A DNA stretch of 62,997 nucleotides, filler included, from Octopus bimaculoides (GCF_001194135.2; 6 parts of 6 records of this genome joined end to end with filler, not necessarily neighbours in it); one strand, 5' to 3'. Shown: positions 1 to 62,997, counted from the first letter of the whole stretch. The notes: generated by a model from the sequence alone, not told the origin. Made by a program: numbers and translations.

Positions 1-31
<31 letters not shown>

Positions 32-33
<2 letters not shown>

Positions 34-280
34 CCCCCCCACCCCCACCAGTTGACAACCGGTGTAGTTGTGCTTACGCTCGCGTAACTTAGTAGTTCGG
101 CAACGAGATCGAAAGAATAAGTGCCAGGTCTTGTTCTTTTATACTTGTTTCAATCATTTGACTACGTCCATGCTGGAGCACAAAAAATAATAAACAAGTA
201 TTGGAGTCGTTTTATTCGACTAAAATCTCAAGGCGGCGCTCAAGTATGACTGTTGTCTGATGGCTGAAACAAATAAAGGG
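32..280 (+). mobile_element. SINE family B, 3' half
   Basis: Matches the 3' half of copies at 7961-8402 and 55870-56010 (GACAACCG..GTAACTTAG..TTCGGCAA..GAATAAGT..CAAGGCGG..GCTGAAACAA). Confidence 0.6.
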
Positions 281-321
281 GATAAAAGACACACACACAC
301 ACACATACATTGATATATATA

Positions 322-531
322 TTCTTTTCTACTCTAGGCACAAGGTCCAAAATTTTGGGAAGGGGCCAGTCGATTAGCTCGACCACAATACGTAACTGGT
401 ACGTTATCGACCTCGAAAGGATAAAAGGTAAAGTCTACCTTGGCGAAATTTGAATCCAGAATGTGAAAAACAGACGAAATACCGCTAAACCTTTCGCCAG
501 CGTGCTAACGTTTTTGCCAGCACGCCGCCTG
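322..531 (-). mobile_element. tRNA-derived SINE family A
   Basis: Reverse complement begins GGCGGCGTGCTGGCAAAAACGTTAGCACGC and has a B-box-like ATTCAAATT and body GAGGTCGATAA..GTACCAGT; homologous to 31855-32075. Confidence 0.75.
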
Positions 532-1546
532 AAATATTGGTATATATTGATATACAATTATTTATGAGCACAAACAACGATAATACTTCTACCCTATATT
601 TCGCCCTGTATACATTACAAACGAGAATATATGAAAGCATATTGTATATGAGTGTGTTCATAATTGTTAGCAGCAAATGTATGTAAATGTATATATCACA
701 AACGAACGTACATTTAGTATATTTTTGTTACGTTGTATCATGTTATAAGCTTTAGCTAGGAGATTCAAAATACGAAAGCCGGTAGTTCATTTGTTCGTTA
801 TTTTTTGCTGACTGACAATATCGAAGGCATATGGCATGAACAGGCAATATTTTATTTAATTCGTTGGCATGAAAAAGCAATATTTTATTTAATTCGTTGT
901 CGCTGTCAATGAAATGTATCGCATAACACTACAGTTCTTTGTGTATACAGTAGATGTATCATATAGCAGTACAGTTGCCTATATATATANNNNNNNNNNN
1001 NNNNNNNNNNNNNNNNNNNNNNNNNNNNNNNNNNNNNNNNNNNNNNNNNNNNNNNNNNNNNNNNNNNNNNNNNNNNNNNNNNNNNNNNNNNNNNNNNNNN
1101 NNNNNNNNNNNNNNNNNNNNNNNNNNNNNNNNNNNNNNNNNNNNNNNNNNNNNNNNNNNNNNNNNNNNNNNNNNNNNNNNNNNNNNNNNNNNNNNNNNNN
1201 NNNNNNNNNNNNNNNNNNNNNNNNNNNNNNNNNNNNNNNNNNNNNNNNNNNNNNNNNNNNNNNNNNNNNNNNNNNNNNNNNNNNNNNNNNNNNNNNNNNN
1301 NNNNNNNNNNNNNNNNNNNNNNNNNNNNNNNNNNNNNNNNNNNNNNNNNNNNNNNNNNNNNNNNNNNNNNNNNNNNNNNNNNNNNNNNNNNNNNNNNNNN
1401 NNNNNNNNNNNNNNNNNNNNNNNNNNNNNNNNNNNNNNNNNNNNNNNNNNNNNNNNNNNNNNNNNNNNNNNNNNNNNNNNNNNNNNNNNNNNNNNNNNNN
1501 NNNNNNNNNNNNNNNNNNNNNNNNNNNNNNNNNNNNNNNNNNNNNN

Positions 1547-1599
<53 letters not shown>

Positions 1600-1942
1600 A
1601 TATCAATATCGTTGTACCAAACGATTGCTAGTTACTCTCACAGAAAGTCACTCAAACCCAGTTGCCAGTTTTATGTCTCTTTTCTACCCGTCTCCTTCAA
1701 ATCTTAGCTCACCTCCCTCGGTTATCATCAAATTCAGCCAAATCTTGGCGCTTGCACTCATCTCACATCAACATTGAGAGTACAGGGGTCAGTTTGTCTG
1801 CCATTTTGGACAGCCATTCCGCATCAGTCTTGAGATGTATGTCTGCGTGACCAACTGATTTCTGAATTTATCTCTTTTTCTCTTTACTTCTAAACCCAAC
1901 CGTTATCTCTCCATCTCTCCTTCAGCTTATCAATAATAATGG

Positions 1943-2140
1943 TTTCAAATTTGGTACAATTTGGCCAGCAATTTCCGGAGAGGGGATAAGTCGATTACAT
2001 CGACACCAGTTCTCAACTGATGATTATTTTATCGACTCCCAAAAGGACGAAAGGCAATGTCGACCCCGGCGGCATTTGAACCCAGAACGTAAAGACGGAA
2101 AATAATGCTACAAAGCATTTTGCTCCGAGTACAACCGAAT
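1943..2140 (-). mobile_element. SINE family A, degenerate
   Basis: Reverse complement contains GGTTCAAATGCCGCCGGGGTCGACATTGCCTTTCGTCC, as in the other family A copies. Confidence 0.65.
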
Positions 2141-2601
2141 CATAGTTTCGCATCTGCGTTCGTGAACTATTCAAATACAAAATGAATTTATCAACTCCAA
2201 GCTAGAATGATGAAAATTGTAGAAATGATCTAAGGTTTTGAACTTGTTAGCCTTCATCAAAGAAAAGAAAGGAAAATCTTGCGTGGCCGAAGCACGTGCA
2301 CATTGATTTGTAATCAAACTGGAAAGCAAAGCAGAAAGAGTTTTATAGCTAAGATGGCGTTCATAACGAGAGGTAAAGAGTGAAAGATGCTTTTCTACCT
2401 ATGTGACTGTGTGTGCGTCTCGCGGGCGAGTTTACGTTGATGCTTATTCGCCCGTGAGATGTGTATTCTAACGGTGCGTTTAGTGAACTGCGGTGGTATG
2501 TCTAATGAATTGTGGAGAAGTAACATTGTATGTGAAAAGAATGAGACAGCGGGGGTGGGGAGTGAGTATATACACAGGCATGTGTGTGTGTTTGTTTATG
2601 G

Positions 2602-3089
2602 CAGGGGTCACCAAACTACGGCCCACGAGGTCAGTTTATCCGGCCTGCTGCCGCACTGTACCTTTTTTGTAATTACTTGCAATGAGAGTTCATTTGCCTC
2701 TGGTATGGCATCAGTGTTTCGAACAACATTTCAAAAATGTATGTTAAGTCAGCACATCGAACGAGGTGGACTGATGAACATTTGAAAGCAGCTTTCTTGG
2801 TTGGATGCAGCAATTCCAAAGCAAATATTGATGATATCTTAAAAACTAAACACCAGTTTCACAAATCTCACTAACCTTTTTTGCTGCTTAGCTTGTGCTC
2901 ACTGGGTGTGATATAACTATCTTATTGCTAACGACGCCTTCTTTGAAAACTTTTTGGTAAATAAATATGTTGTTTGTCTTTATTTTTTGTATACTCACTG
3001 TACTGTATTGAACAAAATGGTTATCCAGCCCGCGCTTGCCATTCTCTCAATTATCTGGCCCGCTGTGAAAAAAAGTTTGGTGACCCCTT
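2602..3089 (+). mobile_element. Non-autonomous hAT (Charlie-like) element
   Basis: TIRs CAGGGGTCACCAAACT / AGTTTGGTGACCCCTT; 8-bp TSD GTTTATGG / GTTTATAG (7/8); internal remnant resembling the hAT C-terminal dimerisation region (..FSKM.YVKSAHRTR.TDEHL). Confidence 0.85.
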
Positions 3090-3149
3090 GTTTATAGATA
3101 TATACAGCAACAGAAAATTGAGCAGATTATTCAGCCTATGGGATTGAGT

Positions 3150-3690
3150 TGATCCGAGTCGAAAAATGAGCTACTGTTCCTGCCGAAACTGTAATTTTAG
3201 AGCACCTTAGAGTAAGATGAGACCAAAGACGGAGAGATACCGAAATTTAAGGTTCAGCAAATAGAAATTGTGAACGAAGGGTGATCTGATGTTGTTTAGT
3301 CAGCAAATCTATCGAGTAATTCCCTTACGCGTCTGAGAAGGAATTTTCAGGTCGGTGGTGATCACAAAGAATAGACAGATACGAAACAGGAACAAGGACG
3401 GGAACAAATAAAAGATCCAAATCGGATGTATGTAGTGGGAGAAGTTGTTCTTGACTTAGAGGTCCTGCAGATTGAGGGTTCGTCTAAAGGAGGGGAAGAG
3501 TCAATTGAGAAAGTGGCGGGAAGCAACAGAGCAGGATTAGAGGAATCTAAAGTGTGGTCGGCTGATATACTAGAGAAGTAACTTGAAAGTATAGCAAGGG
3601 AAGTAACTTTGTAAAAGAGAACGATGAAGTTGTGGTATCAGGATGGTTGAAAGAATCAGAGATGTCAAGAAAAATCGACAGAAATTGTAC
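3150..3690 (-). mobile_element. Penelope-like element fragment (RT thumb to GIY-YIG linker)
   Basis: Minus-strand reading PSFRRTLNLQDL*VK then GSFICSRPCSC matches the PLE linker pattern (F-RR-x2-NL-x-D-x-LV ... G-x-F-x-C-x-R-x2-C); heavily decayed. Confidence 0.5.
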
Positions 3691-3719
3691 AAATATATAT
3701 ATATATATATAGTCGTAAT

Positions 3720-5063
3720 TTTCCCTATATAAATGAGAAGCTCAATGTTTTCCGGGGTGTCTGTGTTACCTAGTGGTTTAAATGCTTTTGTCATTTTCCG
3801 TTTTGATATAATTCTTTTTAAATTTTTGTTTTTGTTATTAATAGCCGTTATACCCATGTGGGTGGGGTTGGAAGGTAGGGGTCTGTGTATCCTATAGCTG
3901 TGTTTTGTGTGTTTTTTGAGTGACTGTGTGTGTCTGTGTGAGTGTTTGCGTGGATGTTTGGTTGGGTTGTGAATGTGCAGGTGTTTCTGTGGGGGCGGGA
4001 TTTGAGCCTTGTTTTTTTCTCTTTTTCCTTCTCAAGTGCTCCAACTGTCTTCTTCTGTCTCTGTTGTGTCTTGTATGGGTCCGCTTTCTCTGGTTTTTGT
4101 TGGATTTTCGCCAGCGTTGTATGTGCTTCTAATTTCGTCGGCGGTGGTGGAGGTGCTGCTGGTTTTGTCGGCAGTGTAGTTGCTGCTGGTTTCTCCTTCG
4201 ATGGGGTGGGGGCTTCTCTTTCTGCTGCTGCTGGTGGCTCGCATCCAGCCCTAATGTGCCCTTTCTGTCCGCATTTATAACACCTGGGCTTCCTGCCTTC
4301 CACGCTCACTCTAAGCTTCGTCTCCCCCACTGAAATTATATCTATAATTTTCTCTAAATCTTCTGGGGAAGCCTGAATTATCAATTCTAAAGCCTGTCCT
4401 ACCCAATTCTGCTGTTGGTACTTATAGGCTTGAAGGATCGTTATTTTATCCTCCAAGCCCATTAAGATTGCATCAATAAGCCAGGCAACATCAATTTCCA
4501 GTGGTATTCCCCCCACCCCACCCTTACCTTGGAAGTGCATCTACCAAGATATGTGGGCAGGAGAGCTACCTCGGCTGTTTTCAACGTGTTCGTTGAATGT
4601 TGCCTGGCTTTTTCCTCGGTACAGAAACGCACCTCCAACGTGCTGTATCGTTTTTCCGTGGTTATGTATGTTACATCCATCCAAATGGGGCGAAGGCATT
4701 TTTCCACAGCTTCTTTGGTTACCGGTTCTATTCTTTTTGATTTCATTGCCACTGTTTTGTAAATAACAGTTTTCCTTGATACGTTCTGTTATAATTTCTC
4801 CGGGAGGTGAAGCTTTCACCTCGTTACCTTCTCTTCGTAGCATATTTTTTATGACTGCCCGGTTCAAAGCAGACGTTTTTTTTTTTCGCCACGCTAGCAG
4901 CCGGTGCAAAGTTTACGCTTTTATCCGCTTTGTCTTCGGGTGGTTCTACTTTCTTCTGTCTTTCCCTTTCCTGTTGCCCGCGTTCCACGAAGTCCTCTTC
5001 CAAACACCTCGTCATTAGCGTCTCCTCGTCGCTCGACAAGCTGTTCATTTTGCACTCAAACAA
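3720..5063 (-). mobile_element. Non-LTR retrotransposon ORF1 (L1/Tx1-like), frameshifted
   Basis: Overlapping ORFs 4462-4752 and 3848-4540 give an RRM-like segment (STLEVRFCTEEKARQ), a CCHC knuckle CYKCGQKGHIRAGC and a Pro/Lys-rich tail; frameshift at a C-run near 4510; no ORF2. Confidence 0.65.
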
Positions 5064-6028
5064 AAAATTTTTACGTTTAGATTCTACCTTCCTCCTTCCA
5101 GGAAGAGAGAATGTGTCACTTGTCTATGATACGACAGAAATGCAATTTTTAAAACCAAATTTACCGTGTGTTCATAGTTCAAAGGTGGAGTTCAAAGTTT
5201 GCAGTTCGAGTTAGCGTGTTGGATTCGTGGTTCTTAAAATATTGTTGTTATGTTCCGTGTGATTATTGCCGTTTCTTTCGATTATATTGTTATTACAATG
5301 TTGCAGTGTACTCGTTTATCCATAAGGATATAACATTATCACAGAGTTACATCGTTTAAATAGAACATTTATAGAATATTAGCGTCCGGCGTTCCTGCCA
5401 GATCGACAGATGCTCTATGTGTGTGTATAAGTATGTGTTTGTGTGCGTATGTGTGTGTGTATGAATGTCAAGATGATAATGATGATGATGTAGGGTGCAA
5501 AACAATTCAAAAAACAAAACAAAACAAAGAACAAAGTACAATTACAGAATTTGTTTAACATAAATGAATACATGAAAAGTGAAGTTTCTCGACGTTGTAG
5601 ACGTTAGTCGTTCCACAGGAAGAAAAGACGATAAATAGGAAACATAAGGATGAGAAAGAGAGGGCGAAGATGAGGAAAAAGAGGAGGAAAAAGAGGAGGA
5701 CGAGGAGCAGAAGGAGAGAGAGAAACTGCATGTGTGCAAAAATTTAATTGGGGTAGGTTTTAAGGGAAAGTTGAAGAGCTGAGCCGGAGGAAATGCAGTT
5801 CTGTTAGGCGAACTCAGAAAGAGACATAGGCCGGTCGAGGGGATAGATTTACCCCCGTGTGTGCTCGCGCTTTGTAGCGGGATAGAAAGGAAATAAAGTT
5901 TGCATATATGTTGGAATACATGTGTGTTTGTATAGATGTATGTACGTGTGTAAATTTGATGGCGTCGGTTAGTGTAAAAGCCGGGGCTGGTGTCGGTGTG
6001 CGTGCAATTGTTGGTTTAGATAGGGAGA

Positions 6029-6087
<59 letters not shown>

Positions 6088-7508
6088 TGTACGATTGTGT
6101 GTAGACCTGTCTAAGTGTGTGTGTGTGTGTGTGTACAGCTAAATGTGTCAAGGAGACGTTGTTGGATGATGTACCGAGGTTGAAGGCATGTGCAGTGAGA
6201 ACAGAGCGAGAATAGCGTTATTTGTATGGGGGAGGGTCCGTATCAGCATTTATGTTTAAAGCAGTGGTGCAATAGTCCGGTATACCACTTTGTCCTGTAA
6301 CTTGGCAGTTCGATAAAAGGTGATTGACATATTCGACATTATGGTTGACGAGATCGAGAAAAATACTTAAAGATATTGTCTTTCTACGTGAAAAACAGTT
6401 TTGTTGTCTATGAAAGATCGTCACAACACAACTTCACTTCGTAAAACTTGTGTTTCTCTTCAGAATTTACTCTTGTAAATAGTTCCTTACAAAATGACTA
6501 TTATTTTTTTTTATTCTAAATTTAATGCAGGTGCACAAACATAGGTGCAGATGTATATTTCTTCACCAGTTCTAACTGGTCATTTCTTTGCTTTCTATCT
6601 TCCTCTCATTCTCTTTCACTTTCTGTCTCTCTCTCCCTCTCTCTCTTCTTCTCTCCCTCTCTTTCTCCTGTCTTCCTCTCTCTCTCTCTCTCTCTCTCCT
6701 TTCCACTTTCTTTATATATATATATCTATATCTATTTGTATATATCTGTTGGTGTGTTTCCTCTAACTATCCTACATTTCTTTCTTTCAGTGGAGGGTGG
6801 GGTTGGCTAATTACGAAAACCTGACGATGCCTTCAGATTATCTTAATCACGATTGGTCACAATTGCCGCCGCGAAGATGGAATTTATCTTCTATCGCATT
6901 TAATATAAATCTCTTCGACATTTTTTGCCTTAATTCAGGCCACTGGTCACTGAGTTATTTCTCTTAAAGGATATACGTGTGTGTGTGTGTGTGTGTGCGT
7001 GCGCGCGCGCGTGTTTGTGTGTGTGTGTGCGTGCGCGCGCGCGTGTTTGTGTGTGAGTGTCTGCGTGTTTGTGTGAGGGGGTGTGCTTTCTTGCCACACT
7101 GATTCTAACCTCCGAACATATTACAGTTCTGCCTATCTTCAATACTTGTTCTGTCTCTATAAGAATTCTGTCTCCCACCATTCCCATTTTGCCGACAACC
7201 AGACCGTTTCAGGCGGTTCCACTCTACCGATTACTAACATTTCTAGCACCGTGCTCAGGCCGTTTTAACATGTCTAACTAGTGTGACCGGAGCTTCAGGC
7301 ACAGATACACACAGATACGCATACATATATACCTACCTACCTACCTACCTACCTACCTACCTACCTACCTACCTACCTACCTACATACATACATACATAN
7401 NNNNNNNNNCTACCTACCTACCTACATACATACATACATACATACATATATACATAAAGCAAAACAAATAAATCTACACAGATACATACATACATACATA
7501 CATACAAG

Positions 7509-7615
7509 CAAAAATACCTTGTCGTTGATGTTGAAATTCCAACGAAGGCGCCTTGGATATAGTTTACAAACCGGTTCTTTCTCTATTGGCAAGAAATCTT
7601 GAAATAAAACAACGA
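7509..7615 (-). repeat. ~100-bp interspersed mini-element embedded in (TACA)n, copy 1
   Basis: Near-identical to 7727-7820 and 43181-43290; CATA repeats on both sides. Confidence 0.8.
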
Positions 7616-7726
7616 CATACATACACACACACATTCATACATACACGCATACATACATACATACATACATACATACATACATACATACATACATACATAC
7701 ATACATACATGCATGCATACATACAT

Positions 7727-7820
7727 ACCTGTTGATGATGTTGAAATTCCAATGAAGGGACCTTGAATCTAGGTTAGAAACCGGCTCTTTCTCAATTCTT
7801 GAAATAAAACCGAACAATAA
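7727..7820 (-). repeat. ~100-bp mini-element in (TACA)n, copy 2
   Basis: Homologous to copy 1 with a small internal deletion. Confidence 0.8.
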
Positions 7821-7960
7821 CACACGCACATACATACAGCAGAAGTCAATGCATGAATATGTTAGTAGAAAGCTCCGAGATGATAGTAATATCGGATTTT
7901 CATTCAGCCGGGCAGTTGTTCACAATATCAGCGAATGATTTAGTTACTTTTTTACTATAG

Positions 7961-8123
7961 GCATGGCTGTATGATAAGAAGCTTGCTTCCTAACCACATA
8001 GTTCCGGATTCAGTCCACTGCGTGACACATTAGGTGAGTGTTTTCTGCTATATCCTCGGGTCAAGTAAAGCCTTGTAAGAGGACTTGGTAGACAGAAACT
8101 GAAAGAAGGCCGTCGTATGTATG

Positions 8124-8180
<57 letters not shown>

Positions 8181-8402
8181 CGTGTGTTTTTGTGTCCCCT
8201 CCCACCACCGCTTGGCAGCGTGTGCTGGTTCGTTTACGTCTCCGTAACTTTACGGTTCAGCAAAAAAGAGACCGATAGAATAATTACTAGGTTTCAAAAA
8301 CAAATAAGTCCTGAGGTTGATTTGTTCGACTAAAACACTCCAAGGTGGTGCTCCAGCGTACCTGCAGTCTAATGACTGAAACAAGTAGAAGAATAAAAGA
8401 AT
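7961..8402 (+). mobile_element. tRNA-derived SINE family B, near full length with internal (TA)n
   Basis: Head GCATGGCTGTATGATAAG (A-box-like)..CCGGATTCAGTCC (B-box-like), central TA tract, tail GACTGAAACAAGTAGAAG. Confidence 0.8.
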
Positions 8403-8722
8403 ATTAGAGATTATGAATTCTCGTCTGAGCATGTGGCTCGTTGCGACGTCGCGCCACTGACGCTCTCACTTATCGCCTGTGGAACGGAGTTTTCTCAACG
8501 TCACCAGCTTCCTGTCGAACCACGCGGTCCACGAAATTCTCCTTTCTAATGCATTTGGTACCGATTAAATACTGATCTCACTTCTAACAACACCATGTGA
8601 TCTGCCTTGACCAATAGTGTCTCATTTTCTTGTAGCCATATGGGATTTCCTGTCTTTCTCTATTCGGTTATCTAAACCTGTTACAAGCCAAAGACACTTT
8701 GCATGGATCGAACTGTTTAAAT

Positions 8723-9642
8723 AACAACAGGAGCACTCAGAGAGCACAAACCTTCGCCAATGCAACACCAACGTCCTCTCAACGATTAACCAGAGATGAT
8801 TTTTAAAATGAGAATATCTTAAATAAACTCGACTGCTCTCACAAACGAGAATACTAAAAATGAACCCAACCGCTCTCAAAAAAAACGGAAAAATAATCCA
8901 GAATCCTTGTCCGGTACCTGATCGATCCCAATAGTAGTTCTGGAATGTGAAGGTTGCTGTAGAAAATTTAGTAACAGCAATATATAATTTATCCTTATAT
9001 GATACAAGCCCAGAGTTAACAAATTCGCCATTCAAAATAGTTTCAAAGGTGGAGGTAATAATAATAAGGTCTACTAAGGAATTTTTAAATGAGACATTTT
9101 GGTCTTCTTTTCTCTTAAATTCCGGCCTTCTTTTAGTATTCCTGTTGATTTAGATCGATGTATGGGTGTATGTATATATATGTAAGTATACTGTAAAGTA
9201 TTAATATGTATGTATAATAAATAATATATGTATTATAAAAATATGTTAGTGTTATTTAATTTCTGAACGGTTTTGCTGCTGTTTGTTTATGTAGTTTGAT
9301 TTCTTTATCCATTAGTTTCTACTAAGATAGAGATGCGAGTAAAATTAATAATACAGAAACGAAAAGAAACTTTGGAAAAAGCCTAAAGGGAGATAATGGA
9401 GAAAGACTTGAACGTCAACATAAGATCGTAATCCTGTAAAGTAAAGTGAATATAACAAATCATCCAGAATCCTTGTCCGGCGTCGGATCGATCCCAAAAT
9501 CCAATCAGTTCGTGTCAGTCACAACATCCCTGAAAGTTTCATCCGAATCCATACAGCGGTTCTTGAGATATCTTGTCCAAGGACAAACAAAGAAGCAAAC
9601 ACGACTGAAAACAGTACCTCCCTCCGCCTTAGCGAAGGCGGA

Positions 9643-9648
<6 letters not shown>
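8723..9648 (+). mobile_element. Helentron-associated (HINE/DINE-1-like) non-autonomous element with duplicated 3' part
   Basis: Subterminal ACCTTCGCCAA (8750-8760) is roughly inverted to 3' AAGGCGGAGGT; perfect hairpin CCTCCGCCTT-AGCG-AAGGCGGAGG at 9621-9644; the segment ATCCAGAATCCTTGTCCGG..GATCGATCCCAA occurs twice (~8896, ~9461). Confidence 0.55.
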
Positions 9649-9709
<61 letters not shown>

Positions 9710-9785
9710 CATCTTACTCAGTAACAAAACAGGCAAAGGACNNNNNNNNNNNNNNNNNNNNNNNNNNNNNNNNNNNNNNNNNNNN

Positions 9786-9797
9786 TTAATTAATTAA
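9786..9797. other. Synthetic scaffold-join linker TTAATTAATTAA (also 33006-33017, 45846-45857, 53558-53569, 60982-60993)
   Basis: Identical 12-mer with stops in all six frames, each centred in 44N+12+44N = 100 bp. Confidence 0.95.
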
Positions 9798-9841
9798 NNN
9801 NNNNNNNNNNNNNNNNNNNNNNNNNNNNNNNNNNNNNNNNN

Positions 9842-9925
<84 letters not shown>

Positions 9926-9926
9926 G

Positions 9927-10721
9927 GATAGAGTCTTACAGCTGTTTCAGGGAAGATCCAATGCGTCCCTTCATCGGAGACAGAAATAGTAGAGGAATCG
10001 ATTATTATATCTAAAAGCGGAGAGTTATAGTAGGAAGTGAGAGTGAGTGTGATGCGCTGAAAGAAGAAAGAAAAAACAGTACTTTGAGTGTAGGTTCATT
10101 CCAGTAGTAAGTATGCATGCAAATAATCCTTGTGCGTATTTTCCGGAGATAATTGTTGTAGCAAAGGTGGATGTATGTCATATTGAGTCCGGAGGATACT
10201 GCGTGTGGTTTGCTTAAAGGATATCCCAAATCAAGTGAGAGATGTGTGTAGGGTAAATAAGTCAAGTCTTAAGACAGGAAGGAAAGGGGAGAGAGAATTA
10301 ATTCAGGTGGAGAATGGTAGTCACAGGTTTTATGGTCAGTTAATCTGACTGGACAGAGAGAATAAGTATTGAGAGTAAAGGAGGAAGGGGGATAGAGGTA
10401 AATGTTTAGTAAGGAAGAAGGAATGCGAGGAGGTATTAAGGAGAGGTAGGCTATAAGTGGTGAGGGTGTGGGTGACATTCTAAAAACAGAATTAAAGGAA
10501 AAAAGGAGAGAGAGAAAGAATTAGTAGGAACATATTCTAAAAATAGAGCTAAGCCTAATTTACGGATGGTAGAAGGGGGATCTGATGCTACTATATTTGA
10601 TTGTGGTTATCAACAAGGAGCCTGCATGCGGTGGTGGTGTTATTAGCAATGAAGTGTAAAGGGAGTAAATTAGGAAAAGATATATTAAGTAGTGATAAGA
10701 TCAAAAAAGAAATAAATCTAT
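9927..10721 (-). mobile_element. PLE-derived 3' segment, left arm of an inverted pair
   Basis: Reverse complement of 11326-12105 with scattered substitutions and indels; ends in a hammerhead-like motif. Confidence 0.7.
9933..9981 (-). ncRNA. Minimal type-I hammerhead ribozyme motif (U4C core variant)
   Basis: GUCU-CCGAUGA-AGGGA(loop)UCCCU-GAA-AC(AGCU)GU-A^AGAC: stem I 4 bp, stem II 5 bp, palindromic stem III, GUA site. Confidence 0.65.
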
Positions 10722-11325
10722 NNNNNNNNNNNNNNNNNNNNNNNNNNNNNNNNNNNNNNNNNNNNNNNNNNNNNNNNNNNNNNNNNNNNNNNNNNNNNNN
10801 NNNNNNNNNNNNNNNNNNNNNNNNNNNNNNNNNNNNNNNNNNNNNNNNNNNNNNNNNNNNNNNNNNNNNNNNNNNNNNNNNNNNNNNNNNNNNNNNNNNN
10901 NNNNNNNNNNNNNNNNNNNNNNNNNNNNNNNNNNNNNNNNNNNNNNNNNNNNNNNNNNNNNNNNNNNNNNNNNNNNNNNNNNNNNNNNNNNNNNNNNNNN
11001 NNNNNNNNNNNNNNNNNNNNNNNNNNNNNNNNNNNNNNNNNNNNNNNNNNNNNNNNNNNNNNNNNNNNNNNNNNNNNNNNNNNNNNNNNNNNNNNNNNNN
11101 NNNNNNNNNNNNNNNNNNNNNNNNNNNNNNNNNNNNNNNNNNNNNNNNNNNNNNNNNNNNNNNNNNNNNNNNNNNNNNNNNNNNNNNNNNNNNNNNNNNN
11201 NNNNNNNNNNNNNNNNNNNNNNNNNNNNNNNNNNNNNNNNNNNNNNNNNNNNNNNNNNNNNNNNNNNNNNNNNNNNNNNNNNNNNNNNNNNNNNNNNNNN
11301 NNNNNNNNNNNNNNNNNNNNNNNNN

Positions 11326-12105
11326 ACTTAATATATCTTTTCCTAATTTACTCCCTTTACACTTCATTGCTAATAACACCACCACCGCATGCAGGCTCCT
11401 TGTTGATAACCATAATCAACTATAGTAGCATCAGATCCCCCTTCTACCATCCGTAAATTAGGCTTAGCTCTATTTTTAGAATATGTTCCTACTAATTCTT
11501 TCTCACTCTCCTTTTTTTCCTTTAATTCTGTTTTTAGAATGTCACCCACACCCTCACCACTTATAGCCTACCTCTCCTTAATACCTCCTCGCATTCCTTC
11601 TTCCTTACTAAACCTTTACCTCTATCCCCCCTTCCTCCTTTACTCCCAATACTTATTCTCTCTGTCCAGTCAGATTAACTGACCATAAAACCTGTGACTA
11701 CCATTCTCCACCTGAATTAATTCTCTCTCCCCTTTCCTTCCTGTCTTAAGGCTTGACCTATTTACCCTACACACATCTTGATTTGGGATATCCTTTAAGC
11801 AAACCACACGCAGTATCCTCCCGACTCAATATGACATACATCCACCTTTGCTATATCCGCCTTTGCTACAACAATTATCTCCGGAAAATACCCACAAGGA
11901 TTATTTGCATGGATACTTACTACTGGAATGAACCTACACTCAAAGTACTGTTTTTTCTTTCTTCTTTCAGCCCATCACACCCACTCTCACTTCCTACTAT
12001 AACTCTCCGCTTATAGATATAATAATCGATTCCTCTACTATTTCTGTCTCCGTTGAAGGGATGCATTGAATTTTCCCTGAAACAGCTGTAAGACTCTATC
12101 CATAA
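11326..12105 (+). mobile_element. PLE-derived 3' segment, right arm of the inverted pair
   Basis: Inverted homolog of 9927-10721. Confidence 0.7.
12046..12094 (+). ncRNA. Hammerhead motif copy (core CCGUUGA, two deviations)
   Basis: GUCU-CCGUUGA-AGGGA..UCCCU-GAAACAGCUGUA^AGAC. Confidence 0.55.
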
Positions 12106-13438
12106 AATATATTTCTAACTTTGCCATTGTTCTCTTTATCCTTTTCTTTATTTATGCATACACACGCTAATACACGACTTATAGTCCCTAATCCTGTTTA
12201 TACAACGAATGGGGCATAACTAGCCGGTATACAGCACTTTCTCGGTATTACCTGTATCTTTGGGTTTAGTTAAATCCAATCCCCTTCTTAACCTTACATA
12301 TATATATGGTTTTTGTATATAATATACATGTTAGCATATATTATAATGGATGAAAGGATGATTATTGAATGTTTACTATTTTGATATTTTAATATTTTTA
12401 ATAATTTTTCTATCTTTATAAAATAAGTATTTCATATAAATTCATTTGGTACTTATTGCTGGTTGATATATATATTTATTTATTTTAATTATTGTTCTAC
12501 TTACGACCTGACGATTAGCTATATTTTTGAATAGAATTTATTTTCGATAATTTCAATTGATTTTAATCGATTTAAATTTCTTTTCTATTTGAAAATTAGT
12601 TATGAAACACGTGTAGTCATTTTATTATCTTTTTCTCATGATATTTACTTTGTTTTATATTATACTCGTTTATTGTGCTTTTAATTATTAATTTTTCTAT
12701 ATGTGATAGTAGATTTTCATCGATGAGTTCTTGAAACTTGGTTATTTNNNNNNNNNNNNNNNNNNNNNNNNNNNNNNNNNNNNNNNNNNNNNNNNNNNNN
12801 NNNNNNNNNNNNNNNNNNNNNNNNNNNNNNNNNNNNNNNNNNNNNNNNNNNNNNNNNNNNNNNNNNNNNNNNNNNNNNNNNNNNNNNNNNNNNNNNNNNN
12901 NNNNNNNNNNNNNNNNNNNNNNNNNNNNNNNNNNNNNNNNNNNNNNNNNNNNNNNNNNNNNNNNNNNNNNNNNNNNNNNNNNNNNNNNNNNNNNNNNNNN
13001 NNNNNNNNNNNNNNNNNNNNNNNNNNNNNNNNNNNNNNNNNNNNNNNNNNNNNNNNNNNNNNNNNNNNNNNNNNNNNNNNNNNNNNNNNNNNNNNNNNNN
13101 NNNNNNNNNNNNNNNNNNNNNNNNNNNNNNNNNNNNNNNNNNNNNNNNNNNNNNNNNNNNNNNNNNNNNNNNNNNNNNNNNNNNNNNNNNNNNNNNNNNN
13201 NNNNNNNNNNNNNNNNNNNNNNNNNNATCCTACATATATTTTTATTTTTACTTTTATTCTCTAATTTCCATCCTTTCCAAAATAACTTCTCATATTGACC
13301 TCTACTACTTCCTTTAACTATCTTGCATCATGTCTTATGAAGGGATATCCCTAATATCACAGAAACAGCTGTTAGACTAATTTTCTCCTTATGTCTTGAA
13401 AATGTCACTCACCCTTGGCTTTGTTATCTCATTTTATT

Positions 13439-13478
<40 letters not shown>

Positions 13479-13517
13479 ACACATACAGACACACACACAA
13501 ACACACATACACACATG

Positions 13518-13551
<34 letters not shown>

Positions 13552-15157
13552 CACACATGCATACACCCACACATACATGTGCGTGAACAAGCAAGCACAA
13601 ACACCATACACACAGACAAGTTTATACCCGTAGTGTCGAAGACAGAGCCTATCAGCTGACTGCTCTTTTGATCTCTGAGATTAAATACACACATAAGTAT
13701 ACAAGGAGTGCATAAATGTGAACAAATCACAAATATTTACGAATCATATATTCGTAAATAATTTTTAATTGTTTACGTTATATCCTGCGTAATGTATTTT
13801 TAGATTCTTCTTCATATGTTTGAGTGTGTGTGTGTGTGCGTGCGCGCGCGCGTGTGTGAGAGTGTGCGTGCGTGTGTGTAATCGATTCTCTCGTTGAATT
13901 CAGTTATTGAGCATTCAGTTATTGCCGAACGACCTGCACAGCTTTCGTGTGTGCAACATCCTAACCACTAAGCCATGTATCTTACACACACACACACAGA
14001 CACACACAGACACACACACACACGCAGACACACACACACACACNNNNNNNNNNNNNNNNNNNNNNNNNNNNNNNNNNNNNNNNNNNNNNNNNNNNNNNNN
14101 NNNNNNNNNNNNNNNNNNNNNNNNNNNNNNNNNNNNNNNNNNNNNNNNNNNNNNNNNNNNNNNNNNNNNNNNNNNNNNNNNNNNNNNNNNNNNNNNNNNN
14201 NNNNNNNNNNNNNNNNNNNNNNNNNNNNNNNNNNNNNNNNNNNNNNNNNNNNNNNNNNNNNNNNNNNNNNNNNNNNNNNNNNNNNNNNNNNNNNNNNNNN
14301 NNNNNNNNNNNNNNNNNNNNNNNNNNNNNNNNNNNNNNNNNNNNNNNNNNNNNNNNNNNNNNNNNNNNNNNNNNNNNNNNNNNNNNNNNNNNNNNNNNNN
14401 NNNNNNNNNNNNNNNNNNNNNNNNNNNNNNNNNNNNNNNNNNNNNNNNNNNNNNNNNNNNNNNNNNNNNNNNNNNNNNNNNNNNNNNNNNNNNNNNNNNN
14501 NNNNNNNNNNNNNNNNNNNNNNNNNNNNNNNNNNNNNNNNNNNNNNNNNNNNNNNNNNNNNNNNNNNNNNNNNNNNNNNNNNNNNNNNNNNNNNNNNNNN
14601 NNNNNNNNNNNNNNNNNNNNNNNNNNNNNNNNNNNNNNNNNNNNNNNNNNNNNNNNNNNNNNNNNNNNNNNNNNNNNNNNNNNNNNNNNNNNNNNNNNNN
14701 NNNNNNNNNNNNNNNNNNNNNNNNNNNNNNNNNNNNNNNNNNNNNNNNNNNNNNNNNNNNNNNNNNNNNNNNNNNNNNNNNNNNNNNNNNNNNNNNNNNN
14801 NNNNNNNNNNNNNNNNNNNNNNNNNNNNNNNNNNNNNNNNNNNNNNNNNNNNNNNNNNNNNNNNNNNNNNNNNNNNNNNNNNNNNNNNNNNNNNNNNNNN
14901 NNNATATATATATACTCACAATTAAAAAATATTGTGCATCACAGAGAAGAAACTCCTGATAAGAGTGTCACTCTATTCGATATGTTTACAGAAACATTTT
15001 CTCTTGAATGAAAAGGGAAGAAAAAAAAAAGAAAAACAGGATAAAATTTCACTGGGCACTAAATGTAACAAGAGAACTTTTATGTATGTTAAGTGATAAT
15101 TGTTTCTTCACTTGTAAACGTCTAAAGTGCTATTTGTCAATATATAATCAAACAAAT

Positions 15158-15509
15158 ATGTACTGTTTCGCAATTAGTCACGTCACTCGAAAAACACCTC
15201 TTCTCAATATTTTCTCAATACTATTATTCCAAATGTGCTTGGGCAGTAATGTAAATTTTAGAGAATATTATGGCACTCGTGTTCCACCTCCTGTAACTGC
15301 CATTCCAGAAGCAGACAAATTAACTCAGATGTCAAACATCAGATCAGAAACTGAGTGTTTTTCTCTTTGTATGACATATTCTAAATGTGGTATGATCGTT
15401 TACAGCGTTTCCGATGAAGTATGCATCGTGCGTAAAATCAAGCAATTACCTGGTGCCACATCATTTATCGACATTCCGGCAAATAGTATTTACACAGTGC
15501 TTCAAGCTC
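15158..15509 (+). CDS. PAN/apple + C-type lectin gene, exon 1 (signal peptide and PAN-like domain)
   Basis: ATG 15158; hydrophobic LLNIFSILLFQMCLG; C-x3-C-x5-C-x11-C (CFSLCMTYSKCGMIVYSVSDEVC); strong GTGAGT donor at 15510, phase 1. Confidence 0.8.
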
Positions 15510-15655
15510 GTGAGTATTTTTCTTTTCCTAGTGCATGCGTTGTGTTTTATTATTATTATTATTATTATTTTATGTTTGACTTTTGCTTTGCATTTGTACA
15601 AGTTGGATCCAAGTCTCACCCAGAGACCTCAAGAGGCAACAAGTTAGGAGTTCAT

Positions 15656-15720
<65 letters not shown>

Positions 15721-15727
15721 TTTCTTT

Positions 15728-16560
15728 TTATCCATCCGGTTTCCGATGTCTGGTTAGGTGATCGCACTGAATCATTACATCCCAGAGGTTTTTAGAATCT
15801 TCATTCTCGGTGATTTCTTCTGGGGTTTGCTCATACCATGTCTTTGCTCTTTGTAGGCCGTGGTTTAAACAGAGCTCCCAATGGATCGTTCCCGACACAT
15901 TGTCATGTCGTCTTTTGTATTCACGTTGTGCCAATTTCGGGCATTCGCCAACGATGTGCCATATCATTTCTTCATTCTCACAGTACATTCTTCAGTTGCT
16001 GCTGTCGGTTGTGTAGTCGATTCAGCACTCCACATAGTTCTTAACGCTTTTTCTTGTGCAGCGCTTATAAGTGCTTCTGTCTCTGTCTTCAGGTCACTCC
16101 TTCTCATCCCTAGCCAACAGTCCTCTGTATTTGTCTCGGCATTCGTACCTCTTGCAAACTAACCCTACGTTTTCTTTTCCTTCCATGTTGTTTCTTTTCC
16201 TTCCATGTTGTTTCTTTTCCTTCCATGTTGTTTCTTTTCCTTCCATGTTGTTTCTTTTCCTGTTCTTTTCCACTTAAAGTTTTTCTTTCTTCATACAATT
16301 CTCAGTTTTAATGACGCCAGACTTCACATGTTTCGACAATAGTCCCACGGTATCTTTTACATATCACCCTAAACTGTTTTTCTCTGTTTCGATACAATCC
16401 TGGCAACTGATCAAACCTCTCCCACACTTTCTTCTGGACAAGTAGAGCATATCGGGGTCACTTTTAGGGTGGAAGGCTCCGTGCACTGTTAATATTTTCT
16501 TGTCTTCATATCCATGTTCATCAGTTCTTTCTTTTGTCAGTTTATGATTCCAGCTCCATG
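15728..16560 (-). mobile_element. R4/Dong-clade (RLE-type) non-LTR retrotransposon fragment
   Basis: HPKSDPDMLYLSRRKCGRGL, WKEKKQHG, C..E.IWHIVGECPKLAQREYKRRHDNV..IHW, LWDVMIQCDH..RKPD; these are post-RT, CCHC and RLE-start motifs; broken by stops and frameshifts. Confidence 0.85.
16171..16260. repeat. 20-bp tandem repeat x4 (TTCCATGTTGTTTCTTTTCC) inside the R4-like fragment
   Basis: Four identical units at 16181-16260 plus a partial one. Confidence 0.95.
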
Positions 16561-17200
16561 TACTCAATTGAACATATTACTATTCCTCTGTATCACCCAA
16601 GATCTAATGGACAAGCGGAAAGGTTCGTAGATACATTTAAAAGAGCATTAAAGAAATCAAGAAACGTGTTAGTCGATGACGCAGCCTTGACGCAATTCTT
16701 TAGGGTTTATAGGATAACACCAAACCCAAACGCTTTTCAGGCAAGTTGCCTGCGGAATTAATGTTTGTTCAGAAAATAGAGTCAGTTTTCCACAAGCTGC
16801 TACCAGTAAGAAAAACAAATAGGGAAATCACTAAAATACGACAAAGTCATTTAATATCAGTGCCTAAGTATTTTTCAAAGTATATAAGAATGGAAGACAA
16901 GGTTGAGAAGACGGAGAAGTAACAAAAGGAATAGGCAAAATGACATATATGATAAGAGGCGAAAAATGAGAATACAAAAGGCATTTAAACCAGCTAAGAA
17001 AATAGATATACGCAAAAAAGCGTGGAAGTGTGTGTTTGCGCGAAGGTTTATATTCCAGGTCTTGACATGAGAGCGTTGAAAATCTGTGTCGTTCGTTGGT
17101 CTCGGTGTAACTTCTAATAAATATATAGAAAGTGGTTCACCTTGGTCCCTTTGAATATGCATCAATTATTGCTACTTTTAATAAGTTTGAATTCACTCGG
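16540..17200 (+). mobile_element. Ty3/Gypsy (K02A2.6-like) integrase C-terminal fragment
   Basis: IEHITIPLYHPRSNGQAERFVDTFKRALKK..FFRVYRITPNPN; homologous to 41848-42186. Confidence 0.85.
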
Positions 17201-17964
17201 AATCCAAATCATAGGAACGAATCACTTTGAAATATTTTCATTTTTATACAAACGGTACTGGTCATAGGGAACCGTGCTCGTGAGTTAACACCACACTTGT
17301 TCTCTATTTTCTATCAGTTCTAAGATTGATGATTATTTTTCATACCCGTTCATACAATTATCCATGGATTCGGCACACTGTAATATTTTCTTTTAATAAT
17401 CTGCCTACACACTATACCAGTTCAGTTGCCGCCAGCAGTCTTTCACTATTGTTTTCTTTTACAAGTAGAACCCTATGAGCTTTTTCTGTGAGTCCTTTAG
17501 TCTTCAGATAGGAGATTAATGTGGCCGAGATGTTAATACATCTTCGTGCTCTGAGTCAGTATCAGGGTATTATAAAACTTCGAATGGTGTCCTGAAGCAT
17601 GCTAGAAATAGGCAAACGTCTTGTTAATAATTTTCCGATGAAGATGATTGGTGAGAAGTTGAAGTCCATAAATGATCATCACTTTACGGGAAGTTTCTCA
17701 ATCAGCAATAGTTAGAAATTATACTAGAAATTAGAACAACATTATGGTGTATAACGAAATTTCAAGACATTAATTCATAAGTATGTCTTGTAAGAAATAA
17801 GGTCTGCAATAAATATGATTATGTAGAATTTACTGATTAACGAAAAAACACAAGATGATAAAAAAAGGGAATCTTTTATAACAAAATTAGATATGTATGA
17901 AATAAGAGCAACGGTCGAGATTCTCTTAAGTAAGAAAGTTTGCTTCTTCGAGCTTTCATGATGT

Positions 17965-18170
17965 TGTTGCTTGTTCCTTCTCTAGCCATGCCTGGCTCAT
18001 AAGGGCCGGTGTCCCGGTTTCATTGATGTATAGGTTCCCCACCTGGACAGGACGCCGGTCTGTCGTAGGTGAGCTGCTACATGCATGAGGAATGAGTGAG
18101 AGAAAGTTGTGGTGAAAGAGGCAGCAGAAGTTCGCTATTACCCTCTGCCGGAGCCGCGTATGAGGTGAGA
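17965..18170 (-). mobile_element. SINE family C-related fragment
   Basis: Reverse complement contains GGCTCCGGCAGAGGG..TCTTTCACCACAACTTTCTCTCACTC, shared with 28520-28890. Confidence 0.55.
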
Positions 18171-18561
18171 AGTATGAAAATAGGTGGGTTTAACACTAGC
18201 TCATTAGTTTACATGTATAACATTGATGACTGGATTATCGTCTGACCACCTTGTCTTGTTGAATTTTGATGAAAAAGAAATTGTCACAGCTAGTAAACTA
18301 TGTACATGGGAGTTGGAGAGATTGCTCTTGAAAAGAAGATTCTAGAATGAGATTTATTGTGTGTGCAAAACCAAAACTGGAAGAGAAGCGTGTGTGGGAA
18401 TTCTAATTGCCAGTGTGCAGTTACAAATAATTTTCAGTTGAGGTGAAATGGCTAAGAGAAAATAAATCAGTCAATAGCTAATAGTGACCTGAAATTAACA
18501 TAAATTATTACTTTTCCAAATGATCTTACACATGAGATATATTTTTCTTGTCTTCCTATAG

Positions 18562-18741
18562 CTGAATGTCCTACCTCAGCCGGCTACATTTATCGACCAG
18601 AATTTAGATTATGCTTTCAAATAGGTTCTAAGGAAATTTCATGGAATGACGCCGCAGACAATTGCAATAACGATCGGGGACGACTTATCCACCTGAAAAA
18701 TTTGGAAGTGAACAACTATATCAGAACACTAATAGCATCGA
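18562..18741 (+). CDS. PAN/apple + C-type lectin gene, exon 2 (CTLD N-half)
   Basis: Pyrimidine tract plus TAG acceptor at 18561; 180 nt, phase 1-1; ECPTSAGYIYRPEFRLCFQIGSKEISWNDAADNCNNDRGRLIHL; GTGAGT donor at 18742. Confidence 0.9.
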
Positions 18742-18810
18742 GTGAGTAATATACATTTTACACACAAACTCACACCCATAAACACAAACACACATATGCA
18801 CTTCTCCCCC

Positions 18811-18843
<33 letters not shown>

Positions 18844-18849
18844 CCTCTC

Positions 18850-18884
<35 letters not shown>

Positions 18885-19361
18885 GACACACATTCACTTA
18901 AAGCTGTATCTAATATCATAAGCGATAACTATTTAATGATATTCATACGTTAAATTTTGACATTGTTATAATTTTCCTTTGATATTATTGTCTGCTATCT
19001 GAAGAATGTTTTTTTTTTTGCGCTGATAAAATACAGAAGTTATAGAGAATATAGCAAGTATAATAATTGAAATTAATACATATATATTTAAAGAATTTAT
19101 GTCATTATTTATTATCAATACATTTCAAAAGAAAATGTCTTTGCCTTTAAAAAGTATTCAAGTAAGCATTTATTTTAGATTTTGTTCTATGCCTTGCACC
19201 TAATATTTCGGGAATACACTTAATATCGTGCTGCAGATAAAGCATTGTTCTATAAAATAAGTACCAATTGAAGACTGTGGTTGATATAATCAACTTAGCG
19301 CCTCTCCCCGAATTTGCTGGCCTTACGCCAAAATTTGAAATTAATATAAAAAACGACAGCA

Positions 19362-19562
19362 AAGCTACGAGTTGGCAAGATCATTAGCAAGCCGGGTAAA
19401 ATGCTTAGCGGCATTACGTTCTAAGTTCGAATTCTGACGAGGTCGACTTCACCTTTCATCTATTCGGAATCGATAAAATAAGTACCAGTTGAGCACTGGC
19501 GTCGATGTAATCAACTTATTCCCTTTCCCGAAATTGCTGGCATTGTGTCAAAATTTGAAACC
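19362..19562 (+). mobile_element. SINE family A
   Basis: GAGTTGGCAAGATCATTAGC..AGTTCGAATTCTGACGAGGTCGAC..AAGTACCAGT. Confidence 0.7.
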
Positions 19563-19622
19563 AGTATTAAAAACGACAGCTGTGGTAGTTCGAATTAGAC
19601 ACATTACTGACAATGTGAATAT

Positions 19623-20114
19623 ATTACGAAGTAGAAGCGCTAAGCAGTAATGTGTATAAATGCAATGGTATTACCAGTTCAAATATATTTATGGAATGTT
19701 TGGACTCGTAAATAAGTCATTCACTGTGTTTTATCACAGAAAATTTCTCGCTGTAGACAATGATGTAAATACACCTAGATCAGTTTGCAGCGCCCTCATT
19801 CCAGACTTTGTGATGCCGCATTTCAGAATAGTTGTCTTCTCTTCGGTCACAGGTAATAACATTGCATTTATGCATATCACTTCTTAGCGCTCCTACTTCG
19901 TAATTTACTTACGGTAAGCAGCCGCATAGCATTATCAGCCATCATACAGTGACTGAAATAGCAGAGGAGAACCACTTTCTTTCATCGGTTCGCAGTGCCC
20001 TCAGTGGCCGAAGAGGAGACAACTACTCCGAAATGCTGCATCTGATAGCCAGGAAAGGGGGCGCTGCAAACTGATCTAGGTCATCAGCGAAAAATTTTCT
20101 CCATGACAAAACAC
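19623..20114. repeat. Interleaved double inverted repeat (A-B-A'-B') with a hammerhead-like remnant
   Basis: A 19623-19675 vs A' 19852-19904; B 19726-19850 vs B' 20004-20114; CCGAAGA-GGAG..CTCC-GAA-ATGCTGCATC at 20008-20042. Confidence 0.75.
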
Positions 20115-21496
20115 GTTTAACATAGTGAATTGCTTGCCACAAGCAATTTAAACTAGTAATAACACTGAATCTGAATATTTATTCTTAAACTTCGATTTTG
20201 CTTTTAATCGACACAACATCAATATTCTTAGTAGAATGGTAGTGTATATTAAATTTACTAACATACCTATGGCAGTCATTTTATCAAACTACAGTAATAT
20301 GAAAGATGAAGTCAATCCTGTTCAGTGTTAAATTCATATGTAAAAAGACGAAATGAAAAAAATATCTACTATATTGGTTTGCTCAACACCGTTCATTAAC
20401 AAATGATTAACACTACATTTCATTTTAGATATGAAGAATATGAAAATCTAGAACATGTTAATATATTCCTTTGTCGACGAGTTTGTTTATCTGTCATTAT
20501 CGAGAAAGAGGCTATATGTAGTTTGCTGGCGTAAACAACAAAAAGTCACACTAAAACAGTATATACAATATCAGTAAGTACGGTACTACATACTTCATTG
20601 ATGAACCGTAATTATTTCCAGTACAAACACAAGCTCTGAAATTGTGTATGTAGTGGAGTGTAGCTGATTAGATCAACTACACTCCATCTGTTGATTGAAT
20701 GATACTTCAATCAACAGATGTACCATTGTTGATTGAACAATGGTACATCTGTTCAATCAACTGCACTTGAATGGTACTTCATTTTATTTCCCCGAACGGA
20801 ATAAGAGGTAAAACTGACCTGGTTGTGATATAAATTCAGAATGTTAGGTGCCGGGGAAATTACCGCAAGACATATCCGACGCGCCGACCATTCTGTCCGT
20901 CACACAGCTTTGCTAAAAGCAAGGGCGTGTAATGAACTTAAGCCTAAACACAAACTTTCCTAATAAGAAGATATGTCATAGCTCTCAATATTTTATGAAA
21001 CTGTTGGGATGACTGAGACTTCACCTCGTCTATTGTGGCTTATGTATTGATTGAATAAACCGTAAGGGGCTAAGCTTAAAGTCATATTCGACCCAATAAA
21101 TAAAAGCGTTGAGTCTTTCCATCGCTAATTATTTGTTGTTGCTTATAACTCTTCCCATACAACCAAATGTGATGTATCTGGACACATCGTCAGTGGTCTT
21201 TCCTGTGATCATTAGATGTTTCTAGTCTTTCAACATCAAACACTCTCACCCAGCTGATTCAGCCAGCCAGTGTTGGCCAATCCCCAACTTGTGCCTAGTC
21301 AACACCATCCTTGCGAGCACTTCCTCTTCCAGGGCTCAAAAGTCTCGATCCAGAACCACCTAAAGCAACTTCTGCTGCCTTCAATCCTAACATAAATACT
21401 TATTTATTCTGTATTTGGAAATAGCGTGAACATTTCGACTTTCCTGGATTCAGATCTGGCTTTAAAAAATAAAAGCACCTCCTCCTCCTCCTCCTC

Positions 21497-21548
<52 letters not shown>

Positions 21549-22585
21549 ACATAAATCATTCAACCACGGTAGTGGCTGAATATATTCTTAAGTCCACCAT
21601 TTCGTTAATCGCAGCAGCTTCCAAGCTTCACCGCGAATTCAGTTCTCAACTAAATTGCAAACTGTTAACAGATTTAAAGAGGACACCTTCTCAGCCACAC
21701 TTTGGCATAAATAGTTTGAGATTTGGTTCAATAGAAAAAAAGTTACATCAAAATATCTGCGACCTCAAGGGAGGAGGGGGGCAGTAAGGCACCTGTTCAC
21801 CTTCAATTAACATAAACTTTTCAATTTTAAAATAAAAGTATACTTTTCTTAGGCTTAAATGATAGAAAAATGCATGAGGAATTCAGAGTCATTAGTCACA
21901 TTGAACAAAAATGAGTAGAAGAAAAGTTATGGGGTGAAATGCCACGAAAAATCGTGTCAGTAAGTAAGAGAGTAAGGAAGTAACGCTTAGCAATGAGAAT
22001 AAAGAATATATTACTAAAATGAATGTTTCCGTTCCAAGCAGCGAGCTAGCAGAAATGTTAACGTGCTGGGTGAAATGCTTAACGGTATGTCACCTGTGTA
22101 TGTCACCACCGAGGTCGACTTAGCTTTTTATTCATTTCGGATCTATTCAATTTGACGTACAGATTATATGATTAATTTTTTTTTAACTAAACACTTTGAA
22201 ACTTCCGATACTGGAACGATGTGTCACATACAACAAGGTTTTTTCTTAACGTTTTTGACAAAATTTTGTATTTTAGAAATTATTTCGTTACAAGTTACAG
22301 AGTAACAATGGACAAATTTGTGTTTGATAAGTGCCAATACACGAAACTCTCGGCTTTTGACTTACTCTCTAACTTCTGCCGATGATATATATGCATATTA
22401 TACATATATATGTAAAAATATCTCATCACGCAATCAAACCAATGAAAGAGCCTTTACTTGGTCGCTCGACACGCTAAAAATAGCAGCCAATTTATCCCCC
22501 TACCAAGTATTTTATAAGGTAAAATCCTAAATTATTAATTGACACATTAATTATCTTATAACAGTAATGCCTGGAAAAATCATGC

Positions 22586-23056
22586 ATTACATGGAAAAAT
22601 GCGCGCAGGAAAAGTAGTATTCTTAAACCTGGAAAAGTACAGGACAAGTTATTACACATGTAAAAATATAGGACAAACTATTACTTCAAGTAAAGTAAAG
22701 AATAGGAAACATTTTACTTAAAATATTGCAACTAAAGTTAAAATTGAATATTAAAAATTATTTAATTAGTTTTCAACTAACACTTTACTTATTTAAGAAA
22801 AAGTGACTAATTAGACAAACTTACAAATTAGCTGAACAGTTTTGTGCAATAAATTTAAAAGATGAGAACTGTAAAGAGTGATAAATTAGAAGAACTGGCA
22901 TTCTTTGCTGCAATATTTTAAGGAAAAAATTTCTTATTCTTTACTTGAAGTAATAGTTTGTCCTATACTTTTACAGGTGTAATAACTTGTCCTGTACTTT
23001 TCCAGGTTTATAATCGTAAGAATATTACTTTTCAAGCTCGCATTTTTCCATGTAAT
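22586..23056. mobile_element. Foldback/MITE-like element with ~150-bp inverted arms
   Basis: ATTACATGGAAAAATGCG..CCTGGAAAAGTACAGGACAAGTTATTACAC..AGGACAAACTATTACTTCAAGTAAAG is mirrored in reverse complement at ~22910-23056; arms contain sub-repeats; no TSD resolved. Confidence 0.75.
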
Positions 23057-24004
23057 AATACATTTCTAAAGCTGTACATTGCATTAAGCTTTAAAAACAA
23101 TCATATCGTAAATATTTGATTGTCTTATTATTTATAATTCTACATTGAAATACATTGCTGATTATTCTCTTTGGAGTGAACATTTTACAACTAGGTACAA
23201 CTTTTTTAAAGCGTTATGGTAACTGTGCATTATTGTAAAATTTAAGGAATGTAACTGATATAGAATATTTGCTGTACCTAAGCAAATTTAGAAAAGCAAA
23301 AGCATTATTTTCTTTTATAAAGAAGATCTATTTTGTTCTCCGTCGTTTAATATAATCATTTCATTTACTGACAATGGGAAAATCGTACTCAGTAAAAGTT
23401 ATTAGACGATTATATTTTTTTCCATGCATATCTTGTATAAATATTGTCCCCCGCCTACTTCGATAGCCCAATAGTTTCCGAGTCTCTAGATATACTGATT
23501 TCTGTTATTTGCTCAAAGCAAAATCTATTAAATCGACACTTGTAGAATACTAGTAGTTATTTTATCGACACTAGAAGGATGAAAAAGCAAATTTTGAATT
23601 CGATTCACGCCACATCGTTAAATTAGAATGCAAAAAATCTGTGGTTAAATACTGTAAGGTTTTACCCCCAATTCAGTCGTTTCTCTCCCCCACCACATCA
23701 ATTCTGCTTAGTCCCATATTTCCAATTCATTAATTATGATAAGATAAAAAAATTTTGTCCAGTATGGCTGCACTTCATTAACTGAAACCAGTATATGTAA
23801 AAGGGTATATCTTTAGTTTCCTTTTGTTTCAGGTAGGTTGTTTTGGGACGTTTTTATTACCATGGAAACCATAGAAATGAGTTTTGAATCTCTGAAATTA
23901 GAAACATTGTGGGCATAGTTTTACCGAATAATAGCTAAAACTCTGTCGATTTTATTTTCAAACGTTGCCAGTCCATACACCCCACACACGCATATATATA
24001 TATA

Positions 24005-24035
<31 letters not shown>

Positions 24036-24053
24036 TTGTGCGTGTGCGTGTGT

Positions 24054-24127
<74 letters not shown>

Positions 24128-24299
24128 CCTATGCAGTAGATATATAAACAGAGTAAATTTACTATATATTGATCAGCCTTAATTGACATTTGAACCTCAC
24201 TGGATTCTCATCAGCGGTGTCTACATCATTATGACCAACCAGTACATCCACCCGCATTTATATATTACGGCCGGTTAGATAGTTACTATTGGTTTCACC

Positions 24300-24720
24300 T
24301 ATGGGACTGTGTGGAATACTTATCTACTAATCTAAAGAAGATCCTTTCTACGCAGTTTTTTACGTTAAGCGAGAAGGGTCGGGCAAAATGAAATGCCTTA
24401 CGGCATGTATTGTAACTTTTATATCCCTATCACTAACCTCAGTAAATTCCATGATGAGCATAAGCATCCTTACTAAAAAACCTATATTGAATAAGGTGAA
24501 GCTTGCCCTGCCTCTATAGTTGTTTGCTTTAAACCATGAAATTACTGCATTGGTATTCCGCCATAAGAGGAGTCTGTATGCACTCCTTATGTCATTGTTA
24601 ATCTTTCTCAAAATATGTTTGTTCACCAGCTCGATTTCCAATTTAATCAGGCGGTACTTCAGGTTGGATGCAGAATTCGGCTTGATCTACGATGGTAATA
24701 GAAAGTATTTCTAGGTTACT
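24300..24720 (-). mobile_element. Penelope-like RT fragment
   Basis: ILRKINNDIRSAYRLLLWRNTNAVISWF..F.LFNI matches the N-terminal RT region seen again at 44700-45300. Confidence 0.65.
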
Positions 24721-25363
24721 TAATGAATAACAAGGAAGCAGGAATTTCATTAGCGTATACCTATTCTCGCATGTCTATGGTGACAAATAGATTAATAGAC
24801 ATATGTAAAATGTAGTCCAAATTAAAAGTATTAATTTTCTCAAGTAACTGTTATTGTCTTCTTGTGATGAAATAGCTTCGACCCCACGTTTTGCCGCACA
24901 ATCACAAATTGATCATGTGCGCAAACCCAATTTCAGTCCAATCAACGGCTGTTGTTCAAGTGATAGTCTGGCGGCATAACTAGAAATTTCCGTGAACAAA
25001 GCCTACAAATATAGCTGATTTGAACGCGAAAACCTTAGAGTGATTCCAGTCCTCGGTGGAGTTCACTTCCACCTCAACCTTTTTACATCTACACATTCAA
25101 ACTGGCGTGATAGTTAAATAAAACACAGTACAACAAGAATATGTAGTGATGTGTAAAAATTTGAATTTCTGACGAAGAGTGTTTGTGCCTTTAATATACG
25201 TGGTTTCGTCTGAATATTCCTCTTCTTATAGTACCTGAACACTTTTTGTGTTAATGTACCAATATATATANNNNNNNNNNNNNNNNNNNNNNNNNNNNNN
25301 NNNNNNNNNNNNNNNNNNNNNNNNNNNNNNNNNNNNNNNNNNNNNNNNNNNNNNNNNNNNNNN

Positions 25364-25396
<33 letters not shown>

Positions 25397-25916
25397 AAAC
25401 AGGCCGTCTCCCTGACTCGTCTCATAGATAAGAAGATTGTTTATCTGGGTGTTAGAAAAAGACTAGATAACCTATGCCATGAGAGAGATTTTCGAGATGC
25501 TGTGACTGAGTCATATATATTAAGGGGAATTCTATTTAAACTGTGATAGGCGCACAAATTGAAATTTGCTGCTAATGAGCATGCATGTAATGGCGTGAAG
25601 CACTAAAATTATTCCGGATTTTAAAATATCCTCCGATTTTTCAATTTACCTAAAAGCCTCTGAGCATACAAGCAGATCATTTGTCGGTTTGAAGTATGCA
25701 GCTGATAAAAACAGCTACCATGATTGTCGCTTCATCTTCTAGAGACTGCAGTCAACTGTTTCTCGAAGTGGATGATATAGTTCAGAACATATTACCAGCA
25801 CGGTTAACATTCGATGTCAATAACAATATTAAAAAGATGATATGATAGTCACAGAGAGAGAGAATAATAACGAATTTCCGCATATGTTTGTCTCTATGAT
25901 CCACTTTTCCTTTCAG

Positions 25917-26155
25917 GTCTGTTGCGAAACAAATGGTTCCATTTTGGAGTCTTTAAAGATGATAGTAAGAACGTCTTTGCATGGCAGAATGGAGACGCAC
26001 TTGTATTTACTTTCTGGAGAAGCGGTTCCCCTGACAATTATGGAGGCAATCAGAAGTGTACAGCTTTGGATCCACGCTATGGTCACAAATGGAATGATAT
26101 TGATTGCGGTATAGTGAACCTCGGGATACATATGTGCGAAATTGTTGTCCTTTAA
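25917..26155 (+). CDS. PAN/apple + C-type lectin gene, exon 3 (CTLD C-half, stop)
   Basis: CCTTTCAG acceptor, phase 1; WFHFGV..FAWQNG..FTFWRSGSPDNYGGNQKCTAL..KWNDIDC..HMCE, then TAA. The three exons total 771 nt = 256 aa + stop with no frame break. Confidence 0.92.
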
Positions 26156-26578
26156 ATGCTGTGTATATATATATATATATATATATTATGTTTATTATAT
26201 TATGAAGATATGTCTATATTTATATGTATCTATGTGTATAAATATGAATGTATGTATTATGTACGTGTTTGTGTATGTATGTGTGTGCGCGCATGCGCGC
26301 ATGTGTATAAGAAGTTGAAAATGTCCTGCGATTCATTTAGATTTCTTTTTTTAACCGTTTTCACAGATTTCTCTGTTTTCAAAAGTTGAGATAGAAAGAC
26401 ATGGAACTGTGCTGCAATTGTTTCTTTTTTTATTAAGGTTTAAAAAATCCTCTTGTTTTTATACGAAGAACGTGGCTCAAATTAGTATCTGTTTCGGATA
26501 CATTTTGATCGGCCGATGATCACGTGATTAAGTTTACAAATGTTTGTAAGTTCCACGCTATGTCCGTTCTTTCATATA

Positions 26579-26844
26579 TCTGTATATATAAAAGGCAGGA
26601 TGTGTGCGTGTGTGTGTGTACGTGAATCTAATTTATGCACATCCACAAATTAGCACGCATGTCACTCGAAGTTTAGGAGGACATTCGTCACGACTCTAGC
26701 TGTATTTTCGTCCAATTATTTCCCCCCGAGGCACCAACGAATAGCAGTAAAAATAATTTTGAACCATAACTTCTAACAATTTTCAAGTCGGAGAACACCA
26801 TCATTTGCAAACATGAGTTAAGTCTCATTCTAGCGACGGTGTAA

Positions 26845-26877
<33 letters not shown>

Positions 26878-28187
26878 TAACAGATTTTTAAAATTTCGTC
26901 TTTTTAGTGAGGGATTGACAGACAAAAACAGACAGACAAGGGTTGTTATGCATATATGTGTNNNNNNNNNNNNNNNNNNNNNNNNNNNNNNNNNNNNNNN
27001 NNNNNNNNNNNNNNNNNNNNNNNNNNNNNNNNNNNNNNNNNNNNNNNNNNNNNNNNNNNNNNNNNNNNNNNNNNNNNNNNNNNNNNNNNNNNNNNNNNNN
27101 NNNNNNNNNNNNNNNNNNNNNNNNNNNNNNNNNNNNNNNNNNNNNNNNNNNNNNNNNNNNNNNNNNNNNNNNNNNNNNNNNNNNNNNNNNNNNNNNNNNN
27201 NNNNNNNNNNNNNNNNNNNNNNNNNNNNNNNNNNNNNNNNNNNNNNNNNNNNNNNNNNNNNNNNNNNNNNNNNNNNNNNNNNNNNNNNNNNNNNNNNNNN
27301 NNNNNNNNNNNNNNNNNNNNNNNNNNNNNNNNNNNNNNNNNNNNNNNNNNNNNNNNNNNNNNNNNNNNNNNNNNNNNNNNNNNNNNNNNNNNNNNNNNNN
27401 NNNNNNNNNNNNNNNNNNNNNNNNNNNNNNNNNNNNNNNNNNNNNNNNNNNNNNNNNNNNNNNNNNNNNNNNNNNNNNNNNNNNNNNNNNNNNNNNNNNN
27501 NNNNNNNNNNGTGCCAAATTTGCCTCAATTCATGGTATTATTCGGATAGGAGGTGGTGATGGGGCAGGGGCAGGGCAAGGGCGTACAAAAAACATGTATG
27601 CAATAGGTGTATGTACGTATATGTTTTTGTTTGTTGCCCATATATATATATATATATATATATATACTTAGTTGTGATCTGAACATAACCGCTTCTGACA
27701 CGGAGGATCGGAAGCCCTTTTGGACGTTCTATTTTCCTTGCTCGAAGGATTCCCAACCCGTGGGCAAAGGGGGTTACATGATGGGGGTAGTGTTTTCAAA
27801 AGGGCAGGCATATACAACCTGATCACCTTTGCCGATCAAACTCCTAACCCATGCGCTCCCATCGCGACACTGATACTGCAGAACTGGTTTGGGTGTGAAA
27901 ACCAACTTTAAGTATAAATATAGATGTTTTTGAATCAACGATGTTGTGTTCGGTTAAGTCCTATTTGAGGTGAAAAATCAATAAACTGATTCCTTATGGG
28001 GTTTTCCATTTAATCAGGATAAAAAAAAATCGATAAACTGGGTCCTTATAGGAATTCCCACTAAAATTGGCTACTCCCCATTTTCAACCCTAACTTTTAC
28101 CAGTTTTGATGTATTTTGTTCAAACTTGATGCCAGAATTACTTAGGACTCATGGGATCTTTGAATGCTTTAAGTTCTCCAAAAACGA

Positions 28188-28259
<72 letters not shown>

Positions 28260-28503
28260 GGCGGTGCATCAGCATGGCCGTAGCTCTGAGCTGAAACTAC
28301 AGAAAAAAAAAATCGATAAACCGATTCCTTATGGGATTTCCCAATCAAATTGTCTGCAACTCATTTTCAGCCCAAAATTTACCAATTTCAACGGATTTCA
28401 CTCAGATTTGACGTCGATGTTACTTAGTTTGGTTTGAAATAAAGAGCTTGATTAGCTTAATAATCCTAACTTAATCCCGAGCAAAGCCGGGCTATACTGC
28501 TTG
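26579..28503 (+). mobile_element. Non-autonomous Helitron-like element (composite, contains a gap)
   Basis: 5' A|TCTGTATATATAAAAG; 3' GC hairpin CCCGAGCAAAGCCGGG then CTTG|T (CTRR-like); internal ~35-bp repeats AAATCGATAAACYGRTTCCTTAT at ~27980, 28030, 28310. That both ends belong to one element is inferred. Confidence 0.6.
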
Positions 28504-28519
28504 TGTATACATAAGTATG

Positions 28520-28890
28520 TGTGGAGGCGAAATGACACAATGGCCTAATGGTTAGGGCATCGGTTGTAGGATTGCAGTTTCGGTTACCAGACCGGCGTTG
28601 TGAGTGTTTAGTGAGCGAAAACATTCACCAGGCTCCGGCAGGAAGTGGTGGCGAACCCTTCTGTACTCTTTCACCACAGCTTTCCCTCACTCTTTCTTCC
28701 TGTTTCTTTTGTACCTGTATTTCAAAAAGCCAGCCTTGTCACACTCTGTGTCACGCTGAATCTCCCCGAGTACTACGTTAAGTGTACACATATCTGTGGA
28801 GTGCTCAGCCACTTGCACGTTAATTTCAGGAGCAGGCTGTTCCATGGATCGGATCAGCTGGAACCCTCGTCTTCGTAACTGCCGGAGTGC
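28520..28890 (+). mobile_element. tRNA-derived SINE family C
   Basis: Head TGGCCTAATGGTTAGGGCA (A-box), GTTTCGGTTACC (B-box-like), tail GGAACCCTCGTCTTCGTAACTGCCGGAGTGC. Confidence 0.75.
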
Positions 28891-29083
28891 TATGATGTAT
28901 GTATGTATGTATGTATGTATGCATGTGACAGACTTCTTTCAGTTTCTGCCTACCAAATCAGCTCACGAGGATTTGGTCAACCGTGGATGTAATAGAAGAT
29001 ATTTTTCCTAGGTGCCACACAGTGGAACTGAAACCAAAACCACGTGCTTTGGAATCAAGCTTCTTATCACACATCCATACACA

Positions 29084-29158
<75 letters not shown>

Positions 29159-30610
29159 GCATACGTGTACTAATACTTGTTATTATTTCGAATTACAATA
29201 AAAACAATTTTACATTAATCTGATGGATTACTCAATACTTTTTGTAGAGTTCATATTACTCTTTAACAAGAATGATGTTGAGAGCTTCTTCAAAGTTTTA
29301 GCTTGCTAGGCCATCATTAAATTGTGGTACATTTGAGTTCATGTTTGAATCTTTAACTGGTTCTCTGTTGAATGATAGTGTTGGATAAGTTGTGATGAAT
29401 AGGTTTTCATTGATGAATAAAAGATTTTATTAATTAAATTTGGGGTTGTGTTATTATTCAGATTTCAGTCATAAATGTAGAACTTTGTAATCAGGCGTGT
29501 CTATTCGGGAGTGTAAGCTTCAGGTCGTGGAGTTGATTTCAGGGGTCTGCAAACAATACATAGGTAAAAACGCGGTTTGTTGGTCACCAAATGTATCACT
29601 AGTTTTATTGTTGTTGTTTTATTCGGATACTAATGAGAGATTTAACCTTTTGTTTTTAGTAATATGCAGGTTATAGCGATAGTTCAGCCAAGCGTTTAAG
29701 CTTTTGTAATTAGGCATGTTTATTTAGGTGTGTCAGCTTTTAGGTCATAGATTCTTTTTAAGGGTTCACAAATGAGTATGAACAGACGAAAAAGTTTGTT
29801 GGTCAACAGATTTCTTTGCTTGTTAGTGGTGTTATTTAGGATATTTCTTATTGTTGGTGTTACATGGGATATTTACTCTGTTTGTTTTGAGAAGAGTAAA
29901 TTTTCTAAATAGTAATGATCTAACATATAGAACAATTAGCCTTAACTAACCTTCCTACATTCATTTGTGAACATTAAAGCACCAAGTAACCAAATTTCTA
30001 TATTAAGAGCACTATGACATAAAGCTGACACACCTGAATCACCACACCTAACCACAAAATCTTTCATAGATGACTGTTAACCATTACCCAGTTGATAGGC
30101 TAGCAGGCCGAAAACTTTGGAGTAACTTTCGATACTATTTTTGTTAAAAAATTATATGATATATGTGTTTGTGTGTATGTGTGTGTGTGTGTGCTTCTGT
30201 GTGTGTACATGTGTACGCGCATATATGTATGTGTATATATATATATATATGTGTATATATATATATATATNNNNNNNNNNNNNNNNNNNNNNNNNNNNNN
30301 NNNNNNNNNNNNNNNNNNNNNNNNNNNNNNNNNNNNNNNNNNNNNNNNNNNNNNNNNNNNNNNNNNNNNNNNNNNNNNNNNNNNNNNNNNNNNNNNNNNN
30401 NNNNNNNNNNNNNNNNNNNNNNNNNNNNNNNNNNNNNNNNNNNNNNNNNNNNNNNNNNNNNNNNNNNNNNNNNNNNNNNNNNNNNNNNNNNNNNNNNNNN
30501 NNNNNNNNNNNNNNNNNNNNNNNNNNNNNNNNNNNNNNNNNNNNNNNNNNNNNNNNNNNNNNNNNNNNNNNNNNNNNNNNNNNNNNNNNNNNNNNNNNNN
30601 NNNNNNNNNN

Positions 30611-30643
<33 letters not shown>

Positions 30644-30831
30644 AAGGGGTTTGTATGATTGTGTATAGAAGAATATATTGCTCAAAGGGATTCTAGCTCT
30701 GTCTGTTTTTCATATTTTATCTATAATCTTCTAATATTAATATAAGATATAAAATAATATAGTAAAAATGAAATGAAATATTAATTGTCTATTCTTATTG
30801 AACAAATGAAATATAAAATGTCCATTCTTAC

Positions 30832-30874
30832 TGAACTAGTATACTTTCTTGCATTTATGCAACCTTCAGGTTCA
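30832..30874 (-). ncRNA. Minimal type-I hammerhead motif (A9G)
   Basis: UGAAC-CUGAAGG-UUGCAU(AA)AUGCAA-GAA-AGUAUACU-A^GUUCA: perfect 5-bp stem I, 6-bp stem II, palindromic stem III. Confidence 0.75.
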
Positions 30875-31191
30875 TTGGTGGTGACAGCTGTGATCATTGG
30901 TTTCAAGTGTGGTTGACTGGTAAATTTTGACCTTTACATACATTCCTGTATATAAGTAGTAACTGCTTGCATATTTTTTTAGAAATGATGCCATACGATT
31001 TTTCAGTGTTTGTTTTTAGAAATAATAACAACAGTACTTTTTAGAGATTTTTATTTTTTAAATATGGGGATAAGACTTGTAAACCTTAAATAAGATTATT
31101 TTTTTATCACTGTTTATTAAGCTTGGGTTTGAATTTATTTATAAAGTCCTTTTCTCTTAGTTTTCTATCGTTTTCATTCGGATTGTATAGT

Positions 31192-31491
31192 TTATGAAAT
31201 AGAAATATTATAAATATCTATGATCCAGCATCGCTGGTTACTCAGCGGTATTTGGCGGACTTCTGGATTTTTAATTTGTTGTCGGTGCACTCGTGAGCGT
31301 TCTGATAGTGCATTGCCTGTCTGGCCAACATACAGCTCTTCACAATTCGGGCATTTGATGCAGTAGATTAAATTTCTGCTTTTACAGTTCATAATTTTGT
31401 TTGTGAATATTTCCCCCGTTTTTGTGTCCATATATGGGCCACTATGAATGAACTGGCATGTACCGTATCGGCTATTATTGCATTTAGACAC
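31192..31491 (-). pseudogene. Penelope GIY-YIG endonuclease remnant
   Basis: KCNNSRYGTC..MNCKSRNLIYCIKCPNCEELYVGQTGNALSERSRVHRQQI. Confidence 0.85.
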
Positions 31492-31760
31492 AGTGAATGG
31501 TTGGTTTTGTTGCTAAGGTCAAACCTTGCCTTTGTTAATAACTGTTTCAAGCTTTTAGGCTGTCTTTTATTGAGAGTTATAGTTTGGTCTGTAATGATAT
31601 CTCTTAATTCCTTACTCGAGCAATGATTGGTAGGTTTGCTTTAACGATTTTGAAGATGCTCTGGTAGTATGGATTGTGCGTCACTATAAATGGTATGATT
31701 TGTTCTTGTTTTTCTCTTCTTTGCATTGTTCTCAGTTGTGTGGGTATTTTCATAGCCTGC

Positions 31761-31803
31761 TAAACCCGAAGATTGCATAAATGCAAGAAAGTATACTAGT
31801 TCA
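31761..31803 (+). ncRNA. Minimal type-I hammerhead motif (U4C)
   Basis: UAAAC-CCGAAGA-UUGCAU(AA)AUGCAA-GAA-AGUAUACU-A^GUUCA. Confidence 0.75.
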
Positions 31804-31854
31804 ATAAGAATGGACATTTAATATTTCATTTGTTCAATAAGAATAGTCAATTAG

Positions 31855-32075
31855 GCGTCGAGCTGGCAGAAACGTCAGCACGCCGGGCGAAATGCTTACC
31901 AGTATTTCGTCTGCCACTACGTTCTGAGTTCAAATTCCGCCGAGGTCGACTTTGCCTTCCATCCTTTCGGGGTCGATTAAATAAGTACCAGTAACACACT
32001 GGGGTCGATATAATCGACTTAATCCGTTTGTCTGTCCTTGTTTGTCCCCTCTGTGTGCAATAAAGAAATAAGAAG
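31855..32075 (+). mobile_element. SINE family A, full length, with probable TSD
   Basis: GGCGTCGAGCTGGCAGAAACGTCAGCACG..GAGTTCAAATTCCGCCGAGGTCGAC; flanks AAGAATAGTCAATTA / AAGAAGAGACAATTA; interrupts the inverted arm. Confidence 0.85.
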
Positions 32076-32221
32076 AGACAATTAATATTTCAATTCATTT
32101 CTTTTTACTATATTATTTTATATCTTATACTAATATTAGAAGATTATAAATAAAATGGGAAAAACAAAGTTGGAATTCCTTTGAGTAATATATGTATATA
32201 TAAGTATATGTATATATATGC

Positions 32222-32292
<71 letters not shown>

Positions 32293-32424
32293 NNNNNNNN
32301 NNNNNNNNNNNNNNNNNNNNNNNNNNNNNNNNNNNNNNNNNNNNNNNNNNNNNNNNNNNNNNNNNNNNNNNNNNNNNNNNNNNNNNNNNNNATATATATA
32401 TATATACTTATATTACATGATTCC

Positions 32425-32740
32425 GACTTCGGTCCTACGGCGTAGCACCTTGGGTAAATGTCTTCTACTATAGCCTCGGGTCGACCAACGCCTTGTGAGC
32501 GGATTCGATAGACAGTAACGAAAAAACGTCCTTCCTATATGTGTGTGTGTGTTCCTCTACCATCGCTCGACAACCGATGTTGGTATGTTTACATCCCCTA
32601 ATGTATCGGTTCGGCAAAAGAAACCGAGAGAATAAATCCTAGGCTTACAAAGAATAATTCGTGGAATCGATTTATTCGGCTAAAGGTGGTACTCCACCAT
32701 GGCAGCAGTCAAATGGCTGAAACAGGTAAAAGAATAAAAG
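32425..32740 (+). mobile_element. SINE family B
   Basis: CACCTTGGGTAAATGTCTTCTACTATAGCCTCGGG..GCCTTGTGAG..CGGTTCGGCAAAAG..GGCTGAAACAGG. Confidence 0.7.
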
Positions 32741-33420
32741 TATGTGTCGATAAGCCAGCTGGAGGAGATGTCCTCCTGGGGCTAAAAGCAACAGTAACAT
32801 CCACCCCTAGGGGTCAGCCACACTTAAGTGGCAATATACTACACTTTATCGTGCAGTTACTGTTAATACTTCATTTAGAGAATTAACATTGCTTGTTTTC
32901 ACCTTTTCGATATCAGTGAAGAATTTCACTTGAAAAGAATATATATATATATATATATATANNNNNNNNNNNNNNNNNNNNNNNNNNNNNNNNNNNNNNN
33001 NNNNNTTAATTAATTAANNNNNNNNNNNNNNNNNNNNNNNNNNNNNNNNNNNNNNNNNNNNGTTTAGCCCAGTATTTACCATGTAGGGGCTTTTCTTGCC
33101 ATCGTTTTATCATGGTCCGTTGCTGTTCTAGTTTTAGTTTGGATTTCATTTGCTTTATAGCTTTTGTTGTTTCTTCTTCTTCTTCTTCTTCTTCTTCTTC
33201 TTCTTCTTCTTCTTCTTCTTCTTCTTCTTCTTCTTCTTCTTCTTCTTCTTCGTATTTATTAGGTAGTATGATTTCTTGTTTGTATTTGTCAGCTTCCTTA
33301 GATACTTAAAACAGTTTTTGTTTTGCTCGTGTTTTGTGGCTATTTGTATTAGTTTTCCTTGCTTCTGAAGTAGGTATTTTTGCTGTCCTATGGTGGTTAT
33401 TTTATAATAGTTTTCCAGCT

Positions 33421-33464
<44 letters not shown>

Positions 33465-33980
33465 GAGTGAGAGAGCAGCACACATCAAAGTGACAATGGG
33501 GGACAAATATACGAAGCCCAGTATACCCATCATGACTACCCATCTGATAAGGGTGCACCAGGCACATGCATCATGATCACATGTGCGCGACATGGTGACC
33601 ACATATCGCGATGAACAGGTGGGGCCCAGTTTGAAATTTCTTCAGTTTGAGTAGCCCATTCCGCCCAAAAGGTCTCTGAATAAGGGTTGTTTCGCATGTT
33701 GAACGAAACACCCATGTTTCCAGAGGTGAATTATCCAAACCTCTAAGAATTCCTATGATGCTCCCCACTACTTATTCGTGATCAGAGATTCACATATCAT
33801 CAGCCACGAAGGGACATGCTCATCTAGTTAAGGTCAAACAACTGACAAGCAAATCTGTGGTATTAAAGAGAATATTTGATGTAGCCCATCTTTTATACCA
33901 AGACAAAACATGTACATGATAACACATCCAGTCAGTTAAGATGAGAAGCCGTGAGAGCCACTGCCTGGTACTGCATCAGG

Positions 33981-33981
<1 letters not shown>
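33465..33981 (-). mobile_element. ~517-bp non-coding element inserted within (TAA)n
   Basis: Complex sequence bounded by pure TAT tracts at 33422-33464 and 33982-34029. Confidence 0.6.
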
Positions 33982-34029
<48 letters not shown>

Positions 34030-35362
34030 GAGAGTTGAGCCCATGTGGCGCAAAAGAGCGAAGAGAGAAGATTAATCCCTGTTCACGGCGTAAACGGGAG
34101 TCTGGATGGCTCCTGTGCAAGGACAATCCGAACACGGACAGGTGTTGCAAAGAGTGACCGGTAGATCGGAAATGGTGCGAGGCTGGGGTGTCATTGCCGA
34201 GTCGGATGTCTCGGAGGTGTTCCGCGAACCGATCAGCCAAGTGGCGTCCCGTTTGCCTGATGTATAGAGAAGGGCAGAGAGAGCAGATGCAGTAGATGAC
34301 ATTGGTAGAAGTGCAGGTGAAGGAGTCGGCGATGTAATAGGGTCGATAATGGGTGCCGGTGAGGAGGGTGTTGGAGAGGTAAGGGCAAGTGCGGCAGCGT
34401 GGGCGGGAGCAGGGGAACGATCCGGGTTGGGAGGTTGGGTTAGAGAAGAAGCTGTGGACCAAGAAGTCTCGTAGGTTGTGGGCTCGTTTGAAGGAGGGGA
34501 GGGGTCAGTTAAGGAAGATGTGCGAAGTGGAGGGGTCAGACTGGAGTCGCCGGAAGGCTCGGAGANNNNNNNNNNNNNNNNNNNNNNNNNNNNNNNNNNN
34601 NNNNNNNNNNNNNNNNNNNNNNNNNNNNNNNNNNNNNNNNNNNNNNNNNNNNNNNNNNNNNNNNNNNNNNNNNNNNNNNNNNNNNNNNNNNNNNNNNNNN
34701 NNNNNNNNNNNNNNNNNNNNNNNNNNNNNNNNNNNNNNNNNNNNNNNNNNNNNNNNNNNNNNNNNNNNNNNNNNNNNNNNNNNNNNNNNNNNNNNNNNNN
34801 NNNNNNNNNNNNNNNNNNNNNNNNNNNNNNNNNNNNNNNNNNNNNNNNNNNNNNNNNNNNNNNNNNNNNNNNNNNNNNNNNNNNNNNNNNNNNNNNNNNN
34901 NNNNNNNNNNNNNNNNNNNNNNNNNNNNNNNNNNNNNNNNNNNNNNNNNNNNNNNNNNNNNNNNNNNNNNNNNNNNNNNNNNNNNNNNNNNNNNNNNNNN
35001 NNNNNNNNNNNNNNNNNNNNNNNNNNNNNNNNNNNNNNNNNNNNNNNNNNNNNNNNNNNNNNNNNNNNNNNNNNNNNNNNNNNNNNNNNNNNNNNNNNNN
35101 NNNNNNNNNNNNNNNNNNNNNNNNNNNNNNNNNNNNNNNNNNNNNNNNNNNNNNNNNNNNNNNNNNNNNNNNNNNNNNNNNNNNNNNNNNNNNNNNNNNN
35201 NNNNCGGGAGAGTGAGGTCGCACCGATTCAGTCGTCAATATAACGGCCGTATAGTTCGGGAGTGGGAACAATGAAACTTGAGAATATTTGGGCCTCAACG
35301 TAGCCAACGAACAGGTTCGCATAGTTGGGGCCCATTCTCGTTCCCATGGCCACTCCCGGTTT
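34030..35362 (-). mobile_element. Penelope-like element (RT, gap, GIY-YIG)
   Basis: [23 protein letters not shown] (35228-35362); FPCSRPRCRTC..TCTSTNVIYCICSLCPSLYIRQTGR..RFAEH..RE..LIF.L...PHGLN (34030-34462). Confidence 0.92.
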
Positions 35363-35840
35363 AAGAATGTGTATGTATGTGTGTGTGTATGTATGTGTGT
35401 GCATGCGTGTGTGTGCGTGCATACGTGCTTGCATGCGTATGTGTGTGTGTGTGTGTGCGTGCGTGCGCGTGTGTGTGTGTATGTGTGTCTGTGTAAAGTC
35501 AATTCAAATAAATGAATAATAAAATTAACAATAACAGACAACAAGACGTACACAAGGAGTATATTGGGTTGACGCTCGGTAAAAGGAGAGAGTTTTTGAT
35601 GTTTCGAGCATAACTCTTCGTCGGAGAGGGGAAAGTCTAAAGAAGGAAAAGTAATCGCGCACAGCACGTGTGTAGTTACATTGCTGAAGTGACCGGAAGT
35701 AGTGTATATATGTATGGCTCCGAAGATGCTATAAAATATCGCAGGAACCTTCAGTTCACACTGCAATGTTTCTTATAGTAGAAACAGCTGTAGACTAATG
35801 TAAGGTTGTTACGTAACTACTGTTCTTTTATCGATCACTA

Positions 35841-35910
<70 letters not shown>

Positions 35911-36159
35911 TGTAGTGTAGTGTAGTGTAGTGTAGTGTAATGCAGCAGGAAAATCAGAAAAGTAATATGTATATAATTAGTGTCAATGTATGTCTGTAGT
36001 TCCTCTGTCAATTTCTACAAGTCGCTGTGTGTATGGGTTGACATTAACAATTATTGTATACACGTATATATACATACACAAACATACACACATACACAAA
36101 CATGCATATATACATACATACGCACACATACACACAAAAAAAAACATGGACAATTGATT

Positions 36160-36290
36160 AAACAGGCGTATTCCATGTCTAAGAGTCTCCGGAATTCTTC
36201 CATTATCCAATTTATGCTGGCTTTTACAATACTGATTCCTTCTCACGCTATCTTGGTTCCATTGTTTTATTCTATGGTTTGTTATCATTT
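36160..36290 (-). mobile_element. Possible CR1-group LINE C-terminal remnant
   Basis: RRNQYCK..RIPETLRHGIRLFNQL resembles the post-RT G-x-RLFN-x-LP ending of CR1-group elements. Confidence 0.4.
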
Positions 36291-36428
36291 AGCCATTATC
36301 TGTTTTCTTTCTGTCTGAAAGGAACCGCTAAACAAATATGCACCGCCAGTCGAAGACGATTTAGTAATAATAATAATAATGGAAACTAAATAAGAAAAAA
36401 CAAAACAAATAAAAACAACAACAACAAC

Positions 36429-36485
<57 letters not shown>

Positions 36486-36609
36486 CATGATAATAAAAAT
36501 AGGATTCAGTTATTCTACGTGAAACCGACAGTAATAATCGTTATCGCCATGAAAACCACTATCAATCACACAAGCCAAACGTTTCCAAACCTATTGTGGG
36601 TGTGAGTTC

Positions 36610-36641
<32 letters not shown>

Positions 36642-36704
36642 GGCGAGGGGGGAGAGAGTTGTGCTTGTGAGCGTGTGCGTGTGTAAATATATTACTGTAT
36701 AAAG

Positions 36705-36860
36705 GCAGCGAGCTGGCAGAATGGTTAGCAGTATTCCGTCTGTCATTCTGAGTTCAAATTCCGCCGAGGTCGACTTAGCCTTTCATCCTTTCGGGATCGA
36801 TAAATTAAGTACCAGTTGCCTACTGAGGACGATCTAATGACTTCCCCCTCCCCCCAATTT
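36705..36860 (+). mobile_element. SINE family A
   Basis: GGCAGCGAGCTGGCAGA..GAGTTCAAATTCCGCCGAGGTCGAC..AAGTACCAGT. Confidence 0.75.
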
Positions 36861-37313
36861 CATACATACATACATACATACATGCGATTATGTATGTATG
36901 CATATGTGTATATGATACAAGCGTTCGAATCGGGGGGTCTTTCGAAGTAACGTTAGAGAAGTGGGTGCGCAACTTGGAAATGATGAAATCTCTCCAGGTC
37001 AATCCACTACTTTTTCGTATTGCGAGGCCACTACGTATTGAGGATACTACAGTCGCAAGAATGATGGATTTTTCAAGCCGAGACAACCAGCAAGGGACCC
37101 TAAAGGAACCCATGGAATCCGTTGCTCGCTCATGGGAATCCACCTGGATAGTCTAATGACTGTTGTTTCTGATAGGACCCTAAAGAGGAGGTGATGCCTG
37201 CAGACTCTACCCCTCTCGAACCTCCCAAGAATTATGAGAGGAGACGATGAATACAGCCCCCACACGTGTGTGTGTATACGTGTGTGTGTGTGTGTGTGTG
37301 TCTGTGTGCGTGC

Positions 37314-37354
<41 letters not shown>

Positions 37355-37399
37355 CGTGTGTGTAGTATTTAGCTGCACACCCCGTGCAGATACTGATAT

Positions 37400-38800
37400 T
37401 TACCCCCACACGTCTCCTTTCCCTTCCAATTTCACCCCCACCTAATCCCTAATCCTTTCCACCAAATCAACCGACATTTATCTGAGTTCTTCCCATATAT
37501 TAAAACCCTCAAGATCCCCTTCTTCTTTAAACCCAACTCTTACTTCTCCCACCATCCATTGCTTGACGATCTTCTTCGACTTCCTCCACCCAAACCAGAA
37601 AGTCAACAACTACAACTTCCTCATCGTTTCCATCTGCAAATGTTCCACTGAACTCACCTCCAGGCACTTAGGCTCTTCGCAGTCTTCCATTGCACCTCTT
37701 TAAATCCCCCTCGCCACTCTCGCCCCTCCCAGCTCCTTTCCTTTTTCTTAGTTCTGCTGTAACGCCATTCCTAACGGAGGCGGTTTTCTTGGCCCGACTC
37801 CCGCTGCTCTGCTCTGCCCTGTTGAATTGTTCTCACATTCAAATGCTTCAAATTTTCCATGGACTTTCTTTTATCAGGGTACACGGGTAACGAAGGCAAC
37901 CAGAATGAACTTCAAATAAACCGATTTGTTTCTTGGACAGTTTGAGATTCAGATCGCCACCCGGTTCAGCAGACTTCACCGCAGAAGAATACGGTCGTTT
38001 CATTGACTATTGGAGCGGTGACACTTCTTCGACAAACTTTAACTCATTCATTGTTTGCGTCAACTTCTTCCATCCTGTCTTAGATTTTACCACCACCACC
38101 ACCACCACCACCACCTTTATTCCCCACCCCAACATCTTCACTGCTGTCTTTTCCGAAGCCATAGTTCTCTCTCTCACCTCGGTTTTTCCTCACCGTCACC
38201 TACCTTCTCATTTTCCTTCCCCTCCCACACCTTTGTAATTATGATTCTCACTTTGATATCCAGTCGCACCGAATGGTCAGCTACTTCGTTCAACGCGGTT
38301 ATTCCACCACAACCGTTGGTGCTTCTACCACAATGTTGACATCATCTCCACTCTTATATCTCGTATCCGTTCGACCACCAACCATTTTCCCGTCCCCTTG
38401 TCTCTCCTCCTGCGCACATTTTGCGGCACTTCTCTTTCCTCCGATCTTATCCAGCTGTTTCCCATATTTTCCTAGAATGCTTTCTCCCTTCCTCCAGACG
38501 TGATGCATTTTCTGTGACCGAGTCTATAGCCTATTCCCTTTTTTTATCTTCGCCACCCCTCCTGCTCGAAAACCTCCGCCTTCATCCAAAATGTCATCTT
38601 ACCCAGTGATAATCTCTTTTATGCCGCCAACCAATTCCTCAGTTGGCGACATAGAAAAACCTTCGGAGATCTGCAAATTATTTTTAGAGAGAATTTTTTA
38701 AGCATCGGGCATAACAACACCGGATCACATCTCGGTCCCCGGTTTGTCGCTTTCGTTCTTCTTGGTCGCACCTATTTGCACCTTTCTACCTGTCGTGACG
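37400..38800 (+). mobile_element. Degenerate Penelope-like RT region
   Basis: Frame-broken motifs IVSICKCSTEL, YGRFIDY..VNFFHPVLDFT, MVSYFVQRGY, LFLSSPPLLLENLR. Confidence 0.7.
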
Positions 38801-38963
38801 TTTTATGAATCTACCGCATCCCCAATGTCACCGGGGACAACAACAGCTGGCCATTCGTCTAAACACCAAACCGAACAGGGAGCAGTAATCACTTTATTTG
38901 CCTTTTGTAACACTGCTGTCTCTAACACGTACGCACGCACACACACAAACACAAACACACACA

Positions 38964-39005
<42 letters not shown>

Positions 39006-39520
39006 ACATTATACACACAGCTACCTGCACATACACTCGCACAACACACTGCACTGCATACACATACACATCCATGTACAATAGAGAATACATCGTCTCT
39101 TATCCTCCTTAACGCGATGATCAAATTCTCACATAACCATATGGCATGCTCTCTCGCTTTCTCTCTCGTTCTCACTTACACACACACACAGGTACAACCA
39201 CTCTCGAATGTTGTTTCCCTTGATTAAAAATCCTTTCTGGTTGAAAAACACTCATCCATGTTATCCACTTCCGTCCAACCTTTTATCAATTTAAGCCTTG
39301 AACTGTTTATTGTAAAACATCGTTTCCATTCAACTCTCTGTTCTTCTTTTTTCTTATTTTTTTTTGTTTTCTTTTTCTTGGTGAGGAGCTATAGACCGAA
39401 ATGTTAAGCCTTACTTTATATCTTCCTTACATCGTGAAATTTATCTTATTTTTGAAATTTTCTTTGCTTTTTTGTTTCTGAAACCGTTACAATATGCGCA
39501 CGCGTATGTATTTGTATATA

Positions 39521-39555
<35 letters not shown>

Positions 39556-39635
39556 ATGTATGTATGTATGTATGTATGTATGTAGGAGATATTTGTATTC
39601 TACTGAAGTTTTAAATGGTATCTATTTATTTGCAG

Positions 39636-39973
39636 TAGACTTCTATCCAGCAATGAGAGATGAAATGGCTAATCTTTACAAGAAAACCCACCCTTGGTCA
39701 TACATCCCGTGGAACATCATCGATTTACCTTTTCTCTACAAGGAACCGCCGCAGAAAACGTTACCTGATTTTTCAAATGATGAAATATATTTCGATGTTG
39801 GTCTCGGCAAAAGAGGTTTACCTTTCTCTCTTGACATTGCAAAGAGACGTGAAAAACCGCTTTTGACTAAAGGATTGCTTATAAAGAAACTAGAATTGCT
39901 TGCACAAAGAGCTCACCACCTCGAACTTCCTGAAGATAATGATAAGAGAAGACAAAGTCTTGCACATTCATAG
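39636..39973 (+). CDS. Orphan terminal exon, prohormone/neuropeptide-precursor-like
   Basis: TTTATTTGCAG acceptor (phase 1); ~112 open codons of complex, non-repeat sequence with KK, GKR, KRR and KRR sites; AATAAA at 40123-40128. Upstream exon not found. Confidence 0.55.
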
Positions 39974-40999
39974 GAAAATATTTCGAAAGGAAAATAGAAA
40001 AAAAAAAAAACTTTGATATTTAACAAAAAAAAAAAAGATAACGATTTAAATGTATTGCTAGTAACGTGTGAAAAATAAGTTAATATGTTTTTGGGAAGTT
40101 GAACTATAAATTAAGTTTTGTAAATAAATGATAAACTAACTAAACAACCATTATCGCACTTTATTGAAATGAGAGACGGAAACAGGGTTGCTGTTGTTGT
40201 TGTAGTTGTTATTTTTGTTATATAAATTGGTGGTGATGATATTGTTGTTGTTTCTCACAAACGATATTTCTGTTGTACAAATGTATACAATCATGTTCGT
40301 GTATGCAAAGACATACGCTACAAAAATTGCCTCGAGGGAAAAAAAATTCTCCTTGTATGGCATTTTACACCCATTGGGCCATAAATGACATCATGGAACC
40401 GCAGAACGCTTGTGTTTCTGCGTCTTTGCACGTTGTTAGCTAAGGAAACCGAGCCGTCGTTCACAGTCACTAACGACTTGTTCTTATAGTTTATCAGCAA
40501 ATGGTAGATTTGCTGATATTGGCAAAGTGCTGTCAAGCTGGAATTAATTAATCAGAGGCGCACTAAGCAGTGATAAACGAAATATAGGTGCGTACGACCA
40601 TATTTAATACGTTCGTGCAGACTCGGATATGGAAAGACACCTGCGATCCGATGACGTCATTCATGACCCAATGGTGTGTTTCTCACACATATTGTCTGTA
40701 TGGAGAATTTTTCTGTCGAGACAATGTCTGCAGTGTAGTCTTTTTCAAGTCCGAGTGTGCATGAATATATTAAATATGGCCGTATACACCTATATTACAT
40801 TTAATGCTGCTTCGTGTGCCTCTAATTAATTGATACTTTTGTTGTAGTTTTTGTTGTTGCTGTTGTTGTTCTTTGTATGTTTGCTTCTTTTTTTTCTTTT
40901 GTAAGAAGATTTCAGCTCTGCATACCAAGACGATGAAGCAGGCATCAATTTTAAAGATATATACTGCATCTCCTCCTGGTATTGATTAAACAACACCAA

Positions 41000-42543
41000 C
41001 TGAGTCGCCTTGTATTAAGGAAGACAGGACAGATGGGCATACGATGCCACAATATAGAAGAAGATACGGTTGAGTGGAAACGTATAACTTGGACTCTTTG
41101 TAACTGGACGTGACACTTTCAGTCCTCCAGTAACAAAGAGTGCAAGCTATACTTCACTCAGCCATAGTTGAGGATTGTTAATTTCCATCCAGGTTAATTT
41201 CTGTCCAGTTGAGGATTGTTAATTTCCATCCAGGTTAATTTCTGTCCAGTTGAGGATTGTTAATTTCCATCCAGGTTAATTTCTGTCCAGTTGAGGATTG
41301 TTAATTTCCATCCAGGTTAATTTCTGTCCAGTTGAGGATTGTGAATTTCCATCCAGGTTAATTTCTGTCCAGTTGAGGATTGTTAATTTCCATCCAGGTT
41401 AATTTCTGTCCAGTTGAGGATTGTTAATTTCTGTCCAGGTTAATACCCCAAAATGGTGAACCATTCGAGGATACAGTGATAGCAGCTCTAAGAGCCGAAG
41501 GTGAAATTAAGAACACAATGTGGATCATTGTCTGAGAGTTACCGATAAACCAGGAAGATATAAAGCGGAATGCGTCAAAAGATAAGTTCATAAATGAAAC
41601 AGAAAACACTGTGGTCAAAAAACAAGAAAAAAAACCTCATGGGCGAAATTACACATCGATTTCACGGGTCCGTTAAATGGTTATTACTATTTAGTAGTGG
41701 TTGACAGTTTTATAAAATGGCCTGAAATTGTTAAGTGCAAAAGACCAGCCTCCTCGATTGTAATAAATTTTTGCACAAATTATTCGCAAGATTTGGCATC
41801 CAAGACGTGATAAGGGAACACAATTTGTATGCAATGAATTTAGAAAGTTGTGTGAAATGTTTTCGGTAGAACATCTAACGATAGAGCCTTACCATTGCAG
41901 ATCAAACAGACAGGTAGAACGTTTTGTTGATACTTTTAAAAGAGTTTTAAGAAAAGTAAGCAAGGACGTCACGGACGAAGTCGCTCTTCAACAATTGTTA
42001 AGAGTGCACAAGGTGAAACCGAACCTGAATACATCAGCAGAACTGATGCTCGCAATGAAAGTGAAATCCGTTTTTGATAAACTGCCATCTGGCGAGGAAA
42101 GAAAAAGTGTCAGGAAGGGCATATCAGAATTTTTCAAAATTAGTGATAAGGTGTACATGAGGTCTTATAAAAACGGAAAACAGTAGTGGGAAGAAGGTGA
42201 AATTACTAAGTATAGGGAAAGTGATGTATGGGATAAAAAGCAGAAAAGGTATTGAAGAAAGACACAGAAACCTATTAAAGAAGAAATTCATAGAAAATGA
42301 ACCAAACAGATTGAAAATACCTATGAAATGGCTGTATGACACATTCCGCGTACCAACACCGTTACAGGTGGTTGAACCCACGCGTAAAAGTCGGAGAAAA
42401 AGGAAGAACACAGAGTTCCTAAAAATAGACGCCAAAAAGAAAAAATATATTAATTTGTACAAATGAAAAAAGAAAAAACTCAAAAGGAGGTGGGTGAATA
42501 AAATAAAATAAAATTACTAAAGAAAAAAAACTAAAAGAGAGGT
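41000..42543 (+). mobile_element. Ty3/Gypsy (K02A2.6-like) pol remnant with internal deletion
   Basis: RLIPK..EPFEDTVIAAL, WAKLHIDFTGPLNGYYYLVVVDSFIKWPE, GTQF..EF, VERFVDTFKR; PPT AAAAGAGAGG just before the LTR. Confidence 0.88.
41166..41444. repeat. 41-bp minisatellite x6 plus partial
   Basis: Unit AGTTGAGGATTGTTAATTTCCATCCAGGTTAATTTCTGTCC, head-to-tail, one substitution in unit 5. Confidence 0.95.
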
Positions 42544-42870
42544 TGTAGTGGAAATCGTATACCTCTCCCACGGGACAAGTGGTATGACACAGCCACTATG
42601 AAGTAAGACGACGTCAACCAGTATGGAGAGTCGTGTGTCAGTCGTTGTAGAGTTGTTGCATGAGTTTTCAGTTGGAGTTAAGTGTCAATTACGTGTTATA
42701 GTCGAGTTTGAGTCACAGTCAAGTTAGACGGTTCAAATTCGGTGTCTTGCAGAGCTCTCAGCAAAAGCACGATAGACAAAGCGATATATTACCATTCCAG
42801 TAGAGAAGAGTTACACTTTATCTGAGACCAAGAAAATATCTTGACTACTAGAGTAGATACAACAACTACA
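42544..42870 (+). mobile_element. 3' LTR of the Gypsy element
   Basis: Starts TGTAGT one base after the PPT and ends ACTACA (terminal inverted 6-mer); no 5' LTR seen. Confidence 0.75.
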
Positions 42871-43180
42871 GTCACAACAGTGGCCGCACATTATAGATGT
42901 GGAAAACACCACGTCATAACAGTAACACATGCCTAAATACCAATCTTGAGAAATTAAGCTTCTCAAAACCAGAAGGCAGAAAGTTGATCCGAAAACTACA
43001 GATCCAATCCATCACATCACTGGAACTATAAAAATCTGTAATACTTTCCAGAAGTTTATCATTTAAATATATATGTGCATGTCTAGATATGCAACTATAA
43101 TGCATGAGAATACATACATAAAGCAAAACATACAAATCTGAACACATACATACATGCATAATACATACATACATACATAC

Positions 43181-43290
43181 AAAAATACCCTATTGATGTT
43201 GTTGAAATTCCAATGAAGGAGCCTTGGATCTAGGTTAGAAACCGGCTCTTTCTCTATTGGCAGGTAATCTTGAAATAAAACTGAATAATG
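43181..43290 (-). repeat. ~100-bp mini-element in (TACA)n, copy 3
   Basis: Homologous to 7509-7615, with CATA repeats on both sides. Confidence 0.8.
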
Positions 43291-44389
43291 ACATACATAT
43301 ATATACATAGATATACATACATATGCATGCATATATACAAACGTACATACATATGCCAGAACAAAAGTGTGTGTCGAAGTGAAAGGGATTTGCGGACGAA
43401 GATATTAACTAATTTAAAATTTCCTACATTCCTAAACAAAATAGACTTCTTCCGATCCTATTCGTGTAAGAATCTACTAAACGCAGACAGAAAGCTGGTT
43501 GTAAGTAAATGTTAAAATAAGTAACTGATCATAATTAACATCATCAATCCCTGTAGAATTTCGCAAAACCGTTTGTGAGTTGTGGTTCTAATAAAACGTT
43601 ACAACTACAACAGTGAAGACTAATAAAACCGATTACACGGCATCAATAATAAACGCGTGCATAATGTATTACGGCGCCGCACGGACAGATCTTTTTCGTT
43701 TACAAAGTCGATTCAATAATTTGTGCTGCAATTCTTTCGTATTTTCTAGTTTATAAGGTCAATATATACAAATGTATATTACTGTGAAAAAACAGATAAC
43801 GTACGTATTTTTGAATTATTAACATTATTAACAAATATGGTTTCACATTCAGATTCAAGTATCGCACATTCTAAGACCGCCGATTTAGTTTTATCGAAAC
43901 TAGACCAAGAGCTAACGTTTTGCTAATAGTTAAGTGGGGAGCGAAGTAAAAGCATATGGTTTGTGGCTGGTTGTTAACAGACAGGAGCAAAAAAAAAAAA
44001 AAAGAAAAAGTTTTCACTTAAGTTTCGTTGCCTAAAATTCTAGTATCTATAATTGTGCAGACTAGCTAGGAAAATGGATATACCGTTCTAACAATGGCTA
44101 AATTAATATAGGTCATTCATGATCTATTTCAACTTTTCATGGCATAGAAAAGGTTAAGAGTCAAGTGGAAAATACAGAACAATAGGCCGTATGTATGGCT
44201 AGGGAGAATCTACAGATTCAGTTTCGAATCTCAGGTAGGACCTAGCGAAGTCGCACACGTTCTTGTAAAATTTCCTATCTTCTTAATGAATGCATGATTA
44301 CATCTGATTTTTAAAAAAAATTCTAATATCTTACTTGCTTTTCTAGAATTTTCTTTTTGTTTTTGTTTTCATAGCAACTATATTTTTTG

Positions 44390-44590
44390 TGGATAATATT
44401 TTGCCAGATGCGCCTATGGTATTGTAAAGCTATTCCACTTTTGCGTAAATAATCCACATTGTTCTTTACGGCATTTTAAACCACAATCTTATAATTACTT
44501 TAATATTAATTCCAAATTATCAAGATATTCTTCACCTGTTGCCCTGATAACAGTGATATCATCTCCTCTATATGCTGCACATTTATTCCA
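44390..44590 (-). mobile_element. Gypsy RT remnant
   Basis: Minus strand reads AAY..DDITV....EEYLDNLE....GLKCRKE.C, the RT YxDD region. Confidence 0.5.
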
Positions 44591-44699
44591 GACAAAAGGA
44601 ATATTTATCACAAGTAATTTCTGTGATTCTTCTGTTAATTCGATTAGTAAATATGAGTATTATAACGAAACTAACTAGAGAAATGTTTGCCAAATTAAT

Positions 44700-45300
44700 A
44701 AGAAAAATATAATGATAATTAATTATAAAATTAGGAAGGCAACTAATTTACAACTCTGGACAACTAGTAACACCGTAAAGTTCGGATGGTTAGAAACGAT
44801 TATCGAGGAACTAAATTCTAGATTTACGTAGGTCAAGAATGTTGATTTTTACCTGTCTACAATCATTTGTTTATACGAGATTAGATTACGTCCATTAATA
44901 TTTTGTGCTGACGAAATTGTCATAGAGATAATCTTAGATGCTAAGAAAACTTTACTGTTTGATAAAGACTGCCAGCGTGAAGAAATCAGACATCGAAGGA
45001 ATTTTCACTTTGAGTATAGAGTCGTATGATAGTGCACATATCTGTGATCTTTTCAGTCTACACATGCTACAAGTCCTAAAGGTTAAATTTGATTGTCGTA
45101 ATATTTGTATGTACAGCGACGACTGTCTGGTAATGACTTCCCATGCTCACGGCCATACTTTAGATAGATTTAGAAAGGAACTTGTCAACTGGGACTGAAA
45201 ATCACCATAAACATTAACCTTAATATAGCTAATTTCTTAGATATCACATTAATTTAGACATGAATACCCACAAATATTAAAAGAAAATCTTTTGAGAAAC
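44700..45300 (+). mobile_element. Penelope-like RT fragment (YxDD region)
   Basis: QLW..SNTV..W..VDFY; SYDSAHICDLFSLHMLQ..MYSDDCLV..DRFRKEL..GLKIT..NFLDIT. Confidence 0.75.
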
Positions 45301-45416
45301 TAAAATCATTAATAAGGACTCATGCCAAGTTTTTAAGAACGTAATTAAAAACGTAGTTAAGAACGTTAGTTGAACGAGCTCCATGTCTTCTAGCAAAGTA
45401 AATTTTGCCAGGGCAG

Positions 45417-45801
45417 TGTGGTATGACGTCAGTGTCTGGGGAGGCTGACCGGAAGGGCGAGTCGACCGGAAGGGGGAAAAGGGCAGAGGGAGCCTCGATC
45501 GGCATTCGTGCCCTTTTCAAACGGGGCTGCGGTGAGGACAAGACGTGTTGTTCTCGGTTTGTGGGAAGTTGATCGGGCACTATACGATCGCTGGTTGGTT
45601 GCGCATTGCATGTAGTTACATCAAGAGACGAGCAGAGGGGGAGAGTTGGAGTGACAAGGTAGGAGAGGCGACGGTGGCGATGATGCGGGAAATCCTGGAG
45701 AGAACGAGAGCGGAAGACCCGGTCAGAGGAAACTGGTATGTGCCCAAGACGGAGTGCGGGACGGTTTGGTGTGATGCTAGCAGTATAGCGATAGGGGTTG
45801 T
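45417..45801 (+). mobile_element. LTR retrotransposon fragment (BEL/Pao-like RT thumb and RNase H start)
   Basis: TG-starting GC-rich segment joined to LFSVCGKLIGHY..GWLRIACSYIKRR..W..DPVRG.W..VWCDASS; superfamily assignment is uncertain. Confidence 0.55.
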
Positions 45802-46153
45802 NNNNNNNNNNNNNNNNNNNNNNNNNNNNNNNNNNNNNNNNNNNNTTAATTAATTAANNNNNNNNNNNNNNNNNNNNNNNNNNNNNNNNNNNNNNNNNNN
45901 NTATATATATATATATATATGCAAGGATGTCTGCATGAATTAAGACACACGTCTGATTTACAACAATGTCTCATGTCTATGAACGAGGCGGAGAATGAAA
46001 AAAAATTTCGTCGGAAAAGGAGAACAAAGGGGTGAAAAGTGGAAGAAAGACATTGTGTACGAAGAGAAGAAGAAATAGGAAGAAAATAATAAGACAAGAC
46101 AGGAAAGGAAGCGATAAGTGACTGATGGATAAATGGAAGGGAAAGAGGAAAGA

Positions 46154-46201
<48 letters not shown>

Positions 46202-46428
46202 TGAGAGAAGGAAGATTGGACGGGAAAAGGAGTAATGAAATTGAGAAGACAAGTAGATGTAAAGATTATTTGCCAACATAATGTGACAGTCCTGTTTAGG
46301 ACGCTTGTTACTGTTATTTAGCGTACTATTTATAGATAGATGGATAGAGAGAAAGAGAGAGAGATAGAGAAAGAGAGAGAGATAGAGAAAGAGAGAGAAN
46401 NNNNNNNNNNNNNNNNNNNGAGAGAGAA

Positions 46429-46469
<41 letters not shown>

Positions 46470-46479
46470 AAGAGAGAGG

Positions 46480-46523
<44 letters not shown>

Positions 46524-46577
46524 TAGAGAAAGAGAGAGAGATAGAGAAAGAGAGAGAAAGGCAGGTTTATAAGTATG

Positions 46578-46622
<45 letters not shown>

Positions 46623-46637
46623 TGATAGATAGATAGG

Positions 46638-46719
<82 letters not shown>

Positions 46720-47070
46720 AAGAAAAAGGTAAGTGTAAAAGGGGTTATATATTCTAGGTTGAACATTCAATTAAGCGTATTCTTTCAGTGAAAACCATTG
46801 AAGCTTGTTTGAAAGCGACAACGTAATGGCTACCAAGGCGCTTTTGATGGTATGGTGGTTTGACGTTGAAAGCAGTTTTGCACGCTAATAGCCAATATTT
46901 TCTCGTGGTAAATGAAATGCAGACGATAAATTGTAAGCGCCATCTCTCGGAAGGTTTCTGAAGTACTTTCTTTTTATTCCTCATGAAATGACGTCTCTTT
47001 CTACACACGATATATTCTGAAATATTGCATAAAGCTTAATACCGTGATAACGTCCTTTATACACACACAA

Positions 47071-47106
<36 letters not shown>

Positions 47107-47696
47107 ATATATATATGTGAATATATATACATGTATGTATATGTATGTATGCATATATTTATGCAAATATATGTATATATGTAGGTTTACAACTCTCTCT
47201 TTATATATATATNNNNNNNNNNNNNNNNNNNNNNNNNNNNNNNNNNNNNNNNNNNNNNNNNNNNNNNNNNNNNNNNNNNNNNNNNNNNNNNNNNNNNNNN
47301 NNNNNNNNNNNNNNNNNNNNNNNNNNNNNNNNNNNNNNNNNNNNNNNNNNNNNNNNNNNNNNNNNNNNNNNNNNNNNNNNNNNNNNNNNNNNNNNNNNNN
47401 NNNNNNNNNNNNNNNNNNNNNNNNNNNNNNNNNNNNNNNNNNNNNNNNNNNNNNNNNNNNNNNNNNNNNNNNNNNNNNNNNNNNNNNNNNNNNNNNNNNN
47501 NNNNNNNNNNNNNNNNNNNNNNNNNNNNNNNNNNNNNNNNNNNNNNNNNNNNNNNNNNNNNNNNNNNNNNNNNNNNNNNNNNNNNNNNNNNNNNNNNNNN
47601 NNNNNNNNNNNNNNNNNNNNNNNNNNNNNNNNNNNNNNNNNNNNNNNNNNNATATATACATTTTTTTTCTCCGTGTTTTTCTCCTTGTCTCCGTAT

Positions 47697-47733
47697 TCTT
47701 TCTGTTGAAGAGCGTAGCTCGAAACGTCAAAGA
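47697..47733 (+). ncRNA. Minimal type-I hammerhead motif (A6U, extra A after A9)
   Basis: UCUUU-CUGUUGA-A-GAGC(GUA)GCUC-GAA-ACGU-C^AAAGA: perfect 5-bp stem I, loopless palindromic stem III, GUC site. Confidence 0.72.
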
Positions 47734-48001
47734 CTTTCCGTATTCCCGAGCGTCATACTAATATATCCTTTTGTTATTTACACCACCTGTCCTCGTCTGT
47801 TGTTATTATTTGTATATTCTCCCATATATATATACATGTATATATATAGACATATATAGACATATATACACATATATTTATAAATATATATACGTTTGTG
47901 TGTGTATGTATACATATAAACACATATATGTATATGTAGGTTCACATACATATATATGTAAACATGTTTAGATATAAGCATATCAAATATGCATGTACGT
48001 G

Positions 48002-48047
<46 letters not shown>

Positions 48048-48099
48048 TATATATGTATGTGTGTATATATATATAAATGCTTACTGCATACACAAGCAC

Positions 48100-48188
<89 letters not shown>

Positions 48189-48763
48189 AGTATTTTCTAT
48201 CATCGACCATAATACATTATACAGATTATGAAATACATATTGTTATGGCTGATATCCTGCTTATTTCGCTATTCAGTGATATTTCAGCATAAAAATTCTA
48301 CTATCGTCAGTTCAAAAAGCATCAATGTAATTATCAAAAGGCTTTGAATGTTGTCAAGAGTTCTCTCAGCCGTTAAATAGATCATAAATATTATTATCGC
48401 AATCTATGGCCTTGTAAATTCATTTAGCTTCTATCGACTTTATTTCCAATATACTTGTTTTACGCATTTTATTAGCCACAACAAATGTTTCATTGAGCCA
48501 GGCTCGGAGCAGGCTTTAACCAAAGTTCAACGAAAGCAATATGCATTTACAGCTCTCAATCGTACATCAAGGTTGTTTCATATTACGGCAAGGTTATCGT
48601 TCGAAGCAGGAAGCGAAAGGCCTAACATATCAGTAGAGAATTTACAACCGGAAACATGCTTATGTGATTTTTATCTCGAATATTTCACGAACGAAACGCG
48701 AAAACAAAGTGAGAGATCATGAAAACATTTTAAAGTCCTATAATAATAATCATAGTAATAATG

Positions 48764-48842
<79 letters not shown>

Positions 48843-48954
48843 NNNNNNNNNNNNNNNNNNNNNNNNNNNNNNNNNNNNNNNNNNNNNNNNNNNNNNNNNN
48901 NNNNNNNNNNNNNNNNNAAAAAAAATTTTTTAAATAAATAAAAATAAAAATTTA

Positions 48955-49200
48955 AAAAAATAAAATAAAAATATTCAGACAAATACATAACAAAAACACC
49001 AGGACTTACAAATATATATAACATACAGAAAATTGCACTACTGGGTACTGCACACATTCTACGCAAAACGTTTTCAATACAGTAAACATAAGAGCACCAC
49101 AGCAAACCACAGCACATACCCAAGGCGCACAGAGCTGCGCTCGGTAGTGAAGTGAAAGCACGTTATAAAAATAAAACTACTGAACAATAATAATAATAAT
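48955..49200 (+). mobile_element. R4/Dong-type LINE 3' end with (AAT) tail
   Basis: IQKIALLGTAHILRK..stop 49083-49085, ~100-nt 3'UTR, (AAT)5. Confidence 0.8.
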
Positions 49201-49674
49201 ATGCGATCATGAGATAGAAAATAGGGATTTTATGATTCAGTACGACCATAAAATAGAGATCAAGAAGCCGGATATAGTCTTAATCGAGAAAGTAAACTAT
49301 GCTGGATCATAGATATAGCATGGCCAGCTGACAACAAGGTATGTGATAAGGAAGAAAGAAAAGTAGATAGGTATGACGGGTTAGCATGGGAGGCAAAGCA
49401 GTTGTGGTAGATGAAAAATGTGGTAGTAGTACCAATAATTGTCGGAGCTCTGGGAACAGTGAGTAAAAATCTTGAGAAGTACGTGGAATAAATAGGGGCT
49501 GCAATAAGGGTGGAGCACTTACAGAAAACAGCACTGCTTGGAACCGCTCGAATACTCCGGAAGGTCCTCGAAAAATAAGAGGTGTTACCTTAGTTCACTG
49601 GTAGTGAACAGCTGACACCATAGTACATCTCCAGCGTTGGAAGCTGTACGAAGGCAATGATGACGATGATGATG

Positions 49675-49711
<37 letters not shown>
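49201..49711 (+). mobile_element. Second R4/Dong-type LINE 3' end (RLE domain) with (GAT)/(AAT) tail
   Basis: DFMIQYDHKIEIKKPDIVL..IIDIAWPAD..KEERKVDRY..VPIIVGALG..LQKTALLGTARILRKVL, stop at 49576-49578. Confidence 0.88.
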
Positions 49712-49712
<1 letters not shown>

Positions 49713-49714
49713 TA

Positions 49715-49930
49715 TCGACCTTAGTGCTTGGGTGGTTCATATTTTAGCGACCTCGAAAGGATGAAAGTCATATTCGACTATAGCTGAAATTGAACTCAAA
49801 ACGAAACAGTGGACGAAATGTAGCTATGCATTTTTGGCCAATGCATTAACTATTCTGCCATCTCGGGCCAAGCAAAGACTTGTGAGTGGATTTGGTAAAA
49901 AGAAACTGAAAGAATCCTGTCGTATATGTT
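49715..49930. mobile_element. Adjacent SINE A (-) and SINE B (+) fragments
   Basis: CGACCTCGAAAGGATGAAAG and GACTTGTGAGTGGATTTGG..AACTGAAAGAA motifs. Confidence 0.55.
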
Positions 49931-50641
49931 GTNNNNNNNNNNNNNNNNNNNNNNNNNNNNNNNNNNNNNNNNNNNNNNNNNNNNNNNNNNNNNNNNNNNN
50001 NNNNNNNNNNNNNNNNNNNNNNNNNNNNNNNNNNNNNNNNNNNNNNNNNNNNNNNNNNNNNNNNNNNNNNNNNNNNNNNNNNNNNNNNNNNNNNNNNNNN
50101 NNNNNNNNNNNNNNNNNNNNNNNNNNNNNNNNNNNNNNNNNNNNNNNNNNNNNNNNNNNNNNNNNNNNNNNNNNNNNNNNNNNNNNNNNNNNNNNNNNNN
50201 NNNNNNNNNNNNNNNNNNNNNNNNNNNNNNNNNNNNNNNNNNNNNNNNNNNNNNNNNNNNNNNNNNNNNNNNNNNNNNNNNNNNNNNNNNNNNNNNNNNN
50301 NNNNNNNNNNNNNNNNNNNNNNNNNNNNNNNNNNNNNNNNNNNNNNNNNNNNNNNNNNNNNNNNNNNNNNNNNNNNNNNNNNNNNNNNNNNNNNNNNNNN
50401 NNNNNNNNNNNNNNNNNNNNNNNNNNNNNNNNNNNNNNNNNNNNNNNNNNNNNNNNNNNNNNNNNNNNNNNNNNNNNNNNNNNNNNNNNNNNNNNNNNNN
50501 NNNNNNNNNNNNNNNNNNNNNNNNNNNNNNNNNNNNNNNNNNNNNNNNNNNNNNNNNNNNNNNNNNNNNNNNNNNATATATATATGGCACAAAAACGCAA
50601 TAGAGGACAATAAACCATTCGGACAGATAGATGATAAAATT

Positions 50642-50876
50642 GCAGCGTGGAGGGTGTTTATAAGCCATTTAAAAACCCACAAAAACCGTTAGATTCACTT
50701 CAACAGTTAAATTTAAATTGCGAAAATATTTTCGTCGCTTTGAAACCGCGACCTGTTCACTGACAAAATTCAGTGCTGCATCGAAAAATATTCTGACAAA
50801 TTAAATTTAACTGTTGAAGTGAATCTAACGGCTTTTGTGTGTTTTTTAATGGTTTATAAACACCTTCCACGCTTCA
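50642..50876. mobile_element. Short fold-back element with a central hammerhead motif
   Basis: Arms 50642-50733 and 50782-50876 are reverse complements with a few mismatches. Confidence 0.8.
50718..50766 (-). ncRNA. Minimal type-I hammerhead motif with a G3-C8 core
   Basis: UUGUCA-GUGAACA-G-GUCGC(9)GCGAC-GAA-AAUAUU-U^UCGCAA. Confidence 0.68.
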
Positions 50877-51199
50877 ATTGTTTTTGTTTCAGCACACGAT
50901 CTCAGATGAGGTCATTTACTATGCAAGTACATCTCCGATATATGTATATATATATAAAGTTTCCAAGAGTTCTAAATTTAGCAGAGATGCAGGTTTTGGC
51001 TGTGAGGTTGCTCAATTTGTGTCGAGACCACTTCCCTTCCGTTTCCGTTGCTTTGTGTGGCATCTTCCGCAAGTGTCTTCTAGTATGCAGACTCGCGTTG
51101 ACGAGTGTTTTGTCAGTGAAATTGGTAGACAAAAGCTATGCCGGATGCTGTCATATATGTGTGTTTGTTTTTGTGTGTGCGTGTGTGTGTGTGTATATG

Positions 51200-51345
51200 T
51201 GTATGTGTGGCTTGGTGGTAAGAAGCCTGCTTACCGACTACATGGTTCCGGGTTCAGTCCCACAACAGGGTACCTTGGCCAAGTACCTTCTACTGCAACT
51301 TCTGGCCGCCTGAAGACGTGTGATTGGATTTCGTAGATGGAAACT
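51200..51345 (+). mobile_element. SINE family B 5' half
   Basis: GTGGCTTGGTGGTAAG..CCGGGTTCAGTCCCAC..CCTTGGCCAAG. Confidence 0.7.
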
Positions 51346-51351
51346 GCAATT

Positions 51352-51384
<33 letters not shown>

Positions 51385-51719
51385 GCAGAAGCACATATGT
51401 GCCTGTGAATGTCTACACTGGATAAATTTCTACATCGATTCCCTCTTTTTTTACAACCCAAAGGATTAAAAAGAAAATGTTGATTTGATACACCAAGATC
51501 GATAAAACAAGTATCAGTCTGCAACTCACAATGAGATCAATATAATCGAATGAAACAGTTGAAAGCAAAGACCGAGAATGGCGCCAGAAACTCAGTTTCC
51601 ATTTTTTTCTGGATTCTTTGTTCTCTTCTCTATCCTGCAGCTCACAAATATAATTCATTAACGGGAACACGCGCAAAGTTACGTTAAATTTTTCCGTAAA
51701 GATTCTAGTTGTCTGTTAT

Positions 51720-52165
51720 TTGTTATTTGTATCTTGTTTTAGTCATTTGACTGCGGTCATGCTGGGGCACCGCCGTGAAGGGCTTTTAATTGAATTGAAC
51801 AAATCGACCTTAGTACTTATTTGCTCGTTCTCCTTTGCCGAAGCGCTCAGTTACCAGCACGTCAACACACCAACAGCGGTTGCCAAGCGGTGGTGGGGAA
51901 CAAAGGCACAAACACACAAATGTATGAACTCGAACTCGAAACCGCATGGTTGGGAAGCAAACGTCTTACCACCCAGCCTTACCTGCATCAGATATTCTTT
52001 TCTACTCTAGGCACAAGGCCCGAAATTTGGTAAACTGGTACTTAATTTATCGACCCCGAAAGGATGAAAGGCAAAGTCGACCTCGGCGGAATTTGAACTC
52101 AGAACGTAAAGACAGACGAAATACCGCTAAGCATTTCGTCCGGCGTGCTAACGATTCTGTCAGCT
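51720..52165 (-). mobile_element. SINE B (51720-51975) and SINE A (51985-52165)
   Basis: Reverse complements of the family B tail and head, and of the family A body. Confidence 0.7.
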
Positions 52166-53014
52166 CACCGTCTTTACCTGCATCAGATACTATAACCGCA
52201 TCAGTTTCATATAATGTTTCATATGAAACAGATTTGACTGCTATTTCTCGCAGGCTCAGAGGCCATGTAGAAACAACCTCGTTCGCTATTTAGCGTGGCA
52301 TGAGAAACATTTTGATATATTTGCCAAACATCCTTTCTCTTCGACGCTCTCTCTCTCTCTCTCTCTCTCTGTGTCTTCGAGGCTCTCTGTCTCTCTCTTT
52401 CTTTCTCTCTCGCTCTCTCTTCGGCACTCAAAGATCTTGTGTGTCCAACTTTTCACTTCAGAACTATTGGTGAATAAACATACAGAAATTGGCAATTAAT
52501 GCGACTAAGAGTTTTTCAACTTAATAATGTCTTGTGATCAACCATTTATTCTTGGCTGTGAATGGGTTTAAATTGTTAACTATTTACATTTTCGGTGAGT
52601 ATTTTCGCTAATTGTAGGGCCTTCCGCTAGAATGCGTCTTCTATTAACGCGACAAACGATATATTCCTCAAAAGGGTTTTCTAGAAGTGAAAATTACATG
52701 TGTGTGTGTGTGTGTGTGTGCGTGCGCGTGTGTGTATACGTATAAGTATATATATACATATACATATCTATATGTATGTATATATATGTGTGTGTGTGTG
52801 TGTATGTGAGTGTGTGTGCCTGTGTGTATACGTATAAGTACATATATATATACATATAGATATGTATATGTATGTATGTATATATATGTGTGTGTGTATA
52901 TGTGTGTATGTGTTTGTGTGTTTATAAGTGTGTCAGTGTGTGTATGTATGTATATGCATGTACATACGTATGAGTATATGTATGTGCAGGTACACTTGTA
53001 TGTATGCGTGTATG

Positions 53015-53082
<68 letters not shown>

Positions 53083-53476
53083 CATATATGGGTATAGGAC
53101 GTCACCAACAGTAAACAACATGAAATATGAAAACAAATGATTTCAATATGCAAACAACGAGAGAAACATATGGAAAACTGGACAAGTAACACAAAGAACG
53201 ACCTATCATCAGTTATCGGCTCTCTATCTACTCTTCATTTCGAGTATTAAACGGTAATACACACACACACACACACACACACATACACACACATATATAT
53301 ATATGTATACACACACATATATAAATATATGTATGTATGTATGTATGCACATATATATATATATATATATATATATACATGTCTATGCATGTGTGTGTAC
53401 TTGTGCGTGTATGTGTGTGTTTGTGTATATGTTTACGTGCGTGTGTGTTCGTCTGCGTGTGTGCACGCTTGCACGT

Positions 53477-53513
<37 letters not shown>

Positions 53514-53613
53514 NNNNNNNNNNNNNNNNNNNNNNNNNNNNNNNNNNNNNNNNNNNNTTAATTAATTAANNNNNNNNNNNNNNNNNNNNNNNNNNNNNNN
53601 NNNNNNNNNNNNN

Positions 53614-53648
<35 letters not shown>

Positions 53649-53649
53649 T

Positions 53650-54080
53650 ATATCTTTTATTTCCTGTTACTTACTTCAGTCATTTGACTGTGGTCATGCT
53701 GGAGCACTGCCTTTAGTCGAACAAATCGACCCCAGGACTTGTTCTTTGTAAGCCTCTTACTTATTCTATCGGGCTCTTTTGCCGAGCCGCTAAGTTACGG
53801 GGACGTAAACACACTAGCATCGGTTGTCAAGCGATAGTGGGGGTTCAAACACAGACACACAAATACACACGCACACACACACACACAAATATATATACAT
53901 ATAAACATACACACATACACACACACACATATATGCGTGTGAGCGCGCGTGTGTTTGTATGTCTGTGTTTGTCACCTCTACATCCCTTGACAACCGACGC
54001 TGGTATTTACGTCCCCGGAAGCTAGAATAAGTACCCCATCATGGCCGCAGTCAAATGATTGAAGCAAGTAAAAAATTAAA
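53650..54080. mobile_element. Inverted pair of SINE B 3' halves (53650-53850 minus, 53960-54080 plus)
   Basis: GGGGACGTAAACACACTAGCATCGGTTGTCAAG vs CTTGACAACCGACGCTGGTATTTACGTCCCC; CAGTCATTTGACTG vs CAGTCAAATGATTG. Confidence 0.7.
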
Positions 54081-54101
54081 AGGGGCTGAAGTATTAGAGA
54101 A

Positions 54102-54170
<69 letters not shown>

Positions 54171-54171
54171 T

Positions 54172-54219
<48 letters not shown>

Positions 54220-54236
54220 TACGTGCACTCTTTTTA

Positions 54237-54278
<42 letters not shown>

Positions 54279-55869
54279 GAGTGAAAGGAAGAGGGAGAGC
54301 GAGTGAGAGAGAGACCGGGAGACAGACAGAACAAACAAGCAGGCAGAATACCTTAGCCAGACAACAGTTGCTGACCCTCGACACACCTGGCCTGCAATAC
54401 GTGCAATAATCTACTGCTAACATGTGTGGACATAACAGCTGCTGTAGTGCTACACACGAATATACTGGGTCGCATCTTTAAAATAGGCCAGCTGGTTGAC
54501 TGGGAAAAAAAAGGTTCGCTGAACAAAACACCGTATAACCACTGGCTGATTGAAAGACCTACACTCACTGCTAGCTATCAATTACGGGTGCGCGCGCGTG
54601 TGTGCTTGTGTTTGTGTGCGCATGTGAGCGTTTATATATATCTACGTATGAATATATGTGAGCCAACACATACGCGAGCACGCACGGACACACGCACGCG
54701 AACTCCTTCGCAGACATACACACATATACGCGCTCACCCATGCATGAATTAGCTGAATGGTGATGTACATTTTGACGCTTATATATGTATAGTTAGCACA
54801 TAAATCGATCCTCGGTAGCTTAAGCTTTTTTTTTAAATTTACAAGTGTGAGTACATATAGATATTAACATAGTTATATATACATGTATATATACGTATAT
54901 ATATATATATATATATATATATNNNNNNNNNNNNNNNNNNNNNNNNNNNNNNNNNNNNNNNNNNNNNNNNNNNNNNNNNNNNNNNNNNNNNNNNNNNNNN
55001 NNNNNNNNNNNNNNNNNNNNNNNNNNNNNNNNNNNNNNNNNNNNNNNNNNNNNNNNNNNNNNNNNNNNNNNNNNNNNNNNNNNNNNNNNNNNNNNNNNNN
55101 NNNNNNNNNNNNNNNNNNNNNNNNNNNNNNNNNNNNNNNNNNNNNNNNNNNNNNNNNNNNNNNNNNNNNNNNNNNNNNNNNNNNNNNNNNNNNNNNNNNN
55201 NNNNNNNNNNNNNNNNNNNNNNNNNNNNNNNNNNNNNNNNNNNNNNNNNNNNNNNNNNNNNNNNNNNNNNNNNNNNNNNNNNNNNNNNNNNNNNNNNNNN
55301 NNNNNNNNNNNNNNNNNNNNNNNNNNNNNNNNNNNNNNNNNNNNNNNNNNNNNNNNNNNNNNNNNNNNNNNNNNNNNNNNNNNNNNNNNNNNNNNNNNNN
55401 NNNNNNNNNNNNNNNNNNNNNNNNNNNNNNNNNNNNNNNNNNNNNNNNNNNNNNNNNNNNNNNNNNNNNNNNNNNNNNNNNNNNNNNNNNNNNNNNNNNN
55501 NNNNNNNNNNNNNNNNNNNNNNNNNNNNNNNNNNNNNNNNNNNNNNNNNNNNNNNNNNNNNNNNNNNNNNNNNNNNNNNNNNNNNNNNNNNNNNNNNNNN
55601 NNNNNNNNNNNNNNNNNNNNNNNNNNNNNNNNNNNNNNNNNNNNNNNNNNNNNNNNNNNNNNNNNNNNNNNNNNNNNNNNNNNNNNNNNNNNNNNNNNNN
55701 NNNNNNNNNNNNNNNNNNNNNNNNNNNNNNNNNNNNNNNNNNNNNNNNNNNNNNNNNNNNNNNNNNNNNNNNNNNNNNNNNNNNNNNNNNNNNNNNNNNN
55801 NNNNNNNNNNNNNNNNNNNNNNNNNNNNNNNTGTTTGTGTGTGTTTGTGTGTGTGTTTCTGTACCCGTG

Positions 55870-56345
55870 CCTTAACGGTTCGGCAAAAGAGATTGATGGA
55901 ATAAGTACTAAGCTTATAAAGAATAAGTCCTGGGGTCGATTTGCTCGACTAAAGGCGGTGCTCCAGTATGGTCGCAGTCAAATGACTGAAACAAGTAAAA
56001 GAATAAAAGTATAAAAAGAATATATATATATATGCATATACCCACACACAAAAGCATATATATGTGTGTATGTCTGTGCGCGCGCGTGTATGCGTGTGTA
56101 AGTCGGTGCTTATAAACACTCACACAAGATAAGTTTTTTATATCAGGTTAGAGATTAGAGATTGAAATTAGTTGGGCCTGGATAGGTAAGGATGTACATT
56201 TTGCTAGGTGTACATGTGTATGTATATATGTAGATGTATATAGACCGGTAGAATAAGTACTAGGCTTACAAAGAATAAGTCCTGGAGTCGATTTCTTTGA
56301 CTAAAGGCGGTGCTCCAGCACGGCCGCAGTCAAATGACTGAACCG
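55870..56345 (+). mobile_element. Two SINE B 3' tails (55870-56010, 56245-56345)
   Basis: GAATAAGTACT..AAGAATAAGTCCTGG.GTCGATT..GACTAAAGGCGGTGCTCCAG..CAGTCAAATGACTGAA occurs twice. Confidence 0.75.
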
Positions 56346-56920
56346 TCTAAACGAATATATATATACGTATCTATCTGTATCTATCCATCTGTGTGTATGT
56401 GTGTGTGTGTATTGTATTTTATATACCCTTTCCCCTTGTATATATATCAAGTGGTTATTAAATATCTAAAGTGAAATATGGCATTTTTATTGCTTCTCCA
56501 GACATAAACAATATTATTGAACACCAGGACAACAAGTGAGCCTTTATATAGTTCTCCCATATACTAGACATAACAGCTACATCAAACTCAACTTTCAACT
56601 TATTGTACTGGATAAGAAAAAGGCACATCAAATAATATAATCAGGGGTTTTCATACAATGAGAACAATCCAACCTTTTATTTAAACAGACTCTATATCAG
56701 GAACACCGTCACAAACACCATGGCAAGAACAAAAATTAATAGCCAACCCAATAATCTCAAGGTCAGCGGTTCTCAGCCATTTTTTACCTATGGATCCCTT
56801 TAATTACAATTTTGTTCTGGTGGGCCCCCACATCCATTTTATGTTTAAACACTAGTTACTTCTTTCAAAATTCCTATTTTGTTTTTCACGCGTTCAATGT
56901 GTAGGTTTGTAAGAACACTC

Positions 56921-57657
56921 GGATCTATTTCAAAACGGGGGCACCAGTATTTTCTTAACGAAACACTAACGAAACACTTTGAAACTTGGGGCACTGGTAG
57001 AATGTGTCATATAAAACATCTTTTACTCTTAGTCTTCTTAACAAAAAAATGTACATCGCAAGTTATTCCATGTTAAAGTTGTCGTATTTCTGTAATTTCA
57101 ACCAATCACTGACGTCTATTCAGCTGAATAGAGTTACTGCTGGGCGGTCATAAAAATGTTATTCCCTGTGACATATTTCATCCGGTTTAATCGTAATTTA
57201 TACGCATATATTGTTTATATAATAAATTACGCTGTGCGTATCTATGTGTGTNNNNNNNNNNNNNNNNNNNNNNNNNNNNNNNNNNNNNNNNNNNNNNNNN
57301 TGTAACAATTTTAGAGTTCGGATTCTAGAGTTAGGGTTAGTTTTAGGGTTAGGGTTAGGGTTAGGGTTAACAGTCTAGTTAGGGTTAGGGTTAACAGTCT
57401 AGTTAGGGTTAGGGTTAGGGGATTAATACGATATACACCGTTACAGCGCTAACTGTTTTCAACTGAATAGACGTCAGTGATTAGTAGAAATTATCGAAAT
57501 AAGACAATTTTTTACATGAAATAAATTCGAATACAAAAATTTTTTTCTGTTCTATAACACAAAATAGATAAGTATACGAAGTTTGAAAGTCTTTCGGTAC
57601 CAAAAACACTACATAAAATATAAATGAAAACTGGTGCCCCCGTTTTGAAATAGATCC
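56921..57657. mobile_element. Inner non-autonomous DNA transposon with 28-bp TIRs and perfect 8-bp TSD (Merlin-like)
   Basis: GGATCTATTTCAAAACGGGGGCACCAGT / ACTGGTGCCCCCGTTTTGAAATAGATCC; TSD GAACACTC at 56913-56920 and 57658-57665; 5'-GG plus an 8-bp TSD fits Merlin, but hAT or P are not excluded. Confidence 0.8.
57331..57420 (+). repeat. Interstitial telomeric (TTAGGG)n tract
   Basis: Four perfect units at 57343-57366; a 24-bp higher-order unit TTAGGGTTAGGGTTAACAGTCTAG occurs twice. Confidence 0.9.
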
Positions 57658-58342
57658 GAACACTCTCCGAGAAAACATGTTTCAGTAGTTAGAAACGTGT
57701 TCGTTAAATAATCCTCGATTCGCCCTCTGCTTTGTATATTATACTCTCAAATAGAGTCTGTTTAAATAAAAGGTTCGATTGTTCTCATTACAACGGCTAC
57801 TACTTTCAATTAATCAAAAGTTTCAGGTTACTAATTACTCATGCTAACGACCACATTACTCTGATGTTTCGATGAAGCGGACATCCCTACGTTTTTTCCT
57901 TTTCTATTTTATTTTGTCTTTCTTTCAATACACAACATTCGTCCTATATCATCCTCTAGTCATTCCAAGATCTATCTCTTACTGATAAGCAATGTTTCGC
58001 TGAGAAGGTCTAATAAAGCCGTACAGGTGATTTGTTTATAAGCAGTGCCACTCAACCATTTATTTACTTTTTGATTCCATTTTTTAAACTCGGGTGGACC
58101 CTTATGGCCATGTGATGTTAAATACTGACCACTGTCAATCGATACCATCTTCGTCCTAACTCCTCCCATTTATACTAATTTATCCATTGTCTCTTATATT
58201 GAACAGAATATTATTTAAATCCAAGGTAACACCGTTACATTTACGGTTTGAATAAGCCACTTCATGAAACATTGGAGTCACCATTATTAAAATCATTTAA
58301 AACATCAGACTGTGCATTGCTAATGAGTACTTTATTTAGTTA

Positions 58343-59501
58343 TTAGGCTGTAAGGTATGAAATTTGTAGTAAGGTATATGGTAAACTTTGACAGCTGCTC
58401 ATTTTGCGCCAATATTATATTTTGACAATCTTTATTTTTTGTTAGAAAGTTGACACATCTATTTCTTTATTCTAACTCCTTTTGCACTTTATAAAGTATT
58501 TATAAATCGTTTTTTGCTATTTTTGTTTAGAGATGGATAAGTCGGAAATTCGTACAGTTTTGAAATATGAGTTCTTTCTTGGAAATACAGCATCATGGAC
58601 AGCTCGGAATATTAATGGAGTATTTAATTCTAATGTTATTACATAGCAGACAGTATCAAATTGGTTTGCAAAATTTCGTTCTGGTAACTTTGACTTCACA
58701 AATGAGCAACGTGTTCAACCGGAAACTAAGGTGGATAATGACGAACTGAAAGCCACTGTTGAGTCAGATTCCTGCCCGTGAATTATCGTTGTTGTTTGGT
58801 GGTAGCAAACAGACAATATTGACTCACCTGGTTCAAATCGGGAAAGTGAAAAAGTTGGATAAGTGGGTTCCACATGAACTCAATGAAAATCAGAAACAGC
58901 AACGTTTGGAAGCCTGCATTTTGCTACTTTCTCGTCCCAAAAACGAATAATCTTTTAATTGAATTGTAACATGTGATGAGAAATGGATCCAATACAACAA
59001 CCGTAAACATTCAGCACAATGGTTGAACAATGACGAGCCACCAAAACACAGTCCAAAAGCAAAATTCATCAAAATCAGCTGATGGTGTGTGTTTGGTGGT
59101 CTGGTGCAGGTGTGGTCCATTATGATTTCATTAAATCTGGCTCATCAATCACGGCTGAAGTATACTGCAACTGGACCAAATGATGCAGAAACAGCTTAGA
59201 TTAGTCAATAGATCCACTCCTACTGCAAGAGAACGCCAAACCATACATCGCAAAAATGACATTGGTGAGACTACAGGAGTTGGAGTTGGAAGTTCTCCGT
59301 CATCCACCATACTCGCCTGATCTTGCCCCCACTGACTACCACTTCTTCCAGAATTTGGATAACTTTTTGATAGGTAAAAAGTATAATTCTGACGATGCTG
59401 TAAAACAGGCCTTCCAAGATTTTATTGACTCTAGATTGCCAGGATTTTACAGTTTCGGACTGAACAAGCTACCGCTGAAATGGCAAAAGTATATTGACTA
59501 G
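58343..59501 (+). mobile_element. Mariner transposon fossil
   Basis: TA-TTAGGCTGTAAGGTATGAAATT left TIR; ATG 58533 MDKSEIR; WVPHEL, TCDEKWI, YSPDLAPTDYHFF; stops and frameshifts; right TIR not seen. Confidence 0.92.
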
Positions 59502-59519
59502 ATTTCCACATATAACCGA

Positions 59520-60740
59520 TGAAATCGACCTCCATTTATTCTGAATGTGTCTTTCAGCTGTGTTACATTTCGGGGGTTTTTCTCCTCAATCTTCCTTTTC
59601 AAAACACCCCACAGATGTTCTATTGGGTTTAAATCAAGTGACACACGGTAGGCCAAGACAATGCCTTTATCTTTTTATCTGATAAAAACTTAGTTGTCAT
59701 CTTTGAAGTGTGTTTAGGATCATTATTATGTTGGAACTTGGAATGTCTTCTTAGTTCGTTGATGCTTTTCAACATTGTTTTCTGCAATGTCACAATAAAA
59801 CCTTGAATCCATTGTTCCCTCAATAAATGTGAGTCCTCCCACACCAGCCACACTCATGCATCCCCAAAGCATAACACTTCCGCCGCCGTGTTTCACGCTT
59901 GGCACAGTGCATTTGTCGCTATTATCTTCACTTGGACGTCACCATACTCGTTTAATACCTTCTGACCTAAACAAGTTGATTTTAGTCTCGTCAGAAGAAA
60001 GAATTTGGTTTCAAAACTCCTTCCCCTTACTCACATAGGTTTCTGAAAAAAAAAAAAAAAAGACGACTTGATTTATACTTGGTGGTGAGGAGAGGCTTCC
60101 TACGAGGAATGCCTGCATGAAGACGACCACACTGGTTCAAACTTCGGCGAACTGTTTGGGCGGATATACTCTTTCCACTAACAGAAGGCACTTCCTGCAC
60201 CAAAGATGAAGCGGTACGACGCTTGTCGTCCATCACACAACGTTGGATGCGGCGAATGTCACGCGCAGTTAAAATAGAAGGACGACCTGGGCAGCGTTTA
60301 TTGCGCAGCCGTCCAGTAGCTTTGTACTTTCTGAATTACGTCTCCCCCTCGCAAACATAAGGACACAGTAATTGTGTCAAGGCCGACAGGAAGCGGTCCA
60401 GCTTCCTGGGGCTAAACAGCAGTAGTATATTCCCTTATTGGGATTGTCACNNNNNNNNNNCAAGGCCGACAGGAAGCGGTCCAGCTTCCTGGGGCTAAAC
60501 AGCAGTAGTATATTCCCTTATTGGGATTGTCACATTAAGTTGACAATATACAACAACTTTATCGCATCACTGCTGCTTAAATCTCTCTGAGAGATTTAGA
60601 AATATGATATTTCAAATTTTGGCAATTGTGTTCGCGCTAATATGTATTCGTTTGCTAATTAACTTGTATCCTAAACCATTTTTGTGCAAATTAAAAATAA
60701 TTTTCTTCAAATCTTCGGGCATCTCTTTTCCTTTTGGTGC
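59520..60740 (-). mobile_element. Tc1 transposon fossil with an insertion at 60340-60617
   Basis: MAPKGKE..GLGYKLIS, GRP, RRKPLL, SDETK, VKHGGGSVMLWGC, DPKHTS, DLNPIEHLW. Confidence 0.92.
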
Positions 60741-61407
60741 CATTTTAATCACAACGAAGAAGATTTTCACCGCGGTACACAAATGAGAGTTCCTGCAGAT
60801 GCAATAACAACGACCGGTGCAAAATTGTAAGAAGAAATAATTGATTAGAATTATAATTATCAGCAATACTCTCTCTTTTACTCTCTTTTACTTGTCTCAG
60901 CCATTTGACTGTGGCCATGCTGCAGCACCACCTTTACNNNNNNNNNNNNNNNNNNNNNNNNNNNNNNNNNNNNNNNNNNNNTTAATTAATTAANNNNNNN
61001 NNNNNNNNNNNNNNNNNNNNNNNNNNNNNNNNNNNNNTAGCATGGAAAGCGGACGTTAAACGATGATGATGATGATAATATATATATGTATGTATGTGTG
61101 TGTAGAGGGTTGAAAAGTAACACACGAGATGATATGTATAAGGAAAATAAGCCAAGGTAGAAAATGCTAAAATAATTTTATCATGAAGAACATTTTAGTC
61201 GTAATTCTTCTATTTATTGTTTTATTCTTTATAATCTGTGAATTTCCCTGTCGAGAACTTTCAAACACACTCACCTTGTCTCTGATGACGAAATACCCAG
61301 GGTATGGACATGCTAACCTATTATCATTTCGGGATATTCCAGAAACAGCAGTAAGACTTCAAATTCACCTTACCATCATCATCATCATCATCATCATCAC
61401 CAGTGCA

Positions 61408-61573
61408 GTCTGACTGGTACCCATGCCGGTGGAACGTAAAAAGCATAATTCGAGCGTGGCTGATGCCAGAGCCGGTGGAACGTAAAAAGCATAATTCGAG
61501 CGTGGCTGATGCCAGAGCCGGTCTGACTGGCACCTGTGCCGGTGGAACGTAAAAAGCATAATTCGAGCGTGGC
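61408..61573 (+). repeat. 46/67-bp minisatellite running into a ~900-N gap
   Basis: Unit GCCGGTGGAACGTAAAAAGCATAATTCGAGCGTGGCTGATGCCAGA at 61425, 61471 and 61538, with an optional 21-bp block. Confidence 0.85.
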
Positions 61574-62574
61574 NNNNNNNNNNNNNNNNNNNNNNNNNNN
61601 NNNNNNNNNNNNNNNNNNNNNNNNNNNNNNNNNNNNNNNNNNNNNNNNNNNNNNNNNNNNNNNNNNNNNNNNNNNNNNNNNNNNNNNNNNNNNNNNNNNN
61701 NNNNNNNNNNNNNNNNNNNNNNNNNNNNNNNNNNNNNNNNNNNNNNNNNNNNNNNNNNNNNNNNNNNNNNNNNNNNNNNNNNNNNNNNNNNNNNNNNNNN
61801 NNNNNNNNNNNNNNNNNNNNNNNNNNNNNNNNNNNNNNNNNNNNNNNNNNNNNNNNNNNNNNNNNNNNNNNNNNNNNNNNNNNNNNNNNNNNNNNNNNNN
61901 NNNNNNNNNNNNNNNNNNNNNNNNNNNNNNNNNNNNNNNNNNNNNNNNNNNNNNNNNNNNNNNNNNNNNNNNNNNNNNNNNNNNNNNNNNNNNNNNNNNN
62001 NNNNNNNNNNNNNNNNNNNNNNNNNNNNNNNNNNNNNNNNNNNNNNNNNNNNNNNNNNNNNNNNNNNNNNNNNNNNNNNNNNNNNNNNNNNNNNNNNNNN
62101 NNNNNNNNNNNNNNNNNNNNNNNNNNNNNNNNNNNNNNNNNNNNNNNNNNNNNNNNNNNNNNNNNNNNNNNNNNNNNNNNNNNNNNNNNNNNNNNNNNNN
62201 NNNNNNNNNNNNNNNNNNNNNNNNNNNNNNNNNNNNNNNNNNNNNNNNNNNNNNNNNNNNNNNNNNNNNNNNNNNNNNNNNNNNNNNNNNNNNNNNNNNN
62301 NNNNNNNNNNNNNNNNNNNNNNNNNNNNNNNNNNNNNNNNNNNNNNNNNNNNNNNNNNNNNNNNNNNNNNNNNNNNNNNNNNNNNNNNNNNNNNNNNNNN
62401 NNNNNNNNNNNNNNNNNNNNNNNNNNNNNNNNNNNNNNNNNNNNNNNNNNNNNNNNNNNNNNNNNNNNTGTATATATATGGCCGCAGTTCAAACACTGAA
62501 ATAAGTAAAAGATGAAGCGAGGAAAAGATAAATAAATAACGAAACTAAAAATATAAATAACACAATGAAATAAC

Positions 62575-62580
62575 AAAAAA
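62575..62580 (-). terminator. Pol III terminator (T6)
   Basis: T6 run 8 nt downstream of the tRNA 3' end. Confidence 0.8.
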
Positions 62581-62587
62581 TATTGTG

Positions 62588-62659
62588 TTCCCATGCCGGG
62601 AATCGAACCCGGGCCGCCTGGGTGAAAGCCAGGAATCCTGACCACTAGACCACATGGGA
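62588..62659 (-). tRNA. tRNA-Glu-TTC: tRNA-Glu (anticodon TTC)
   Basis: TCCCATG..CATGGGA acceptor stem, CCTGG-CTTTCAC-CCAGG anticodon arm, GGTTCGATTCC T-loop, 72 nt, no intron. Confidence 0.97.
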
Positions 62660-62689
62660 TAACACTTAATTCCAATCTAAAATATAACG

Positions 62690-62697
62690 TATTTATA
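62690..62697 (-). promoter_or_regulatory. TATA-like element upstream of tRNA-Glu
   Basis: TATAAATA at -31 to -38; the region is AT-rich, so it could be chance. Confidence 0.3.
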
Positions 62698-62997
62698 TTG
62701 CAAGCATTTCGCGATTAATCAATATTCTGTTTATATTTGTCAATCAATTATATGCCAGCGAAATACGATCGTAATTTGACAATATGCGCTCTTTACCACT
62801 TACTCTAACGTTTACATAATGCCTACATCGTCTATAAATATCACGCTCTTATATATATCATATATATATTTATATATTCGTAATATATGCATATAAACAT
62901 CTATATAAATGTTTATGAATGAAAGTGTACATATGTGTGTGTGCGTATATCTGTCTATCTATCTATCTATCTCTGTCTATTTATATCTCTCTCTCTC

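What the first reader, a model, noticed from the sequence alone, without database searches (positions are those of the whole stretch)
9927..50876. Recurrent architecture: inverted arms tied to minimal hammerhead ribozymes (PLE-derived fold-back elements)
Seen: four unrelated inverted-repeat structures each have a minimal type-I hammerhead at or near an arm boundary: 9927-12105, 19623-20114, 30673-32190 and 50642-50876. Each has a different stem II and a different palindromic or near-palindromic stem III (ACAGCUGU, AUGCUGCAU, AGUAUACU, AAUAUU). Established: Penelope-like elements carry minimal hammerheads with palindromic stem III that cleave as dimers, and they often have inverted pseudo-LTRs. 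Inference: this genome hosts several families of MITE-looking elements that are really ribozyme-delimited non-autonomous retroelements, down to ~235 bp. Repeat libraries would likely mislabel them as DNA MITEs.
Basis: partly seen in the sequence, partly recalled or inferred. Interest (0 to 1): 0.72.

Follow-up and report, generated by a model that had tools for sequence, protein, structure and literature searches.

The report
Head-to-head Penelope retroelement insertion scars
The four mirror-image repeats are real, but three are stumps left by protein-coding Penelope-like jumping genes and one is a small ribozyme-bearing repeat with the same landing marks; their ends do not lie at the predicted ribozyme cut site, and one family's copies often start behind an extra G, which likely means the uncut, capped RNA was copied.

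Summary
All four inverted repeats and their type I hammerhead motifs are real, and each belongs to a multi-copy family. They are not ribozyme-delimited MITE mimics. Elements 1, 3 and 4 are 5'-truncated ends of autonomous Penelope-like elements (PLEs): Hydra-type, Neptune-type and Neptune/Nematis-type parents with RT and GIY-YIG genes occur in this genome. The arms are two copies joined head to head, usually one long and one short 3' end (50 of 67 family-4 pairs; none long-long), with a different junction almost every time (75 of 80). That layout is published. Ends avoid the cut site. Less ordinary: (i) family-4 5' ends pile up 60 nt before the cut site behind a non-parental G (37 of 53, against 13 of 57 at other ends), likely a copied cap; (ii) its core has a fixed G3-C8 swap; (iii) element 2 is an ORF-less 340-nt circularly permuted retrozyme carrying the same PLE scar. 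Cleavage and RNA circles are not shown. The scan has reported this layout, the extra G, the swapped core and a 340-nt retrozyme before, on other DNA.

The parts
9922..10721 (-). Element 1 left arm: 3' UTR/pLTR end of a Hydra-type PLE; ends 15 nt past the cut site in (TAA)n; inner end hidden by the N gap
   Evidence: parent ORF
9933..9981 (-). Family-1 minimal hammerhead: stem I GUCU/AGAC, core CCGAUGA (U4C), stem III ACAGCUGU, predicted cut after 9937; intact family fold
   Evidence: core CCGAUGA in 26 of 30 copies
11326..12296 (+). Element 1 right arm, including tail 12106-12296 that ends at the family's long 3' end (+206)
12046..12094 (+). Family-1 hammerhead copy with A6U change, predicted inactive
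   Evidence: sequence
19620..19852 (-). Element 2 left arm: retrozyme-like unit from -40 to the long end (+194); decayed hammerhead about 19806-19852, predicted cut after 19812
19849..20170 (+). Element 2 right arm: unit from -204 to the short end (+154), just over one monomer with internal deletions; decayed hammerhead about 20002-20048, predicted cut after 20042
   Evidence: 340-nt period
30642..31767 (-). Element 3 long copy: 5'-truncated Neptune-type PLE, ending in a tail (30642-30672) at the long end (+192), in (TA)n
31195..31512 (-). GIY-YIG endonuclease remnant of element 3
   Evidence: Pfam PF01541 E 6.9e-6, above the curated cut-off
30832..30874 (-). Family-3 minimal hammerhead (family core CUGAAGA; here A9G), stem III AGUAUACU, predicted cut after 30837
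   Evidence: CUGAAGA in 24 of 30 copies
31763..32190 (+). Element 3 short inverted arm: starts 35 nt before the cut site (stem I cut to 3 bp, core U4C), ends at the short end (about +160); interrupted by a SINE-like repeat
31854..32078 (+). Later SINE-like insertion in the right arm of element 3, with an imperfect duplication of the arm sequence at its ends
   Evidence: sequence; other window copies; SINE label recalled
50638..50782 (-). Element 4 left arm: starts within 2 nt of the family's 5' pile-up, ends at the short end (+88)
50718..50768 (-). Family-4 hammerhead: core GUGAACA (G3-C8 swap), bulged G before stem II, stem III AAUAUU, U17, predicted cut after 50724; 3' strand of stem I mutated in this copy
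   Evidence: family copy folds stems I and II, z -2.5
50785..50937 (+). Element 4 right arm: starts at -8 (no ribozyme), includes the parent's ORF start region near 50849 and the 60-nt tail 50877-50937 to the long end, followed by (TA)n

Best explanation
Each structure is likely a single insertion event in which a Penelope-type RT/endonuclease made two 5'-truncated cDNAs at one AT-rich target and joined them head to head, the hammerhead riding along inside the copied pLTR rather than setting the ends. Shown: arms point 3'-outward, 3' ends fall at two fixed sites per family, one arm usually takes the long and the other the short end, junctions vary, and RT plus GIY-YIG parents exist for families 1, 3 and 4. 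Inferred: the two 3' ends are the two internal RT start sites described for the Anolis element. Inferred for family 4: the very short copies run from those start sites, which lie in the ORF's first codons, to the capped 5' end of the uncut mRNA, the extra G being the copied cap. Inferred for family 2: an ORF-less 340-nt circular RNA was copied by a PLE enzyme in rolling-circle fashion, giving arms of any length up to 2.2 units with no 5' pile-up. Untested: whether any of the four ribozymes cuts.
For: Orientation: 38 of 120 loci have an inverted partner upstream and 0 of 120 downstream (L091 and L101 are one insertion); 10 of 10 close family-1 pairs are head to head. Ends: 198 of 235 N-free family-4 3' ends fall in two bins; 50 of 67 N-free pairs are long+short, 1 short+short, 0 long+long, 16 have an end elsewhere; 75 of 80 junctions differ; the two arms of one insertion share 75 of 369 variant positions against 3218 of 32093 between insertions. 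Parents: family 1 has RWK, DKT, CxCX5C, CxxC and CxH; family 3 has DKG, C-X4-CxxC and GIY-YIG; in family 4, 10 of 30 endonuclease loci carry the hammerhead unit (or its upstream edge) downstream, and L366 is a partial tandem with inverted arm, pLTR, RT, EN and pLTR. Extra G: 37 of 53 arms ending at -60 against 13 of 57 ending elsewhere, Fisher p 1e-6; 31 of 44 against 9 of 48 when the flank is not the partner arm; 11 of 17 outside the pattern-selected set. Family 2: period 340, majority unit folds with z -7; 24 of 75 arms exceed one unit; 14 of 26 junction records are long+short (12 distinct), 1 short+short, 0 long+long. Literature: layout in PMC8557442 and PMC3846280; internal initiation and an uncleaved template in vitro in PMC11167929.
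Against: No transcription start was observed: three RNA runs show both strands, no start or end pile-up and no splice joint. The sequence before the pile-up also reads like a splice acceptor (branch-like CTAAC, pyrimidines, CAG). With the 22 arms at -48 to -45 kept in the control (left out because a polymorphic base stops the alignment there), G is 27 of 79 rather than 13 of 57. Samples are top hits, and 90 of 180 family-4 loci were selected for reaching -60. 13 of 247 arms start at +1 to +7, which could come from cut RNA. No PLE partner was identified for family 2, and one 35-nt tail-to-tail fragment occurs there. Most family-1 and family-3 loci show no partner within 1.5 kb (26 of 30 each; many N gaps). 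Pfam gave only weak RT scores and nothing for the family-1 and family-4 endonucleases, so those calls rest on motifs read by eye.
Confidence: 0.85

Rival explanations
1. One reading: ribozyme-delimited, non-autonomous fold-back retroelements that spread as hairpin units.
For: Family 4 has many copies of 220-250 bp that match the whole fold-back (40 of 40 scored); family 2 has no ORF; one arm often starts near the ribozyme's front edge.
Against: Junctions differ in 75 of 80 pairs, the long end sits on either arm, ends avoid the cut site, and autonomous parents exist for three families.
Confidence: 0.05
2. The family-4 5' pile-up marks a splice acceptor or an RT stall rather than a capped start, and the G comes from a very short first exon, from microhomology or from terminal-transferase bias.
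For: Parent sequence upstream reads CTAAC...TTTCTCAG; the D. virilis element has an intron ending at helix I (PMC4209133); 11 of the 29 G cases can be templated by the partner arm or a duplicated piece; AG precedes 13 of 55.
Against: No shared exon longer than one base upstream; G stays enriched with non-partner flanks (31 of 44) and is not enriched at other ends (9 of 48); no splice joint in RNA (weak test).
Confidence: 0.2
3. Element 2 is the solo pLTR or tandem remnant of an unfound autonomous PLE rather than a circular-RNA retrozyme.
For: Same scar as the three PLE families; no long tandem array seen (longest 2.2 units); no abundant RNA signal (weak test on an old copy).
Against: The sequence downstream of the tail re-enters the unit at the same junction in many independent loci; no shared flank beyond the unit was seen in 60 loci; strongly paired unit and canonical 6-bp/4-bp hammerhead.
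Confidence: 0.15
4. DNA-transposon MITEs that carry hammerhead-like text by chance.
For: Short inverted repeats in (TA)n targets.
Against: Unequal ends, variable interiors, RT/GIY-YIG parents, motif count far above shuffles.
Confidence: 0.01

Closest known systems
EN+ PLE insertion unit with adjacent inverted 5'-truncated copy and optional tail (Craig 2021, PMC8557442, passages and section 11; Arkhipova 2013, PMC3846280, passages; Schostak 2008, PMC2377424, passages)
   Same: Head-to-head arms, tail on one end, partial tandem, (TA)n targets, pLTR and tail holding the ORF's first codons (L366).
   Different: Tails here are about 32, 40, 60 and 140 nt against the published 30-40; near-strict long+short pairing is counted here.
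Minimal type I hammerheads of metazoan PLEs (Cervera and de la Pena 2014, PMC4209133; parts 1-2 of 4 read, 2 of 3 supplement files searched)
   Same: Palindromic stem III, short stem I, dual motifs on opposite strands 100-700 bp apart; bulged base before stem II (family 4).
   Different: Family 1 is fixed for U4C; family 4 for G3-C8 with U17. That paper reports U3-A8 as the natural covariant.
Anolis PAc internal initiation (Frangieh 2024, PMC11167929; parts 1-2 of 4 read)
   Same: Two fixed 3' ends downstream of the hammerhead, within the start of the ORF; no ends at the cut site; uncut RNA as template.
   Different: That work is in vitro on a Poseidon element and, in the parts read, reports no cap-derived G; here the evidence is genomic and from another clade.
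Metazoan non-LTR retrozymes (Cervera and de la Pena 2020, PMC7229834, passages; Li 2026, bioRxiv 10.64898/2026.07.22.740005, part 1 of 5 and passages)
   Same: Family 2: 340-nt ORF-less, highly paired, permuted unit with a canonical-layout type I hammerhead.
   Different: Dispersed and old (76-90% to the majority unit), at most 2.2 units seen, with PLE-type inverted partner and tail; 'inverted' does not occur in the first paper's main text and 'tail' not in the second's. Circles and cleavage not shown.
Hydra clade of PLEs (PMC8557442 section 11)
   Same: Family-1 parent has RWK, DKT, CxCX5C, CxxC and CxH, and (TA)n targets.
   Different: Asn-rich linker before the endonuclease; the first 2 of 4 'Octopus' rows shown from that paper's supplement are Naiads, the other 2 were not viewed.

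Membership tests
EN+ Penelope-like element (families 1, 3, 4) | Parent ORF with PLE-type RT and C-terminal GIY-YIG | tested here: met
   Family 3: PF01541 above cut-off, RT motifs. Family 4: RVT_1 E 0.002, EN motifs by eye. Family 1: motifs by eye only, no Pfam hit.
EN+ Penelope-like element (families 1, 3, 4) | 5' truncation with fixed 3' ends and optional tail | tested here: met
EN+ Penelope-like element (families 1, 3, 4) | Adjacent inverted copy at the 5' side; partial tandem | tested here: met
   partial tandem shown for family 4 only (L366)
EN+ Penelope-like element (families 1, 3, 4) | Phylogenetic placement of the RT | not tested
   No tree built; clade names rest on motifs quoted from PMC8557442
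Hydra clade (family 1) | RWK, DKT, CxCX5C linker, CxxC and CxH around the conserved E and N | tested here: met
   L414, L413, L416; L034
Neptune clade (family 3) | DKG and a CX2-5CxxC linker before GIY-YIG | tested here: met
   L418-L421; Neptune versus Nematis judged on linker length only
Neptune or Nematis clade (family 4) | CX2-5CxxC linker, C-terminal EN; which of the two clades | tested here: inconclusive
   CX3CxxC linker present; the two clades not separated
Type I hammerhead ribozyme | Three stems around the conserved core, 3-8 pair, NUH site | tested here: met
   Family majority states: CCGAUGA, CYGAAGA, CUGAAGA, GUGAACA; C8 in 86 of 89 readable family-4 copies, G3 in all 29 where the motif was located among the 30 fold-back hits
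Type I hammerhead ribozyme | Self-cleavage, as monomer or dimer | not testable with these tools
   No read ends at the predicted sites; these lays cannot show absence
Metazoan non-LTR retrozyme (family 2) | 170-400-nt ORF-less, highly paired monomer with canonical type I hammerhead | tested here: met
   340 nt, z -7, 66% paired; 6-bp stem I and 4-bp stem II
Metazoan non-LTR retrozyme (family 2) | Tandem copies | tested here: inconclusive
   24 of 75 arms exceed one unit, longest 762 nt; no long array among top hits
Metazoan non-LTR retrozyme (family 2) | Abundant circular RNA | tested here: inconclusive
   Low two-strand coverage on an old copy; library not suited
Metazoan non-LTR retrozyme (families 1, 3, 4) | No coding parent; unit closes on itself | tested here: not met
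   Upstream sequence leads to RT/EN genes
MITE (class II) | Equal terminal inverted repeats and a fixed internal sequence | tested here: not met
   Long+short ends, variable junctions
MITE (class II) | Fixed-length target-site duplication | tested here: inconclusive
   Candidates in 30 loci were nearly all (TA)n or (TG)n runs
MITE (class II) | Matching transposase | not tested
   No search made

The most novel reading that the evidence does not exclude
One genome records two template modes of the Penelope enzyme in vivo: family 4 shows copying of the uncut, capped mRNA leader right to its cap (extra G) through a natural G3-C8 hammerhead, and family 2 shows a protein-less circular retrozyme RNA copied by rolling circle and inserted with the full PLE scar (two start sites, one per arm, head to head). 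That would be direct genomic evidence that PLE machinery mobilises animal retrozymes and that PLE inversions come from two independently primed cDNAs.
Probability: 0.5. Interest if true: 0.65.

Novelty: new member of a known kind. Interest (0 to 1): 0.42.

Why it matters
The junction statistics bear on open questions in PLE biology: whether the hammerhead cuts the template before copying (here the copies run through the site), how the inverted arm and one-sided tail arise (near-strict long+short pairing points to two priming events), and which enzyme moves animal retrozymes (so far argued from co-occurrence and sequence likeness). The G3-C8 family is missed by standard descriptors and gives a natural test of the 3-8 core pair.

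Tried and rejected
Strict CUGANGA scan and Rfam: no hammerhead in the four elements; both miss the variant cores. The repeat finder was swamped by microsatellites and N runs. The first family-4 search used the whole fold-back and is biased to fold-backs, so single-arm, tail and pattern queries were added. A spliced first exon for family 4 was looked for and not found. A circular-unit reading of family 4 was dropped when its upstream sequence led to an endonuclease gene. The G test used the wrong bin by one base and was redone. Monomer folds of three of four motifs gave no hammerhead and z near 0, as expected for weak stem III; alignment folding of family 2 gave 1 of 18 pairs with a two-sided change, so within-family covariation is weak evidence. 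RNA: no RNA holder listed; lays of three raw RNA runs of the same species label (about 6% of each run) showed no start or end pile-ups, uninformative for old multi-copy repeats. Target-site duplications could not be called in (TA)n. Other window inverted repeats (29698-30063, 40543-40834, 56657-57789, 53654-56342) gave no convincing core. Literature searches for a natural G3-C8 core, a cap-derived G in PLEs, PLE-derived MITE mimics and octopus PLE hammerheads found no such report in the listings; Lunse 2017 and Arkhipova 2017 are not held and one supplement file of PMC4209133 could not be searched, so either variant may be in print there. PMC3884650 appeared in a listing with one 'G3-C8' occurrence that I did not get to read.


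Full report
Setting. The window is six joined stretches. Elements 1-3 lie on one stretch of contig C1 and element 4 on C27 of a 2.34-Gb assembly. The genome looks octopus-like (my inference; earlier scan notes say the same).

Observation. Self-BLAST and mapping confirm inverted arms at all four places. A strict core scan and Rfam see no hammerhead there. A relaxed descriptor, written after I had seen the motifs, hits 7 sites, 6 in these elements, against 0.15 in 40 shuffles. Copies from the genome give clean family folds: family 1 core CCGAUGA in 26 of 30; family 2 CCGAAGA or CUGAAGA in 20 of 30 with a 6-bp stem I and a long distal stem; family 3 CUGAAGA in 24 of 30; family 4 GUGAACA plus a bulged G. 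Of seven motif copies in the window only the left one of element 1 keeps its family's full fold. Copy numbers are lower bounds: first-look candidates 1084, 968, 274 and 1650; exact motif matches 71, 16 and 367 for families 1, 3 and 4.

Parents. Element 3 itself holds a GIY-YIG remnant (PF01541, E 6.9e-6), and longer copies carry an RT with DKG and a C-X4-CxxC linker: Neptune type. Family-1 copies lead upstream to an ORF with RWK, DKT, CxCX5C, CxxC and CxH, the motifs that PMC8557442 (section 11) gives for the Hydra clade; Pfam does not recognise it. Family 4 continues upstream through about 1 kb of microsatellite-rich sequence into an endonuclease and RT gene; 10 of 30 endonuclease loci have the hammerhead unit or its upstream edge downstream, and many others have N gaps. 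L366 is a partial tandem: inverted arm with long end, truncated copy, pLTR, ORF with RT and EN, pLTR with short end. The ORF's first ATG lies at +58, so the arm and tail hold its first codons, as described for Adineta Pen2a (PMC3846280, passages).

Ends. Each family has two preferred 3' ends past the predicted cut site: +65 to +75 and +206; +154 and +180 to +195; +160 and +192; +89 and +149. Inverted partners lie at the 5' side in 38 of 120 loci and at the 3' side in none; 10 of 10 close family-1 pairs are head to head. In family 4, 50 of 67 N-free pairs are long+short, 1 short+short, none long+long, 16 have an end elsewhere; 13 pairs touching N were set aside; 75 of 80 junctions differ. The arms of one insertion share variants twice as often as arms of different insertions (20% against 10%). 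So the hairpins were likely assembled at each landing. 5' ends are scattered in families 1, 2 and 3. One of 247 family-4 arms starts at the cut site and 13 start within +1 to +7.

The extra G. Family-4 5' ends pile up at an A 60 nt before the cut site. In the tail-anchored set, which is not selected on the 5' end, 9 of 30 stop within 8 nt of it, 4 run beyond and 17 are shorter, some at N gaps. Of 90 pattern-selected copies, 35 run on into the parent; of the other 55, 29 have G where the parent has C. Across all sets G precedes 37 of 53 arms ending there against 13 of 57 ending elsewhere (p 1e-6), or 27 of 79 if the 22 arms stopped at a polymorphic base are kept; with non-partner flanks it is 31 of 44 against 9 of 48. 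A non-templated G at the 5' end of a retro-copy is the known mark of a copied cap (my knowledge, from LINE-1 products). The likely reading is that RT starts in the first codons, as shown in vitro for Anolis PAc (PMC11167929), passes the uncut hammerhead and runs off the cap. The rival is a splice acceptor at the same place; no shared exon was found, and RNA lays were uninformative.

Element 2. Here the sequence past the tail re-enters the sequence upstream of the hammerhead at the same junction in many loci. The unit is 340 nt and its majority sequence folds as a circle with z -7. That explains the nested inverted repeats in the window. 24 of 75 arms exceed one unit, up to 762 nt, and 5' ends show no pile-up. 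It fits a non-LTR retrozyme (PMC7229834). It also carries the PLE scar: 14 of 26 junction records are long+short (12 distinct), 1 short+short, none long+long, 11 with an end elsewhere, and one tail-to-tail fragment. The family is old, no long array was seen, and no circle was detected (weak test).

The swapped core. Family 4 has G3 and C8 in place of C3 and G8: C8 in 86 of 89 readable copies, G3 in all 29 located among the 30 fold-back hits. PMC4209133 and PMC3088659 (passages) report U3-A8 as the natural covariant, and PMC11167929 shows partial rescue by the engineered double swap. My searches listed no natural case, but Lunse 2017 could not be read. With U17 and a two-pair stem III it is predicted to be slow; activity is untested.

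Comparison and verdict. The head-to-head layout with a one-sided tail is in PMC8557442, PMC3846280, PMC2377424 and the curation guide PMC8969392 (passages); hammerheads on opposite strands 100-700 bp apart are in PMC4209133; the review PMC6765202 (passages) covers dimers. Earlier notes of this scan report the layout, the extra G, the swapped core and a 340-nt retrozyme on other DNA; they are unchecked and are not counted as support. The finding is a set of new members of known kinds. Its value lies in the junction statistics, which make the template and priming questions testable. Interest 0.42.

Noticed in passing
L156, L157, L168, L173: A second repeat family shares about 150-250 nt of family 4's microsatellite-rich 3' UTR but has different sequence on both sides: a possible module swap between elements.
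   Followed up: no
L413:1045-1914 (-), L414:2913-3665 (+): The family-1 parent has a long Asn-rich linker before the endonuclease, like the N-rich inserts of Adineta PLEs.
   Followed up: no
window 56657-57789: Nested inverted repeats flank (TTAGGG)n-like repeats and an N gap; no hammerhead core found.
   Followed up: partly
window 40543-40834 and 29698-30063: Two further decayed inverted repeats (79-81%) without a recognisable core.
   Followed up: partly
window 18504-18749 and 25871-26155 (+): Open frames that look like C-type lectin exons (label recalled, not tested); elements 2 and 3 may be intronic.
   Followed up: no
window 15728-16576 (-): Fragments of a LINE-type retroelement ORF (label recalled).
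   Followed up: no
window 62588-62659 (-): tRNA gene, anticodon TTC read from the Rfam alignment.
   Followed up: no
family 2, e.g. L119, L120: Some copies have one more base in stem III in the alignment, making a perfect palindrome; not confirmed against the other alignment.
   Followed up: no
window 53654-56342: Several SINE-like copies in inverted arrangement.
   Followed up: no
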